A stretch of 64,000 nt of DNA from Perkinsela sp. CCAP 1560/9. Lineage: Eukaryota; Protista; Euglenozoa: Kinetoplastea. Below the pieces are notes generated by a model. That model was not told the origin of the DNA. It did no database searches and worked only from the letters and a program-made list of their open reading frames with translations. This document shows, one piece after another, positions 1-64,000 of this stretch. The stretch's first letter is position 1. Every line of letters starts with the position of its first letter. Both the position numbers and the translations under genes were made by a program. The stretch is from NCBI GenBank assembly GCA_965644495.1, contig CBFFSA010000015.1:186001-250000 (forward strand), given 5' to 3'.

Positions 1-2
1 AT

Positions 3-869
3 GTGAGGCAATATCTGAAAGCAAAAGAAACCAATAAAACCAAAATATTTACACCGAAAAAAAATATTTTACGTCGCAGAAAAAAAATAGTAACCATTAT
101 TTCACCAAAAGACCTTGCCGGAGTGCCGAAACACAGCAGCGCTAGATGCATGGCGGGGAGATTGAGTAAAAAGGGGGTACATGTCACAAAACGCACTGTT
201 CAACGTGACTTAAAAGCAATGAAATATACTTATTCCCCACGCCATGTTACTATGGCGTTGACCGAACGTCAGAAGGCTAAAAGGGTTGAGGTTGCCTTAG
301 CATGGAATGGGGATTCACGCATAATTGTATTTTCTGATGAAAAAATCTTTGATACTAATGACATGCGTAAGAAAATGTGGGTTGCCCCGGGCGAAAAGGC
401 TGCTTCAAGGCAGAAAATGCGTTGGGCCCCAAAATACCATGTGTGGGGTGCCACTGGAGTTGGGTGGCGTTATCTAGCTATTCTTCCCAATGACAGCTCA
501 ATTACGAGCGGAAAGTATATTAAAACCCTGCGTAAGACTCCTTTCCCCCGTAATTTTATTTTTCAACAAGATGGAGCAGGCGCACACACTGCAAAAATGA
601 CAAAGTCTTATCTTTTTGTATCAGAAATTCAGTATATCAAAAATTGGCCTGCCAACTCACCTGACCTCAATCCTATAGAAAATGTATGGGAAATGATACA
701 GCAACGAGTATGTGGAATGAACCCCTCCAGTACTACTTCGCTTATTAGGTGTGTAAAAAAAGCATTTGAAGAAATCTCCCGAAGGCAAGTAAATAAAACT
801 GTTTTAAGCTTCGATCGTCGACTAGAAGCCTGCGTAAAGCGCAAGGGAGAAAAAGTGAAAAAGTGGTAA
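3..869 (+). CDS. Tc1/mariner (IS630-Tc1-mariner) transposase, 5' end at the window edge
   Basis: Motifs IVFSDEKIF, FQQDGAGAH and WPANSPDLNPIENVW; 35 residues between the second D and the E. Confidence 0.9.
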   Translation: MRQYLKAKETNKTKIFTPKKNILRRRKKIVTIISPKDLAGVPKHSSARCMAGRLSKKGVHVTKRTVQRDLKAMKYTYSPRHVTMALTERQKAKRVEVALAWNGDSRIIVFSDEKIFDTNDMRKKMWVAPGEKAASRQKMRWAPKYHVWGATGVGWRYLAILPNDSSITSGKYIKTLRKTPFPRNFIFQQDGAGAHTAKMTKSYLFVSEIQYIKNWPANSPDLNPIENVWEMIQQRVCGMNPSSTTSLIRCVKKAFEEISRRQVNKTVLSFDRRLEACVKRKGEKVKKW

Positions 870-2018
870 TCGTCTACTTATATTTTACCTTATTCACCCC
901 GGGACAATTTTACAAGGTGCGCAAAGTCTATTCACTGAGATCTGCAAAATGCCACAAGAATTAGCTCAAACGGACTTACCATACAAATTTTAGAGGGGGG
1001 TGCTTTATTGTGTCGAGGGGTTTATAATAAGACGTGATTTAAACTTTGAATCATCATTTAAATTTTAAAGCAATGGTATAGTAAACTCCACCTTTTTTTT
1101 TTGCAAATAATTGGGGGGAATAGTATTGAGTCTTACTTTTTATGTATGGAGTCCAACTTTTCCACAATTTCCATTTTTTTTTGTGTTATTTTTAATTGGG
1201 GGGAATAGTGTTGAGTCTAACTTTTTATTTTCCACCACTTGGCTCTACCCACAACAGACACAGACCCCAGTGCCCTGAATAACACCATCTTCAAGACAAA
1301 GAAGGCATCCCTTTTGTTCATCTGGAGTCGGGCGCCACTTGCAGTAAACGCAAAAAGAAGGGCGGTTCGGACGCGAAATAGTGAACCGTGTCGTGGTCTG
1401 ACACTTTCCCAAGCATTGCTTTCGAAGAATGGAGGATTGCCTATTTATGAGTAAATACTATTAGGACTGTTTTTTACTTGTTCTATTTGTAAAAAAATCG
1501 ACATTCGAAAATGAATTGACACTGGAACTTTTGAAAGTCCTTTGAAAACTATGATTTATGATTTTCTTTAAAGTGGCTAACGCGTGACAGCCGAGCCTTG
1601 CACAGTCTCCATTGTTTTGGGATTCCCGATCATCCTGGGTTGAAATCACAAGGTCCTTCAACCGCAATATTTCACCAACATTGTTGCTCACAGACGGTTA
1701 AAAAATGTTTCTTTTAGAAATTGGGTGGAAAAAATGCAAAAATATAGAAATAATATTTCCATTTTTAAAATTGCTGCAACATAAAGAATTCTCAAATTTT
1801 TGTTTTCCTCTTTTTTGTTACACAAAAAAGTAAGTAAAAGCACGTAAAACTGGGTGGAAAATCGTTGCAAAGGCACCTCAATATGAAGCTGGGATGAAGA
1901 AATGAACAATATGAAAAATTCAAAAAAAAAGATTTTGAGGTACAATTTCGAATTTCAAAAGTGCCGAATCTCTGTACGGGGTATACGGTGCTACTTTCGT
2001 TTATTGATGAAGTGGAAC

Positions 2019-2338
2019 TTAATTTCTCATTTCGATGAGCATAGTGCTTCTCACTTCAAACTTCTCAAGAGTGTGAGGTAGGTTTTCTTTTACGTAAGAT
2101 CCTGAGAGCTTTTTATAATCACGAACAAAAATATTTACAAGGTTTGGGGGGAGAGAACCTAAATCTACACGTCCTTCAAAAAGATTCTCATGCAGGTAGA
2201 TGGAAGTCATGGAATTTGGTAATTTCTCTAAATTCGGTGTTCCACAAAAGGCATTGTGTCAAAGACTAATAAACTGAAGTTTTGTTGGGAGGTGGGTAAG
2301 ATCGAGATACCCTGATAACTTATTGCATTTCATATATT
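2019..2338 (-). pseudogene. 3' part of an LRR gene disrupted by LINE insertions
   Basis: Translates YMKCNKLSGYLDLTHLPTKLQFISL*HNAFCGTPNLEKLPNSMTSIYLHENLFEGRVDL with an in-frame TGA; continues from the LRR piece at 6525-6590. Confidence 0.8.
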
Positions 2339-2410
2339 GTATCATACAGGTAATCCTGCAGAGATTTATGTGGTGAAAACGCGCACTGAACGCGTTTTAG
2401 TCACCTGTTT

Positions 2411-5400
2411 CTATCCAGCGTCACCAAGAACGTTCTCCTCCATCCAATTTTTGCCATTGCGGTTTTGATATACTATGAAGCTCCCTCTCAGAGCCTTCAC
2501 GGTCATATTGCGCCGGCACTCAGCCACCAGCTCATCATTACCCACAAATAGAGAGTTCAGAGTTCGACCAGCACTGCTTATTTTTCCTCTCGCTCCGACT
2601 TCGAAAACGAGTAGGAAAGTGCTCGGGTTTGTGAGCTTGCGGGAATGGTAGAGATTTGTGTACTTGGCAGTTTTTCGTTCGTGTGCGTAGACAAAATTTT
2701 CCTCCCAGGGGCACGTCAATTCTATAATATACTCCTCCCCGTTGGACAGTTTCACCCACCCATCCGGTCGCAGCTCGGTGTCGAGTTCCGTGAGCCACGG
2801 AGGGGTAGAGCGAAAGTGAGGGAGGTCAAAGTGATATAGACTGGTCCCTTGGAATTTCTGCACAGAGTTTGCGAGGGCTTGTAGCACCATGTTATGTCGC
2901 AGAGTATATCGTCCTTGCTCGAGTGCTTTTCTACACCCGGAGAGAATATGTCGCGCGGTTTGCGTTTCAGTATCGCAGATGGGACACTTGTCGCTTGTGT
3001 GTGTCGATACGCCCCATTTGCGGAGAGACACTCTAGTAGGGAGTGGCGTTTCTGTGAGTACGGAAGCCGTAAATCGTGATAGCGATTCGCTTTTGAGATT
3101 ACATAGGGCGGCAGCGAAGTCCCTCGCGAGGTCTGCTTCCGTCGCTAAGCGGAACCATCTTCCCGCAACTGAAGTGCGCCTTTGCACGGCTTCCGAAAGA
3201 TGCCTCTCATATTCACTGTCGATAAGTCGTCGTACGTTATTGTGAGTTGAACCGAGTATGTCAGTCGGCGGACGAATGTACCCCGCTTTTCTCTTGTTTT
3301 CTTCTCTCCTGATGCGTTCTCGCAGGGCGTGCTGGACATCGGGATCGCGTGATTTCTCCATTTGTTCCACGGCGCTCGCGGTTGAAAGAAGCCATAGTTT
3401 GGATAAGCTCACGAGGTTCCAACCATGCTCGGAGTACAACAGTTCGCTTGTCGCGGATTTTGCTACATTTAACCATTTTCTGATTTCATTTGTAGCGCAT
3501 CGCTGGAGGCGCAGAACGTGGTTAAAAGTCAGACATGAATTGACAACAAAAGAGTAGCGAAGGCGGGAGATAAGGCGGGAGATACCATTATTGTATATCC
3601 AGAGTCGGGCGGGTAGGTCGTGGGCGCTGGAAGATACATGTATGTTGCGTAACCAGGTACGGAGTCGATTGCGTAGCTTTGGGAACAGAATTTTACCATA
3701 CTGGGCACCAGGTGCGAGAGTCATACCCAGGAATGTGCTACCATTATCGCATATTTGAGGAATAGGTGTTGCGTCAATCATTATCTGCGGTCGTCTTGTC
3801 ATGTAGCCTGAGTCTTGAGTCATTGCCATGTGTTGAATCCGACATTTCTTTGCGTTCAATTTCATTCCGATGCCGCCTAGAACTTTGACCAGTACGTTCG
3901 TGGCAATTTGCATTTCCTTTGGTGTGTTCGTGAGTATACTGAGGTCGTCAGCAAAGGCCTTCAGAGAGGTTTCCTTTCCATCCCAAGTGATTCCGTACTG
4001 TGGGCAACTTGAACGGATGAAGCGAAGAACCAATTCCATTGCCAAGTTGAATAAGATCGGCGACAGTGTATCTCCTTGTAATACTCCACGGCCGATCTCG
4101 AGCGACTTCGTAAGGCCTTCAGCACACTTGATTTGAATAGATGCTCCTTTATACAGCGCGCTGATATAGTTAATTAGAATTGGGGAGACACTGGCCCATT
4201 TTAGGGATTGTAACAGTACTGCGTGGGGGATAGATCCGAAAGCGTTCTTGATATCGAATTGTGCCAGTAAGTATTGCCGTTTGTGACGTCGTTGGTGTTC
4301 AAGGAGCTCGCATAAGACTTGTGTATGCTCGACGGTCCCATTCATGTGTGGTAGAAATCCTTTTTGTACTGATGTATCGAGCGCATGAGAATCCAAGGAA
4401 TGTTGAAGGATTCGGTGGCTCAGGATTGAATGGAAAAGTTTCCCTATGCAACTAGTTAAGCTTATCGGTCGCCAATTCTCCATAGTTGATGTAGGACCTC
4501 CTTTGTGTATGAGGCGAGTTACGGCAGATTTCCAGGTGGGGGGACAAACCCCGAATTTAAGGATGTCATTGAATACTTGAGCGATGTGGACAAAGATAGG
4601 GCTACAACGCTTGAGCAGAGCGTTGGATACAGTGTCTGATCCAGGAGCAGCGCCCGAGCGCTTGGAAGATACAGCAGATGCTATCATTTCGGCGTCAATA
4701 TCCGACCATGGTATGTCGATGTCAGGCCGTGGTCCCAAGAACTCGGCGGGGGGTATGCTGTGATTCTCTTCAGGTTTTGACAATGATGCCGCGAAGAAGT
4801 TCTCAACCTCTTGAAGAGGTACTGTAGGGTAAGACGTCTCGGGTTCCTGGATTGGGTCAGTGCGATCTAGGCATTCGCCCGCAGCTGTCCACGGGTTTCT
4901 CTGGAACCGAGTTAATGCCCATCGTCGATCGATTTCCCTCTTCTGTAGATTGGCTTCCTCCACGTACAACTTCAACGCTTTCTCTGCTTCCTTAATTTCT
5001 CCTCGCTGCTTGTTTCTCGCGACCCCCTTCATGAAGGTAAGTGCACGTTTGAGTTGACGAACATGTGTGCGAAGCCTCTTCGTGGTACGTTCGATGGCCA
5101 AGGGCCGCCAAGGGGGGATATTGCCATCTCTACTAACATGAGGTTCCGGGGAAGTGCGTGTATGAGAGAGTTCGTGGTTTACAGCCTGCGTACCGCTCAA
5201 GTTTCCTGTCTCGGATGGCCAGCTAGGGTGATACTGTGGTGATATTATGCTAGCATCGGCAGGAGATGTCCTCGTAAACAAATTCCTGAGTGACCATATT
5301 CGATTCTGACTGTTTTCTTCGACGATCATGACCCCTGTCTTGCAACATTGGTGTTTGCACTGAGTTTTATTGCTGCATATGTGCCGACACGGGCGACAGT

Positions 5401-6460
5401 TGGCCGTGTTTGCTGATATGGCGGACGACGGCGGATGACCGGTTGGCAGTTCCTCATACTGGGCCTCTTCGCTCGGTATGGCATCTGTCGAGACTTGCGG
5501 ATCGGTTTCTATCGATGTGGCTACTGTCGGTGGACTATGTGACCGTGTTAATGGTGACTCCCCGAGGTGCCGTTCTGGTCGAGGATTATCTGTAGCACCC
5601 GTGATGAGGACTCCTATTTTGCAGCACTGGTGCAAACAATTTGTCTTGTCGCGGCACGTATGCTTACAGGGCCTTCTGCCGGGAGCTAGTGAACTGTCTA
5701 TAGCCACGGCTTCCGAAGAGGGAAGAGGGACGCTAGGATGCACAGACCTTTCGGGTTTCACTTTGCAACATACGTGAAGACATGCTGCTTTGTCCCGGCA
5801 TTTATGGGCACAAGGGACACTTGGTTTAGTGGGCGGTAGTTTTGACACCTTGACGGGAGCATCACGGATTCTATATGGCGCGTCGTATGTGACCTCCGGG
5901 CAACGTTGGAGTTGTTCAACGGGTTGGGCCTTACGGGTCACGTGTGATATGCGGAATCGTCGTAAGCCTGGCACGTCACCGCCGCGCAATTTCTTTGTGA
6001 CGGCTTTGCCAAGCGCGTTCGAGGAGGAGTATTCTGTGTCAAGATGCATGTCGGAGTCTGTATAAGCAGAGCTCCAGCTCGTGTGATGAAATGTGCCACT
6101 AAGGTTTCCAATTTCATGGTACTCAACGTACTCGCATGCGTCGTTCTCGATGACATCTTGAGTGGTACACGTTTGTACTATCAGACCATCGCTCCTTTTG
6201 CTTCCCGACTTCAGGGTTTTTCCGAGGGAAGCTTCTGCTGTGTGCGTGCTTGAGAAAAACTCTCGTTCGGTAAGGGTGATGGCTGCGGCGTGCGTGTCGG
6301 GAAAATAGGACCACGAAACGCTATCAGAGGGGCGGATCTTCACTGGCAGCGCACGACTTCGGACGAAGTGAAAGTTCTGGGGGTGTCGCTGCGCGCTGAC
6401 AGGTCCTCGAGGGAGGCCGTCGTGCGCGTGGGGAGCTGGGGGTGTGACATTCGAGACCAT
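2411..6460 (-). CDS. 1349-aa retrotransposon protein: three Cys/His modules, reverse transcriptase, CCHC knuckle, restriction-like endonuclease
   Basis: NWRPISL, QKGF, DIKNAFGS, GVLQGDTLSP, FADD, CPIC..HILSGC, RHN, RPD, IIELTCPWEEN..K..KY; ORF uninterrupted. Confidence 0.95.
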   Translation of the reverse strand: MVSNVTPPAPHAHDGLPRGPVSAQRHPQNFHFVRSRALPVKIRPSDSVSWSYFPDTHAAAITLTEREFFSSTHTAEASLGKTLKSGSKRSDGLIVQTCTTQDVIENDACEYVEYHEIGNLSGTFHHTSWSSAYTDSDMHLDTEYSSSNALGKAVTKKLRGGDVPGLRRFRISHVTRKAQPVEQLQRCPEVTYDAPYRIRDAPVKVSKLPPTKPSVPCAHKCRDKAACLHVCCKVKPERSVHPSVPLPSSEAVAIDSSLAPGRRPCKHTCRDKTNCLHQCCKIGVLITGATDNPRPERHLGESPLTRSHSPPTVATSIETDPQVSTDAIPSEEAQYEELPTGHPPSSAISANTANCRPCRHICSNKTQCKHQCCKTGVMIVEENSQNRIWSLRNLFTRTSPADASIISPQYHPSWPSETGNLSGTQAVNHELSHTRTSPEPHVSRDGNIPPWRPLAIERTTKRLRTHVRQLKRALTFMKGVARNKQRGEIKEAEKALKLYVEEANLQKREIDRRWALTRFQRNPWTAAGECLDRTDPIQEPETSYPTVPLQEVENFFAASLSKPEENHSIPPAEFLGPRPDIDIPWSDIDAEMIASAVSSKRSGAAPGSDTVSNALLKRCSPIFVHIAQVFNDILKFGVCPPTWKSAVTRLIHKGGPTSTMENWRPISLTSCIGKLFHSILSHRILQHSLDSHALDTSVQKGFLPHMNGTVEHTQVLCELLEHQRRHKRQYLLAQFDIKNAFGSIPHAVLLQSLKWASVSPILINYISALYKGASIQIKCAEGLTKSLEIGRGVLQGDTLSPILFNLAMELVLRFIRSSCPQYGITWDGKETSLKAFADDLSILTNTPKEMQIATNVLVKVLGGIGMKLNAKKCRIQHMAMTQDSGYMTRRPQIMIDATPIPQICDNGSTFLGMTLAPGAQYGKILFPKLRNRLRTWLRNIHVSSSAHDLPARLWIYNNGISRLISRLRYSFVVNSCLTFNHVLRLQRCATNEIRKWLNVAKSATSELLYSEHGWNLVSLSKLWLLSTASAVEQMEKSRDPDVQHALRERIRREENKRKAGYIRPPTDILGSTHNNVRRLIDSEYERHLSEAVQRRTSVAGRWFRLATEADLARDFAAALCNLKSESLSRFTASVLTETPLPTRVSLRKWGVSTHTSDKCPICDTETQTARHILSGCRKALEQGRYTLRHNMVLQALANSVQKFQGTSLYHFDLPHFRSTPPWLTELDTELRPDGWVKLSNGEEYIIELTCPWEENFVYAHERKTAKYTNLYHSRKLTNPSTFLLVFEVGARGKISSAGRTLNSLFVGNDELVAECRRNMTVKALRGSFIVYQNRNGKNWMEENVLGDAG

Positions 6461-6496
6461 GCTCCGAAAGATAAGTTTAGTACAAAGTTAATAAAT

Positions 6497-6524
6497 CAAC
6501 AAGGTACAGAAACTGTATCTTTAT
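6497..6524 (-). other. Spliced-leader exon sequence (3' 28 nt) at the LINE 5' end, not followed by GT
   Basis: ATAAAGATACAGTTTCTGTACCTTGTTG contains the kinetoplastid SL core ACAGTTTCTGTAC..TTG; lies 36 nt before the ORF ATG. Confidence 0.85.
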
Positions 6525-6590
6525 GTAAGTTAGACTTTCTGGGAGATGGCAGAGATCTACAGTTCGCACAAACTGATTGTCAAAAATATA
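6525..6590 (-). pseudogene. Internal LRR gene fragment between two LINE insertions
   Basis: Translates YIFDNQFVRTVDLCHLPESLTY, one LRR unit that joins YMKCNKLSG at ~2338. Confidence 0.75.
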
Positions 6591-6591
6591 T

Positions 6592-7192
6592 TAATCATGC
6601 AGTTATACTGCAGAGATTAGCCCTAGGTAGGTAAGCACGCCCAAAACGTGCTACTTACTCGGGGATTACCACTTTATTGGAAGCCTTGCACCTCCCACGT
6701 GGGGTTGTCGCGGTGCTGGTAGATAACAAAGCTTCCCCGGAGTGCCCGCTGGACCATTCTCTCCCTGCACTCGGAGGCAAGGCTCTTGCATCCTCCGAAG
6801 AGAGAGTTCAGCGCGCGGGTTGTGGCGTTTAACTTTCCTCTTGCCCGAACTTCAAAAACCAGGTGGAAGGTGGAAGGGTTTTTTAATTTCCTCTGGTTAT
6901 AGATGTGAGAGTATTTACGAATCTTACGCTCGTGTGCGTCCGTGAAGTTTTCTTCCCAAGGGGAAGTCAGCTCAATGATGTATTCCGACCCGTTGTGCAA
7001 CTTCACCCACCCGTCTGGTCTCAATTCAGTTTGTTGCGAGAGCCAGGCGGGAGGGTTCCTGTGGAGGTACAGGTCGAAGTGCGAATGGGCCGCTGATGGT
7101 GATGCTGCTACGGTGTCCGCTAGTGTGAGCAGGATAAGGTCGTGTCGGTAAGTGAATCGTCCCTGACTGAGCGCAATTGGGCACCCAAAAAG
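6592..7192 (-). mobile_element. 5'-truncated copy of a related LINE (RLE domain plus 3' UTR; LINE copy 3)
   Basis: GCPIALSQGRFTYRHD, RPDGWVKL, IIELTSPWEEN; same 3' UTR structure as copies 1 and 2. Confidence 0.88.
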
Positions 7193-7337
7193 TTAGCCTA
7201 TGGTCACTTATCGTGACGGGGGGTTTATATACACTTACACTTATAATTTATATACACATATTTGCTACTTTCGCTTATAAGGTCAGTAAAAAAACCTTTC
7301 GAATGTCTCGATTTTTTTTCTTTTGTATACAGCCATT

Positions 7338-7836
7338 CACGTTGTTTATCATGCGCTCTTTGGCGCAGAGATAATCCCCTTAATGCGACGGCCGATATCA
7401 TCGGCACATAATCCGCCCACAACGGATGTCGCCAAAGGGGGTTCGACACGGACTCGGTCGGTAGAGGTGGTCCAGGCAACTCACCACCTCTTTACGCAGC
7501 CGGAGGGGCGCACTGCAACCGACCGCTGCCTCGCGATAATGCGAGGCAGAGTCACGCCCAGTGGTCCTCAAGGGAGGCCACCATGGCGCATAGCTCCCGG
7601 GAAGAGACAGGCGCGAGAAGAAGAAAGCCGGGGAGGGAAGAAAACTCACTCAAGGAGTGAGCCGGGGAGGGGTGAAAAGTCGGAAGTACGTCCCCTACTT
7701 CCACGACAAGAGGGACAGTCCCTGCTAGCCGTCAGCCGGAAACGGGCATTTAAAAGGAAAATGTATGCCCGTTTCCGGGAAAAGAAAGGAAGGGCTAGCA
7801 AAATGTACCAACAAGGTACAGAAACTGTATCTTTAT
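7338..7836 (-). mobile_element. SL-RNA-headed, highly structured non-autonomous retroelement (candidate SINE)
   Basis: Interrupts one Tc1 TIR while the other TIR gives the empty site; SL 28-mer plus GT at the 5' end; LINE-type 3' structure at 7348-7441. Confidence 0.8.
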
Positions 7837-8057
7837 ATTAATTATCACTGTTGCGCTGGTAATGTGTGCTAGTAGTGTCGGCATGAGTGTCACCTAATAG
7901 TACCCATAGGTAGTTCACCTCAGTTCGTTCTGCCCAAGAATTAAGAATGAATTTAAAAAAAAAGCATTCGAAAGATTTTTTTGCTACCTAACATAAATAA
8001 AATATAGCATCAAAAAAAAGATAAAAAAGAATTGCCCAAGAGAGTATATGCCCACAA

Positions 8058-8935
8058 ATTTAATACTTTGTATTCCCCCACGCGCCTTCAACACTGCCTT
8101 CATGCGGGCAGGCATGCTGTCCACCTGGGTACGACATACTGAGGCCGGTATGTTCGCCCACTCCTTCTTAACCCTCTCCCACAACTCTCGGACCCCACTT
8201 GGCGGATCATCGTGGTCCGCAAGGCGCCGCTTGAGCTCCCCCAAAACATTCTCGATGGGGTTTAAGTCAGGGGACTGCGGGGGCCACCGCATGACTTCAA
8301 ACCCGGTACCCTGGAGGTGCCGTTGCGCACACCGGCTGGTATGCTTGGGGTCGCTATCCTGTTGGGAGATAACTTTTCCAGGATCCAAGCCCATGCCATC
8401 AATTGATGGGACAAAATTTTCCTGTAAAATCTCGATGTACTGCTCTGCATTCAAGTTCCCTTGAACTAGACGCACATGTCTCACACCACTTCGGGACATA
8501 CACGCCCAAATCATTACATGACCCCCTCCATATTTGACCGTAGGGATCACCCCCTTTTCCCCCAGTTCCTCCCCTGGGGTCCCCCATGTCCATGACTCCC
8601 CCCCGTCTCAAAGCGCCAGATCTTGGTCTCGTCCGACCACACTACTGGCTCTCAATCATGGACTGTCCAGTGCTCATGGGCAGTAGCGTAGTCCATCCGA
8701 AGCTTTCTATGTCGCTTGGACAAGTACGGCTTTCGGACACGCTTCCTTCCCTTGTGTCCGAAGCGTTTCATCGAAACGCGGATGGATTGTGGGACGACAT
8801 CCACAACACCCTCCTGGCGGAGTTGAGAGGAAACCTCGCGCGCAGACTTACCCGAAAACACAAGTCGTCGCAGCGCGTCGTGCGCACGACTCGGAAATCT
8901 TGCGAGGGTGACCCCTCTTTAGCCTGCGAGTAGCA
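8058..8935 (-). pseudogene. Degenerate Tc1 (DD34E) transposase
   Basis: TVKYGGGHVMIWACM, QQDSDPKH, WPPQSPDLNPIEN; stops and frameshifts. Confidence 0.88.
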
Positions 8936-8993
8936 GGTCTTTCTGCCTTTAATACTTTAGAAACTGTAGATATGCTTAGATTTAAATTACCAG

Positions 8994-9214
8994 AAATCTA
9001 ACTCATCGAAAACCCGCTATCATAAAGCTCCGAAATGCGCGTTTGTAAGTACCGTGGTGTGGACCTCACACAGAGTGCAAAAATTAATCAAGAAAGTAAT
9101 AGTGTAAATTTAAATTAATCCAAAGTTTCTTCTTTTCTACGAGGCCCACGCCACGGTACTTACAAACGCGAATTTCGGAGCTTTATGATAGCGGGTTTTC
9201 GATGAGTTAGATTT
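8994..9214. repeat. Foldback: ~75-bp inverted repeat with ~72-bp spacer
   Basis: AAATCTAACTCATCGAAAACCCGCTATCATAAAGCTCCG... versus ...CGGAGCTTTATGATAGCGGGTTTTCGATGAGTTAGATTT. Confidence 0.8.
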
Positions 9215-9221
9215 TTTTTTG

Positions 9222-9690
9222 CTTTCGAAAATCGAGCGCAGGGAAGTGGTAGAGTATGCCGCAGCGATAATTTTCCACCCCCCCCCTGATACGCGCAGGA
9301 GGGGTCCGACAAGGTTAAAATTTCTGAAATTTTTGGGGCAACCAAAAATTTTTTTTTGTTTCAAAAAAAAGTAAAAATATTATTTTTCCAAAATCGACTC
9401 CTAAAACGTATTTGGAGAGTTTGGGACCTCAGCTACCATTCTACGACGTTTTTTCCGACAGATTCGACTCCTGCCCCTACTGGTAAAGCATCAAAAACGG
9501 CACAAAATCGGGTTAAATTTTCGCAAAAATCGAGCTTTTTCACCCAAAAAAATAGGTTATTCATGATCTTTTGGCAATTTTTCTTTTATGGGCTCTTCGT
9601 TAAACGCGGTGGTAGTTTTCAACGCAAAGCGCGCAGCATGAGTGACTTCTAAGTTGAAAATAACCGCCGCGTTTAACGAAGAGCCTAAAA
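9222..9690 (+). repeat. Repeat family A, partial copy (large terminal hairpin end)
   Basis: Near-identical to 39115-39592. Confidence 0.8.
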
Positions 9691-10309
9691 AAGAAATATC
9701 TATTTATGGGCATATATTCTCCCGGGCAATTCTTTTTTATCTTTTTTTGATGCAATATTTTATTAATGTTAGGTAGCAAAAAAACCTTTCGAATGCTATT
9801 TTTTTTTAAATTTATTCTTAATTCTTGGGCAGAACGAACTGAGGTGAACTATCTGTGGGTACTATTAGGTGACACTCATGCCTACACTACACTCATGCCT
9901 ACTAGCACACATTACCAGCGCAACAGTGATAATTAATCAATGGCTGTATACAAAAGAAAAAAAATTCGAAACATTCGAACGGTTTTTTTACTGACCTTAT
10001 ATACACTTATATTATTTACACTTATTTGAAGGGTTTTGCAATTTTTAGACCCCCCGCAGCATCTGATTTACCCCCCTGTATACACTTGTGTATACAGATA
10101 ATTATGTGTATATAAACCAGGGGGGTTTATAACCAGGGGGGGTTACTTGAAAGACAATTACTGTTGGTGAAGTCTGTTGTATGCCGTCAGTTAACTGTGA
10201 ATACCGTCTATTGCACTTTACTGCACGTTTTTCGTAGCTTTGCTTTTTTTAGGCTGTCGACCTGGGGCAGAGCAAGTTTTTTCGACCACTGTCAGAAATT
10301 TTCTACTAC

Positions 10310-10461
10310 TAAATTTTTTTTTTCAATTTTGGACCACCGGAGCCCCCTTTTATAAATTTTTCTTCTATTATATTACTGTGTTCCTCTTTATATTTTCACT
10401 GTTTTTGTTCACTTTTTTTCAATAATCGAGGGTAGAGCGGTAGTTATGCAACCACCGCAAT
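10310..10461 (-). repeat. Repeat family A, small-hairpin end fragment
   Basis: Inverse of 20159-20310. Confidence 0.75.
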
Positions 10462-10618
10462 CCTCCCATTGCTACTTATGGTAATGTACAAAAACTCCCC
10501 TTTTCAATATTTTCAGAAAGTTCTTCACTATGACATTCGAAATTATTTATTACACGTCAGAAAATACAATAATGCACAATAACTACCTCTTAAAAGAAAA
10601 TTGAACTCAAATCGCTTT

Positions 10619-11230
10619 CTAATTGTCTCCTGGTAAGATCAACACTTGCTTTATTTTCGTTCGCGATCGAACGCGAAATGTGACAAGCGATGGTGGAAGT
10701 TCGTCAATGACTACGTTTCCCGAAAGATTTCGATTTCCCGTTAAACTAAGCACTTGTAGACCGATGGGAAGTTTTGAAAAACTAACCCATCCGTCGAATG
10801 CGTTCTTATCCAATTTTAGCTCTTTCATACTCAGAGGCAATTTATCTAATTGAAGCTCCCCGGTAAACTGATTTTGATGAAGATCCAGTGTTATAATTTC
10901 AGGAGGCATTAAATCCAACGGCAAAGTTCCGGTAAGCTTGTTCAAGGAAAGGTCAATAAATCGCAACGTATGAGGCACGTGGACCCAAGAAGGAGGTCCT
11001 TCCAATTCAACCCAAGACCAATTTAACGTGTCCAATTTTCCATGCGGATTGCATTTTACAAGTGGCCATTCGCAGGCAGGATATGTTGTGTTCCATTGCG
11101 GAAGACAATGTTTGAGCTTTTCTACAAAGTTATGGAGTTCGTATTCCTGTGGCAAAGAAGCGCCACGCACTTTGGCAGGTCGATTGCGTGGCACGTCCTC
11201 AGTTGCACCGTGCAGTAGCGCTCCTGTCAT
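10619..11230 (-). CDS. Small LRR protein (Perkinsela-type family)
   Basis: W..TYPACEWPLVKC N-cap followed by LxxLxLxxNxLxGxLxLxxLP repeats; first ATG at 11230. Confidence 0.85.
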   Translation of the reverse strand: MTGALLHGATEDVPRNRPAKVRGASLPQEYELHNFVEKLKHCLPQWNTTYPACEWPLVKCNPHGKLDTLNWSWVELEGPPSWVHVPHTLRFIDLSLNKLTGTLPLDLMPPEIITLDLHQNQFTGELQLDKLPLSMKELKLDKNAFDGWVSFSKLPIGLQVLSLTGNRNLSGNVVIDELPPSLVTFRVRSRTKIKQVLILPGDN

Positions 11231-11889
11231 AATAATAATAATGAAAGAAGACACAATCACTAAATGATTAAAGAGCAACAATAGAGGGGCTGCGGGTGCG
11301 CATCACCGAACCCGCGCTTTGCATTTGAGGTCGAACGAGGCCTTTTTTAGCCAATAAAAATTACTATAACCCCCATAATACATACATAATTCTTTTACAT
11401 TATCCCCCATTTTATATGATGAGCCCTGTTGAGAGCAACGAAGAGTTCACCTCGCGTATGAAGGTCACATCTGCCAGAGATGATGACGTATACGACGTCA
11501 TTGTCGCATCGCTTACGCGCACCTTCACGAAGTGAAAGATTCTTCCCCCAGCGCTCGTTATCACCGAGGAGGAGTTGGGAGTCATGGTGGAAGAATGCAT
11601 GAGGCGCGTATCGCGCACGATGGACAGCTAAACCGGGGGGCGGATTATTATTACAGTGTAATAGGCCTATTACACTGTAAAAATAAGGTGAAAGATGCTA
11701 AATGGTAATAATAATGTGAAAGCAGGTTATTGTTACGATCTCTCGAGAAAAACTTCAAAGTACGAAAAAAAGAGGAATATTTGCTCCTAAAAATAAGAAA
11801 AGTGCCTATCCAAACTCTTTTTGAATGGGTCTTCACGAAGGAAAAGAGGAAAAAAACAAGATTTTTAACCTAAAAACAACAATTTTCTT

Positions 11890-12497
11890 TTTTAAGCTCT
11901 TCGTTAAACGCGGTGGTAGTTTTCAACAAGCAGTCACTCATGCTGCGTGCTTCGCGTTGAAAACTACCACCGCGTTTAACGAAAAGCCTAAAAAAGAAAA
12001 TTCGGCCTGGAAAGATAAAGAAAACACAAGGATTATGGCCAAAATTAGCCGATTTTCGGGCAAAAATGGGGTGATTTTTGCGTATTTTTACTCTCAGAGC
12101 ACTAAATCCGATATTTGTGTGAGAAATCACTCGTAGGCGTGAATGAAAGCCTACTGAACGTATTGGGTAGAGTGTGCGACTCCAAACACACCATTCTTTT
12201 GACATAAAAAGACCCCTTTAGGTTCGAAAATTACTTTTTCGCACTTTTGGGTCAAAAATGGGCCATTTTGGGAGGCGTGCCACGGCTAGAAGAAGGGGTA
12301 TCTGGCGAAAACGACGGTGTAGAAGGCTAGTATAGGTCCCAAACTCTCAAAATACAATAGGGAAAAAAAGTTGAGAAAATATATTCTTTACCATTTTTTC
12401 GCCAAGTTGAAATTTTTTTCAAAATCTTTTTTCCGAAAAAATCCGAACTTGGCGGAACCGTCCTGCGGATACGCGGGGGGGGGTCACCCCCGGGTAG
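11890..12497 (-). repeat. Repeat family A, partial copy
   Basis: Inverse of ~20470-21070. Confidence 0.8.
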
Positions 12498-12572
12498 TGG
12501 AGCGCCGAGGACACCTTCTCCTGGATTGTCTTCCACGAGGGGTCTGCTTCCTTGCAGGGTCGACGCGTGATC

Positions 12573-15521
12573 CATACCCCTGCCGGGTAAATGGGTAATT
12601 ACCCGGGTAAATTACCCATTTACCCGCTTTACCCACGTTTACCCGCTCGATGACAGGAACTGAAAAGTTGTACCTTAAATGATTTTGAATGTTTTATTTT
12701 TGTATATCTATCAGAAAAATCTCAGATTCTTTTTCCTTCAATCATAATATCATTTACTTTGCTGATAGCGTTGCACTTTTATCTTCTATTTATTACATGC
12801 CCAAACGAAGATCATCGACAGTCAGTACGCCCGAACCGATCGTTTCATCTGAATCAAGCTCTGAGGATGAGATAGTGACCCCGGACCCAAAGCGATCAAA
12901 GCGAAACGAGCGGCACAAGATGACGGTGAAGTCTTTGTCTGGGCACTTTAATTTGGCTCGTTGCCCGCCAAACTGTCCGCATGAACACGCGGATGTTCTC
13001 ACAGACCCCCTTAACCAAAAAGTACACTTTGTGTGCACGACAGAGGGTTGCACGTTTCAATCTCATTGCCGATTTAAAAACGTCTATCATAAGCATGTAC
13101 GCAAGTGTCGTGAGGGCGTGGAGCGAGCTCGCTTGGCGACTGCGCAGGTTTCGTTTATTCAGAGAGCGGCCGTTCAAAGATTCGCTGGGAAGGTGCTCCC
13201 ATGTCTACAAACCCTAACAAACCTTCCGTCGAGTAAATTCGTTTGGCTGATTCGCAAGTATGAGGATCTCCGCCCCGACCTTCCACCGAATGTTATCAAA
13301 GAGGCTATTCCGGAAACAAATTTGAAGAAGTGGCATCAACACTGTGAAATTTTAGCCCACGAAGTCTGGGAGAAGCTTTGCGCTGCCATTGACTTACACA
13401 TGGTGTACGGAATTGCCGTTGATGCAGGAATCGACCGAGCAAAGTCTGAGCACATTTTATTGTCCGTCTTATATGTAGGCCCTGAAGAATACGTCTTACC
13501 TCCCATTTATTCTCCTAGTCATCGTGCTTTTGATGGAAAAACAGTAGCCGAACAACTAGTGTTTACTCTTCAGGCGAATCTTGGTGAGCACCGACTTTTA
13601 AAGCTAAAATTCATGATCGCGGACGGAAGTTCTGTGAATCGCGTGGCACGTAACAATTGCGAAGGAGCTCTCAAACGCATATATGACCAAATTTCCCCGA
13701 TTGGGGAGAGTGACACTGCAGCACTTCAGCAAGGCATATCTTCTCGTGTCCCTTCGATAATACTCCTGTCTTGCATAGGTCATATGCTGAATAACATTTG
13801 CCAAACGACCTTGAAGCCCTACGAAGAGTCACCGTGCTTTCTTTTCAAAAAAGCGTTCAGTCAGTCCTTTTATTCAGGAGGACGAGCGAGTGCAGCAAAA
13901 GGGAAATACAAGGGAGTTGCTCTGGATCTCGCTCTGGCTCGCTTCGATCAGGGAGTTCTGAAGGCGGAAGAAACCTTACGTCAATCGTACCATGGCCTTG
14001 GGGAGGATGCCCCAGTTTTCTGCCGTCAACAACTACAATCTACTCTAATCGGATGCCTCGAAAAGCTGAAGGAGGTATCTCCGGACATGTCCAATTCTCT
14101 AATTGCCACACTGTCATGCAATGTCACGTCATGGTACGAGAAGCATCGCCAGCTTCTTGCTCAGGGACCGAAATTGATTAGTGCTTTGCAAGTAGCGCGT
14201 GAAACTGAGGGTGTCGAAACTCCGAAGCTCGGAGGTGTGACGCGCTGGTGTCAGGATAAGTTTACATGTATGCAATTTTTGGCGAAGAATATGGACACAG
14301 TATCGGCATTTGTGTACAGCGAAAGTGAAAAGGCACGGGCGTCAAAGTCCATTATTAAGTGTAAGCGTTTGCTGGACCGGTACGGAGCTTTGGAAATTAA
14401 AGCAAGCTGCTTTACATTTCTTGAACAATGCAGCGTTTTGCATTCAGCATTGAACAAATTTTCAGACATGTTGGGGAAACCGATGGCAACTCATGTCGGA
14501 ACTACGCTGCAGCTCTTGTTCGAACATAGCGAAAGTGACGAAGCGCCCTCGCGAATGCGAGAAGCACTTCTTTATCACAAGACTCGTCTACAAAAAAATC
14601 ATAATATGCGCTTTTGGAACGATGTTCTCTGGTTCCGTCCCGGATGGATCGTTCAGTTCGCTCGTCCTTGTGGTCTTCTCCCCATCTCGGTAGCTCGAGC
14701 AAATAATGTTTTTGACAAAAATGCGGACGGTCCGTCGGCCGAGCAGCCGATCTTTCGTATTTCATCCGATGAGTGGGAAAAATACTTAGCATGCCTCGAT
14801 TTCAGTTGGGATCCGTCTAAGTTCAGCAACGAGTACGAATGGTGGTGTGGTCCTGGGTGTGAAATGTTCCCAGCGATTTACGAAGCTGCCGTACACTACG
14901 TTTGGACGCCACCCCTGGTCAACAAGTGCGACTCCTGGCTTTCCGTGCTTGGATATATGTATAGCTCACGCCAGGCCTCCCTTACTCCCGATGTTGTATC
15001 GCACCAGATATTCGTGCGAGGAAATTGCGACAAGCTAGGATATATGACTCAAGGTGATTCTGATTCGCTGGAAAATGATAGTGAGCTTGAATCATTGTCA
15101 GATACAGAACATAACTGACTTAACATTATGTGGATTGTACGCAGTAGTTGTATTTGATTTTAGTACAGTGATTACTATACAGTATAGTATTAGTACTGTA
15201 TGAAGCGGGGATTAGCCCGCCAGGTCAAGAAAAAAATAAAAAAAAATAAAAAAAAATAAAACAAAATTGTTTGGTTTAGGGGATAGGAAAGGGGGGAAAC
15301 CGAATGAAAGACGGATTTTTCCTTCTATGGATTGAGATACTGTTTCTGTAGCGACAACTTGCTCAGCAAAGTTGGCACAGTCATCGAGCTTTATTCTAGT
15401 ACGGGATCGTATGGTTGGTTGGTAAATCTCGGTGAAAGCGGGTAAATGGGTCAATGACCCGGGTAAATTACCCGCGTTTACCACCACGTGGGTAATTACC
15501 CATTTACCCGGCAGGGGTATG
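12573..15521 (+). mobile_element. hAT-like DNA transposon with perfect TIRs and 6-bp TSD GTGATC
   Basis: CATACCCCTGCCGGGTAAATGGGTAATTACCC ... GGGTAATTACCCATTTACCCGGCAGGGGTATG; GTGATC at 12567-12572 and 15522-15527; subterminal GGGTAA/TTACCC repeats. Confidence 0.9.
12797..15118 (+). CDS. hAT-like transposase
   Basis: N-terminal C/H finger, IAVDAG, IADGSSVN, CIGH (CxxH), TRW, and C-terminal WW..FP.I...A...P dimerisation-like region; frame is open from 12689. Confidence 0.8.
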   Translation: MPKRRSSTVSTPEPIVSSESSSEDEIVTPDPKRSKRNERHKMTVKSLSGHFNLARCPPNCPHEHADVLTDPLNQKVHFVCTTEGCTFQSHCRFKNVYHKHVRKCREGVERARLATAQVSFIQRAAVQRFAGKVLPCLQTLTNLPSSKFVWLIRKYEDLRPDLPPNVIKEAIPETNLKKWHQHCEILAHEVWEKLCAAIDLHMVYGIAVDAGIDRAKSEHILLSVLYVGPEEYVLPPIYSPSHRAFDGKTVAEQLVFTLQANLGEHRLLKLKFMIADGSSVNRVARNNCEGALKRIYDQISPIGESDTAALQQGISSRVPSIILLSCIGHMLNNICQTTLKPYEESPCFLFKKAFSQSFYSGGRASAAKGKYKGVALDLALARFDQGVLKAEETLRQSYHGLGEDAPVFCRQQLQSTLIGCLEKLKEVSPDMSNSLIATLSCNVTSWYEKHRQLLAQGPKLISALQVARETEGVETPKLGGVTRWCQDKFTCMQFLAKNMDTVSAFVYSESEKARASKSIIKCKRLLDRYGALEIKASCFTFLEQCSVLHSALNKFSDMLGKPMATHVGTTLQLLFEHSESDEAPSRMREALLYHKTRLQKNHNMRFWNDVLWFRPGWIVQFARPCGLLPISVARANNVFDKNADGPSAEQPIFRISSDEWEKYLACLDFSWDPSKFSNEYEWWCGPGCEMFPAIYEAAVHYVWTPPLVNKCDSWLSVLGYMYSSRQASLTPDVVSHQIFVRGNCDKLGYMTQGDSDSLENDSELESLSDTEHN

Positions 15522-15861
15522 GTGATCTGGAGGCTTTCTTGGAACAGAACCTTCTCTACGCCCCTCCTCATGAAGGAACTCTGGGGGAGTTCGTGGAGAA
15601 CGTGTGGCGTTGTGTTTCAGAAAAGCGCTCCAGATCATGCACTCTGTGACGCAAACGGAAGAGTAGCCAGAGCAAAGAAAACGTCGCAGAGGAATCCCTT
15701 TCTTCTATGGTGCTCTCTTCACCCAGCTCGCACACTCAACCTTCCTCGCTCCCTGAACCTTCGCTTGGGGAAGCTTCTTTGAAGCCACGTTCCTCTCGCG
15801 TGATGCGTTTTCCTTCCCTGTAGTTTTCCCTTGCGGAAGCGTACGTAGGAGAAAAAGAGTA

Positions 15862-15960
15862 TACTCCCCCTGTCATTAATACTGATAATGATAATCCTCA
15901 AGAATGATATTTTTTTTGAGATTATTATTATCATGTTCATTATTAATGGCAGAGGGAGTA
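15862..15960. repeat. Imperfect inverted repeat
   Basis: TACTCCCCCTGTCATTAATA ... TATTAATGGCAGAGGGAGTA. Confidence 0.55.
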
Positions 15961-16255
15961 CAATGTCCTACATAGTTTTCGACAAAAAGACACGATTTTC
16001 AGGCCAAAAATACGAAATTTTAACCCGAATTTGGGCCGTTTTTGAAACCTTACCAGTAGTTTTTTAGTTCAAAGTACTTTTTTTTAAGACACAAAATGTT
16101 TTGTAAGAAAATTCTGCGTGCATGAAAATAAGTTGATAATTTTTTAAGAGTCTTCACCACGTAGAATAACATTTTTTTTTTAAGATTATCATTATTAATG
16201 ACAGGGCGAGTAATTCAAGAGAAGTGATAAGCTCATTTTTTTGAAGTTTGAAGTG

Positions 16256-16460
16256 CCCAGATTGAAAGGGGCGAGGGAGATACGAAGCAACAGGCGTGGC
16301 AGATTCCCACTGAAAAGAAATGGTATCTCCCCGCACTAAGTTTGCCTCCGAGCTAGCAAGCGCTAAAGCTTTTCTCGTGCGGGGAGATACCATTTCTTTT
16401 CAGTGGGAATCTGTCACGCCTGTTGCTTCGTATCTCCCTCGCCCTTTTCAATCTGGGTTA
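16256..16460. repeat. Foldback palindrome related to family F
   Basis: ~80-bp arms containing GAGGGAGATAC / GTATCTCCCTC and ending CTGGGTTA. Confidence 0.85.
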
Positions 16461-16508
16461 TACGGCGGGCCCTTCGAGGCGGTGCAGACCCGGTTGGTTC
16501 CTTCAGAG

Positions 16509-16645
16509 CATAGCCAGCTGGCCACTCTTTCACAACATGGCCAGCTGGCCACCCTTCCACATGGCCAGTCGGCCACCCTACCACAACATGGCCAGCTCGC
16601 CACTCTTTCACAACATAGCCAGCTAGCCACTCTTCCACAACATGG
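16509..16645 (+). repeat. Tandem repeat of ~24-27 bp, about 5 units
   Basis: CAT(A/G)GCCAGCTGGCCACTCTTTCACAA units. Confidence 0.85.
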
Positions 16646-16774
16646 CGATCTGTAACAACACTCTCCAAATGGAACACCAGTGCAGTCACTGGTGGCGCAC
16701 GGTCTCTCATGTGGGTGTTTCATGTGCAGTCCACCTGCATTCACGCTCCACTCTAGCTACACGGTGCATCAATA

Positions 16775-17390
16775 CAGTCACTGCCTCACGTGGCAGTACA
16801 CTTACTCTCTCAAATGCCACTGCAGCTACATTCCATTACTGCAGTCACCTCCTCACGTGGCAGTCACTGACTCTCTCACGCGCCACTGCATCTACACTGC
16901 GTTCATTGCCTCACGTGGCAGTAGACTCACTCTTTCACGTACGTGATGCAGCTGCACTGCATCACTGCAGTCACTGCCTCACGTGGCAGTGCACTTACTC
17001 TCGCACGTTCCACTGTACTTGCACTGCATCACTGTGCAACCACTGCCTCACGTGGCAGTACACCACTGCCACGAAAGAGTAAGTGCCACGTGTACACGTA
17101 TCCACGTGGCACTTATTCTTTCACGTACCACTGTACTTACAGTGGCAGTGCACTTACTCTTTCACGTACCACTCTTTCACGTGGCACTTACTCTTTCACT
17201 TGGCACTGTACTTACAGTGGCAGTGGACTTACTCTCGCACGTGCCACTGCAGCTGCACTGCATCACTGTGCAACCACTGCCTCACGTGGCAGTACACTTA
17301 CTCTCGCACGTTTCACTGTACTTGCACTGCATCACTGTGCAACCACTGCCTCACGTGGCAGTACACTTACTCTCTCACGAGCACTGTAGC
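16775..17390. repeat. Satellite-like array of the near-palindromic unit ACTGCCTCACGTGGCAGT
   Basis: Repeated CACTGCCTCACGTGGCAGTACACTTACTCT-type units. Confidence 0.85.
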
Positions 17391-17572
17391 TGCACACTAC
17401 CACTCGGACCTGCTCATTATTTTTCTCTCTATATACAAAATGCAAACCGTGTTTTTGGTGGCCAGCTGGCCACTTTTTCGAGAAAAAAAAATCTGAAAAA
17501 AAATTGTTCCGAATGTGTTTTTTTTGCGATCTTGAGCAAATAATATTTTTTTTCGATTTTTTTTAGTAAAAT

Positions 17573-18259
17573 GAGGGGATGCGGGTGAAACCTCGCGAAA
17601 CCTCGGTGAAACCTCGCGAAACCTCGGTGAAACCTCGCGAAACTCAGCTAAAATCCCTCAAAGCCATGCCCAAGTGTTTGTCGTCCAACAACTCGGCAAA
17701 TAAAATAAAATAGAAATACAGAAATGAGCTTTCAAATCTTCAAAACGTCTTTCAAAAATCGGTTCAACAACGCCACAACCACGACTACACAGGCATTCGT
17801 TCTCTTCATTGAAATTTTTAAGAGATCTATTAATGTATGTGGCATACTCATACTGAGGATTCACACACAATGATCCATACATGAGAACCAATACAATCTG
17901 CACCGCATCTTTTATTTTTCAAAAGGGTCAGAAGACGTGAAAAAGGAGTTCTTTGTCTTACAATTGATTTACTCTATACTATTTAACTTTAATTATTAAA
18001 ATTACTATTTTTAAAATGTGACAGATAACTAGGGGTGGTGGTGGACGAAAAACAATCGAAGTGCAAAAAGTGACTGATAACTAGGGGGAGGGGTGACTGA
18101 TAACTAGGGGGGTACAGTATGTGTGTACATAAATCAAAAGAACACTTCGCTAAAATAAGGCATAGATAATCAATATTTTCTGGTGATCACCCATACAAAA
18201 TTATTGTGCATGCGAAACCTCGGTGAAACCTCGTGAAACCTCGCGACCCGCAGCCCCTC
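17573..18259. mobile_element. Sola-like MITE (GAG...CTC termini, 4-bp AAAT TSD) with a nested Tc1/pogo-like fragment
   Basis: GAGGGGATGCGGGT ... ACCCGCAGCCCCTC; AAAT on both sides; subterminal GAAACCTCG tandem repeats. Confidence 0.65.
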
Positions 18260-18262
18260 AAA

Positions 18263-18335
18263 TGTCGATGTCGGGAATCGAACCGCGGACGTCCAGCGTC
18301 AAAATGGAACCCCTTTACCAACTGGACTACAGTGA
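18263..18335 (-). pseudogene. tRNA-like Pol III sequence (degenerate tRNA or SINE head)
   Basis: A box TAGTCCAGTTGG and B box GGTTCGATTCC at tRNA spacing; acceptor and anticodon arms imperfect. Confidence 0.6.
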
Positions 18336-18541
18336 AAGTCACAATTCTGAGAATGGTCAGTTGCACATTGCCGCGTAAAAAAGCACTGTTTTGCAAATTT
18401 TCGTCACAATTCTCAGAATTGACCTGTTGCACGTTCGCAGCAATTTTTTAGTAGAAATTGAATGGATTCTCATTTTTTCTGATTTTCTTTTTTCGAAAAA
18501 AATGGTAGCCATAAAAAGGGGAGGTAAATGGAAAAATATAC

Positions 18542-18870
18542 ACCCAGGGTAAAGTGGACGAGGGAGATACCAATAGTGTAGTTGCGGCAGTTTCCCACAG
18601 GAGAAACGGCATCTCCACCTTTTTAGGCGCCTGTCTTCATGCCATAAGGGAGATACCGTTTTTCCTGTGGGAAACTGCCGCATCTACACTATTGGTATCT
18701 CCTTCGTCCACTTTACCCTGGGTTACATAGTAAAACCATGTTCCTTAGGACTCCTTACAGCTTCCCACGCGAGGAAGTCGTCGTCGCCGCGGCAAAAAGA
18801 CAGAAGACTCCGACTTCTGCTTTTTGCCCTGCGCCTCCTCCTTCCTATCCCGCACTTCCAGTTGAAGTTG
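18542..18870 (+). repeat. Repeat family F (foldback end plus body)
   Basis: Palindrome 18542-18724; body similar to 36650-36750. Confidence 0.8.
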
Positions 18871-18959
18871 AGTTGCGTTTTTAGATGTATTTTGATACAT
18901 TTTAGCATTTAGCACTACGCGAAGTACATCATTCGAAGCCCCCCTTTACCCAAGAACTT

Positions 18960-19448
18960 TACCCAAGGGGCAGGAGGCGAATCTGTCGAAACAAACCTCG
19001 TAGAATGGTAACTGAGGTCCAAAACTCTTAAAATACGTTTTAGGAGTCGATTTTGGAAAAATAATATTTTTGCTTTTTTTGGGGCCCAAATTTTTTTTTT
19101 TTTGGTCACCCCAAAAATTTCGGAAATTTTGATCTTGTCGGACCCCTCCTGCGCGTACCAGGGGGGGTACCCCCAGGGGGGGGTGGAAAATTTTCGCCGC
19201 GGCCTACTCTACCACTTCCCTGCGCTCGATTTTCAAAATTCGAAAAAAATTTCCTGACGTATGCCCCCCCCCACATGGACCCCCCATTTTTTTCAATTTT
19301 TTTTTTCATTTTTGGACCACCGGAGCCCCCTTTTATATTTTTTTCTTCTATTATATTACTGTGTTTCTCTTTATATTTTCACTGTTTTTGGTCACTTTTT
19401 TTTGCAATAATCGAGGGTAGAGCGGTAGTTATACAACCACCGCAATAA
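18960..19448 (-). repeat. Repeat family A, partial copy
   Basis: Inverse of 38918-39380. Confidence 0.8.
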
Positions 19449-19449
19449 A

Positions 19450-19702
19450 GTTCCGTACTGTGCAAGTTTCAAAAAGAACTGTACAGAGAGACTTATCATC
19501 CCTGGATTACAGTTACGCCGCTGGGCCGTTATGCCAAGGGCTTACCGAACGACAAAAAGTAAGAGTTCAGTTTGCGTTGAATTACAATATGGATACTCCC
19601 CGTGTTATCTTTACGAACGAAAAAATATTTGATACGAATGATAGCAGAAGAAAAATATGGGTAAGGCGTGGTCAAAAAGCAGCCCCGCGTCAAAAAGTTT
19701 AG
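19450..19702 (+). pseudogene. Tc1/mariner transposase fragment related to 3-869
   Basis: VSKRTVQRDL, LTERQK, VIFTNEKIFDTND (first catalytic D replaced by N). Confidence 0.8.
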
Positions 19703-19837
19703 TCTGTTTTGGGCTTGTGTGTGCGTGGGGCTGGCTACACCTCCGCTAATTAATTTCTATAAATATATTTTTTTTTTTAAATTATTAAATTTTAAATTAT
19801 AAAACTTTTGCATCCATATTTATAAAAATTATACTTA

Positions 19838-20152
19838 CTGTGACCCCCCCTTTATACTTCGCTGGTCAGACCCCTCCACTTTATACTTCGTTTTTTGTGT
19901 CCCCCCCCCGAAGAGGGCACGATATTTTTTTATAATTTTCGTAATTTTTCAAAACATTTTAGAAAAAAACAAGAACGTTCTAATTCTTCTCTTCTAGAAA
20001 TGGAAGATGATATAAAAGGAAAGACAGGAAAACTGGATGAGCCGCGCCGCGAAGCGGCGGGGCTTTTTTTTACAGCGGGGAAAAAATTCAGACCCCCCCT
20101 TTATACTTCGTTACTGCTCAAAATGGGCGAAGTATAAAGGGGAGGGTCACAG
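19838..20152. mobile_element. TA-flanked MITE (Tc1/pogo type)
   Basis: CTGTGACCC..CTTTATACTTCG TIRs; related partial copy at ~44075-44343. Confidence 0.8.
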
Positions 20153-20158
20153 TATTTA

Positions 20159-21090
20159 TAATTGCGGTGGTTGTAAAACTACCGCTCTACACTCGATTAT
20201 TGAAAAAAAAGTGAACAAAAACAGTGAAAATATAAAGGGGAACACAGTAATATAATAGAAGAAAAAAATATAAAAGGAGGCTCCGGTGGACCAAAACTGA
20301 AAAAAAAATTCGAAAAAAATGGGGGGTCCATGGGGGAGGTCCAGGGGGGAGGTCCAGGGGGGAGGTCCAGGGGGGGGGTCATGGTCGAGCATATTTTTTC
20401 GAAAAAATTAGTTTTCGAGAAAAAACCGCAGAAAGGGTAGCCGGGGTCTTGGCGCGTATTTTCCACCCCCCTACCCGGGGGTGACCCCCCCGCGTATCCG
20501 CAGGACGGGTCCGCCAAGTTCGGATTTTTTCGGAAAACACAATTTGAAAAAAAATTCAACTTGGCGAAAAAAATGGCAAAAAAAATGTTTTTCCAAAATC
20601 GTTTCTCCTATTGTATTTTGATAGTTTGGGACCTATACTAGCTTTCTCCGCAGTTGTTTTCGCAAGGTATCCCTTCTTCAAACCGTGGTGCGCCCCTCAA
20701 AATGACCCATTTTTGAGTAAAAAAGGTGAAAAAGTATTTTTCGGACCTAAAGGGGCATTTTTGTGTCGAAAGAATGGTATGGTTGGAGTCGTCTTCTCTA
20801 CCCAATACGTTTGGTAGGCTTCCATTCATGCCTACGAGTGATTTCCCACGCGCAAATGTCGGATTTAGTGCTCTGAGAGCAAAATTACGCGAAAATTACC
20901 CCATTTTTACCCGAAATTCGGCTATTTTTGGCTACAATCTTTCCGTTTTCCAGGTTGAATTTTCTTTTTTAGGCTCTTCGTTAAACGCGGCGGTAGTTTT
21001 CAACGCGAAGCGCGCAGCATGAGTGACTTCTAAGTTGAAAACAACCACCGCGTTTAACGAAGAGACTAAAAAAGAAAATTTAACCTGGAA
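20159..21090 (+). mobile_element. Repeat family A, complete copy (Helentron/HINE-like non-autonomous element)
   Basis: Small hairpin GCGGTGGTTGTAAAACTACCGC at one end and ~100-bp hairpin at 20971-21068 at the other; at least 7 copies in the window. Confidence 0.7.
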
Positions 21091-21501
21091 AACGGAAAGT
21101 TTATACAAATTATTTTGCGAGGGTACCGGTTAACGTCACCACTGTCACGCACTTTTCCCGACCATGGTGAAAGCATCACCATTGCCAATACTAAGTATTG
21201 GCGAAAGTATTACTTTCGGAATGCCGCTTTCGACCACTTTGATGAAAAACGGCATACAAGTTTGAACAAAAATTTTATAAAATATACAGCGAAGCATGCT
21301 TCTTATAAATTAAGAAAAGTGTAAAAGTCGAAAAATCACCCGTTTATAGAAATATATTAGCGGGGGTGCATCTAATCTTATTTGCATAGTGGTAGTTAAT
21401 ACCATCCACTACTGTTCACCCCCTACCTGTCACCTTTTCCCGAAAAGTGGTGACAGATATCTAAGAGGGGTACAGTATGAATAATTCTGCTGTATGTATG
21501 C

Positions 21502-22326
21502 TTATTTGTAACAATATTTTCCTTTAGTATTACGTGGATCCAACGCCACGTCGGGTTCATATTTCTCAGCAAAAGTGATCTGGTTTCCTTCTATTGCCAG
21601 AACCATAAGCGAGGAAGGAAGTTGCCGCAGATCGACCTCTCCAGTAAACTTACAATCCTGCAGCCATAAATTCGCTAAGCTTTCGGGAAGTTGGGTTAGA
21701 TCAGGCGTGCCGCAGAAGTCATTATCCCCCAGTCTTAAAATGTGAAGTGTAGAAGGAAGTGCGAGGAGGTTAATCTCACCTGTGAACTGATTTCGATTCA
21801 AATGCAATTCTTGCAGGGATGAGGGAAGGCATGTCAAATCAAGTTCGCCTGAAAATGCATTTCCGTCTGCGAAAAACATTCGCAATTCAGGAGGGGCGTG
21901 AGTAAACTGTAGTTTGCCGGAAAAAGAGTGACATTCGATGTGTAGAATCCGCAGGCCACGCGGAAGTTCGCTCAGCACCAAAGTTCCGCGAAGGCGATCC
22001 AACGCCATGATGTCATTCTCAAGGTATACGCGTTGTACGGTAGCTGGAAGAAATGACCAGGAGACATTTCCACGTAATCCCATGTTTTCCCATAACACTT
22101 CGCGGATCTCCGGATCCTTGCCTTCACAAGACACCCCTTCCCATTCACACACAGAGATGGAAGGCTTCCACGAACGATGACGATTTTTAATTCTTTGAGC
22201 GAAGGCCTGGAATTGTAGCTCGGGGGACATAACGGAGGTGTTTACCTTGCTTCCGAGTCGGCGGCGTTTTCGAGGCTGTTGCAGTTCATCTGCACGTAGT
22301 AAGCAGAATGTCGTCGTCCGAAGCAT
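21502..22326 (-). CDS. Small LRR protein
   Basis: W.PSISVCEWEGVSC N-cap plus about 6 LRR units. Confidence 0.9.
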   Translation of the reverse strand: MLRTTTFCLLRADELQQPRKRRRLGSKVNTSVMSPELQFQAFAQRIKNRHRSWKPSISVCEWEGVSCEGKDPEIREVLWENMGLRGNVSWSFLPATVQRVYLENDIMALDRLRGTLVLSELPRGLRILHIECHSFSGKLQFTHAPPELRMFFADGNAFSGELDLTCLPSSLQELHLNRNQFTGEINLLALPSTLHILRLGDNDFCGTPDLTQLPESLANLWLQDCKFTGEVDLRQLPSSLMVLAIEGNQITFAEKYEPDVALDPRNTKGKYCYK

Positions 22327-22682
22327 GTGTCAATAAGTGTTTACCCGATGAAAGTAAAAGACTGACCTCAAACGCAGGTCTTTTTATCTAATGAGCGAAA
22401 AGTAATTTGTACCGAGCTATGGTCAAAACTCTATATTGAAAAACCTTTTAAAAGACTTTTAAAATGCCGTGTTTCTGGTCAAGATGCTGTCCTGCTAAGT
22501 AATGCCTTACGAACCCAAAAAGAAAGGGATTACCTCATAATTGACCTAGATGTACATTTTCCCACCCTTCTTGAAAATATGACTTGTTGACTGAGTTATA
22601 CCTCACTCTTCCCCATGAAAGAAAAGGACCTCCTGTCACCGCAACACAAAACCGAGAACATTACAGCCACTCGGGGGTTGCC

Positions 22683-23918
22683 TCACGCCACCACACAACT
22701 TGACTCGTGGAGTTGTATGTGGACCGCGTGTCGTGGGGTCCCACGCATCTCTACAATCCCGGAGTGTAGCAAATTCACCACCTCCAACCCCTGGGGTAGG
22801 TGTCCCACCTCCACAGTCCCACACAGCCCATTGTGGGACACGTCCAGGGTGTGGAGACTCGGGGGTAGGGACCCGAGGTCTGGGGTCCCGGTGAACCGGT
22901 TATGGCTCACATCCAAGTTCTCCAGTCCCTGGGGCAACGACGTGAGGTCGAGCTCCCCGACAAAGAAGTTGTGGGAGAGGTCACAGTGGACCAGGGCGGG
23001 GGGGAGGGCCCCGAGGTCCACCTCCCCCTCCAGGCGGTTCCATGAGACCGTGAGGCTTTGCAGGGCTCGGGGGAGCGCAGGGGTGGGGAGGGGGCCGGTG
23101 AGGGCGTTGCAGTAGCCCGGCCCGTCCAACGACCCGACATCTCGGGGAGCGGGGGCCCGGGAGGAGGTGCTGGGGTGGCGACGGAGGAGGGGACCGAGGT
23201 CAAGGAGGACCACCGTGGGGGGGAGGTGGGACCAGGAGAGGGGACCGGAGAGTTCAAGACCGGCCCAGCGCAGGTCACGGGGGGAGCCGTCGGGGTGGGT
23301 GCTGACGCCGTAGAGGTCACTGACCTTGGTGGGGTGTTGCCACGAGGTGTGGGGGTTGTCGAGGGTGTGGACAAAGTCACGGAGTGCGTCACAAGGGGTG
23401 GGGTCGGGGGAATGGGGGAGTGGTGTTGCAGGGGAGGGAAGACGCTCGGGGATACCACTCCGGGGGGCGGAGTGTGGGATCTCGGGTGAGGGGGTAAGCC
23501 TCGCCTGAGGGAGATGGGCGGGAAGGTACTCCGGGTAGATTTCCGTTTGCTCCTCTTCTTCCCCCTCCTCCTGCTTCTCTTCTGGGGTCCACCCCTGTTG
23601 TGTTGAGGGACCCGATGGGGCACTATCCTGTCGTGCGGGGCTTAGGAGGCCGCGCAGGAAGCCAAAAGTGGCATACGGGAAAGACGTTGCGGTGGGGTCC
23701 TCGTCGTAGGTAGTGAAGTCAGGACCTCCGACGGGGCGATCTACCAAGGGGTCCTCATCCGGGTCCATGACTTCCTCGACTGTGTTCGCTCGTCGGCAGA
23801 AGTAGTCCATCGTATGGACGTTGGGAAGGATGAGAAGCCTGTCGTGACCCCATGTATGGCTTCCGGGAAGCACACAGTGCAAAACAGAGCACCAAACGAT
23901 GAACAGGTACGGAAACAT
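22683..23918 (-). CDS. LRR protein with a long Pro/acidic N-terminal extension
   Basis: C-terminal LP..L..LD.SHN.F.G..DL repeats; hydrophobic N-terminus; GC-rich. Confidence 0.85.
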   Translation of the reverse strand: MFPYLFIVWCSVLHCVLPGSHTWGHDRLLILPNVHTMDYFCRRANTVEEVMDPDEDPLVDRPVGGPDFTTYDEDPTATSFPYATFGFLRGLLSPARQDSAPSGPSTQQGWTPEEKQEEGEEEEQTEIYPEYLPAHLPQARLTPSPEIPHSAPRSGIPERLPSPATPLPHSPDPTPCDALRDFVHTLDNPHTSWQHPTKVSDLYGVSTHPDGSPRDLRWAGLELSGPLSWSHLPPTVVLLDLGPLLRRHPSTSSRAPAPRDVGSLDGPGYCNALTGPLPTPALPRALQSLTVSWNRLEGEVDLGALPPALVHCDLSHNFFVGELDLTSLPQGLENLDVSHNRFTGTPDLGSLPPSLHTLDVSHNGLCGTVEVGHLPQGLEVVNLLHSGIVEMRGTPRHAVHIQLHESSCVVA

Positions 23919-24059
23919 CGCACGATAGCAAAATTAAGATAAAAAAGAAACGTTAAGTTAGCATGGTATCTGTCATCCTAATTTCTTTCCTAAAAAAGAA
24001 ACGATTAAGTAGCATGGTATCTGTCATCCTCATTCTTGACTCAGTCGACTGCCAATATG

Positions 24060-24201
24060 CAGGGGGGTGCACGAAAACGTAGGGGGGTCTAAATTTTATA
24101 AAACTTTGCAAATTTTGGAAAGTATACCGCATTCGAGAGCTCTCACAGAGTTACTTGTCATGTGATAATGCGTTGTCCCATATTTTCGTGCACCCCCTGC
24201 A
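24060..24201. mobile_element. Short MITE related to the TIR of the element at 33485
   Basis: CAGGGGGGTGCACGAAAA ... TTTTCGTGCACCCCCTG; internal GCATTCGAGAGCTCTCACAGAGTT shared with 33485-33590. Confidence 0.7.
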
Positions 24202-24492
24202 TGCCCCAATAGCGAAATAGTCGAGGTTTCTCCGCGAAAAGAGCCGAATATTTACTTTTAAAAATTTTGTCAGTTCCAGGAAATCTTTACCCTTGGAAAA
24301 TGGCCTACCAATTTTACAGAAATTTAACAAGAGTTTTCCAAAAATCTGAGTCTTAATCTGAGTTTGTTGTTTAAATCTGAGCCAAATCTTTCGAGTCGTT
24401 TAAGAAATCCCAATTCCGACCTGTTATGTGATTTAGCACTGCAAGAAAAAAAATTAGAATGCCTAATAAAAACAATACGGATATCTTTGAAT

Positions 24493-25116
24493 TCACATGA
24501 CAGAGCATTTAGCATCTGTTATTTTAGTCTGTGATATATCATAAGCAACAAGCTGAGCAGAAAGCTGGCTTTTATCAAATACTCCTTTTAAGTATTGATT
24601 ACCATTTAGATGGAGTCGTGTCACATGAGGAGGTATATCCTCAAAGAAAACACGTCCCCGAAACTTGTTCTTATCTAAGTATAACATTCGCAACGTGAGG
24701 GGAAGATCTCGAAAAACAAGTTTGCCGGACAACGAGTTAGAAGTGAGAGACAAAATTTCTAAGTCACGCGGAAGGTTATCCAAAGGAAGAGAGCCGTGCA
24801 ATCCATTGTTGCTTACCATTAAAACAGTCAGTGTGCGAGGTAGCTTCTGCCACCTCGGCTCCCCCTCGAGTATTCGGTGATTCCAGTTTATCTCGAGGAC
24901 GTGACCATGCTCCGAGCAGGTGACCCCATCCCACTCACATGCAGGAGTCTCAATGGTCCATGTTGGATCACAATTCCTGACCACCGAAATAAACTTTTCT
25001 AACTCAATTTCTTGCGGATTCGAAACGGTGTTTACTTTCCCCAGGCGAGATGGACTCATGATGTCCGCACTTTTCCATGCAGAAAGCGACCCGTAAAGTT
25101 TCCACCGTAAGAACAT
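24493..25116 (-). CDS. Small LRR protein
   Basis: W.IETPACEWDGVTC N-cap plus LRR units; first ATG at 25116. Confidence 0.88.
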   Translation of the reverse strand: MFLRWKLYGSLSAWKSADIMSPSRLGKVNTVSNPQEIELEKFISVVRNCDPTWTIETPACEWDGVTCSEHGHVLEINWNHRILEGEPRWQKLPRTLTVLMVSNNGLHGSLPLDNLPRDLEILSLTSNSLSGKLVFRDLPLTLRMLYLDKNKFRGRVFFEDIPPHVTRLHLNGNQYLKGVFDKSQLSAQLVAYDISQTKITDAKCSVM

Positions 25117-25164
25117 AAACAATACTTGGGTATGCAATCTACTTAGCTACATGTACATGTATAT

Positions 25165-25590
25165 TACTAGATATCTGTCACACGTCACCCCCCTAGTTAT
25201 CTGTCGCTTTTTGGCACTTCGATTTTTTTTCGTCGACTACCCCCCCTAGTTATCTGTCACCTTTTAAAAATAGATAAAATACTTTTTTCCAAAAAAATCA
25301 TAAAATGAAACTTACATTTTTTCTTTTTGTGTTTCAAGGGAATGATCGTGCGTGGTGCTATAAACCGTTTCTGTATAAACCGTGCTATAACTATTCTGTA
25401 TAAACCTGTGCTATAAACCGTTTCTTTATAAACCGTTTCTGTAATTCCATGTTCTGTTTTTTTGTGACAGACCCCCTCCCTAGTTATCTGTCGCACACTG
25501 ATCCGCCTAGTTATCTGTCACACCCCTACCCCCCCTAGTTATCTGTCACCTTTTCGCGAAAAGTAGTGACAGATAAGTAGGGGGTACAGC
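25165..25590. repeat. MITE-like repeat with CCCCTAGTTATCTGTCAC subrepeats
   Basis: Same motif at 18020-18118, 21410-21477 and 49016-49840. Confidence 0.65.
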
Positions 25591-25788
25591 AATAGACCTC
25601 GAACGTACAAAATTTCCGATTAAATGCAACTTTCATTCAATTTGAAAATAACATTGTCGAGTATCGTAATACCATGACTAGTACAAACCTGGTCTATTAA
25701 AATTTATATACAATGGCATCAATAAAAAACATGAAGCATCGATTGGTGTACACGAGTTCTAACAGAAAAAAAGATGTACGTGATTACA

Positions 25789-27837
25789 CTAGCTGTCATT
25801 CGCCGCACCTGATGACTTGACACGACTTGGTGAATAAGTCGGATTGAGCACTTTGGTTGCGCGATCCGACATGTTCTTTCGACCCTTTTTCTTTGTTCCC
25901 TCCGTGGGATTGGATGACTCACTTCCGCTGCCGCTTTCCACGGTGCCAACACCTTCAGATATTCCTCTCTCGGCCCGTTTTTTGAAAGAATTCCCCCGAG
26001 GAGGGGACAACACATCGTGACTTACGTCGGCGGACCCTTTTACGGGTGTAGCGGAGGGCGTGGAGTTACTTGGCGTGTCTTTCGTGGGGGTCGTGGTCGA
26101 GTGCTGTTGCGGCATTGTATCAGAAGATGGGGCCGCACGTTTCGGGCTAACAAGTTCAGGTGAAAGATTACCCTCCTTTGCGACCTCCCGCTTCTGTTGC
26201 TCTGCCTCTCCAGCAGGTGTGGATTCCGGTGCCAGATTAGCCGTCGGAGGAGTGATAGTTGCGGTGGAGGGCCCCGTTGGGGTAGTCGTGGGAGTATTAG
26301 TTGCGGGCGTCGTAGGGTTGCTGCCGGAGACGTTTGCTGTGCTCTGCCGCGTCCTAGTCGGACGCAGGGGCCCGTTCACATACGCCTCCTGCATAAGTGA
26401 GGCTATATCAGGTCGATTAGTGGGATTCGGGTCCAGACACTTTCGGATAAACTCCTTTGCATCGGCACTCACCACTGGGCGCACGGGAAAATCCACCTCC
26501 CGAGCTTTACTCATGACTCCACCCGTCCATATTTGTTTCTGGGACATTCCCTCACCAAATGGGCGTTTCCCGAACAACATTTGATAGAATACCACGCCCA
26601 GGGCCCAGACATCCACCTTGGTGGAAATCCGGGGAAGCGACGTGGTGTTGAAGCACTCCGGTGGGAGATACCAATAAGTCCCTGTACCCTGGGAGGTGAG
26701 ATCTATTTCATCTCGCCCACTTTCCTCACCTATAATTTTACATAATCCAAAGTCAGTGATTTTAATATCCAAACAGTTCGGGAGATCCGTCGCGAACAGG
26801 ATGTTCGCAGGTTTTAGGTCATAGTGGATAATACGCTCTTTGTGATCCGCCAAGTAGCGCAACCCGTGGAGGAGTTGAATCAAAATGTATTTGGCATCCA
26901 CCTCCCGGAGGTTACCCCACTTCTTAAGATGTGTGTCAAGGTCGGGACCGGAGCTGTACTCCATGGCACTGATAAACGCATTGTCGTCAAGGACCTCCAC
27001 GTCGTGAAGCTGTATCACTCGAGGGTGCTCGAGCTGCATGTGCACCTCACACTCGCGCTTGGCGTGACGGATGTAATTCCGACGACGGTCTTCGGACCAA
27101 TCTGTACTCACTTGGTGAAACTTCACTGCCACTGGGCTGCACCTTACAATGTCGTACGCCTTCCACACCTCACTGAACCCTCCGCGGCCCAGAAGAGACA
27201 TCATCACATAGCGATCTAACAAAACTTCTAGGGTGGCGTACTTGCTGCGGTCCTCGTCATAAATCCTGCGCATCTCCTTGAGCAGCACCAGCTTGTCGCG
27301 CTCCAGCTCCTCCAGCTTGTCCTTTAGCACGACGTCCTCCCTCCGAGAGGCACTACCACTCTCCCCTCGGTACTGCTTGAACAGGCGATTTTGAGCCACT
27401 GCATCCTTGTATCGCTGTCCCCAGACCCAGGTTTCGCCGCTCTCGTTTGATACTGTGGGTTGCAATATCATATACCCCACGGAGTACTGCGCATCGCACA
27501 GCTTCCTTCGAGCCAAGCTGCGCTCATGGCGAGCTGCTGTGACCATCGTGTCCCGGATTCGAGCCCGGCACTCGCTGGCGTGTTCCTCAGAGGCCTCATA
27601 CATGGAACGGAGCTGAGAGAGGGCCGAGGTGGCCTCCTGGAGCTGTTGTTGTAGTCGCGCGGCTTGGTCTGTGCGAGAAGCTAACTCCTTTCGTAGAACA
27701 TCGTCGGAAGTAGAGAAGGATAATACACTCTGTTTCAGCTTCTTCAAAGGCTTGCTTTCGTTGCTCCCCTCATCCAGTGAAGAAATGCCGGCGATGGGCG
27801 GTGGGGGAAGATAGGTGGCATTACTGTCATCTTCCAT
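25789..27837 (-). CDS. TLK: Tousled-like Ser/Thr kinase
   Basis: Coiled coil, LLGRGGFSEVWKAYD, NYIRHAKRE, IIHYDLKPANIL, ITDFGL, LTSQGTGTYWYLPPECF, KVDVW. Confidence 0.93.
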   Translation of the reverse strand: MEDDSNATYLPPPPIAGISSLDEGSNESKPLKKLKQSVLSFSTSDDVLRKELASRTDQAARLQQQLQEATSALSQLRSMYEASEEHASECRARIRDTMVTAARHERSLARRKLCDAQYSVGYMILQPTVSNESGETWVWGQRYKDAVAQNRLFKQYRGESGSASRREDVVLKDKLEELERDKLVLLKEMRRIYDEDRSKYATLEVLLDRYVMMSLLGRGGFSEVWKAYDIVRCSPVAVKFHQVSTDWSEDRRRNYIRHAKRECEVHMQLEHPRVIQLHDVEVLDDNAFISAMEYSSGPDLDTHLKKWGNLREVDAKYILIQLLHGLRYLADHKERIIHYDLKPANILFATDLPNCLDIKITDFGLCKIIGEESGRDEIDLTSQGTGTYWYLPPECFNTTSLPRISTKVDVWALGVVFYQMLFGKRPFGEGMSQKQIWTGGVMSKAREVDFPVRPVVSADAKEFIRKCLDPNPTNRPDIASLMQEAYVNGPLRPTRTRQSTANVSGSNPTTPATNTPTTTPTGPSTATITPPTANLAPESTPAGEAEQQKREVAKEGNLSPELVSPKRAAPSSDTMPQQHSTTTPTKDTPSNSTPSATPVKGSADVSHDVLSPPRGNSFKKRAERGISEGVGTVESGSGSESSNPTEGTKKKGRKNMSDRATKVLNPTYSPSRVKSSGAANDS

Positions 27838-29574
27838 TTTAAACCTTTGAACACTTACAAATAGCGTTTTTTTAGATTTTAAAGTTTAATTAGGAAAACA
27901 GTAAACAAAGAAGTAAAAAAAGAATTTGATAATACTGTCCAGGTCAGATTAAGTCCAGACCACAGAGAGTACCGTATGATCTACCTGTATGATCTGGCCT
28001 GTATAAAATATAAGCTGGCCGGTGTTTATACACCGGCCTGTATTTATTACCCGTATTTACGTCGGTAAATTTTGTTTATTAATACTTGATACTTGGGGCG
28101 CAATGGGCTACGGTACGATGACGGCACACGTGCACCCAAGTTACGGATATGCCCCTTCTCAAAAGACTATTTCCTTCTTCGTACATTGCCGTGTAATAAC
28201 CGTAATCAGTTTTCATGTTGAACCTCATATCAATACACACAAAGCTTTTAGGCAGCCCAACATACATGTATGATTCCCACAAACGAATACAATTCATAAT
28301 TCCAGATTATGAAAACGAAATATTTTAACGTTAAGAAATAGATGCGCATGTTGCAGTTTAGTGGTCTTTCACTTACCGTCGTAGCTATGATGCGTGCCTA
28401 CCACTTCGAATTTATTTCGACCACGTAGGCGGATGACACATAGTTGTTCAGGAAGTTCACGTACATCAATCGTGCCTTCTAAGTTGTTGTCTGCCAAATA
28501 AATTTCTTTCAAAGATGTTGGAAGACCCTTCAACGAGACTGTACCGGAAAAGTGATTTATGTTCAACCAGAGCCAACTCAATTTCGGGGGCAAGTGTTGA
28601 AGGTTTAATGTGCCAGAAAGCTCGTTTCGATTTAAGCACAACTGCGTAAGTCCAGTGGGAAGTGTAGTAAGATCAATACCCCCTGAAAACAAGTTGCCGT
28701 TTAACCACAGGACCGAAAGTACTGGCGGGAGAACAGAAGTGTCAATAGGACCTTCTAGCCTATTAGATTGCAATTTTAGGCTGACCACATTCTCAGGCAA
28801 AAACGCCCAAGTAATGTTACCGGATAAACTAAGCGACATCCATTCTAGACGAATCATACTTTCTGTGTCCGCGTGTACGTTAAACCACTTTTTAATAGGA
28901 GTGTCGGACTTCCAGGTTACATGAGCGTTTTTCACGTTCTGTAAGAAGAAGCTTAGCTTGGTTTCTGGACTCATACACGAAGCACGTACCCTTCCCAGCC
29001 TTGTAGTGGTATGTGGCGCGTCATCCGCAGTAGAAAAGCGAGGTAACATCATGTAACAAATTATTATTATTACCCAGTTAAAGAAATTAAAATTTAGGAG
29101 GACTCGCAACTCCACATAAGACGCATCAAAATAACAAATAAAGACAATTTTTTCGCTGTTCCCTTAAGATCCGATTCTCTTGCCATCAAGAGATAGCATC
29201 GAGAGATAGCATCGAGAGATAGCTGAACACAACCTCCGGGCGTTATCCCATTCTATCACAACACCGCCCCCTACACTCCTAGCCATTCAGCTTTGCCATC
29301 GCTTGCTTCACCTTTTTAATTTCCATCTCCGTTCGTTCTCGCGAGCGCGTGATTTCCAGCACCGCCCGTCGAGCCTGTGCCAACCCCTGCATCTCAGCTT
29401 CGTGCCTTCTGCTGTACTCCTGCTGCAGGGCGGCGTCTCGCTCATGGATCGCCTTGGCCTCATACGCCAGCCGCCCCATCTCCGCTCTGCGCGTGGCTAT
29501 TTGCGCCCGCAGCGTGGCGCGCTCCTGCTCGAACTCCGCTATCTCCTCTTCGCACAGCCGACTTGAGTTTTCCA
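27718..29574. repeat. Segmental duplication, copy 1
   Basis: Direct repeat of 48859-51521, which additionally carries an 825-bp insertion. Confidence 0.92.
28369..29052 (-). CDS. Small LRR protein (paralogue of 50333-51016)
   Basis: LRR units; near-identical to the second copy. Confidence 0.9.
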   Translation of the reverse strand: MMLPRFSTADDAPHTTTRLGRVRASCMSPETKLSFFLQNVKNAHVTWKSDTPIKKWFNVHADTESMIRLEWMSLSLSGNITWAFLPENVVSLKLQSNRLEGPIDTSVLPPVLSVLWLNGNLFSGGIDLTTLPTGLTQLCLNRNELSGTLNLQHLPPKLSWLWLNINHFSGTVSLKGLPTSLKEIYLADNNLEGTIDVRELPEQLCVIRLRGRNKFEVVGTHHSYDGK

Positions 29575-29575
29575 C
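29279..29575 (-). pseudogene. 5'-truncated duplicate of the coiled-coil gene at 51226-52002
   Basis: Only the last 98 codons are present; homology stops at ~29575. Confidence 0.85.
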
Positions 29576-29687
29576 TTCTTGACTCTTACCAGAGCTCGAT
29601 CCTTCGCCTTGTCGTGGCGCTCTGGCTTACCATCCTAAAGGGTAAACCAAGAAAGGATTAAAAGAATTTAAAAATTGGAGTGACACT

Positions 29688-31066
29688 AAATTAGTGTTCG
29701 GAGTGACTGACAAGTGAGATTGCAAGGACGAATGCAAGATTGGAAAGAATGCATAGATTGAGAGAATACGATTGTAAAGAGTGGAGACTGTGCAGCTAAC
29801 CGGTGCCATCTCGTGCCGTCTTGTGCCAATTCATGCCAACCAGAACTGGGAATAATGAGACTTTTTTTAGGGATACAGAAATCACATGCATTTTTTCATA
29901 CCCTGTACCTCAATGCCCCCTCCACGGAATAATTAGGCCTTGGTGACATCGCGCGGGCCCTCACTATTTCATTTTCTTAATAAGTACGTAAGTAATGAGT
30001 GCTCATAGTTGTAACGATCTTTTGCTGCTACGTAACGCTCTTATCAACTTCTAAGAAACGGGGTAAACTATATATATATATATATACATGTATATACATG
30101 TATATACTCAAATGTATTTCATCATAACTTGCTAAAGGACTAACGAAGGGGACGTCCGCAACCGCCCCATTCGCCAGTCTCCTTCGAGGACAGTTCAATG
30201 CCACCAAGATGACAAGCTTCATTTCGGGAGTCATGCGAGGCAACCCAGGGCAAAGTGGACGAGGGAGATACCAATAGTTTAGCTGCGGCAGTTTCTAAAG
30301 GAAAAACGACATCTCTACCGTTTTAGGCGCTTGCCTTCATGCCATAAGGGAGATACCGTTTTTCCTTTGGAAACTGCCGCACCTAAACTATTGGTATCTC
30401 CCTCGTCCACTTTGCCCTGGGTTACATAGGAAAAACATGTTAGTAAAATGTTAGTAGTAAAATGTTAAAATTAGTGTTCGGAGTGACTGACAAGTGAGAT
30501 TGCAAGGACGAATGCAAGATTGGAAAGAATGCATAGATTGAGAGAATACGATTGTAAAGAGTGGAGACTGTGCAGCTAACCGGTGCCATCTCGTGCCGTC
30601 TTGTGCCAATTCATGCCAACTCATGCCAATTCGTGCCAACTCATGCCAACCAGAACTGGGAATAATGAGACTTTTTTTAGGGATACAGAAATCACATGCA
30701 TTTTTTCATACCCTGTACCTCAATGCCCCCTCCACGGAATAATTAGGCCTTGGTGACATCGCGCGGGCCCTCACTATTTCATTTTCTTAATAAGTACGTA
30801 AGTAATGAGTGCTCATAATTGTAACGATCTTTTGCTGCTACGTAACGCTCTTATCAACTTCTAAGAAACGGGGTAAACTATATATATATATACATGTATA
30901 TACATGTATATACTCAAATGTATTTCATCATAGCTTGCTAAAGGACTAACGAAGGGGACGTCCGCAACCGCCCCATTCGCCAGTCTCCTTCGAGGACAGT
31001 TCAATGCCACCAAGATGACAAGCTTCATTTCGGGAGTCATGCGAGGCAACCCAGGGCAAAGTGGAC
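29688..31066 (+). repeat. Local tandem duplication (~29688-30260 repeated at ~30467-31066) including the family F foldback at 30242-30423
   Basis: Near-identical sequence; differs in copy number of TGCCAA(C/T)TC(A/G) and TA units. Confidence 0.9.
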
Positions 31067-33484
31067 TTTGCCCAGCAGACTTATCCATAGACACCGATCA
31101 GCATACCACACCAGACATCGGACACTTCGAAGAGGTCAGGGATCCGGAGCTCCCGACCGTAAATCCGCCCTCACTAGGATACATGGATGACGCCACACAC
31201 CACACACAAACATCAACCAATGAAGTCAATTATCGCCCCTGTCGGCACATATGTAGCAACAAAGCTCAGTGCAAGCATCGATGTTGCAAAAATGGTGTCA
31301 TACAACCTAGCACGGAGGTTGTACTCCGCGAACCCGTCCGTACCTCTCCAGACCTGCACACCAGCAATGACAACACCCCTGCCCCAACAGCGCCTCGTCG
31401 CAACTGCGCTCATAAATGTAAGGACAAGGCAACATGTAAACATCAATGCTGCCAGAAAGGAGTTCTCCTCAAAGTCGCTGAAGTAGCGTACTCTGCCATA
31501 TGCTGGACCACGAGAAATATACTGTGCCCTGCAATGGGTGATGCGGAACGCGCCGCAAAAGCTTCACTACCGCCCCCTCCACGCGCAACAACCTACCCCC
31601 CAGTTCACACCAACCCCTCGAATCGCTCGAGTCCAATACTGAGCCCTGTGCGGAATGCACCACTTGTCCACGCCCCGCAACATGATTCCCCTTCTGTACG
31701 CCGCTCCTCACCTTCTTTACCCCTTGTGCAGTCCGCAACAGATCCCACGCCTCTGCCCTTACCTTTACCTCCCCCACCAGAAGGAAACTGCGAACACACG
31801 ATATTGCAGCGCATCCCTCGTGTCCGGCAAGTCCCGGCTACCCGACCTCTCCCTGAACTGCAGAATCTACTCGAAACATTCCGCACAATAAATGGAGGTC
31901 GCGTTCTAGTCCGTTTCACAGAGGAACAGTGGGAGAGTATTATTGCGAAGATCGAGGAACGCTGCAACTCGTATATCCACCTGGCGCGAAACAAAGAGGA
32001 CGCCCTGTCGCAAGCTGAAATACTCTCAGCAATCCTCGCTGTAACTGCATTCGAGGCCGCACGGGAAAACGATCCGACGCACGGCTTTCTTATACGGACC
32101 AGAACTGGCAGAGCCCGAAGAAACTCACGACCCTTAGCCATTGAACGCACAGTGAAAGTACTCAGTCAACACGTTCGACAACTTAAACGTGCGCTAACGT
32201 TCATGAAGGGTCCTGCGTGAAACAAGCAACGAGGGGAAATAAAGGAAGCCGAAAAGGCACTAAAGCAGTACATGGAAGAATCCAGTATGCAGAGGAAAGA
32301 AATCGATCGACGGTGGGCTCTTACGCGATTCCAGCGAAATCCCTGGACAGCCGCGGGCGAATGCTTAGATCGCGTCGACCCATCTACCTCAGAAACTGAG
32401 ACGTCCTACCCTACAGTTCCTGTACAGGAGGTTGAAAGATTCTTTGTGGGCTCAATGTCTAGACCAGAAGAGATACACAAGATTCCTCCCGCAGAATTTA
32501 CGAAACCAATTCCCCTTGATGAGATGCAATGGTCAGATATTGACTCAGACATGATCGCAGCAGCCGTCGCATCCAAACGCTCTGGGGCTGCCCCAGGCTC
32601 GGACACTGTATCGAACGCGCTGCTAAAGCGCTGCGCCCCTGTCTTTACTCACATGGCACAGGTGTTTAATGATGTCCTAAAATTTGGTGTATGCCCTCCA
32701 ACCTGGAAAACTGCGGTCACTCGACTTATCCACAAAGGGGGCCCCACCTCAAGTATGGAAAACTGGCGGCCGATAAGCTTGACTAGCTGCATTGGGAAGC
32801 TTTTCCACTCAATCCTCAGTCACCGTATCCTTCAGCATTCCCTGGATTCCAATGCCCTGGACACAACAATACAAAAAGGCTTCTTGCCGCATATGAATGG
32901 GACAGTTGAGCACACCCAGGTCCTTTGCGAGCTCCTCGAGCACCAGCGGCGCCACAAAAGGCAATACGTGCTTGCCCAGTTTGATATCAAAAACGCGTTT
33001 GGATCCATACCCCATACAATTTTATTTCAGGCCTTAAAATGGGCGCGCGTCTCACCGATCCTCATTAACTACATCAAAGCGCTGTACGAACGAGCGTCTA
33101 TGCAAATTAAATGTGCAGAAGGACTCACGAAGTCTATTGAGATAGGCCGTGGCGTTTTGCAGGGAGATACGCTTTCGCCTATTTTATTCAACTTGGCGAT
33201 GGAGCTAGTTCTGCGTTTTGTCCGTTCAAGTTGCCCCGAATACGGGATCACGTGGAATGCGAAAGAATTTTTTCTAAAAGCCTTCGCAGATGACCTCACT
33301 ATTCTGACAAATACCCCCCAGGAAATGCAGAATGCTACAAACGCACTCGTCAAAGTTCTAAGCGATATTGGGATGAAACTAAACGTGAAAAAATGCCGGC
33401 TGCAACACATGGCGATGACGCAAGACTCTGGATATATGACACGCCGACCACAGATCATGATCGGCACGTCACCTATCCCACATA

Positions 33485-35044
33485 CAGGGGTGAAAACCTC
33501 GTGGTGGGGGGGGTCTAAAATTCGTAAAAATTATCCAATTTTGGAAAGTAATAGCGCATTCGAGAGCTCTCACAGAGTTGTATGTTTTAGCACTATTTGC
33601 GGCCTGTGACTCAACATGAAACGATGAGACAAAAAAAATCATGATTTTTTTTCTTGCCCAAATTTACGTTTTTTCAGTTTTTAGCTGTTTTTCAGTCAAT
33701 ATTAGCACTATATGCCCCAGAAACGGATTCGTTCCCGAACCTCACGTGGTGTACTCAGCGACAGGTCCTATTCCTCCCCCGCACGGGTGATACCAAGTCA
33801 CCGTATGCTTCTTGTCTCAGATTATCTTGAGACAGGGTCCTATTCTCGGACAGCCCAAAACTTCGGCGTCCACGAAAATACAGTAAAATGTCTTGTGATA
33901 CGCTATGAGAACACTGGAGACGTGGAAAGCTCTCCTATTTCACGCCCATCTCCTGTCAGTACCCCTGCGCTGCACGAAGCAGCTATCCGCCTCATTGATG
34001 AGGGATACCGTGACCTCCCGTACGGGATTGAGAACTGGTGTGCACTCCATAGAGTTGTGCTTTCTCTTGGATTTCAGTGTTCAAGACCAACTTTGGTTAA
34101 CGCCATGAAGAGCCATGGTATGATCATGCAAACTTTAAAAAGAAAGCCCGCACTGACCGATGAACACAAGAGGAAACGAGTGCATTTTTGTTCTGAGATG
34201 CTCACTTGGTCAGATACCCAACTGAGACAAATTGTTTTCTGCGATGAGAAGAAGTTCACTTGCGGTAGGGGACGAAACAAAATTACTTACCTTTGCCGGA
34301 AGACTGACCCCGCCAAGGAACAGCAGGGAGAGCTAGAACCTTGGTATGGAGGGAACGGCGTCATGGTGTGGATGGGGGTCAGTTTAAATCATGGATTTCA
34401 TCTACACATTTTTCCCTCCCACGACCCTTCCGGCCGAAAAGTAACTGTAACAGGGGATGTTTTCAATGACGCCATGAAGAAGCGCAAAGGACTTTTAAAT
34501 TATTTGAGGCGCCACCCATCTGGGGTCGTTGCAATGAATAATTGTCCTGTTCATAATTCTGCGCGAACAACCTTTCGCAACGAAGGTATTAATGTACTCT
34601 CTTGGCCTGCAAAATCCCCCGATTTAAACACCATTGAAAACCTTTGGGGGACCATGGACAGGATCAAAAATGATCTTCGACCCAAGAATCGGGCTGAATT
34701 AGTATCGGCCATTGAGACAGCGTTCGAAAGATTACAATCAGAACGCAAGCAAGAATGTATTAACACGATGAGCAGTTTCCGCAAGCGTTGTCGCATCGTT
34801 ATTGAGCGAAACGGGTCTTCCTGTGGGTATTAAGGGTAATTTTTGACCATTTTTTACAGTTTTTCAAATTTGCAAATCGTGTTTTTGACCCTTCCATCAA
34901 AGGGGGGTACCCCCCTAACCCCCGCAAACTGCCTATCTTAAAACATACAACTCTGCGAGAGCTCTCGAACGCGCTATTATTTTCCAAAATTGGACAAATT
35001 TTACGAATTTTAGACCCCCCCCCACCATGGGATTTTCACCCCTG
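33485..35044 (+). mobile_element. Tc1/mariner transposon with ~105-bp TIRs and TA TSD
   Basis: CAGGGGTGAAAA...TTTTCACCCCTG; removing it restores the LINE frame IPHICDNCSTFLGM. Confidence 0.93.
33712..34833 (+). CDS. Tc1/mariner transposase (second catalytic D is N; probably inactive)
   Basis: HTH, IVFCDEKKF, AMNNCPVH, WPAKSPDLNTIENLW. Confidence 0.88.
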   Translation: MPQKRIRSRTSRGVLSDRSYSSPARVIPSHRMLLVSDYLETGSYSRTAQNFGVHENTVKCLVIRYENTGDVESSPISRPSPVSTPALHEAAIRLIDEGYRDLPYGIENWCALHRVVLSLGFQCSRPTLVNAMKSHGMIMQTLKRKPALTDEHKRKRVHFCSEMLTWSDTQLRQIVFCDEKKFTCGRGRNKITYLCRKTDPAKEQQGELEPWYGGNGVMVWMGVSLNHGFHLHIFPSHDPSGRKVTVTGDVFNDAMKKRKGLLNYLRRHPSGVVAMNNCPVHNSARTTFRNEGINVLSWPAKSPDLNTIENLWGTMDRIKNDLRPKNRAELVSAIETAFERLQSERKQECINTMSSFRKRCRIVIERNGSSCGY

Positions 35045-36473
35045 TATATGTGATAATTGTAGCACATTTTTAGGCATGACGCTCGCACCCGGTGCTCAAC
35101 AAGGCAAGACACTCTTTCTAAAACTACGAACCCGTCTGCGAGCCTGGTTGCGTAATATATCTTCCAGCGCACATGACCTTCCCGCCCGCCTGTGGATATA
35201 CAATAACGGCATCATCTCTCGTCTGCGGTATTCCTTCGTCGTGAACTCATGCCTTACCTTCAATCACGTACTTCGTCTACAGCGATGCGCCACACGCGAA
35301 ATTCGGAAATGGTTAAACGTAGCGAAATCAGCAACTAGTGAGCTGCTCTATTCAGAGCATGGCTGGAATCTCATGAGTCTGTCAAAACTTTGGCTTCTTT
35401 CCACTGTGGGGACAATGGAACAAATGGATAAATCGCGTGATCCCGAGGTCCAGCACGCTTTACGTGAGCGCATCAGGCGAGAAGCGAACAAAAGGAGAGC
35501 AGGATACATTCGCCCGCCGACGGATATGCACAGTACAAGCCATAGTAACGTCCGAAGACTCCTTGGAAGCGAATACGAACGACACCTCACGGAAGCCGTC
35601 CAACGGCGTACTGCCGTAGCAGGACGATGGTTCAGAATCGCAACGGAAGCAGACCTTGCGAGAGACTCCGCCGCCGCCCTATGCAACCTCAAGAGTGAAT
35701 CGCTTTCGCGGTTCACATCCTCAGTGCTTACCGAGACGCCGCTCCCAACCAGGGCATCTCTTCGTAGGTGGGGCGTATCGACACATGCGAGCGATAAATG
35801 TCCCATCTGTGACACCGAGACACAAACTACGCGGCATATTCTATCTGGTTGTAGGAAGTCACTCGAACAAGGGAGGTATACCCTACGGCATAACATGGTA
35901 CTACAGGCATTAGCGAACTCCGTACAACGATTCTCCTCCACTAGTCAATGTCACTTCGATCTCCCCCACTTCCGCTCCACCCCCGCGTGGCTCACGAACC
36001 TTGATACTGAGCTACGTCCTGACGGATGGGTGAAACTATCTAACGGAGAAGAATACATTATAGAACTTACCTGCCCTTGGGAGGAGAACTTTGAGTTCGC
36101 ACACGAGCGCAAAATAGAAAAGTACACGAGTTTATATCACTCTAGAAAACTCGACCATCCTAACACATTCCTACTCGTCTTCGAGGTGGGAGCGAGAGGC
36201 AAACTGCATATGTCGGCCCGAACGCTCAACTCTCTCTTCATGGGAAATGAAGAAGCGGTTGCAGTGTGTCGCCGAAATATGACGACTAGCGCTCTCCGGG
36301 GAAGTTTCATAATTTTCCAGCACCGCGAGAACAAACAGTGGATGGAGGTTAGTTCTGGGGAGTGAGTCGCTGACTGTCAGGTGATTTCAACGCGTTTTGT
36401 GCGCGTAATATGGAACTCCCATATTCACCGTCTAATCTCTGTAGAATATTTTCTACATGATAACATACGAGGC

Positions 36474-36988
36474 AACCCAAGGCAAAGTGGACGAGGGAGA
36501 TACCAATAGTTTAGCTGCGGCAGTTTCCAAAGGAAAAACGGCATCTCTACCGTTTTAGGCGCTTGCCTTCATGCCATAAGGGAGATACCGTTTTTCCTTT
36601 GGAAACTGCCGCACCTAAACTATTGGTATCTCCCTCGTCCACTTTGCCTGTCGTCGTCTCTGCGGCAAAAAGGCAGAAGGCTCCGCTTTCTGCCTTTTGC
36701 CTTGCGCCTTCTCCTTCCTCTACGGTCTTGCGTATCCCAAACTTCAAGTTGCAAAAAGCATATGTGGGAAATTGGGGTTTGCAAATCGCTTCCGAAGGAG
36801 GGGGTCTCGAGTCGTCCAAAAGGTGCGTTTTTCTTTCCTAAAATTCTTCTTTCCTTATGGTGCTGCCTTTGGTTCTTTGCGAAAAAAACCTTTTCCGGAA
36901 AATCTTTTTTCGGGCCAAATTTCGGGCGAAATTTCGGGCCAAATTTTATTAATACTGGGTAGCGAGGGAGTAGTATCTCCCTCAATAA
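36474..36988 (+). mobile_element. Repeat family F, copy with both ends
   Basis: Large foldback 36474-36648 and small terminal hairpin GAGGGAGTAGTATCTCCCTC-AATAA. Confidence 0.65.
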
Positions 36989-37239
36989 GGTAGTTATTTA
37001 GTTATAGTCTTTACAGAAATTTCCCCTCGTCAGTTTCGTTTCGGGCATCTGTTTCGGTTTTAAAATGAAGAAAAATTAAGAAAAAAAGGGATAAAAACAC
37101 ATTTGCATATGAATAGAATACGTCAAAGGGCTTAAAAGCACCTTGAAATACGAAGAAAAAGAATATAGTTTTTTATAGTTTTTGAAAAAAATTTATAGTA
37201 ACTATATAGTACTATATTGATAGTTTTATAGTTTCTGCG

Positions 37240-37460
37240 AACCCTGGTTATTTGTTCTTTGGTTATCGGGCGCGCCTGTCGCAGCGGTATCGACGCGCCG
37301 GACAGGACCAGCGTCTTTGCTAGCAACTCCGAATGGGTTGCCGGTCTTTGCGCTTTTGTTAGCACTGAAATGAGGTGCTTCAAGTAGGTGTGTTTGGTCT
37401 GTATTGTCACCTGCAGTCCCGAGATAAACGACACCACGTTGTCGTCCTTTAGATGACTTT
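37240..37460 (-). pseudogene. Possible tyrosine-recombinase N-terminal fragment (TATE/VIPER/DIRS-like)
   Basis: TIQTKHTYLKHL...GASIPLRQARPITKEQI resembles the region preceding YR catalytic domains; no catalytic residues present. Confidence 0.35.
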
Positions 37461-37804
37461 TAACGAATATATATTTGTAACTAAACTTTATAGAGCGCAC
37501 CGAAAAAAGATTTACTCCCCCCTCCATAAGTAATTATAAGTATAAATTATAATTTGTTTGAAATTATAATTATAATTATAATTACTTATGGATGTGAACC
37601 TAGTGAACCTGGAGAGGGGTAAAAATTGGAATTTCACACTAATACTCTTCATGATGATGATTCTAGACAGTGCGGGCGAGGAGGGCGACAAAGCGGGAGT
37701 GCGAAACAAGGGGGGTCTTCCTCTCGGGGTGAAGGGGGGCATGGGGGGGCACTATAGGATGCGCACCCTAGGTCGGGATCCTTGTCTTTTAGTTTTGATA
37801 CCGC

Positions 37805-38056
37805 CTACTTACATGCTTGACGATATCTTACTGTAATCAAATCTTTTTTGCGGGTTTTACGGGGAGGTGTATCTACAGAATCTGTATTTCCGTAAATTTT
37901 CACATATTTTCGCACAGTTTTTTTGTCAATTTTTAGATTTTTCGCCACTTTGCTGATGGAAAGTAACTTATTGTATTCCACAACAATTTTTACACGCATA
38001 GCATAAGTAATGGGTCCATAGTGAAGGTTCCGGGGCCGAGAGAAATGTTTTGTCAT
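37805..38056 (-). pseudogene. Tc1-type transposase N-terminal HTH fragment
   Basis: RVKIV..Y....SISKVAKNLKIDKKTVRKYVK.Y..T.SV. Confidence 0.7.
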
Positions 38057-38917
38057 GGGTTAAAAAGATGAATATTGGGCACAAACTTATTTTTTTAGGA
38101 AAAAATATGGTGTTTCGCCAAAATGATGATTTTTGAGCTGTATTTTTAATCTCATTTTTTCCTCTTGAGTTTTTTTACGCTGATTCCTTCGGCAAACATA
38201 CGACAAATTTCGAGATCTATCAAATGCCGAAGGAATTAGGTCAAAAGCTCGCACGACGCAAAAATGAAGGGGGGGACTTATCCTTTAAGGGGTATAGCAA
38301 CAAGTAAGGAAAAGAATGAGTTCGTGCTCTAAAATGAGTTCATTGAACTTCAGAGTCTCATTCAGAGCGTGCTCTCGGTCACTTTCACTCATTTCGAATA
38401 TGGAGTGAAACCGGAGAACCTTTTTCTCAATCCATCTTTTTGATGGTCTACCGCCAACCGTGGTAAAGTCAGCTATTGAAGAAGACCCGCTCGATGACCG
38501 TTTTCGAGACATCATTGAAAAGGATTAAGTAAAGTAGTGACAGGACACTAAAAATAAATAGAAATAACAAAAAAGAGAAAACACAAAAAATACGAGGCAC
38601 AAAAAATTATCGATCGATTCGATCGAAGTTGCATTTATAATTACTTATGAAAGGCATAGGAATAAGTCACAAGGAAGTGAAAGTGCTAGTTCGAGGTGTA
38701 TTTATAATTACTTATGGAGGTGGGAGTAAATTGGCTGATAAAACAAAAATATGGCTACTCATGCCAACTTATGCCAATTCATGCCAACTTGTGCCAATTC
38801 ATGCCAACCAAGACTTGCAGTCTCCTACACAGTGTATCAAGAAGGAAAGAAAGTAAGAAAGGAGGAAGGAAGGAAAGTTGGAAAAGAGAAAAGAAGGCTG
38901 TGCTAATTAAACTGAAC

Positions 38918-39592
38918 ATTGCGGTGGTTGTTTAACTACCGCTCTACCCTCGATTATAGAAAAAAGTGAAAATATAAAGAGGAACACAGTAATATAATAG
39001 AAGAAAAAAATATAAAGGGGGGCTCCGGGGGTCCAAAATTGAAAAAAATGGGGGGTCCATGGGGGGGGTTTAGGGGGGGGTGCATACGTCGTTTTTTGAA
39101 ACTTTCAAAATCTTGATTTTCGAAATCGAGCGCAGGGAAGTGGTAGAGTATGCCGCAGCGATAATTTCCCCCCCCCCCCGCTGGTACGCGCGGGAGGGGT
39201 CCGACAAGGTCAAAATTTCCGAAATTTTTGGGATGACCAAAAAAAATACTTTTTTGACCCGAAAAAAAGCAAAAATATTATTTTTACAAAATCGATTCCT
39301 AAACCGTATTTGGAGAGTTTGGGGCCTCAGCTACCATTCTACGACGTTTTTGTCCACAGATTCGACTCCTGCCCCTGCTGGTAAGGCATCCAAAACAGCC
39401 CAAATTCGGTGTAGAATTTCGCAATTTTTGCGGAAAAATCGAGCCATTTCACCCCAAAAAATGGATTATTCGTGATCTTTTGGCGATTTTTCCTTTTTAG
39501 GCTCTTAAACGCGGTGGTGGTTTTCAACGCGAAGCGCGCAGCATGAGTGACTTCTAAGTTGAAAAAAACCACCGCGTTTAACGAAGAGCCTA
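38918..39592 (+). mobile_element. Repeat family A, complete shorter variant
   Basis: Both terminal hairpins present. Confidence 0.75.
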
Positions 39593-40717
39593 AAAAGTAT
39601 TTGAATATCGCAACTAGGCATTATTAGATATGAACTCGTTGGATTTTATGAGATGCGCTCATGTGCATCGCAAGAGTATCGTGATAGCGAATGTTTCAAC
39701 AATTTGCTGTTGATACAGAAAAAGATAATAGGTAATTAAAGATAAGAAGGGATTACAATTCGGAATGAAGGTTATAGAGTATGCCTCATTATATACATGT
39801 AGGTGGGTATTGGAGGAAAAAGCATTATTATATTCTTGCTGCAACATTCAATTACCGCAATTACTTTCATCAAAGCATATGAAAGGTCTACAAAAAGTTA
39901 GCCTAGATCAGATACGTAAAAATATTTCTCTCGTGTCCGATGAGCATGATGAGTATACACCCCCATGCGAAAATAATGCAACATACTTTAATTTTGCGTC
40001 TGAAGTCCAATTCGGGTCATATAAAAAGCAAAATGAGTGAACCCCTACAGAGAACGTCGGAAAATTGCTTTAAACTCGTGATTCTTAACTTTACCGAAAA
40101 TATAAAAAATATAATCAATTTTTCTTAACCTTATCACTTTTTTTCGTTGAGCTCGATTTTTTTTATTTATCCTAACATGACATTTCGTGACATAATCCCA
40201 GTCACGCCTTCTCTTCTCGACTCCGAGTCCGACCACAGTCGGCCAACCTTTTCTGACGCTTCTTCTACCGATACCGCTACGAACTCCGACCTGGCCCTTT
40301 CAGCCAGCGACGACCCAGACTGGGAACCTAGCGATGAAGAAAGTTCCTCTATCTGCGAGTATGAGTGGAGTGAAGAAGAGAGCATTGCCATTTATGCTTC
40401 TCTCAAGGGAGTTGAACGCCATGCAGAAGACAAAGACGAAGACTTTGCGGAGCGTTTTCGAGACGAGACGGAATTCGTTCCCGTTGAGGATTTCGAAAGC
40501 GCTGTCTGTTTCGATGCGCAACTTCTGGAAGATGCTTTTGCCTTAAAAAAGATTATGGAACCTGGTTATGGCTTCTTCTCCCGGGGTCATTAACTCGCCC
40601 GAATCTTCCTGTGAGATACAAAAAAATCACGATTCTGAAGAAGCGCGATGCGAGGCGCAACGTGAGTGCCGGGAAATGGCTCTTAAACACACAATCCTTC
40701 GGTAAGATTATGATTCA

Positions 40718-42324
40718 ATGGAAACAAAATACGTTGAGATACAAACCGCTCTCAAAGCTCAACAAAAAGAGCAACAAAAACTTCTTGCCACCATGGCTGC
40801 ACTGAGGAGGCTGTGTATCACCAATACCGGCGGTGTTCCTTCTCCCCAGAAAAAGCGAGCCGGGCGTCCCATGAAGAAACGCAACAAAAAACGTCTTGGT
40901 TTGCCGATTGTTTGTACAGGTAGAGGGGGGTTAAGTGAAACAGGAGTTTTCACGTTCAAAATTTTACGCAGTATCGGTACTTTCAATCAGGCCGATTTAT
41001 GTTATATCTCACTGCATCCGAGCACATGCAGTCGTATACTGCGTCGAGGCGACGAGAATGCCAGAATTAAATCAGTGCGTGACGCTCACGCCGCGTTGAT
41101 TGAATGGAAACATTATAAAAAAGCAAAGTCTTTACTTCCCAAGGTGATGTCACTGAATCCAGTGCATCGAACTTTAAATGCTCTTCAATGCACATATCTC
41201 AGTGTGGGTGGGATGGAAATATCGAAGTACATGCTACGGCATCTCTTTTATTATCACGGTTTCAAGTTTCGCAGTAAGGAGCGCACGCTTCTTTTGACTA
41301 TGAAACAAAGAGAAGAACGGGTTGAAAAAAACCACATTGGGTTCCCTACTGTTCCAATCACCCAGATGCAATTCATATGGATGATGGCGCACCCCCCCAC
41401 ACAGCAGTACGTACAATGCGATGGTGGTCGAAAGCCTCATGTCGACGAATATCTTCGACGTGCCTTCGCCAACATAAAAATATTTCTTCCTGTTCCATCC
41501 TCCCCAGTGGCCTGCAGATTCTCCAGACCTCAATCCGATTGAGAATCTTTGGAGTAAACTCAAGAACGCCAACAAGCGATGTCCTTCAAGAGTGGGTGAA
41601 ATCAAGGGGTGAAAGTGAAGCATTATTGCGCCAAAAAAACACTTTTTTACGTTTTTCAAATATTGGTTTGAACCAAGTATGTTTTCTTTTAGAGCGTGTC
41701 AGATTATTAAAAATACAAACTTTTTTCACGGTTTATCACTATGAACTGCGCACAAAAACACAATTAATTGAGTTGTCTGCTGGAAGCCAAACCGTAACGC
41801 GCACTGATTGCTGGCGAGCGAGTCGCTCGCTGGGAAACGACTTGTGGCATGAGACAGTTAATCATCGACGATCTTTGGTGCACACCAACACTGTTGAACG
41901 CATGAATGAGATGCTCAAGAAGGCAGTACGATCCCGTGGGAATGGGACCCTTGGGTGCTTTGATGAAGAAAGAAAAGATCGACCAAAGTTTAGCGAAGAA
42001 GTCGTCAATGATCTGAAGATCGGAAATAGCGGGGGAAATCCTTTATAAAGCGCTTTTTAAAATCCTTTTAAGCGCTTTTTTTAAATCCTTTAAAAAAGCG
42101 AAATCAAAAGAAATAAGTACTAGCGGCCCATAAACCTAAAAAAATATCTTCATTAATTTTTTTTCCAAAAAAGGCGCAATAATGCTTCACTTTGACCAAT
42201 CAAGGACGTCTGTAACGCTTATTTAAGTTCACAGGAATGCGCTGAGTTCTGTCGAACGGTTCAGTCTTTTAAGAAGCGACTTGAATTATGTTTTCAAGCG
42301 AAAGTTAAAAAGATTCCGTACTAA
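40718..42324 (+). pseudogene. Degenerate Tc1/mariner transposase split by a Merlin element
   Basis: WMDDGAPPH, WPADSPDLNPIENLWSKLK; frame resumes after 42205 and runs to SFKKRLELCFQAKVKKIPY*. Confidence 0.75.
41608..42197 (+). mobile_element. Internally deleted Merlin (IS1595/IS1016-like) transposon
   Basis: GG...CC 25-bp TIRs; 8-bp TSD AATCAAGG; VNH...VHTNTVE motif. Confidence 0.88.
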
Positions 42325-43473
42325 ACTTTTATACGGATGTTTTCACAAATTTTACTTTATTACTGCGTTATTACATTGTATTCCTAAAAATCGATCGATG
42401 CTAAGATTGTTTTAAGCAGTGTGCAGCTTGTATTTTCTCGTATTTTATCTCGTGGGTCAGATAAGGTACAATAACTTCAGCGGAATCGTGTAAAGGGTTG
42501 TTATTCTCTTATTTCATTTTATAACTCAATTTCTTTACCCAACAAAGGGCGCGCTTTTAAATTTCTATGTCTCTTCCGGTTGGTTGCTCACAATTCTACG
42601 TCGAAATCCCAAGTACTCCAACTCTTACATCCTCCCGAAGCACTCTGATTGTGCTTCCCACTTCAGCTACTCATTTCTTATCGGTCGCATTAGTTTTTTC
42701 CCGAAAAAAAGCATCTTTACACGAATATGTGAAACGTGTATGAAGCGCAAAATTCTGGTTTCCTTCCTCGATGGACGCCTGATAAGGGGGTACACCCACG
42801 AAACAAATAATTTTCCGAGCTTAAGCCCATCCTAAAGAACGCTTTTGCCGCGTTCTTTTTGCGAACAAACGAGTCCTGCACTCAAAATCTATGTTGCAAT
42901 ATGGCTCAAATGGGGGTGTAAGTATTTGGCTGATTACGGCGTGCGCAAGGCCACAGCCTGCGAAAGGAATAGAGACTGGGAAATTATCAAAGAGGCTATG
43001 AGTATTCAGAATACAGAAGATGTCACGATGACCAAGTTCCTGTGTTTACTAACCCAGCTCTCATTTATAAAGTATACAGTTTATTTATACAGTCATTTAT
43101 ATACAGTCCATCGCGCTTAGAAAAGTTCAGAGCTGCGATTTCACATCGATAAGTGCAGGATCTCCTTATCAGTGGAGTCTGTGCAAATATCACGTGAAAT
43201 CTTGTGAAAATTCGTGAAGTTTTGTGAAGATTCGTGAAAATTCGTGAAAACCAAAAATCCCCATTGAGCCACAGATTTAAGGGACAATGTGGGGGTGGGG
43301 TTAAACTGTCTCGTAATAAAGCCCCGAACTGTAGTCTAAACTATCATGTTTGGAAATACACTACACTAAAACACTACACTAAATTAAGTTAAAACAACAT
43401 CTTCCTCATTATCAGAATTACCTTCCGTGCCTATTTGTAACCAACGGCTATTGGAATGTTGATTGTTAGACTA

Positions 43474-44685
43474 CCGTTAGTACCCCCTGACTTTGCACCC
43501 CCCCTGACTTTGCACATTTTTCTGTTTTTGAAAATTTCTTGATGTGCAAAGTCACGGGGGTATCAAAATTTCCAAAAATGCTGAAAAATCAAATTTCCTT
43601 TTTTTTTGTAAACGACATGTAAAATATTTAACCAGTCGTACAACCGTAAATTGAATTGTTTACTTTCTATCATTTTCAACATTTTGATGCCTGTTTCTCA
43701 TTTGGCATTCAATGCCAACTAAGTTCGTTAATGATTCTCACCACCGGAACCCGCCGTCTTGATTCTGTCACCGGAAGAAGTCAGTACATCCTTGGTTCAG
43801 TTTGATACCCTGCAGCGAGAGAAAGAGGCTGTAGGCGAGAAGTGTTGTCGTATGTAATGCTTCGCACACGGTAACCTTTAAGAGCTTCAACGATCATGTC
43901 AGCCACATGATCTGACATTTTGCTGTCAAGTTTACGCAGTTACGAATCTACTTTTCCGCTCGATGAGGCATAGAAGATATCCACTGTGCTTGGCTCCTTC
44001 GACTGGATCAACTTCCTGATCTCCATTTTGCCATCTGTTGTTTATCACCTCAGGGAGTTCGGAAAGATCGACACGATTGGAGGGGGGGTCTGATTTTTTT
44101 CCCCGCTGTAAAAAAAAGGCCGCGCCGCTTCATGCTGCGGCTCATCCAGTTTTCCTGTCTTTCCTTTTATCACCTTCCTCTTCTAGAAGGGAAGACTTAA
44201 CGTTCTTGTTTGTTTCTAACGTTTTTAGAAAAATTATGAAATTTTTAAAAAACAATCGTCCGGCATTCGGGGGGGGGGCACACGATAAACGAAGTATAAA
44301 GGGGAGGGTCTGACCTGCGAAGTATAAAGGGGGAGTCACAGTAACTTATATAAACCTTTTCAGGGTTATGCGAAGGTAAAAGGTGATCGCAATCCGGCAA
44401 TACAAACCTTCGTAACATTTACACAGTATATTTCTGCAGCCCTAATGAGGAGCGATAAAATATTCGAGAACTTTTTTCTACTCCTCTGGGTGAAATTTTA
44501 TGAAAAACATTATTCTAAAAAGTATGCTGTTTTGACCGAAGTTTTCGACACCTCCCCTTCTCCCAATTTCGCCCCTTCCTTTTCACCCCCTCAACCCACC
44601 TTCACGACTTTGCACACCCCCTCACTTTGCACAAAAACCTGATTTTTCGCTGTTTTCGTCGTGCAAAGTCAGGGGGTACTAACGG
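43474..44685. mobile_element. TA-flanked non-autonomous TIR element
   Basis: CCGTTAGTACCCCCTGACTTTGCAC ... GTGCAAAGTCAGGGGGTACTAACGG. Confidence 0.85.
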
Positions 44686-45905
44686 TATACGAATCCATCC
44701 AAGGTACGCTGGTTAGGGGATGTTGAATTTGGTCGGGGATACCGCTTACGCTGCATCCGAGCTGAAAAAATCTTGGCATCTGTTGCAGCCCTTTTCTCAG
44801 ACAACAATTCGCTGTCTTACTTCCCACGCCACTCATAACGCTGGTAGGCTTCAATATTATGTACGATTAAACATGATATAAAGCAGTTGTTCAGGAGTTC
44901 TATGGAGTGTGTCCAGTTTTTGAAGGCCAACCATCTGCCTACGCATGAGCGCCCAAAAACGTTTTCGATTCTGGCGCCTATCTTTAACTCTTTACTTTTA
45001 CACCCTAGAGCTATATTTCAATAACTTCTGTCTTCCCTTTCTTGCTTGACACATGTACAATAGCAACTTCTGTCTTGCGTTTGTTATGTGTCTTTGTATC
45101 GCCCCAATGCGTAACAACTCGCGTGCTGCATCTGAGGTGCTTGCTTCTTCCCACTCAGGACTCTCTATGTAAGACTTTGCCTTGTATACTTTGTTCAGGG
45201 GAACACGAAAGCGATCGTCATGTCCCCTAAGCTTGGTTTGTATTTCTGCCTTGATTTGTGCACGAACAGATACGAGCGTGGCGTTCAAGACCCCGATATA
45301 ACTGTTCCATATGTTTTTGAAAACGGTGGACATTGAACGTTCACTCTGCTGATGTAGGGTAATGTTGAACTTCCGCGCGAAATTAGTCGATAAATTTTGT
45401 CTTATCGTCCGACCATGTTATGCTGTTTTGACATGCAACTAACACGTAGGCAATGTGAACGAAAGTCAATCTAAGCCCAGTGACAGATCGAAGATAAAAG
45501 GAACTTGATGTTTTTTGCGCAGCAGGGAGGTCAATATTCAACGTTTCGAAACTTTGTAGAATGTGAGGGGAAAATGCTTCAACAACTTGACTTTGTCCAC
45601 AATGAACGCAGACTTCAGTGCCCTGTCGGACGACGTCCTCGAGGCAAAACATACATCTATCCCTTTGTTCGTCAGGAGTGGGGCACCACTTACAATGCAC
45701 ACAAAAGCTAGGGCGACCAATAGTGAATGGTGTAGTTTTGATGCATTTCCCCAAACACTCTTGACGAATGATTGAGGACTGCACGGGCATAAAAAATAAA
45801 GTTCTTAAGAGTGTACACCCCTTAAGTTGGAAAGAAGGGGAGACTATAGGAATAATTTATCTGAAATTGACAAAGAAAACATCAAAGAATGGAGCCTTAT
45901 TACAT

Positions 45906-45995
45906 GCCTTAACCGAGTACAGCGAGTACGTACCGAGTACGTACTCGTTTGTACTCGCCGTACACGAGTACGTACTCGCTGTACTCGGTTAAGGC
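45906..45995. repeat. 90-bp palindrome built of GAGTAC/GTACTC units
   Basis: GCCTTAACCGAGTACAGCGAGTACGTAC ... GTACGTACTCGCTGTACTCGGTTAAGGC. Confidence 0.85.
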
Positions 45996-46817
45996 TCCCA
46001 TGTCTTTACGACTACTAAAATGAAACCATGGTCTCGAATCAGCTCTCAAAGCACGGTTAAGTGTTTTGCACTGTTTTTAATTTGTATCACATTCATTCAC
46101 ACTTAGTACATACTGTGCCCCCCCACTTATTTGTCATACCCTCCCACTTATCGGTCCTTTTTGACGAGACTGGGCAGGAGGCGCCGCGAAGCGGCGCCAG
46201 ATTTTTTTTTTGGGGGAGGGCTCAATTTTTTCCCTACGAACCTCATACATACAGTATATCAGACCTACGTCAGTTTGTATTTATATGCTGTCTATTTCAA
46301 GTTTTTCTTATCACAATACGCTATACCTAGCTACGTTTCTAATTTTTTTTGGGTTCCTTCCATTGTATACACAAACTTGATCATTTGTGTGAAAAGGTAC
46401 TTACGGTTTACCAGATAAAAAACCCATCGGATGATGTGGAATTTTTGAGCGTAGATGAAACTCTTTTCATTCTTGGACAAGATAAGTTTCCACGACAGCT
46501 AACGCGTAGCACGACCATTTTCACAGCCTTCGTAAACACGCTTGATACCGGTCCCAAGCCCGGCGTCGTCGTTTCCTCGACGAAGTGTGAGGCGGTAGGC
46601 GGAGGGTCATCCCTCAGGTTAGTTGGGGTCATCCCCTGGAGTACTCGGGGGGTTATCTCTCAGGTTAGCTGTTTTCCCAGGAGTACTGGGAAAAGTAAGA
46701 ATTTCCCTTTTTTGGTCAGGAGGAGAGTGGCACTTAATGCTTGCCTCCTTCATGTTAATCTTAGCAACACGGGCTTGGTCCCGGTATCAATGTGCCTACG
46801 AAGGCTGTGAAAATTCG

Positions 46818-47005
46818 GGCGTTGGTAGTACCTTCTCAGGATAATAGCAACGCCACGTTTTCTCAGCCTCGAAATGATGAATATAACAAAAAAAAGAGAA
46901 AGAGAAAGAGGTCAGACTGGCATCATTTCGGGCAAGCAAGCTCCATTTCCGAGGCTGAGAAAACGTGATGTTGCTATTATCCTGAGAAGGTATTACCAAC
47001 GTCGG
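46818..47005. repeat. Foldback with ~58-bp arms
   Basis: CGTTGGTAGTACCTTCTCAGGATAATAGCAAC ... GTTGCTATTATCCTGAGAAGGTATTACCAACG. Confidence 0.8.
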
Positions 47006-47109
47006 CATTTTTGCATGCCTCTACTACGTATATCATTTCATGGTAATATATGATATACTACGCATATCATTTCAGTTGGGTAAAGTTATTCCAGACGAAA
47101 AAGTCCGAT

Positions 47110-47790
47110 GACATGTCAAGGTTAATTGTAAATGCAAAAGAGCTAAGCGGGAGTGCACAACAACCTCCGGCTTTCTCTTTTCCTGCACCAGAAGAAATAC
47201 GGAATGCGATTCAGGACTTGGGGCCTGCATACTACATTGCCTGCGATCTACGGCATTGGTTCTACCAAATACCTGTATATGCAATGCGTTTGCACGAACG
47301 TTGGGGATATGGATGGGTGGAGCGGCTTGGAAAATGGTTGTCCTTCCTATGGGTCATGCATGGTCGGCGTCACTGGTACATCGAATATGCTGAGGAGTCA
47401 TTCTGTTCAAGGCAAATGACGCGTACTCCAATCTCGGCGTTTCTTCCACACCGCACAACTCAGTTCCGAAGTTCATGGAGCTAAAGAATGATTATGATGA
47501 AGTGGAAGGTATCATTACTGCATATTACGATAATGTTCTAGTGGCTGCGAAAAGTATGGCACGTGTGCGAAGATGGCAAGATCGATTAATAAAGAATACC
47601 AAATGCTTAAATATCACGTGTAAAATTGGGCCAAGCACCAGACAATATGAAGTCGGTTTTCTGGGAATAGAGTACCAATGGGAGGCCACAGCATTGAAAT
47701 GGCGGTTGTTGAACACGAAAGTAGAACAATGGAGAGTAGCTCGGAATACATCAATACTTCGTACCAGCGTAAGCGCGGGACGTGCACTCG
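47110..47790 (+). pseudogene. Reverse transcriptase remnant of DIRS/TATE/VIPER type
   Basis: ACDLRHWFYQIPV, VLPMGHAWS (shifted frame), AYYDNVLV, FLGIEY. Confidence 0.7.
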
Positions 47791-48004
47791 GGGTGCGTGA
47801 AATTGTCATAAAATAATTTTTCTGCTGTTTTTTACAAGGGACGAAAAGTGACCATTTTTCGATCGAAATAGAGTGCTTTATACGTATTCGCCGCACCATG
47901 ATACATGCGTAGCGATAAATTTAGTAGATTATCATCAGCTTTTCCTATTCTTTTTTACCCTAAATGGATTGCCCGGGCTGCTATGATTTTTCATGTACCG
48001 ATAA

Positions 48005-48858
48005 GTGGCCTTATACCTTGCTTTGTTTGGCAACGGAAGACAGCATCATATTGTGGATACCGATCATGCTCTTATGTATCAGGCTGTTACTTGTTCCAAA
48101 GGTCATGAGCCGCGGGTATGTGCTCTTAAGGAAGAACATTGGTTGTGTTCCGATCGTAGAAAGTGCCTCGGCAAAACTTATTTTTTAGAACCTCTTCTGA
48201 CGGCCGCACATGGGCGCACCGCAAATCAGGTTTTTAAAGTTTTATACGGCATCACTACTGGAAATAGCCGGTTACAGATCTCAACGGAGAGTGGACTTGG
48301 GCCAAAAGCGATCACTCGGCTCACAAACATGTTAGAATTAATTATATCCTTGTCCCATGACATGCGGCGTAGCGAGGCTGAGGGAACCGGGAGCTTTATG
48401 CAAAAGGATGAGACTTGCTTCTCGAAAGCTAAGCGGGGCGGTAATAATCGTGTACGTCGACTCCGGGCCGATGGTTCACAGTGGGTTAATGTTGTCGTGA
48501 AGACCAATCGCTATCATAAGGCCGAGGAAGTGCTGCGTTGGGTGACGGTTTGCGTCACGGAGTCGTGAATCATCGACGTCATTGGGTCGATCCAGAGACA
48601 GGAGTCCATACGCAGATAGTTGAGTGCATGAATGGAAACCTTAAAGAACAAGTAAGCACTCGCGGCACAGGTACGCTTGGACGTGAAGACAACGCCCGCA
48701 ACGCTCGCTTGAAGTTTAGTGGTGAGGTTGCCAACGGGAAATTAAAACGAGGGGAGCACTACGGGCATCCTCTATGTAGACTCTTGCTGGACGTGCAAAT
48801 GTACTGTAGACATGTAGAAAAAAATGTGAAAAATGCGCACTTCTGGGCCTTTTTAACC
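48005..48858 (+). pseudogene. Merlin/IS1595-like transposase remnant
   Basis: QKDETCFSKAKRG and VNHRRHWVDPETGVHTQIVECMN; frameshift or deletion at ~48540. Confidence 0.85.
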
Positions 48859-48977
48859 GGATAATACACTCTGTTTCAGCTTCTTCAAAGGCTTGCTTTC
48901 GTTGCTCCGCTCATCCAGTGAAGAAATCCCGGCGATGGGCGGTGGGGGAAGATAGGTGGCATTACTATCATCTTCCA
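48859..48977 (-). pseudogene. 5' fragment of the duplicated TLK gene
   Basis: MEDDSNATYLPPPPIAGISSLDERSNESKPLKKLKQSVLS, then truncated. Confidence 0.9.
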
Positions 48978-49015
48978 TTTTAAACCTTTGAACACTCGAA
49001 AGTAGCGTTTTTATA

Positions 49016-49840
49016 CTATACCCCCCTACATAATTGTCACCGCCCCCCCTACTATTTGTCATTTTCGGGTGAATTCACCCCTACATAATTGTCAGTCAGG
49101 CCAAACAGGCGCCGCGAAGCGGCGTCGATTTTCTTTTTCCCGATTTGTGTCGAAAAAAAAGTTTTACTGTCCCACTGCACACCATTTAGATAAAAATTAC
49201 TCTTTAACTCTAAAACCTCATTGCATGCAATTTAGATTTAAAAACTATTTCGTTACTTTTAGTTCCGTTTCTAACATTTTTTTCCCCCCTCATGATTCTC
49301 CGAGGCAGAAGCAGATTACGGGCAGGCTCTCTCTCCCCTCCACACGAGTCAATTGGTCCTCTCGATCGATGGGTTACTGTTCGTCCCCCTCCTGCAAGGG
49401 TTGGAGCTTTAATAGAGCCATTGCAAGAGACATTCCTCTCTTCTTGTTCAAAACGTGCCCGTCATACCCATTTGACCGCACAGCAAAAGCTTGCAAAATG
49501 TCAATAAAATATGTCCACCCAAGAGCTGAGTGAAAAGTACAATGTGACAAATAGAACTATTTTTCGGATACGCAATAAGGGCGTGTCTTCCTGTCAAAAT
49601 TTGATAAACAAGGTTGGAAGCGATCAAAAGCATGAAAGAGGATTTAATTGCGAAAGACAAGCACTGATGCAGAAAGTGCACGACGAACTTTCTGGGCCGC
49701 GCCCAATGACACCAACCCCCCTAGTTATTTGTCACCCATTGAACGCCACCCCACCTAATTATTTGTCACACACCCAACCCCCCTACTATTTGTCACTTTT
49801 CTCCAAAAAGGGGTGACAAATAAGTAGGGGGGGGGTATAG
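49016..49840. mobile_element. TA-flanked pogo/Tc1-like non-autonomous element inserted after the duplication
   Basis: CTATACCCCC TIRs; HTH remnant MSTQELSEKYNVTNRTIFRIRNK; absent from copy 1 at ~27871. Confidence 0.85.
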
Positions 49841-50332
49841 TAATATTTTAAAGTATTATTAGGAAAACACTAAAAAAAGTAAAGAAAGAATTTGATAATA
49901 ATGTGCAGGTCAGGTTAAGCCCATGCTACAGAGAGTACCGTATGATCTACCTGTATGATCTGGCCTGTATAAAATATAATCTGGCCGGTGTTTATACACC
50001 GGCCTGTATTTATTGCCTGTCGGTAAATTTTCTTTACTTATAGTTGATACTTGCGACGCACTCGGCTACGGTACTACGACGGCACACGTGCACCCAAGTT
50101 ACGGATACACCCTTTCTCAAAAGACAATTTATTTCTTCTTACATTACCGTGTAATAGCCGCAAACAGTATTCATGTTGAACCCCGTATCAATACACACAA
50201 AAAGATTAGACAGCCAAAAATATGATTCCTAGAAACGAATACAATTCATAATTCCAGACTGTGAAAACGTTTTTTTAACGATAATAAAGAGGTGCGCATA
50301 ATGTACGGATGCGCATGTAGTTTGGCGGTCTT

Positions 50333-51016
50333 TCACCTACCGTCGTAGCTATGATGCGCGCCTACCACTTCAAATTTATTTCGACCACGTAGGCGAATGA
50401 CACGTAGTCGTGCAGGAAGTTCACGTACATTAATCGTGCCTTTTAGGTCGTTGTCCGCCAAATAAAATTCTTTCAAAGATGTTGGAAGACCCTTCAACGA
50501 GACTGTACCGGAAAAGTGATTTATGTTCAACGAGAGCCAACTCAATTTCGGGGGCAAATGTTGAAGGTTTAATGTGCCAGAAAGCTCGTTTCGATTTAAG
50601 CACAACTGCGTAAGTCCAGTGGGAAGTGTAGTAAGATCAATACCCCCTGAAAACAGGTTGTCGTTTAACCACAGGACCGAAAGTACTGGCGGGAGAACAG
50701 AAGTGTCGATCGGACCTTCTAGCTTATTAGATTGCAATTTTAGGCTGACCACATTCTCAGGCAAAAACGCCCAAGTAATGTTACCGGATAAATTAAGCGA
50801 CATCCATTCTAGACGAATCATACTTTCTGTGTCCGCGTGTACGTTAAACCACTTTTTAATAGGACTGTCGGACTTCCAAGTTACATGAGCGTTTTTCACG
50901 TTCTGTAAGAAGAAGCTTAGCTTGGTTTCTGGACTCATACACGAAGCACGCACCCTTCCCAGCCTTGTAGTGGTACGTGGCGCGTCATCCGCAGGAGAAA
51001 AGCGAGGTAACATCAT
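50333..51016 (-). CDS. Small LRR protein (paralogue of 28369-29052)
   Basis: LRR units; intact ORF. Confidence 0.9.
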   Translation of the reverse strand: MMLPRFSPADDAPRTTTRLGRVRASCMSPETKLSFFLQNVKNAHVTWKSDSPIKKWFNVHADTESMIRLEWMSLNLSGNITWAFLPENVVSLKLQSNKLEGPIDTSVLPPVLSVLWLNDNLFSGGIDLTTLPTGLTQLCLNRNELSGTLNLQHLPPKLSWLSLNINHFSGTVSLKGLPTSLKEFYLADNDLKGTINVRELPARLRVIRLRGRNKFEVVGAHHSYDGR

Positions 51017-51225
51017 GTGACAAATTATTACTATTACACAGTTAAGGAAATTAAATTTTGGGAGGACTCGCAACTCCACATAAGACGCATCAGAATAACA
51101 AATAAAGACAATTTTAACGCTATTCCCCTAATATTCTCTTGCGATTGAGAGATATCATTGAGAGATAGCTGAACACAACCTCCGGGCATTCTAGGAATTC
51201 AATCGCAACACCGCCCCCTACACTC

Positions 51226-52002
51226 CTAGCCATTCAGCTTTGCCATCGCTTGCTTCACCTTTTTAATTTCCATCTCCGTTCGTTCTCGCGAGCGCGTGAT
51301 TTCCAGCACCGCCCGTCGAGCCTGTGCCAACCCCTGCATCTCAGCTTCGTACCTTCTGTTGTACTCCTGCTGCAGGGCGGCGTCTCGCTCATGGATCGCC
51401 TTGGCCTCATACGCCAGCCGCCCCATCTCCGCTCTGCGCGTGGCTATTTGCGCCCGCAGCGTGGCGCGCTCCTGCTCGAACTCCGCTATCTCCTCTTCGT
51501 ACAGCCGACTTGAGTTTTCCATTTCCTGTGCGGTTTGCACAATCGGGTCAGCCATGCGGGGGGGGAGCAGATGGGAGGGGAAGGCCTGCGCGAGATGGCA
51601 CGAGACGGCCTGTCGCTCGCGACCCGTCGCGGCGCCCAACCCGCGCGCGAGACGGCCGCGGCGACGGGAGGAGTACGCGACCCCCGTGGCCCGGTTCAGC
51701 GAGCTCGCGCGCTGGGGGGTGGGGCTCTCGGCCGCTCGTGTTGGGGTCACGCCGTTCGCTGCGGTCAGCGCGGCTAAGTCAATGGTGAAGGCAACGGGCT
51801 TTGCGGGACGGTGGCTGCTGCTGCTGCCGCGTGGTCGCATCGTGGGGGAGGGGGAAACGTTTTCCCGGGCGGCCTTTTTTAAAGGGGGGGAGTAGGCGGA
51901 GGGGGAATCCATGTAAGGGGTCACGGAGGGGTGGGTAGAGGAGGAGGAGGAGGAGGGGATCGGGGCGTTGTTCCGGTAGAGGATGGAGGTAGGGGAGAAC
52001 AT
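51226..52002 (-). CDS. Hypothetical protein with low-complexity N-terminus and C-terminal coiled coil
   Basis: 258-aa ORF on the cluster strand; heptad-rich C-terminus; N-terminal frame uncertain. Confidence 0.65.
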   Translation of the reverse strand: MFSPTSILYRNNAPIPSSSSSSTHPSVTPYMDSPSAYSPPLKKAARENVSPSPTMRPRGSSSSHRPAKPVAFTIDLAALTAANGVTPTRAAESPTPQRASSLNRATGVAYSSRRRGRLARGLGAATGRERQAVSCHLAQAFPSHLLPPRMADPIVQTAQEMENSSRLYEEEIAEFEQERATLRAQIATRRAEMGRLAYEAKAIHERDAALQQEYNRRYEAEMQGLAQARRAVLEITRSRERTEMEIKKVKQAMAKLNG

Positions 52003-52232
52003 GGGATGGGGGAATACGATTTTAAGGGAAGAAAATGTAAATTATGGATGGAAGGTGAGGCGTTGTAAACTCAGGTAAGCATGTGACTTTTCTTTAGTGC
52101 ACCGGTGTAGACAATCTAGATTGGCCTGCGTTGCATTGCACCAACTGCTACTTTATTCCAAGACCCACAAAACCCAACGAGACCTGCTCATCCCCCAACG
52201 TACCCGTCGACAGCGCTCCCCTTACCGTACCT

Positions 52233-52715
52233 TCACGACCGCTGTACCCGTTTCATCAAAAAGTACAGCTGTTGGTTGTATTTAATCTCCCGCAGGTCCC
52301 TTGCGGTGCCCTGCAGCTTCATCAGCAGGCCGCCGTAGCTCACATACACCGTGGCATCCGCGGCGGTGGTCTCCTCGGTGCTACACCCGTAGACGCGACC
52401 AAACATGACGTAGTCGTAATGGTCCATCAGCGTGGGGCGGTGGTACACCGTGGGGTCCCACCTCCCACTGGGCTCCGTGCTGTCGTACTCGACGGTACGT
52501 GCCAGGGCGATGGTGTAGGACTCCCCCTGTCGCACGGGGTACAGGTCCGTGTTAAGGTCCACGACAAGGGAGAGGGCGTGGGCTTGGCCCCGAGCCTCCA
52601 CACGGCTGACCTTTTCGAACATCTTCCCGCCGGCATCGACGGCGGTGATGCGGAAGAGGTCCTCGAGGAGTACGGGGGTGGGGGCACCGGGGGGAGAGGC
52701 GTGGTCGACTTGCAT
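52233..52715 (-). CDS. RPB8: RNA polymerase I/II/III subunit RPB8
   Basis: LLEDLF.I..VD..GK.FEKVSR, LDxNTDLYP-like motif, LMDHYDYVMFGRVY, YVSYGGLLMKLQG; start position uncertain. Confidence 0.93.
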   Translation of the reverse strand: MQVDHASPPGAPTPVLLEDLFRITAVDAGGKMFEKVSRVEARGQAHALSLVVDLNTDLYPVRQGESYTIALARTVEYDSTEPSGRWDPTVYHRPTLMDHYDYVMFGRVYGCSTEETTAADATVYVSYGGLLMKLQGTARDLREIKYNQQLYFLMKRVQRS

Positions 52716-53036
52716 GGGGGGTTGAGGCGTGCAGGGGTGTGGGAGGGGTAATGTTGAAAGAGGTGAGAGTAGGGGTGAGAGTAGTATACTAATACAATCG
52801 TTTTGTGCATAGCAATATGGTAGAAGTGACATACAAAAAAGTTTCATAATTTTTGAGTGACCGATGATTGATCTCACTTTAGAGCATCAAAAAGATTGTA
52901 CTATTTTTAAATCAGGATTGGAAAAAATTGTTGCTGCTTTAACACTTACCGCCTTTTCAGTGCAGAAAACCAGTTGTACGCTCCATTCGGTCGACGGTGC
53001 TTCTTGCCCACGGCAGTTGTACAAATATTTCAATTA

Positions 53037-53282
53037 CTATTTGCTGTCTTTCTTCGAGCCTTTCTTTCCTCGACCGATAACAATCTTGCTTACTGTCGGG
53101 TGTATACTTTTCTCAATCTTTTCTGCTTTCTTGGGATCTTTTACAACGAGCGTGTAAAGGTAAGAGCTGCATCGCACCTTAAATTTCGTGTTTTGCACAT
53201 TTTTCTTAATTTTAACTCCTTTTGCGTCGCGACGACTGCAGATGTCCAAAAATTGTTTCAAATCACGGATTTCTCTCGGCAT
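53037..53282 (-). CDS. RPL38: 60S ribosomal protein L38
   Basis: [12 protein letters not shown]....RRDAK.VKIKKN...[19 protein letters not shown]. Confidence 0.97.
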
Positions 53283-53441
53283 AATGTATGTAAGGAGATG
53301 TATATGAAAATAAAACTAAAATCTGATACAGTTTACGAATCAAGAGGATGCCATATCTTTTTCCATACCATGCATGATATTTATTATGTTACGAATAGAT
53401 CGACAAGTCAACGAAGGCAAGAAAACATTTCAGTTAAAATG

Positions 53442-54185
53442 TTACGTCTTAGACATCATATCCAATCGGGCCTCAGATTCAAGCGCAAGAAGTTCGTCCA
53501 AAATTTCTTGGCTGCTTCGAAACGCTTTTCTACTCTCGCTCGCATTCCTTGTTTGTCTGTTTTCTCTACTTTTTTCATGGTCCATGGTGTCGGCATCTAT
53601 GACAGCACTATAAATTGAGAATTTGGGAGAAATTTTACAATCTTTCAAAAGAGTAGGCATAGGGAAGAGTTCCCCCATCTTAGACGGTTTTGGATCAGCA
53701 GACTTCTGAAAGCAATCCGATTTCAAAGAGGAAGCAGTCTTCGAAAATGTATTAGAATTAGTCGACTTCACAGGCGCACACGTCACCGACTTGTTCGGAC
53801 TAGCTCCCGACTCTATTGAATGGGCATCCAATTTTCTTAGGCTATTTTGAGCAATTGTTATCGGATGCTGGAGCGGTCGCTTGGTAGGAGCCAAGCGCGA
53901 TATTACTGTTGCTTCTTTGGGTCGCGAGATTTCAGGTTCCGCCACTACTATTTCAATAGCATACCCTTCAAAGAGGTCTGAAATGGTGTCCTGCAAGCGC
54001 TGTAGTGGAGTGTATCCAGATCGAGGAGGCAGGTGGGTGGTTGAAAGTACTCGTGTGCCAGGGCACGGCAGCGCCTCGCTTCTCAGCTCGTATACTTGCG
54101 GAGGGGAATGTAAAATATGTCCGTCTTGCCACGTTTTACGTTTTTGGGTAAGATGGGTGGTGTAGAGTACAGAGGCAATTAGCAT
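53442..54185 (-). CDS. DUF2439 (ZGRF1/Mte1 N-terminal-like) protein
   Basis: N-terminal VLYT..LTQKRKTWQDG motif and C-terminal RS..EIL.LL motif. Confidence 0.7.
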   Translation of the reverse strand: MLIASVLYTTHLTQKRKTWQDGHILHSPPQVYELRSEALPCPGTRVLSTTHLPPRSGYTPLQRLQDTISDLFEGYAIEIVVAEPEISRPKEATVISRLAPTKRPLQHPITIAQNSLRKLDAHSIESGASPNKSVTCAPVKSTNSNTFSKTASSLKSDCFQKSADPKPSKMGELFPMPTLLKDCKISPKFSIYSAVIDADTMDHEKSRENRQTRNASESRKAFRSSQEILDELLALESEARLDMMSKT

Positions 54186-54631
54186 ACTGAGAGTACGTAG
54201 CTAAATGACATACACTAACCTAAATACAACAATAGTTATACTGCTGGATACAACTACACCTCCTCTCATAAATAATGATAATGATAATAAACCATGTTCC
54301 AGGATATTATACAGGGTATCTAGTCGGTATACTAAATGGGTACGGCATACTAAGAGGGGTGACTCTGGGTGGGAGCACCACCCAGAGCGCCAGGAAGCGC
54401 TTGTCTTGATTTTTCTTTTTACGATTTCTTAATCTTTTTTGTTTCAGTTCGAGGATGTTATTAGAAATAACATTTCCATTTACATTGTAGGACATGTTGT
54501 TGAAAATGTTTGGTCTACAGGGCTTAATCATGGTTTGAGTACAAACATTTTATAACGAGCGTGTGGCAACTAAAAGAAGTTCTCAGCTTTTATATTGCCT
54601 CATATTCTATTGTTATATTTCAGTCTCTTGA

Positions 54632-55084
54632 ATGGATTTGCCTCCTACTGAGGAATTGGACAATCTGTACACGGATCCTACTTCAGACGTGTACGAACGC
54701 CTGCGTAAGTGGGTTTCGTACAGCGTGAAGCGTCTTTTAAAGCCCCCCTGCACAATTGCCCTGAACGTGCCGTTAGAGCAGTTCACTACCCTTCCTCCAA
54801 AAGAAATTATTGATCGTTTGGAAGTGGCAGTTACGATGCTCTGCGTACAATGGGTTGAAAAACAGAAGTCGCAATTGGAAAGTCCAACAGCTACTGGTCT
54901 TACCCGGGCATTGTGTGAAGTCCCTTTGGACTACACCTTTCTCGTCGAAGAATTGGTGCTGATTGCAAAGCACCGCGAAAATGGTCTCCTGTTTTTTAGT
55001 GACGCCAATCGGACACACCTTCATGGAGTAAGTGAAAGCGAATTTCAGGAATACTGGCGATGGAATTTACCCAACGCACGATGA
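54632..55084 (+). CDS. Hypothetical 150-aa protein on the strand opposite its neighbours
   Basis: ATG-started ORF with globular composition and a pyrimidine-rich AG region upstream. Confidence 0.5.
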   Translation: MDLPPTEELDNLYTDPTSDVYERLRKWVSYSVKRLLKPPCTIALNVPLEQFTTLPPKEIIDRLEVAVTMLCVQWVEKQKSQLESPTATGLTRALCEVPLDYTFLVEELVLIAKHRENGLLFFSDANRTHLHGVSESEFQEYWRWNLPNAR

Positions 55085-55661
55085 ACGCTCAAGACGGCAG
55101 AGTTGCCATAGGAACTCCTGTCCTTTAAAATATGCGAATTCTTGGAAAGTGAGTATGTGAGCCAGTATGAGCTTTCACAAAAGGGGCGAGAACTTGTGGC
55201 TGAATGATTCACCTACGAGCTTTACCACTTTGCACTTACATGCGGGTATCGATATACTCCACGAGGCACGCGCATTTTCCATATTTGAGAATAATCGTGT
55301 TAGTTCATATCCCGGTGGCAAATTCCCTCCTCGCACTTTCGCCGGATGTTTATGTGCACTCACATTGGAATCATCCGCAGTATAGCCCAAAGAAAGCATT
55401 TTTGTAAGTGGGATTAATAAATCAATAGGATAATTTCGTATTTATATTTCTAAAAGTTCTACTGTTACCGACATCCACGTTTTCCAACTTTGTGTCAAGA
55501 TCTCGATAATGGAAATGCAGTAGGCGTAATGACAATTACCGAACGCTCGGAAGAGGTCTCCGTTGCAAAATAGAAACGGGCGATTAAAAAACATAACGAA
55601 AGCAAAACTCTACAATACAATTTACCTTTTCAACATAACAAAACAGTCTCACTAATTACTG

Positions 55662-57206
55662 TTAACTACCTTCGATCCTCCTCTCGGCGGATCGCGTTCT
55701 CGAGTACGCATTGATCATCGCTAGTGTCGTCTCCAACCCTGACTGATGACCCGTACGGTGCATTTTTACATACATTTTCACCACCTCGCGCTCCTTCCCC
55801 CCTTTCTTTAACGCACGAATCACCTGGCGGTACAACTCATACGAACTCATCACGTTGTAGCTCATCTGGCTACGGGTGTACCAACTCAACGCCCTCTCCC
55901 ACTCCCCCTGGTTCGCACACTGCCGCACCAGCAGCTCAAAACTCCGTACCTTGGGTAACACAATCGACCCCACCGCATTCGGCACCGAGAAGAACAGCAA
56001 CACCCCCTCCACCACCGCCGTGTCCCCGCTCCCCTTCGAGGCCACACTCAGGGCCACATTCAGCAACCCACTCGTGCGCTCCCCGTGGGTATTCCCCCTG
56101 ACCCACCCCAGCGCCCTCTCCCACCCGCTCTCGCAGTGGACCATCGCGGAGAGCAGATCCGGGGCCAGCGCGTGGGACCGCACCGCCTCGGGGAACCGGT
56201 CCTGCAGGATCGCCTCGGCCCGGACCGGGTCGTTCATGGCTTTCAGGATCTCCCCGAACTCGAGGGTGCTGGGGACATACCCCCCGGGGGCGTCGGTGGG
56301 GTCCGCGACCAGCCCCAGCGCGGTGGCCCAGTCCCCGAACCGGGCCAGCCCGGTGACGTAGCCGCGGTAGCCGAAGCTGTTGAGGGGAATCCCCCGACGC
56401 CGCATCTCGTGGAGGATTTGAAGGAAGACGGGGGTTTGGGTGCCGTCGGAGAGTTTGGAGAGCAGAGTGCGGTAGAACGGGGTGGGACGTTGGCGGCTGG
56501 GGGAGTGACCCTTTGGAGGGGAGGAGCCCTCGGTGGGGTCATTGCTGAGGGGGGCGGGGAGAGCCACGGAGGGAGAGGAGGGGGTAGGAGAGGTTGAGCC
56601 TTCCTCATGGAGCTGAGGTGAAACCCCGACGGGGGGTGGTTTCAGCGGATCCAAAGGGGTGTTGGTGCTGATACGCTCGTGTAACGGCCCTTTTACGGCG
56701 AAAATGTTTAACAAATAGTTTGCCATGCGGTCGTCCAGTGTGCCCTCACGACGTTTTAACACGTCCCAGGCCATGACCATCTCCACCCACCGTTTATGGG
56801 GGAGAAGCAGCTCAAAGAGCTGTTTGTAGTGAAAATCTCTCCAGCGACGGATCGTACCGTCAGATTGGGAGCGGAGAAATACCGTGACGGCGGGACGCCA
56901 CATGTCTTGCATGCGGAAATCTTTCAGCCTGTCCACCAGAGACACGCGCGAGGGCTTCGTCTCTTTTGGGTTGAAGTCCGAAGAGACCACAGGGGTATCT
57001 GAGAGAAGAGGACTCTCTTGTGTTGAGTTCTCAGGGGAGATCTCCTCATCCTCGGGCGCGAAAGATTCCTGGAGAGTCGGAGAGTGCCCACTGTACATGG
57101 AGCGAAAACAAAGAACCAAAGGGGAGGTTATACACAGTCGGCAACGCGTGAGTGTGGGACGTGGCGCAAAGCGGTTCATTACACGTAGTGAACGAGAAAG
57201 TACCAT
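55662..57206 (-). CDS. PPR-like helical repeat protein, probably mitochondrial
   Basis: Arg/Ser-rich N-terminus; EMRRRGIPLNSFGY...VTGLAR.GDW..AL, CANQGEWERAL, AMINAYSR. Confidence 0.7.
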   Translation of the reverse strand: MVLSRSLRVMNRFAPRPTLTRCRLCITSPLVLCFRSMYSGHSPTLQESFAPEDEEISPENSTQESPLLSDTPVVSSDFNPKETKPSRVSLVDRLKDFRMQDMWRPAVTVFLRSQSDGTIRRWRDFHYKQLFELLLPHKRWVEMVMAWDVLKRREGTLDDRMANYLLNIFAVKGPLHERISTNTPLDPLKPPPVGVSPQLHEEGSTSPTPSSPSVALPAPLSNDPTEGSSPPKGHSPSRQRPTPFYRTLLSKLSDGTQTPVFLQILHEMRRRGIPLNSFGYRGYVTGLARFGDWATALGLVADPTDAPGGYVPSTLEFGEILKAMNDPVRAEAILQDRFPEAVRSHALAPDLLSAMVHCESGWERALGWVRGNTHGERTSGLLNVALSVASKGSGDTAVVEGVLLFFSVPNAVGSIVLPKVRSFELLVRQCANQGEWERALSWYTRSQMSYNVMSSYELYRQVIRALKKGGKEREVVKMYVKMHRTGHQSGLETTLAMINAYSRTRSAERRIEGS

Positions 57207-57302
57207 CGATTAGACGAGTCGGGTATGGTAAAAAGTGTTATTGTGTATGTCAGTTATTACTTTTGGTAGTTGCGGAAGACCTTAGTAGATTGTATTCTGA
57301 TT

Positions 57303-58180
57303 TATTGCGGTGGTTGTAAAACTACCGCTTTACCCTCGATTATTGCAAAAAAAGTGAACAAAAACAGTGAAAATATAAGGAGGAACACAGTAATATAATA
57401 GAAGAAAAAAATATAAAAGAGGGCTCCGGTGGTCCAAAATTGAAAAAAAAATTTCGAAAAAATGGGGGGCCTAGGGGGGGCATACCGCACGAATTTTCGA
57501 ACCAAAAAATTTTTTTTCGAAAAAAAACCGCAGAAGGGGTAGCTGGGGTCTTGACGCGTATTTTCCACCCCCCTACCCGGGGGTGACACCCCCTCGTATC
57601 CGCACGACGAGTCCGCCAAGTTCGGAAATTTTTTCGGAGAAAATTTTTGAAAAAAATTTCAACTTGGGGAAGAAAATGGTAAAAAAATATTTTTCCAAAA
57701 TCGTTTCCCCTATTGTAGTTTGATAGTTTGGGACCTATACTAGCTTTCTCCACAGTTGTTTTCGCCAGATATCCCTTCTTCAAGCCGTGGTATGCCCACG
57801 AAAATGACCCATTTTTGACCAAAAAAGGTGAAAAAGTATTTTTCGGACCCCAAGGGGACTTTTTGTGTCCAAAGAATGGTGTGGTTGGAGTCGCATTCTC
57901 TACCCAATACGTTCGGTAGGCTTTCATTCATCCCTACGAGTCAGTTCCCACACGCAAATGTCGGATTTAGTGCTCTGAGAGCAAAAATACCCCAAATTGA
58001 CCCCATTTTTACCCGAAAATCGGCTATTTTTGGCTATAATCTTTCTTTTTCTTCAGCTTTCCAGGCCAAATTTTCTTTTTAGGCTCTTCGTTAAACGCGG
58101 CGGTAGTTTTCAACGAGAAGAGCGCAACATGAGTGAATTCTAAGTTGAAAACAACCACCGCGTTTAGCGAAGAGCCTAAA
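57303..58180 (+). mobile_element. Repeat family A, complete copy
   Basis: Colinear with 20159-21090. Confidence 0.78.
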
Positions 58181-58190
58181 AAAGAAATTA

Positions 58191-59157
58191 CCGTTATCTC
58201 ACCCCCTTACTTAGCCCCCACTTTTCGGTCCAAAACCCGTACTCTGTGAAGTAAGGGGGGTGGTGAAGTAAGGGAGGTGAATAAGTGATTCAAAGTTCGA
58301 TCAATTTATAGTTCTCTCGGAAATCCTCAAATTATTGAAGCACACTATGCTATCGACATTGAGCATAATTTCCTTTTCTTGAGTTTTGTAATACCTCGTG
58401 TTGCACATTCTATATTTTATGTTTCTTTTAGCTTGTCCACGATGTCCCATGCGTTTTTAACTTTCCCCCCATGAAAATTTCTTACATCGTAACATTTAAA
58501 TGATGTCGCAGAGTATAACCTATTGAACATCAATTTAAATTTTAGAACTACAAGACGCTGTGGCGCAACTTTATGATCAAAGCGATGATGAAACTGACAT
58601 GGAAGAAAATCGTTCTGAATTTGAAATGATTCAACGAATCTAAATCATTTCGGGTTGCTCCGATCGGTCACTGGCAAGCCGGACCCTTCACAGATAGATT
58701 TGGAAGTCTCAAGGCCGAAGTCCTCTACCTTTTTTCGTTACACACAACAACGTGCTGCTACCAACCCGTTGCGTCGATGAACCCAAAACAATCTTCAAAA
58801 GTTATCATTCCTGCAGCTACGTAGCATTCCTGCGGACGTTAACATTCCCCCCCGGAACGTTAAACCGGACTGTGGTTTAAAATCCCGGTATGACGGCGTC
58901 GTCTTCACTAAGAAAGTTGCACCAAGAATCTTTGTGCATCGATCTGTGTGCCATCTGTGTCTCCCCTTGAAGACCACTGGGCGTGGCTCTGCTTCGCCTT
59001 GCCCCGATGTAACGGTCGGTTGCAGTGCACCCCTCCGGCTGTGTAAAGAGGTGGTAAGTTGCCTGGGGAAAAATCTGACACCCCCCTTACTTCACCACGC
59101 GTCCGGTGACTAAATGTGGTGAAGTAAGGGGGGAGGCGAAGTAAGGGGGGGTAACGG
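58191..59157. mobile_element. TA-flanked non-autonomous TIR element
   Basis: CCGTTA..CCCCCTTACTT ... AAGTAAGGGGGGGTAACGG; GAAGTAAGGG subrepeats. Confidence 0.75.
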
Positions 59158-59174
59158 TATATTGAGTTTAGAAT

Positions 59175-59215
59175 TTATTGAGGGAGATACCACTCCTTCG
59201 CTACCATATATTAAT
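59175..59215 (-). repeat. Family F small-hairpin end
   Basis: Inverse match to 36947-36988. Confidence 0.65.
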
Positions 59216-59633
59216 TGTTCGCCAGAAAAAGTGCCCCTTTTTTGCGCTCTTTTCGCCCTCACGTGGCTCGGGATCGGCCAACTTTAACAACTTTACACTT
59301 TTCGGGGAGGGTAGGGTCCCTCCCCACTCCTTGCCATACAAGGAGTTTTAACATACCCTCGCTACCATATATTACTTGGTGATTTTTCACCCACACAATA
59401 GGGGGTAACTCTGCGTTGTGCTCGCAGGGTATGTCCGACGAAATTTTCAAACAATTTTCTGACCGAAAAAAGTACTGTGACCCCCCTTTAATGTAGACAC
59501 GATTTCGTGTTTTGTCTCTATTAAAGGGGGGATGAAATGAGAATTCGAATGAACAAAAAAAATATCGGCGCCGCTCCCTGGTGATCTCAAGAAGAACTTC
59601 TGTTTCTGAAACGAGTGATGCTCAATAATCCAT

Positions 59634-60563
59634 TCAGCTCTTTCTCTGACATTGATACACCACACATGGAGGGATCAGTGAATCCTCAGAGATGTATCCT
59701 TCAAAGAAATTTCCATCCAAAAACAGGCCGTTAGAGTTTTCTGAATTCCTCGAAGGAATCGGCAGCTTCCAAATACGATGATAAGATAACGATGTTAAAT
59801 CGATGATTCCCGTAAACTGGTTGCGACGAAGATTGAGTGCCAATAGACACTGGGGTAACTCTCCCAGTATTGGGGTACCGCTGAGCTCATTGTCATAGAG
59901 ATGGAGCGAACGAAGGGTCGGAGGTAAGTGACGGAGATCGACGGGCTCCCGGAAAAGATTTTCGGAAAGGGACATATAAAGTAGAGAATGGGGAAGAGAG
60001 GTGAAGTCCAGACTCTCTGTGAGTCGGTTACATGAAAGGAGGAGTCGACTCATCATGGAGGGTAGCTGTGTGAGCTCAATAGGACTGTGATGTCCGGTAC
60101 GGCACACCTCAAGGTGCCTCAGAGAGGATGGGAGATATGCCAAGTGGAGCGGACCTCGCAAGTGGTAATGCGAAACCACTGTTATTTTCTGCATCGTGTC
60201 CGGAAGACTCGTCCAGGTCAGATTCCCGTGTAAACTATGAAGCAGAGAAAACTCAATGCGCACCACTTCCTCTTTATCGTCGCAGTGAACTCCTGCCCAT
60301 TCACAGGGAGAAATTTTCTGAAGACTCCCGAATATGGGAAACGCGCGCTTCTGTAGAACCCATGTGGGGTGAGGGTTGGAGACACTTTCAAGAAAAGAAC
60401 GCATTAAATCCTCCTGGCATAGTAGCATACGACCGACGCGACCGCATCGCACCTTGCGAGCAACTTCGTCAGAGGTTGGGAAAATGATGAGCATGGAGCA
60501 GTGAACATAGAGGAATTTTAGATCAGGAATCATATTTATACAAATACGATGTATGAGTCTCAT
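59634..60563 (-). CDS. Small LRR protein
   Basis: PCEWAGVHC N-cap plus about 7 LRR units. Confidence 0.9.
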   Translation of the reverse strand: MRLIHRICINMIPDLKFLYVHCSMLIIFPTSDEVARKVRCGRVGRMLLCQEDLMRSFLESVSNPHPTWVLQKRAFPIFGSLQKISPCEWAGVHCDDKEEVVRIEFSLLHSLHGNLTWTSLPDTMQKITVVSHYHLRGPLHLAYLPSSLRHLEVCRTGHHSPIELTQLPSMMSRLLLSCNRLTESLDFTSLPHSLLYMSLSENLFREPVDLRHLPPTLRSLHLYDNELSGTPILGELPQCLLALNLRRNQFTGIIDLTSLSYHRIWKLPIPSRNSENSNGLFLDGNFFEGYISEDSLIPPCVVYQCQRKS

Positions 60564-60721
60564 ACTATCTCATTGAGATAGTGTTGCCTTTTCAACTTTT
60601 GGGAAATCAATATTCTTCTTTGTTTTTTCTTGATTTTTGCAGTTAATTGCAAGATGTATGCGGATAAGATTTTCGAAAAATGGACAACTGTTGTAGTTTA
60701 CCATGCTCAAAAATGAGACCA

Positions 60722-62668
60722 TCAGAATTCTATATGATATTTTTTCTTGAATGCTCGCCAGGATCGACAAAGTGCGTAGGGTTCTGCTTGTTCCATGTCT
60801 ATTGAAGTTCCCTGAGAGGCATTCATGCTATGCACATCTAGCAAAACAGTCAAAAAAGGAAAACGGTGGAGAGTTTCTACAAAGGGATAGAGTAGCTCAT
60901 GCTCCATCAATATTCTGTGTGATAATTTCAGTTTCAAGCGGTTTCCACTTTGCTCACTTCTATTTTGTGTGTAACTTGGCTCCGGCAAGGGTGAAGCAAG
61001 ACGCATCGTTGCGTCACTCCTTTTTACTCGTAACTGTAGAGTATGAGTAGATTTGCTTGAGTTACAATTTTTTACCTGTTCACCGACGTTCTCTTTTGTT
61101 GGTATCCCGACTGTAATTCTGTTGGACCTAGTTTCCCCATTTCCGGATGTTATACCGGTCTTTTGCATCAACGCGCCTTGACTTCTTCGCCCTTTTACGG
61201 ACTTTGTATCACCCCTCTGCTTTGGCCGGTTTTGGGTACGTTTTCGTTTTTTTGTGTATCGCTGTCCAATGTCGGAGTAGTCATCACCTGTGCTGCTTGA
61301 GTGGCTAGAGGAGGTACTGGAGCCTCGCCAGGTGGAATCTGAATCCACCTCGCTACTCGTGCTTGAATATTCGGTACTAAGAGCCGCATGCTGCGTGGCA
61401 TAGCGGGACAAAATTGCCGACCGACGCATTGGTCGTACTGATGAGCTAAGTTGCGTACAATTATTTATGGTATGTATTCGCTGCTTATGCTTTGATTTCG
61501 TTTTACCAACACGTGTGCTTGTTGCATTTGTAGGTGTAAGTGTTTTTCTCAACGTACTTTTTGTGTCTTCAACGACAGGGGACGGAGAGGCATAGCTGGC
61601 TGTTTTGCCCAAGCGCCGAAGTATGATTTTGTTTGTCGTTTGTAATGGAAAAAAAGTCCCAAGACAAGTTAGTATGCTAGCAATTTGGTAAATTGTGGTT
61701 ACCTTCAGACCGTGGCCCAAGTATGAGAGTGCGTCAAACCAAAATCTTTGGCGCACATGTGCGAATTGGCTACTCTTCCATAAATCCAGAGCTAAAGCTT
61801 GTATTCGTCTAGTCGGAGACGAGATATTTCGCGTGTGATGAAGATCAAAGTTAACCAAAAGTTGAAACAAGAGAATGCACGAAAAGCAGGTGTACTGTGC
61901 AAGTTTAGCATTGCGTTTCTCGTAATCCGTCAATTTTTTAAAATAGCCCACATGAATTTGTGCCAGAGTTGCATGTATATTCTGCAATTCATGAACCAGA
62001 TCATCACTACGCGCACAGAAAGCGTCTCTAAGTCGTCTCATAGGATCACTAGTCAATAACTTTTGAACGAAGGCAAAGTCGAAATTTTGTTCATCTATTA
62101 TTATTGGTAGTTTGCGATCAAGTAGCCGACTTGCTCCTGCTAGAGCAAAAACTATTGCACTAGCCCATGCATTTGATTGAGTGTCGGAGCAATTTTCCGC
62201 GAAAGTTACGCCCATGAATTCACGATACAGAACTAAACAAAGGGAATGCCAGGGAATATTGTATGAAAATATCTCTGCGTTTACTGAATACGAACTTGAT
62301 TTTTCGCGATTTCGAAACAGCCATTGTAAAGTTGGTAACACAAACTCGGTAAGTAGCAAGATAACCTCTTTTCCAGCCTGATATTTTTCAATAGTACAAA
62401 CTACCAAAGCTAGCAATCGACTCCACTTCTTGATACCTTCATTGTAGCTATGGGAGTGACTAAAAGCTTCATCTACGCTTGACATCGAACAACTAAGTTC
62501 TGATATGGCACTTCGTAGCATAAACCTCCAGCATGTTGCGGTAAAATAGGGGACACAGTTGAATAAGCAGATCTCGAGTGAGATGTCAGACTGAGATGAA
62601 ACCAAGGCATGCGTAACCCTGGCATTCGTACTCTCTATAAATCGACACACAAGTAAATACTTTTCCAT
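60722..62668 (-). CDS. Hypothetical protein (helical N-half, Ser/basic disordered C-half)
   Basis: 648-aa ORF on the cluster strand; no family recognised. Confidence 0.7.
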   Translation of the reverse strand: MEKYLLVCRFIESTNARVTHALVSSQSDISLEICLFNCVPYFTATCWRFMLRSAISELSCSMSSVDEAFSHSHSYNEGIKKWSRLLALVVCTIEKYQAGKEVILLLTEFVLPTLQWLFRNREKSSSYSVNAEIFSYNIPWHSLCLVLYREFMGVTFAENCSDTQSNAWASAIVFALAGASRLLDRKLPIIIDEQNFDFAFVQKLLTSDPMRRLRDAFCARSDDLVHELQNIHATLAQIHVGYFKKLTDYEKRNAKLAQYTCFSCILLFQLLVNFDLHHTRNISSPTRRIQALALDLWKSSQFAHVRQRFWFDALSYLGHGLKVTTIYQIASILTCLGTFFPLQTTNKIILRRLGKTASYASPSPVVEDTKSTLRKTLTPTNATSTRVGKTKSKHKQRIHTINNCTQLSSSVRPMRRSAILSRYATQHAALSTEYSSTSSEVDSDSTWRGSSTSSSHSSSTGDDYSDIGQRYTKKRKRTQNRPKQRGDTKSVKGRRSQGALMQKTGITSGNGETRSNRITVGIPTKENVGEQVKNCNSSKSTHTLQLRVKRSDATMRLASPLPEPSYTQNRSEQSGNRLKLKLSHRILMEHELLYPFVETLHRFPFLTVLLDVHSMNASQGTSIDMEQAEPYALCRSWRAFKKKYHIEF

Positions 62669-63118
62669 TGAACATTCCTTTTTACGATTTGCTCATACGT
62701 ACACGTACGTTTAAAAAGATTTAAGGACAATGTAGTACATACGCGCTCTGGTACGAACGAAGTCTTGAAGTGATCAATAGTCCATGCGATTTCAGAATTC
62801 TGAGATTTCTCTTCAACATTTCACTGTTTTCCGAGGAAAACTTCATAAACTCAAGATGATCCGAGTAAATAGTGAAATCGTAGTAAAAAATAGTAAATCA
62901 GACCAAACAAGTAATACATACATGCATACTCAAAGAAGAATATGTGCTCATATTCGTCATGCATATTCATTCGCAAGCGAAGTAAAATCACTTGAAGTAC
63001 AGTATCTTGCAGTGGATTCAATATGAACATTTGCTCTCTGGATAGCAAGTGCGCGATAACTAAGTAGCAAGTAGAAAATAATAATAATATAAAATATAAA
63101 TATAAAATAAATATAAGT

Positions 63119-64000
63119 TCAGATTTCTACTGGCTCAAAAACTTCTGAAATGCGCACCCGGCACATAGGGCAGTATCCCACTTTGGTGCAGCACCCTTTG
63201 CAAAGAACTTTATGCTTACACGGGAGAAATATTACACCGGGGCTATTGGACATGCATGTAATACACTTTGTGCTCTGTTCCTCCAAAATATGCCGCAAGG
63301 ACTCAAGGTACTCCGTAGCTTCGCGCTGCAGCTCACGTAATTCAGCTGAGCGTAAGTGTTGTAAATTCAGCGGCAGTGAGAAAAATTGTGCCCGAAAGAC
63401 CTTTTCAATCTCGGAGGATACAGATTTTTGAAGCGCGTCGATGTCTACATGCTTTGTTGTTTTCTGTGAGACACGTGCGCTTTCTATGGCATCAGTTTTG
63501 ACAGGAAGACGTAATTCGGAGGGATATTCCGTTCCAAAATCTGTGTGATCAATCACCATTGTTGGAAGCTCGGTGTACGAAATTGATTCTTGAATTAAGT
63601 TCTGAGAAGCACTCTCTATCAGCTGTTTGTTGTCACAAGTTTCTGAAAAATACGGCTTTTCTTCTGAATCGGATATGTTTGGTATGTCGTCAGAACAATC
63701 TTGGGAGGTCGTAACCGCGGAAGAAGCTAGAAGTGCTGAGGATGTAGGACTCACAAGTGAGCAATGCGTATCCTCCGAATTTGACAAATGTTTAGCTATA
63801 TTTCCGTTTGCATGCTCCATTGGCCTAGTAGCGTTGAATGTTTCACCTTTCTCTGAGGAAGAAATTTCCACACAATCTTCCATACATTCTTGAGTGAGCG
63901 AAGATATTACGCTGCCAACTGTGTTGGCCAGTAACGACACGCCGGAAGAGTGTGTATTTTTATCTCCCTGCCTGAATTCCGACGAGGGAGCCTGACTCTG
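63119..64000 (-). CDS. C-terminal RING (C3HC4, IAP/RNF34-like) protein, 5' end outside the window
   Basis: CITC..N...VIFLPCKHKVLCKGC......CPMCR; frame stays open to the window edge. Confidence 0.88.
   Translation of the reverse strand, partial: QSQAPSSEFRQGDKNTHSSGVSLLANTVGSVISSLTQECMEDCVEISSSEKGETFNATRPMEHANGNIAKHLSNSEDTHCSLVSPTSSALLASSAVTTSQDCSDDIPNISDSEEKPYFSETCDNKQLIESASQNLIQESISYTELPTMVIDHTDFGTEYPSELRLPVKTDAIESARVSQKTTKHVDIDALQKSVSSEIEKVFRAQFFSLPLNLQHLRSAELRELQREATEYLESLRHILEEQSTKCITCMSNSPGVIFLPCKHKVLCKGCCTKVGYCPMCRVRISEVFEPVEI

What the first reader, a model, noticed from the sequence alone, without database searches (positions are those of the whole stretch)
2341..36461. Two-part 3' RNA structure with compensatory changes shared by three LINEs and the SINE
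Seen, in element sense. The terminal motif is ATCTC-stem-TGAT. Copy 1 (2341-2366) has TGCAGG atta CCTGTA; copy 3 (6594-6618) has TGCAG tataa CTGCA; copy 2 (36434-36461) has TGTAGAA tatt TTCTACA; the SINE (7348-7373) has TGCGC caaaga GCGCA. Upstream, each has a hairpin with a 7-nt loop CG-TTNNGKG-CG: AACGCG ttcagtg CGCGTT, GCACG ttttggg CGTGC, ACGCG ttttgtg CGCGT and ATCCG ttgtggg CGGAT respectively. Stem sequences differ but pairing is kept, and there is no poly(A) tail. Inference: this is the cis signal recognised by the RT for target-primed reverse transcription, and the minimal cargo tag of the system.
Basis: partly seen in the sequence, partly recalled or inferred. Interest (0 to 1): 0.88.

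Follow-up and report, generated by a model that had tools for sequence, protein, structure and literature searches.

The report
Shared 3' RNA tag of retrotransposons
Several families of R2-like jumping genes and their short non-coding hitch-hikers in this kinetoplastid-type genome all end in the same small folded RNA module, whose stems change sequence but keep pairing; it is most likely the handle by which the reverse transcriptase picks its template, a known principle seen here in a new group.

Summary
All four 3' ends lie at the stated coordinates: 4 pattern matches in the window against 0.26 expected by chance.

The module is genome-wide. About 300 copies in 21 Mb fall into about 20 families, at least ten of them LINEs with a restriction-like endonuclease (RLE) and four of them SINE-like.

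Both hairpins covary. 97% of cells are paired, against 81% when shuffled and at most 60% when slid. Six of nine pairs show changes on both sides, and G.U pairs occur only on the sense strand.

I add three features:
- an enclosing helix, often with a second inner hairpin;
- a two-pair extension, TC with GA, that explains the invariant TGA;
- family-specific tails of 5-9 nt.

Three details need correcting:
- Four families end in TGAA, not TGAT.
- The most abundant SINE family has a different 6-nt loop.
- One LINE family lacks the canonical upstream hairpin.

Best reading (0.7): this is the cis signal that the R2-like protein binds to start target-primed reverse transcription. It parallels the two-stem-loop 3' RNA core of Bombyx R2 and the eel and zebrafish L2 tails. 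Function is inferred, not shown.

The scan has met this LINE/SINE system before on other DNA of the same genome (s1-695551, s1-711449, s1-686816).

It is a new member of a known kind, of moderate interest.

The parts
2333..6524 (-). LINE copy 1 (family A), apparently full length. It has a 28-nt spliced-leader-like head (6497-6524), one intact ORF of 1349 aa (2411-6460) and a 3' UTR of about 78 nt.
   Evidence: ORF. RVT_1 and zf-RVT. The best solved relatives are R2 proteins, aligned over residues 588-1296. CCHC knuckle and RPD..ELT..K..KY endonuclease motif read. Head.
2333..2405 (-). 3' module of copy 1. Upstream hairpin at 2372-2405 (GGTG/CACC around AAAACGCG-ttcagtg-CGCGTTTT). Terminal unit ATCTC-TGCAGG-atta-CCTGTA-TGAT at 2341-2365. 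Tail ACAATATA at 2333-2340.
   Evidence: Covariance-model score 65.5 bits.
6586..7192 (-). LINE copy 3 (family I), 5'-truncated. Only the endonuclease end of the ORF remains (residues about 1173-1339, 57% identical to copy 1).
   Evidence: blastx and blastn.
6586..6656 (-). 3' module of copy 3. Hairpin AGCACG-ttttggg-CGTGCT at 6634-6652. Terminal unit at 6594-6617. Tail TAATATAT at 6586-6593.
   Evidence: 61.8 bits.
7342..7836 (-). SINE-like non-coding element (family E). It has a 28-nt spliced-leader-like head (7809-7836) followed by GTAC... This copy is about 77 nt shorter than its relatives.
   Evidence: No protein match.
7342..7440 (-). 3' module of the SINE-like element.
- Enclosing helix: 7376-7389 with 7428-7440.
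- Hairpin ATCCG-ttgtggg-CGGAT: 7411-7427.
- Second inner hairpin GCCGAT-gat-ATCGGC: 7391-7405.
- Terminal unit: 7348-7372.
- Tail AAACAA: 7342-7347.
   Evidence: (fold z = -2.7). 69.8 bits.
31015..36467 (+). LINE copy 2 (family F). The ORF is broken into pieces and interrupted by a Tc1/mariner-like transposase gene (33712-34833). The 5' limit was not determined.
   Evidence: 84% identity to copy 1 over residues 901-1341.
36380..36467 (+). 3' module of copy 2.
- Enclosing helix: GGTGA 36380-36384 with TCACC 36425-36429.
- Hairpin ACGCG-ttttgtg-CGCGT: 36390-36406.
- Second inner hairpin: 36407-36425.
- Terminal unit: 36435-36461.
- Tail AACATA: 36462-36467.
   Evidence: (fold z = -3.5). 73.3 bits.

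Best explanation
This is a structured RNA tag that makes up the last 70-100 nt of the transcripts of a group of R2-like LINEs, which carry a restriction-like endonuclease (RLE), and of the SINE-like elements that depend on them.

Anatomy, from 5' to 3':
- An enclosing helix (P1).
- Inside it, a hairpin (P2) closed by C-G and G-C pairs, usually with a 7-nt loop TYNNNKG, and often a second hairpin (P2').
- A single-stranded hinge that ends in the invariant AT of ATCTC.
- A terminal hairpin (P3) of 5-7 variable pairs. Its base is extended by the invariant pairs U-A and C-G, formed by the TC of ATCTC and the GA of TGA, with one bulged U.
- A single-stranded tail of 5-9 nt that is specific to each family.

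Proposed mechanism (inferred). The LINE protein binds the two hairpins and the invariant single-stranded bases. This sets the 3' tail in the reverse-transcriptase active site, and the protein then starts target-primed reverse transcription at the nicked target. Poly(A) is therefore never copied. Any RNA that ends in the tag is mobilised, including the non-coding partners and copies truncated to about 70 nt.

Shown here: the module, its distribution, the covariation, its strand, and the R2-like nature of the protein.

Inferred: binding, positioning of the template, and which part of the module sets partner specificity.
For: 1. Enrichment. There are 4 matches in the window against 0.26 expected. 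In the genome there are 173 + 158 matches against 12 + 16 for the controls.

2. Distribution. The module ends at least ten LINE families (A, B, F, G, I, J, L, N, O, P) that are 42-84% identical in protein. It also ends four non-coding families (C, D, E, K).

3. Detection of unseen families. A model built from families A-I found families J, K, M, N and P, which were not in its seed, at 31-61 bits.

4. Covariation.
- With 15 sequences, 96.5% of cells are paired and 6 of 10 pairs change on both sides.
- With 36 distinct rows, 96.9% are paired against 80.9% when shuffled (0 of 500 shuffles reach it) and at most 60% when slid. The covariation score is 0.51 against 0.22.
- Counts anchored on the invariant motifs need no alignment. 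P3 pair 2 is GC, GU or AU. Pair 3 is CG, UA or GC. Pair 4 is AU, GC or UA. Pair 5 is GC or CG. P2 pair 3 shows all four Watson-Crick types.
- RNAalifold recovers both helices on its own.

5. Strand. G.U pairs are frequent on the element-sense strand (13 of 36 rows at one pair). They would be A.C mismatches on the other strand, so the sense strand is the one that folds.

6. The SINE-like and LINE modules are not alignable outside the motifs. The shared structure is therefore maintained, not just inherited.

7. The 3' UTR of the intact LINE is about 78 nt and is essentially only the module.

8. A copy truncated to about 70 nt keeps exactly the module (L008).

9. In 4 of 70 ends the unit TGAW-plus-tail is tandemly duplicated, as expected if synthesis starts, and sometimes restarts, at the very end.

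10. The protein is R2-like, with a CCHC knuckle and an RLE motif.

11. For Bombyx R2, a core of 5' hairpin, single-stranded hinge, 3'-terminal stem-loop and single-stranded tail is what the protein binds and uses to position the template (PMC11194090).

12. Stem-loops in shared LINE/SINE tails are required for mobilisation in eel and zebrafish L2 elements (PMC1636434, PMC4176376).
Against: - No functional data. No RNA run that could show the 3' ends was available.
- The P2 loop motif is not obligatory. SINE family K is the most numerous group in the model search (about 45 hits at about 39 bits). It has the loop TCATTA, while its older relative K2 keeps TTGTGAG.
- LINE family O has a different upstream hairpin.
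- The invariant bases ATCTC and TGA cannot show covariation, so their pairing is only predicted.
- P1 is significant only as a sum. The best-helix lengths total 155, against a shuffled mean of 115 and a shuffled maximum of 134. It is significant individually only in some families.
- Fold z-scores for single copies are modest (-0.1 to -3.5).
- A role in forming or protecting the RNA 3' end would predict the same conservation.
Confidence: 0.7

Rival explanations
1. The module is mainly a signal for forming or stabilising the RNA 3' end. A terminal hairpin would define or protect a non-polyadenylated end. The reverse transcriptase would then simply start at whatever 3' end it finds.
For: The hairpin sits 9-13 nt from the element end. 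There is no poly(A) in the copies. Conservation in LINEs and SINE-like elements alike is also expected under this reading.
Against: It does not explain why two separate hairpins plus invariant single-stranded bases are kept, nor why the R2-like relatives are known to bind exactly such an arrangement. In kinetoplastids, mRNA ends are made by polyadenylation coupled to trans-splicing (established knowledge), so a hairpin-defined end would itself be unusual. The two roles are not exclusive.
Confidence: 0.15
2. The hairpins act as DNA rather than RNA. They could be a fold-back in the first-strand or second-strand DNA that primes second-strand synthesis, or a site for the endonuclease.
For: P3 is a near-palindrome at the very end of the element. 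G.T wobble pairs are also tolerated in DNA hairpins.
Against: The wobble pairs are strand-specific, falling on the sense strand only. This excludes the first-strand cDNA. Insertion flanks show no copy of the motif. No such mechanism is known for R2-like elements.
Confidence: 0.05
3. The module is shared only by descent. The SINE-like tails were copied from LINE tails, and the resemblance has no function.
For: SINE tails generally derive from LINE tails. Families E and K are clearly related to each other.
Against: 97% pairing is kept through at least 11 inferred double substitutions, while the spacers are unalignable. The slid controls keep relatedness and still fall to at most 60% pairing. Within families, single unpaired changes are seen in scattered copies, such as the A.C in L027. 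The differences that separate families are compensated.
Confidence: 0.04
4. The module is a small self-cleaving ribozyme that releases the element RNA from read-through transcripts.
For: Ribozymes are known at the ends of other non-LTR elements, for example HDV-like in R2 and L1Tc and twister variants in Schistosoma (papers listed).
Against: No Rfam family matched, at gathering score over the whole window or at E up to 1 over 6500-7900. The invariant bases do not form a known catalytic core.
Confidence: 0.03

Closest known systems
Bombyx mori R2 3' UTR RNA core (two stem-loops), recognised by the R2 protein
   Same: The protein is of the same type: reverse transcriptase, CCHC knuckle and restriction-like endonuclease. 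R2 proteins are the best solved matches. The RNA layout is the same: 5' hairpin, single-stranded hinge, 3'-terminal stem-loop and short single-stranded tail. Little primary sequence is conserved, and the stems tolerate compensatory change. A foreign RNA with the R2 3' tag is copied.
   Different: There is no sequence or Rfam similarity to R2 3' UTRs. The module here is shorter (70-100 nt). It has invariant ATCTC and TGA flanks on the terminal hairpin. The elements are dispersed rather than in 28S rDNA. The host is a kinetoplastid-type protist.
Eel UnaL2/UnaSINE1 and zebrafish ZfL2 ('stringent' LINE/SINE pairs with a shared 3' tail stem-loop)
   Same: The LINE and its non-coding partner share a conserved 3' stem-loop next to a short terminal tail. 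In those systems the stem-loop is required for mobilisation, and swapping it swaps specificity (PMC1636434, PMC4176376). Occasional duplication of the terminal unit recalls slippage on terminal repeats.
   Different: Those LINEs belong to the L2 clade and have an AP-type endonuclease. Here no AP endonuclease domain is found and an RLE is present. The structure here is two-part or three-way rather than a single stem-loop. The partners carry a spliced-leader-like head rather than a tRNA-like one.
CRE clade of kinetoplastids (SLACS, CZAR, CRE1, CRE2)
   Same: They have a single ORF with RT and RLE and live in kinetoplastid hosts. They are linked to the spliced leader: the 28-nt head carried here is the part of the leader that lies 3' of the position where, to my knowledge, CRE-clade elements insert. 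PMC12278014 states that they insert at one fixed position in spliced-leader genes.
   Different: CRE elements sit inside spliced-leader genes and end in poly(A). The copies here are dispersed, have varied flanks, lack poly(A) and carry a structured tag. Phylogenetic placement was not tested.
Trypanosomatid ingi/RIME and L1Tc/NARTc pairs, and SIDER
   Same: These are also kinetoplastid LINEs with short non-autonomous partners.
   Different: Those pairs share a 5' signature of 77-79 nt (Pr77) and belong to the ingi clade, which has an AP endonuclease (abstracts of PMC8190864 and PMC2323293; PMC12278014). The element shared here is a covarying 3' structure, and the enzyme is of RLE type.

Membership tests
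Stringent-type LINE/SINE pair with a shared 3' tail (UnaL2/ZfL2 kind) | The LINE and its non-autonomous partner end in the same 3' motif. | tested here: met
   ATCTC-stem-TGAW plus the upstream hairpin is present in at least ten LINE families and four non-coding families.
Stringent-type LINE/SINE pair with a shared 3' tail (UnaL2/ZfL2 kind) | The tail forms a conserved stem-loop. | tested here: met
   97% pairing, with 6 of 9 pairs changed on both sides. RNAalifold agrees.
Stringent-type LINE/SINE pair with a shared 3' tail (UnaL2/ZfL2 kind) | The stem-loop is required for retrotransposition and sets template specificity. | not testable with these tools
   This needs a retrotransposition or TPRT assay.
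Stringent-type LINE/SINE pair with a shared 3' tail (UnaL2/ZfL2 kind) | The LINE belongs to the L2 clade and has an AP-type endonuclease. | tested here: not met
   No Exo_endo_phos domain was found even at E up to 5. An RLE motif and R2-like alignment are present. It works like these pairs but is not a member of their clade.
R2-type template recognition (two-stem-loop 3' RNA core) | The protein has an R2-like reverse transcriptase, a CCHC knuckle and a PD-(D/E)xK-type endonuclease. | tested here: met
   phmmer E = 1.8e-34 to an R2 protein over residues 588-1296. C-x2-C-x8-H-x4-C and RPD..ELT..K..KY were read.
R2-type template recognition (two-stem-loop 3' RNA core) | The RNA has a 5' hairpin, a single-stranded hinge, a 3'-terminal stem-loop and a single-stranded 3' tail. 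| tested here: met
   Predicted and covarying structure, compared with the description in PMC11194090.
R2-type template recognition (two-stem-loop 3' RNA core) | Site-specific insertion in 28S rDNA. | tested here: not met
   The copies are dispersed over many contigs and have unrelated flanks.
R2-type template recognition (two-stem-loop 3' RNA core) | Match to a described R2 or other RNA family model. | tested here: not met
   No Rfam match.
R2-type template recognition (two-stem-loop 3' RNA core) | The protein binds the 3' RNA directly. | not testable with these tools
   This needs EMSA, TPRT or a solved structure.
CRE clade (SLACS/CZAR/CRE1/CRE2) | Single ORF with RT and RLE. | tested here: met
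CRE clade (SLACS/CZAR/CRE1/CRE2) | Insertion at one fixed position inside spliced-leader RNA genes. | tested here: not met
   The flanks of 21 SINE-like copies and of the LINE copies differ. Only a 28-nt leader piece travels with the element. 6 of 70 ends lie within 140 nt upstream of another such head.
CRE clade (SLACS/CZAR/CRE1/CRE2) | 3' poly(A) tail. | tested here: not met
   The tails are short and specific to each family. Only family G shows A-runs.
CRE clade (SLACS/CZAR/CRE1/CRE2) | The RT groups phylogenetically with CRE references. | not tested
   No reference CRE sequences were at hand. The named hits are R2 and NeSL-like proteins of animals.

The most novel reading that the evidence does not exclude
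The module may be a modular address code that lets several orthogonal LINE/SINE partnerships coexist in one small genome. The invariant parts (ATCTC, TGA and the closing pairs) would position any template. The P2 loop class would select the partner.

Each SINE loop class has a LINE counterpart in the data:
- TCGTATG: SINE families C and D, and LINE family P.
- TTKTGGG: SINE family E, and LINE families I and N.
- TC[AC]TTA: SINE family K, and LINE family L.
- TTNNGTG: LINE families A, B, F, G and J.

If so, the abundant K family arose by a loop switch that changed its driver.
Probability: 0.25. Interest if true: 0.65.

Novelty: new member of a known kind. Interest (0 to 1): 0.5.

Why it matters
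Template choice by non-LTR retrotransposons is understood in detail for very few systems: Bombyx and avian R2, eel and zebrafish L2, and human L1.

Here one 21-Mb genome offers a natural mutagenesis series. About 20 families carry one architecture. Their stems have drifted by compensatory change while about 12 bases stayed fixed. One abundant SINE family has swapped its loop.

That makes the roles of stem, loop, hinge and tail directly testable for an R2-like enzyme from a distant eukaryote. R2-type 3' tags are also being used to direct cargo RNAs in genome-insertion tools (PMC10499050, PMC13586686). A 70-100 nt tag with clear rules would be of practical interest.

For kinetoplastid biology, it adds a type of LINE/SINE system that the papers I found do not describe. 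They list ingi, CRE, VIPER and TATE for trypanosomatids and Bodo saltans.

Tried and rejected
- Rfam found nothing, at gathering score over the whole window or at E up to 1 over 6500-7900. ARAGORN found no tRNA-like part.
- Searching the last 299 residues alone against solved structures gave only chance hits. The endonuclease motif was therefore read directly.
- The MAFFT alignment of 20 family representatives (A4) split the 3' strand of P2. I did not use it for P2. I used anchored counts and a model-based alignment instead.
- P1 and P2' could not be put into common alignment columns, and RNAalifold did not recover them. They rest on single-sequence folds and a helix-length test.
- A relative with about 30% protein identity, from another metagenome (L100), has no module and ends in an A-run. 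The tag is therefore lineage-specific, and no outgroup covariation could be obtained.
- The sequencing-run search found only DNA-type contig holders from one study and no RNA holder. I did not run read laying, because contigs cannot show RNA ends.
Variants seen only as strings, such as TGCAGG-tcttg-CCCTGCA, were not analysed with their upstream parts. Copy numbers per family are rough.
- A pseudoknot between the P2 loop and the hinge was looked for by eye and is not consistent across families.
- The alternative outer pairing AUC/GAU suggested by single folds was rejected. The TC/GA extension holds in the TGAA families too.
- A paper search for the leader sequence found nothing.
Full report
**Observation.**
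The terminal unit ATCTC-stem-loop-stem-TGAT lies at 2341-2365 (-), 6594-6617 (-), 7348-7372 (-) and 36435-36461 (+). A hairpin closed by CG/CG with a 7-nt loop lies 10-38 nt upstream of each. The pattern ATCTCTG-N6-24-ATGAW occurs 4 times in the window, against 0.26 expected from shuffles. No other copy of the module is in the window.

**What the elements are.**
- Copy 1 has an intact 1349-aa ORF (2411-6460, minus strand) with an RVT_1 domain and a zf-RVT motif. No AP-endonuclease domain is found, even at a lax threshold.
- Its best solved relatives are R2 proteins, aligned from residue 588 to 1296, beyond the RT proper.
- The C-terminus shows a C-x2-C-x8-H-x4-C knuckle and an RPD...ELT...K..KY motif, the restriction-like endonuclease (RLE) signature of R2-type elements.
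- The closest proteins in the large database are unnamed ones from one ENA assembly. Named R2 and NeSL-like proteins of animals follow.
- Copy 2 belongs to a second family, about 84% identical in protein. It is broken by a Tc1-like transposase.
- Copy 3 belongs to a third family, 57% identical, and is truncated to its last 600 nt or so.
- The SINE-like element (7342-7836) has no protein match.
- Earlier notes of the scan place the genome among kinetoplastids. The spliced-leader-like sequences I met fit that.

**Genome-wide distribution.**
- In the 21-Mb assembly the TGAT form of the terminal unit occurs 173 times, against 12 for a reversed control. A TGAA form occurs 158 times against 16.
- From the copies I could fetch, I distinguish about 20 families.
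- Families A, B, F, G, I, J, L, N, O and P are LINEs. In the copies fetched from this genome, the end of the ORF lies 48-95 nt before ATCTC. They are 42-84% identical to copy 1. M is a degenerate LINE remnant, and H is of unknown type.
- Families C, D, E and K are non-coding elements of about 500-620 nt.
- A covariance model built from families A-I found families J, K, M, N and P, which were not in its seed, at 31-61 bits.
- Two of the families (N, O) and a B-like copy come from a second assembly, ERZ24900291. That assembly seems to be the same or a very close organism.

**Covariation.**
- On a 15-sequence alignment, 96.5% of cells pair and 6 of 10 pairs have changes on both sides.
- On 36 distinct rows aligned to the model, 96.9% pair, against 80.9% after shuffling (0 of 500 shuffles reach it). 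With the partners slid, which keeps relatedness, at most 60% pair. The covariation score is 0.51 against 0.22.
- Both helices abut invariant bases, so I also counted pairs inward from those anchors without any alignment.
- In the terminal hairpin, pair 1 is always U-A. Pair 2 is G-C, G.U or A-U. Pair 3 is C-G, U-A or G-C. Pair 4 is A-U, G-C or U-A. Pair 5 is G-C or C-G.
- In the upstream hairpin, the two pairs next to the loop are nearly fixed. The third shows all four Watson-Crick arrangements. The fourth shows C-G, U-A, A-U and U.G.
- This implies at least 11 independent double substitutions.
- RNAalifold, run on 11 families without my structure, returns the same two helices.
- G.U pairs are common, 13 of 36 rows at one position, and lie on the element-sense strand. 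On the other strand they would be A.C mismatches. The folded molecule is therefore the sense strand, that is, the RNA.

**Extended anatomy.**
- Unconstrained folds of the last 120 nt or so show that the upstream hairpin is usually enclosed by a further helix. That helix is 9-14 bp long in families B, C, E2, G, J, K and N. In B, C, E, F, G, J, K, N and P it also encloses a second hairpin, giving a three-way junction.
- Summed over 20 families, the best enclosing helices total 155 bp, against a shuffled mean of 115 and a maximum of 134 in 1000 shuffles. Family by family, only the long ones stand out.
- RNAalifold also pairs the TC of ATCTC with the GA of TGA, leaving one bulged U. This would explain why TGA is invariant while the next base is T or A. 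It cannot be tested by covariation.
- After TGAW comes a tail of 5-9 nt that is constant within a family and differs between families: ACAATATA, AATAT, AACATA, AAACAA, AAAAC, CATAAC, TAATATAT and YATCAAAA.
- The 3' UTR of the intact LINE is about 78 nt, so it is essentially nothing but this module.

**Exceptions.**
- Families J, K, M and P end in TGAA.
- SINE family K makes up about 45 of the hits scored. It keeps the stems of family E but has the 6-nt loop TCATTA. Its older relative K2 still has TTGTGAG.
- LINE family L has the loop TCCTTA.
- LINE family O has another upstream hairpin altogether, and an internal duplication of its 3' UTR.
- So the terminal unit is the universal part. The upstream hairpin is nearly universal, and its loop sequence is not obligatory.

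**Signs that copying starts at this end.**
- A copy reduced to about 70 nt keeps just the module (L008).
- In 4 of 70 distinct ends the unit TGAW-plus-tail is tandemly repeated, twice convincingly (L072, L084).
- No poly(A) follows, apart from A-runs in family G.

**Mechanism.**
The module is the cis signal by which the LINE protein selects and positions its template for target-primed reverse transcription, and the non-coding families exploit it.
- The strongest outside support is the Bombyx R2 work. There the protein binds a core made of a 5' hairpin, a single-stranded hinge, a 3'-terminal stem-loop and a single-stranded tail. Both stem-loops are needed for full affinity. The terminal stem-loop and the single-stranded parts set the start position, and stems tolerate compensatory change (PMC11194090).
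- The same layout is found here, next to a homologous type of protein.
- The general principle of a 'stringent' LINE sharing a 3' stem-loop with its SINE is established for eel UnaL2 and zebrafish ZfL2 (PMC1636434, PMC4176376).
- Binding, positioning and partner specificity are inferences here.

**Rivals.**
- A role in making or protecting a non-polyadenylated 3' end predicts much the same conservation and is not exclusive (0.15).
- A DNA-level role is disfavoured by the strand-specific wobble pairs (0.05).
- Mere common descent is disfavoured by the compensated differences between families and by the slid controls (0.04).
- A ribozyme is disfavoured by the lack of any Rfam match (0.03).

**Novelty.**
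- The kind is known.
- I found no description of this module. Rfam holds nothing like it. The papers I could search list only ingi, CRE, VIPER and TATE for trypanosomatids and Bodo saltans, with CRE elements ending in poly(A) inside spliced-leader genes (PMC12278014).
- The scan itself has already met this LINE/SINE system on other DNA of the same genome (s1-695551, s1-711449, s1-686816).
- What this report adds is the genome-wide family survey, the formal covariation counts for both hairpins, the enclosing helix and junction, the TC/GA extension, the tails, the exceptions and the parallel with the R2 core.

**Limits.**
- No RNA data exist for the organism in the runs on offer.
- No outgroup with the module was found.
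- The clade of the LINEs within the RLE group was not determined.

Noticed in passing
window 6497-6524 (-) and 7809-7836 (-); loci L014, L019, L022, L027, L037, L039, L047: LINE copy 1 and the SINE-like elements all begin with the same 28 nt, ATAAAGATACAGTTTCTGTACCTTGTTG. This is the 3' part of a spliced leader. In the LINE it runs straight into the 5' UTR. In the SINE-like elements it is followed by GTAC..., as at a splice donor. The core of this sequence occurs 505 times in the genome, against 0 for the control. The 5' flanks vary. The cut point lies 28 nt from the leader's 3' end. To my knowledge that is where SLACS, CZAR and CRE elements insert in trypanosomatid leader genes, which suggests descent from a leader-specific element. 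Earlier notes s1-686816 and s1-695551 report the head.
   Followed up: partly
L017 (G000:C1:661319-661343 and 661616-661640, minus strand): Two likely genuine spliced-leader RNA genes lie about 300 bp apart. They read AACTTTAACG plus the 28-nt part, then GTATGAGAAGC... with stem-loops and a T-run. This intron differs from the GTACATTTTGC... segment of the SINE-like elements.
   Followed up: no
L027:1500-1560, L079:290-330, L076 (3' flank); window 7837-7850: Element 3' ends lie next to the 28-nt heads of other elements far more often than chance would give. 6 of 70 distinct ends have a head within 140 nt downstream, and 3 abut it directly. In L076 an 11-bp duplication, GAGAACTTTGA, flanks the insert and looks like the start of a leader. 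In the window, TGATAATTAAT sits directly before the SINE head. This hints at a surviving preference for the leader site. My sample of loci is not unbiased.
   Followed up: partly
L053-L056 (G000:C53:22231-38432): Four family-G LINE 3' ends are spaced exactly 5370-5371 bp apart, each followed by an A-run. This is a tandem array of a LINE, or of a repeat unit that contains one.
   Followed up: no
window 33712-34833 (+) and about 8060-8400 (-): There are two Tc1/mariner-like transposase genes. The first (DDE_3 and HTH_Tnp_Tc3_2) interrupts LINE copy 2. The second lies just upstream of the SINE-like element. Inverted A/T-rich repeats at about 7250-7330 and about 7960-8050 bracket the SINE.
   Followed up: no
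window 30300-30420 and 36470-36600: LINE copy 2 is flanked by long inverted and direct repeats of one sequence (ggaaaaacg.catctctaccgttttaggcg...). It seems to sit inside a fold-back or TIR element. A similar 25-nt stretch also occurs at about 31040.
   Followed up: no
L101:6010-6240 (ENA ERZ24900291 ctg3877l): The family-O LINE has a 57-nt tandem duplication inside its 3' UTR. The first copy ends in ATCTC without the terminal hairpin. A long (TG)n run begins about 30 nt downstream of the element.
   Followed up: no
window 25789-27837 (-), 55662-57206 (-): These are ordinary intron-less host genes, a protein kinase and a PPR-repeat protein. They fit a compact protist genome.
   Followed up: no

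Follow-up and report, generated by a model that had tools for sequence, protein, structure and literature searches.

In the 64,000-nt stretch of DNA that we analysed (the window), a 499-nt non-coding insert read on the minus strand and headed by part of the spliced leader (SL) lies in the left inverted repeat of a Tc1/mariner-like transposon. Downstream on the same strand is a LINE that is its likely partner (Table 1). The inverted repeats of the transposon span 7276-8059, with the insert inside, and 9702-10001. A first, sequence-only reading of this DNA had recognised these repeats but had assumed that they ended farther in than 7276 and 10001. The transposase survives as minus-strand remnants at 7984-8550 and 8652-8861, which are frameshifted DDE_3 and HTH_Tnp_Tc3_2 fragments.

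The right arm of the transposon fixes the junctions of the insert. Its flanks are 100 % complementary to segments of the right arm, 7311-7337 to 9939-9965 and 7837-7875 to 9899-9937, and there the two segments adjoin with a single base between them. In contigs from public DNA runs, which we assume to come from other copies of the transposon, 7337 is joined to 7837 via one G. The insert therefore occupies exactly 7338-7836, having replaced one base with no target-site duplication, as had been read from the right repeat alone. Within the same Tc1-like element, 8994-9214 holds a 74-nt inverted repeat (96 % complementary, 73-nt spacer) that may be a nested small insertion.

Table 1. Features of the insert, its host transposon and the neighbouring LINE, in window positions
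Feature	Position	Strand	Evidence
SL-headed non-coding retroposon, one copy, 499 nt	7338..7836	-	Junctions from host inverted-repeat comparison
28-nt truncated leader, nt 11-38 of the 38-nt SL exon	7809..7836	-	Identical to SL RNA gene (L033); same start in 30 SINE and 12 LINE copies
GTAC directly after leader	7805..7808	-	GTA matches the real splice donor; with the leader gives 6-bp stem TGTACC/GGTACA
5' domain: perfect 14-bp hairpin (7736-7749 with 7765-7778) within 8-bp outer stem (7723-7730 with 7793-7800)	7723..7800	-	Inverted-repeat search
3' terminal hairpin: ATCTC, 5-bp stem, ATGAT; then A-rich end AAACAA plus 0-5 variable nt	7348..7372	-	Alignment of copy and LINE 3' ends
Host Tc1/mariner-like transposon, inverted repeats ~290 bp, frameshifted transposase	7276..10001	.	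Inverted-repeat comparison and domain matches
Likely partner LINE	2334..6524	-	Leader, ORF domains, 3' hairpin
Partner LINE, 28-nt leader, same as element	6497-6524	-	Sequence identity
Partner LINE, intact ORF of 1349 aa: RT, CCHC, RLE	2411-6460	-	Pfam and alignment to R2 proteins
Partner LINE, hairpin at end of 3' UTR, same type as element	about 2341-2365	-	3'-end comparison
3' hairpin belonging to a further element of this kind (candidate LINE or SINE)	6586..6623	-	57 nt upstream of partner LINE leader

The insert had been predicted to be one copy of a retroposon with discrete ends rather than a single-copy sequence, and a search of the genome (21 Mb in 110 contigs) agrees with this, revealing more than 100 dispersed copies. 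The 499-nt query gave 76 matches among 269 first-look candidates, and the leader core followed by GTAC is found at 78 exact sites. The hairpin arm of subfamilies B and C has 82 exact copies, a count that covers these two subfamilies only, as subfamily A differs by one base in the pattern and adds at least 23 copies. Most young copies are about 575 nt long because nt 314-393 of the element are duplicated, while the copy in the window and two others represent a short form that lacks this 80-nt internal duplication. Among the long copies of the youngest subfamily, 17 are within 0.7-2.5 % of their own consensus and two are at 7-9 %.

The ends of the copies are fixed. In the 30 copies that we inspected, the flanks are unrelated in every case and the start falls at ATAAAG or no more than a few nt from it, and the 3' ends consist of a hairpin, then AAACAA or ACATCAAAA, then 0-5 variable nt. 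Rather than showing the variable 5' truncation anticipated earlier, nearly all copies are full length, beginning at SL nt 11 and closing in one small hairpin. The family is thus SINE-like in being short, non-coding, dispersed in many copies and bounded by discrete common ends. It lacks the target-site duplications of classical SINEs, for a duplication is absent in 27 of the 30 copies and none is consistent. The absence of duplications, together with the single nt replaced in the window, fits RLE-type LINEs. Elsewhere in the window, at 58941-59066 on the plus strand, an isolated 126-nt piece with unrelated flanks is 83 % identical to element nt 241-365 and is either an old fragment or a module common to another repeat.

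On the minus strand the insert begins with ATAAAGATACAGTTTCTGTACCTTGTTG followed by GTACA, a start that had been taken for the SL exon core and splice donor. The leader is one of the kinetoplastid type, and the SL RNA genes of the genome bear this reading out. They form two 297-bp tandem units at about 661.3 kb (L033, G000:C1:659826-662848) and read AACTTTAACG plus the 28-mer, together the 38-nt exon, and then GTATGAGAAGCTTCG. A 5S rRNA gene lies about 400 bp away on the opposite strand, and a DNA-run contig also has the true intron after the leader. An antisense SINE tail is located about 300 bp downstream of these genes.

The likeness to the SL RNA gene is confined to nt 11-41, that is, 28 exon nt plus GTA. 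The body of the element aligns with the real SL intron with a local score of 13 compared to 16 +/- 1.9 for shuffled sequences, which is below the shuffle mean. The first 10 nt of the leader (the cap-4 region) are absent from the copies, no conserved promoter is found upstream, where the flanks of the copies are unrelated, and no Sm-type motif was seen in the inspected subfamilies B and C, in line with the lack of a clear Sm site noted before. The element accordingly has none of the hallmarks of a functional SL RNA gene, namely a full exon, a promoter with a tandem or 5S-linked arrangement, and intron homology with an Sm site. From these features, the suggestion that it might donate SL in trans-splicing appears unlikely. 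A search of Rfam with the whole window at gathering thresholds, and with 6200-7900 at E <= 5, returned no SL RNA, ribozyme or small-RNA family, the sole matches being to miRNA and snoRNA at chance level. A head of the classical SINE kind, derived from a small RNA gene that contains its own Pol III promoter, is thus also not seen; in its place are 28 nt of SL exon and GTA.

The RNA of the element is predicted to be highly structured. The 499-nt insert folds at -210 kcal/mol (z = -7.15 compared to shuffles) and contains perfect inverted repeats with arms of 14, 9 and 8 nt, so that the hairpin arms named earlier are present. We built a consensus fold from 18 copies of several subfamilies. It keeps the stem between the leader and GTAC, which resembles stem-loop I of SL RNA and is retained in 18 of the 18 aligned copies, and also a helix in which leader bases ACAGTTTC pair with a conserved GRAACTGT some 100 nt downstream. 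The long 5' hairpin is kept as well. Two of its pairs, one in the 14-bp core and one in a 2-bp extension at the base, are changed on both sides between subfamilies.

The ORF of the partner LINE has an RVT_1 domain. Its residues 588-1296 align with solved R2 proteins from the RT through the CCHC and the PD-(D/E)xK endonuclease (E = 2e-34), and Pfam shows no Exo_endo_phos domain in it that would indicate an APE endonuclease. This architecture, with RT followed by CCHC and PD-(D/E)xK endonuclease and no APE, is that of the RLE LINEs of the R2 superclade. The label "HERO-like" given before is correct as to the RLE group (R2 / NeSL / CRE / R4 / HERO), as judged by the alignment of RT, CCHC and endonuclease. 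The named database relatives of the ORF are R2-type, TX1-type or of unnamed type, none labelled CRE, and the best are R2 proteins; some relatives of unnamed type carry the Ulp1 protease domain PF02902, which we take to be associated with NeSL.

The 5' UTR of this LINE is 36 nt long and contains TTTTGTAC, with no GT after the leader. We found 12 copies of the LINE in several subfamilies, 73-98 % identical to the query LINE. The leader is present in all 12, starting at or a few nt from the same position with unrelated flanks upstream, and the 5' UTR variants abut it after AA, not AG. BLAST detects no similarity between the LINE and the ~440-nt body of the element, and only short motifs are common to the two. 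A leader common to the element and the LINE suggests a 5' module that is shared by the pair and comes from an SL-carrying RNA, not a head taken from the SL RNA gene.

The pair also has a common 3' end. LINE copies end in ATCTCTGCAGgattaCCTGTATGATACAATAT, after which the flanks diverge, and the SINE subfamilies end in the same ATCTCTGC ... ATGA frame with different stem letters (GCGC/GCGC, GCAC/GTGC or GCAG/CTGC). Aligning 24 SINE and LINE sequences over this hairpin revealed 12 invariant columns, in the flanks and in the stem. Paired positions make up 94 % of cells compared to 12-46 % in a control with the partner slid. Between the SINE subfamilies and the LINEs, both bases are exchanged in two of the pairs, AU to GC in 9 sequences and CG to GC in 8. 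As expected of a SINE, the element has its 3' end in common with an autonomous LINE of the same genome. The tail had been described as having two structures of the LINE 3' UTRs. This is true of the terminal hairpin; a second hairpin lies upstream in both, but it is unlike in sequence and spacing and is not homologous. The stem letters GCGC of the subfamily at 7338-7836 occur in none of the LINE copies seen, so that recognition would have to rest on shape and flanking bases.

The view of the element as the non-autonomous partner of the R2-like LINE is well supported, because the two have the same 28-nt leader and the same 3' hairpin with compensatory stem changes. We consider that the insert is probably a SINE-like, structured retroposon without enzymes of its own, copied by the R2-like RLE-type LINE protein of the same genome, and we infer that the partner LINE mobilises it in trans. 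The LINE protein would recognise the small hairpin that ends both LINE and SINE, nick DNA at sites for which the examined flanks show no evident consensus and start target-primed reverse transcription from the 3' end of the RNA, insertion usually taking place without target duplication.

Several copies carry traces of the copying process. Two of them (L015 and L026) duplicate the last 11-13 nt of the 3' tail, head-to-tail dimers occur at several loci, and partial leaders are stacked in some copies. Of 44 copies with a truncated leader, 6 are preceded by incomplete repeats of the initial leader bases, in several cases more than one, against an expectation of about 1 such copy. Tail duplications, dimers and stacked or partial leader repeats of this kind are typical of end-to-end template jumping by the R2 reverse transcriptase. 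No matching public run is on record as RNA; one that we guess to be RNA covers the leader only, in contigs that cannot show RNA ends.

How the leader came to head both elements and how it is maintained may be explained in several ways. One explanation, possible though on the whole unlikely, is that the RNA of the element undergoes trans-splicing as an mRNA does and so gains a new leader every cycle, with the point at which the LINE reverse transcriptase stops setting the 28-nt length. No SINE or LINE subfamily departs from the host SL in its consensus leader, though the bodies differ by 15-27 %, and the leader in single copies decays like the rest of the element. In three copies, moreover, the leader is attached immediately behind the AG of GTACATTTTCCTTTAG, and in the copy L080 a new leader follows an internal CAG of the old one. 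In the DNA copies, however, an AG acceptor is missing from the main junction, TTG|GTAC, and from those of the LINE, whose 5' UTR variants meet the leader after AA, and without AG plain re-splicing cannot regenerate the leader/body junction. Neither was a leaderless master found: AG|GTAC gave 3 matches in the genome compared to 4 in a control, and none continues into the element. The stutters of the leader are moreover indicative of an RNA with its end at nt 11, or of copying that stops there. A recurrent A-to-G variant of the leader, considered as a sign of a second SL pool, is present at 5 sites only and fits independent mutation.

The origin proposed at first, in which the head with exon, splice donor and stem-loop I derives from the SL RNA gene in the way that classical SINEs have tRNA, 7SL or 5S heads, is doubtful. 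In its favour, the identity crosses the exon/intron border, GTA matches the real splice donor, the GTAC after the leader is retained in most subfamilies, the stem-loop I-like stem is universal among the aligned copies, and the search for a master in which an AG acceptor precedes GTAC gave none. Yet the 3 nt common beyond the exon amount to a 1 in 64 chance match, and the rest of the intron is dissimilar, so that alignment to the SL RNA repeat, which might have shown identity over the full length, ends 3 nt into the intron. The missing first 10 nt and upstream promoter, the lack of an Sm site and of an Rfam match, the LINE with the same leader and no GT, variants in which the leader meets the body at +2, +10 or +17, and about 790 leader relics of many kinds in the genome all speak against it. 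Inheritance of the head from the SL RNA gene is not supported by these comparisons.

It is also conceivable, but quite unlikely, that the leader was captured when the R2-like reverse transcriptase jumped from the 5' end of the element RNA to an RNA ending in the SL, for example a free SL exon. The stacked partial leaders, tail duplications and dimers demonstrate that jumping occurs, and in each of the several leader/body junction variants the exon is kept precisely to its 3' end. On the other hand, the main junction does not vary within a subfamily, a leader is present in nearly all copies, and such capture leaves the fixed start at nt 11 and the GTA unexplained. Just as improbable to our mind is an internally deleted LINE derivative comparable to RIME, NARTc or the R2 SIDEs: the 5' 28 nt and the 3' hairpin are common to the LINE, and a short deletion within its TTTTGTAC would yield leader plus GTAC, but the ~440-nt body is without BLAST similarity to the LINE.

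Lastly, we envisage as a speculation of very low probability that the leader acts as a functional 5' module in an R2-like LINE/SINE pair descended from an SL-gene-specific (CRE-like) element that has since escaped site specificity, the old target sequence being reused in translation, in protein binding or to define the 5' end. The insertion site of SLACS and CZAR in the mini-exon is between nt 11 and 12 (PMC5814959), and trypanosomatid leaders are 39 nt long with a conserved core (PMC3795323). When aligned on this core, the leader start at nt 11 in our elements falls on the base that immediately follows the SLACS/CZAR insertion site on its 3' side, a coincidence that we treat as a lead only. 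With the leader edge at this cut position, the identity of the SINE to SL gene nt 11-41 looks like a carried-off target half or a target duplication. The partner LINE resembles the CRE clade (SLACS, CZAR, CRE1/2) and NeSL-1 in being an RLE-type LINE tied to the spliced leader. CRE elements, however, sit in SL genes and end in poly(A), whereas the copies described here are dispersed, have the leader half at their own 5' end and close in a hairpin. The two assembled SL genes are uninterrupted, in an assembly where SL arrays may be collapsed. The agreement of the leader edge with the CRE-clade cut site may link dispersed and SL-gene-specific RLE elements.

Leader sequences are widespread in this genome beyond the pair. 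The 19-nt SL core has 489 exact copies compared to 0 for a reversed control, and about 790 leader ends precede dozens of different sequences. Like these SL relics, the element is a retro-copy with a DNA-encoded leader at its 5' end; its fixed start at nt 11 is specific to the LINE/SINE pair, and other LINE and retroelement lineages bear near-full leaders. One of them, a second LINE lineage (L094, G000:C39:69500-74500), begins with AACTAACG plus the 28-mer, a near-full leader directly after an A run, and has a 1191-aa RT ORF that is only 29 % identical to the window LINE in the RT core. Many heads of other families read (A)TCTTTAACG where the SL gene has AACTTTAACG, which may reflect miscopying at a modified cap-4 base. 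With a DNA-encoded leader in a LINE, in the non-coding parasite of that LINE and in hundreds of other retro-copies, leader-carrying RNA is a common template for reverse transcription in this organism. A separate locus (L087, G000:C1:409300-410200) carries an SL RNA fragment of about nt 4-38 plus 12 nt of true intron and then a short A run, and looks like a retro-pseudogene of the SL RNA itself.

Among known systems, the R2 SIDEs are short, internally deleted R2 elements of Drosophila that are site-specific in rDNA and keep the 5' ribozyme. The family described here is likewise a non-coding parasite of an R2-type LINE that keeps its 5' and 3' RNA ends, but it is dispersed and headed by a leader, and Rfam found no ribozyme in it. 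Classical SINEs, with tRNA, 7SL, 5S or snRNA heads, are similarly short, non-coding and multi-copy and borrow their 3' end from a LINE; unlike them, our family has no detectable Pol III-type head and starts with 28 nt of a Pol II-made leader common to the LINE. The trypanosomatid LINEs L1Tc and ingi have been reported to produce unspliced transcripts from an internal promoter (Pr77).

The closest parallels to a leader-headed pair are the DinoSL relic retrogenes and the RIME and NARTc pairs. RIME/ingi and NARTc/L1Tc, the trypanosomatid pairs, are joined by the Pr77 5' signature (PMC8190864, PMC1874656). As in those pairs, a kinetoplastid non-autonomous retroposon combines here a short 5' signature with a 3' end common to the LINE. 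The partner in our case is however an RLE (R2-like) rather than an APE-type LINE, the 5' signature is part of the spliced leader and not Pr77, and the body is unrelated to the LINE, with neither poly(A) nor target duplication. In dinoflagellates, DNA copies of SL-carrying RNA keep the 5' leader, sometimes stacked (PMC6050394, PMC5585692, PMC12014239). DinoSL relics are retroposed host genes, whereas the carriers here are a LINE and a SINE-like family; DinoSL ends in AG and is re-spliceable, whereas our leader has TG at its end and is shortened to 28 nt. We found no published report of a leader-headed LINE or SINE in kinetoplastids in the searched literature on SL with retroposon, SINE or relic, and no occurrence of the leader sequence in a full-text search. 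As in dinoflagellates, leader relics offer a built-in tag for finding and dating retroposition events. The natural LINE/SINE pair presents a 28-nt 5' module and a 25-nt 3' hairpin as testable recognition signals for an R2-type enzyme.

At one further locus (L018, G000:C12:199176-202565), a SINE copy lies directly before a LINE leader with an 11-bp duplication (GAGAACTTTGA), an arrangement which suggests that insertion or 5' joining took place at the nt 10|11 edge of a leader already there.
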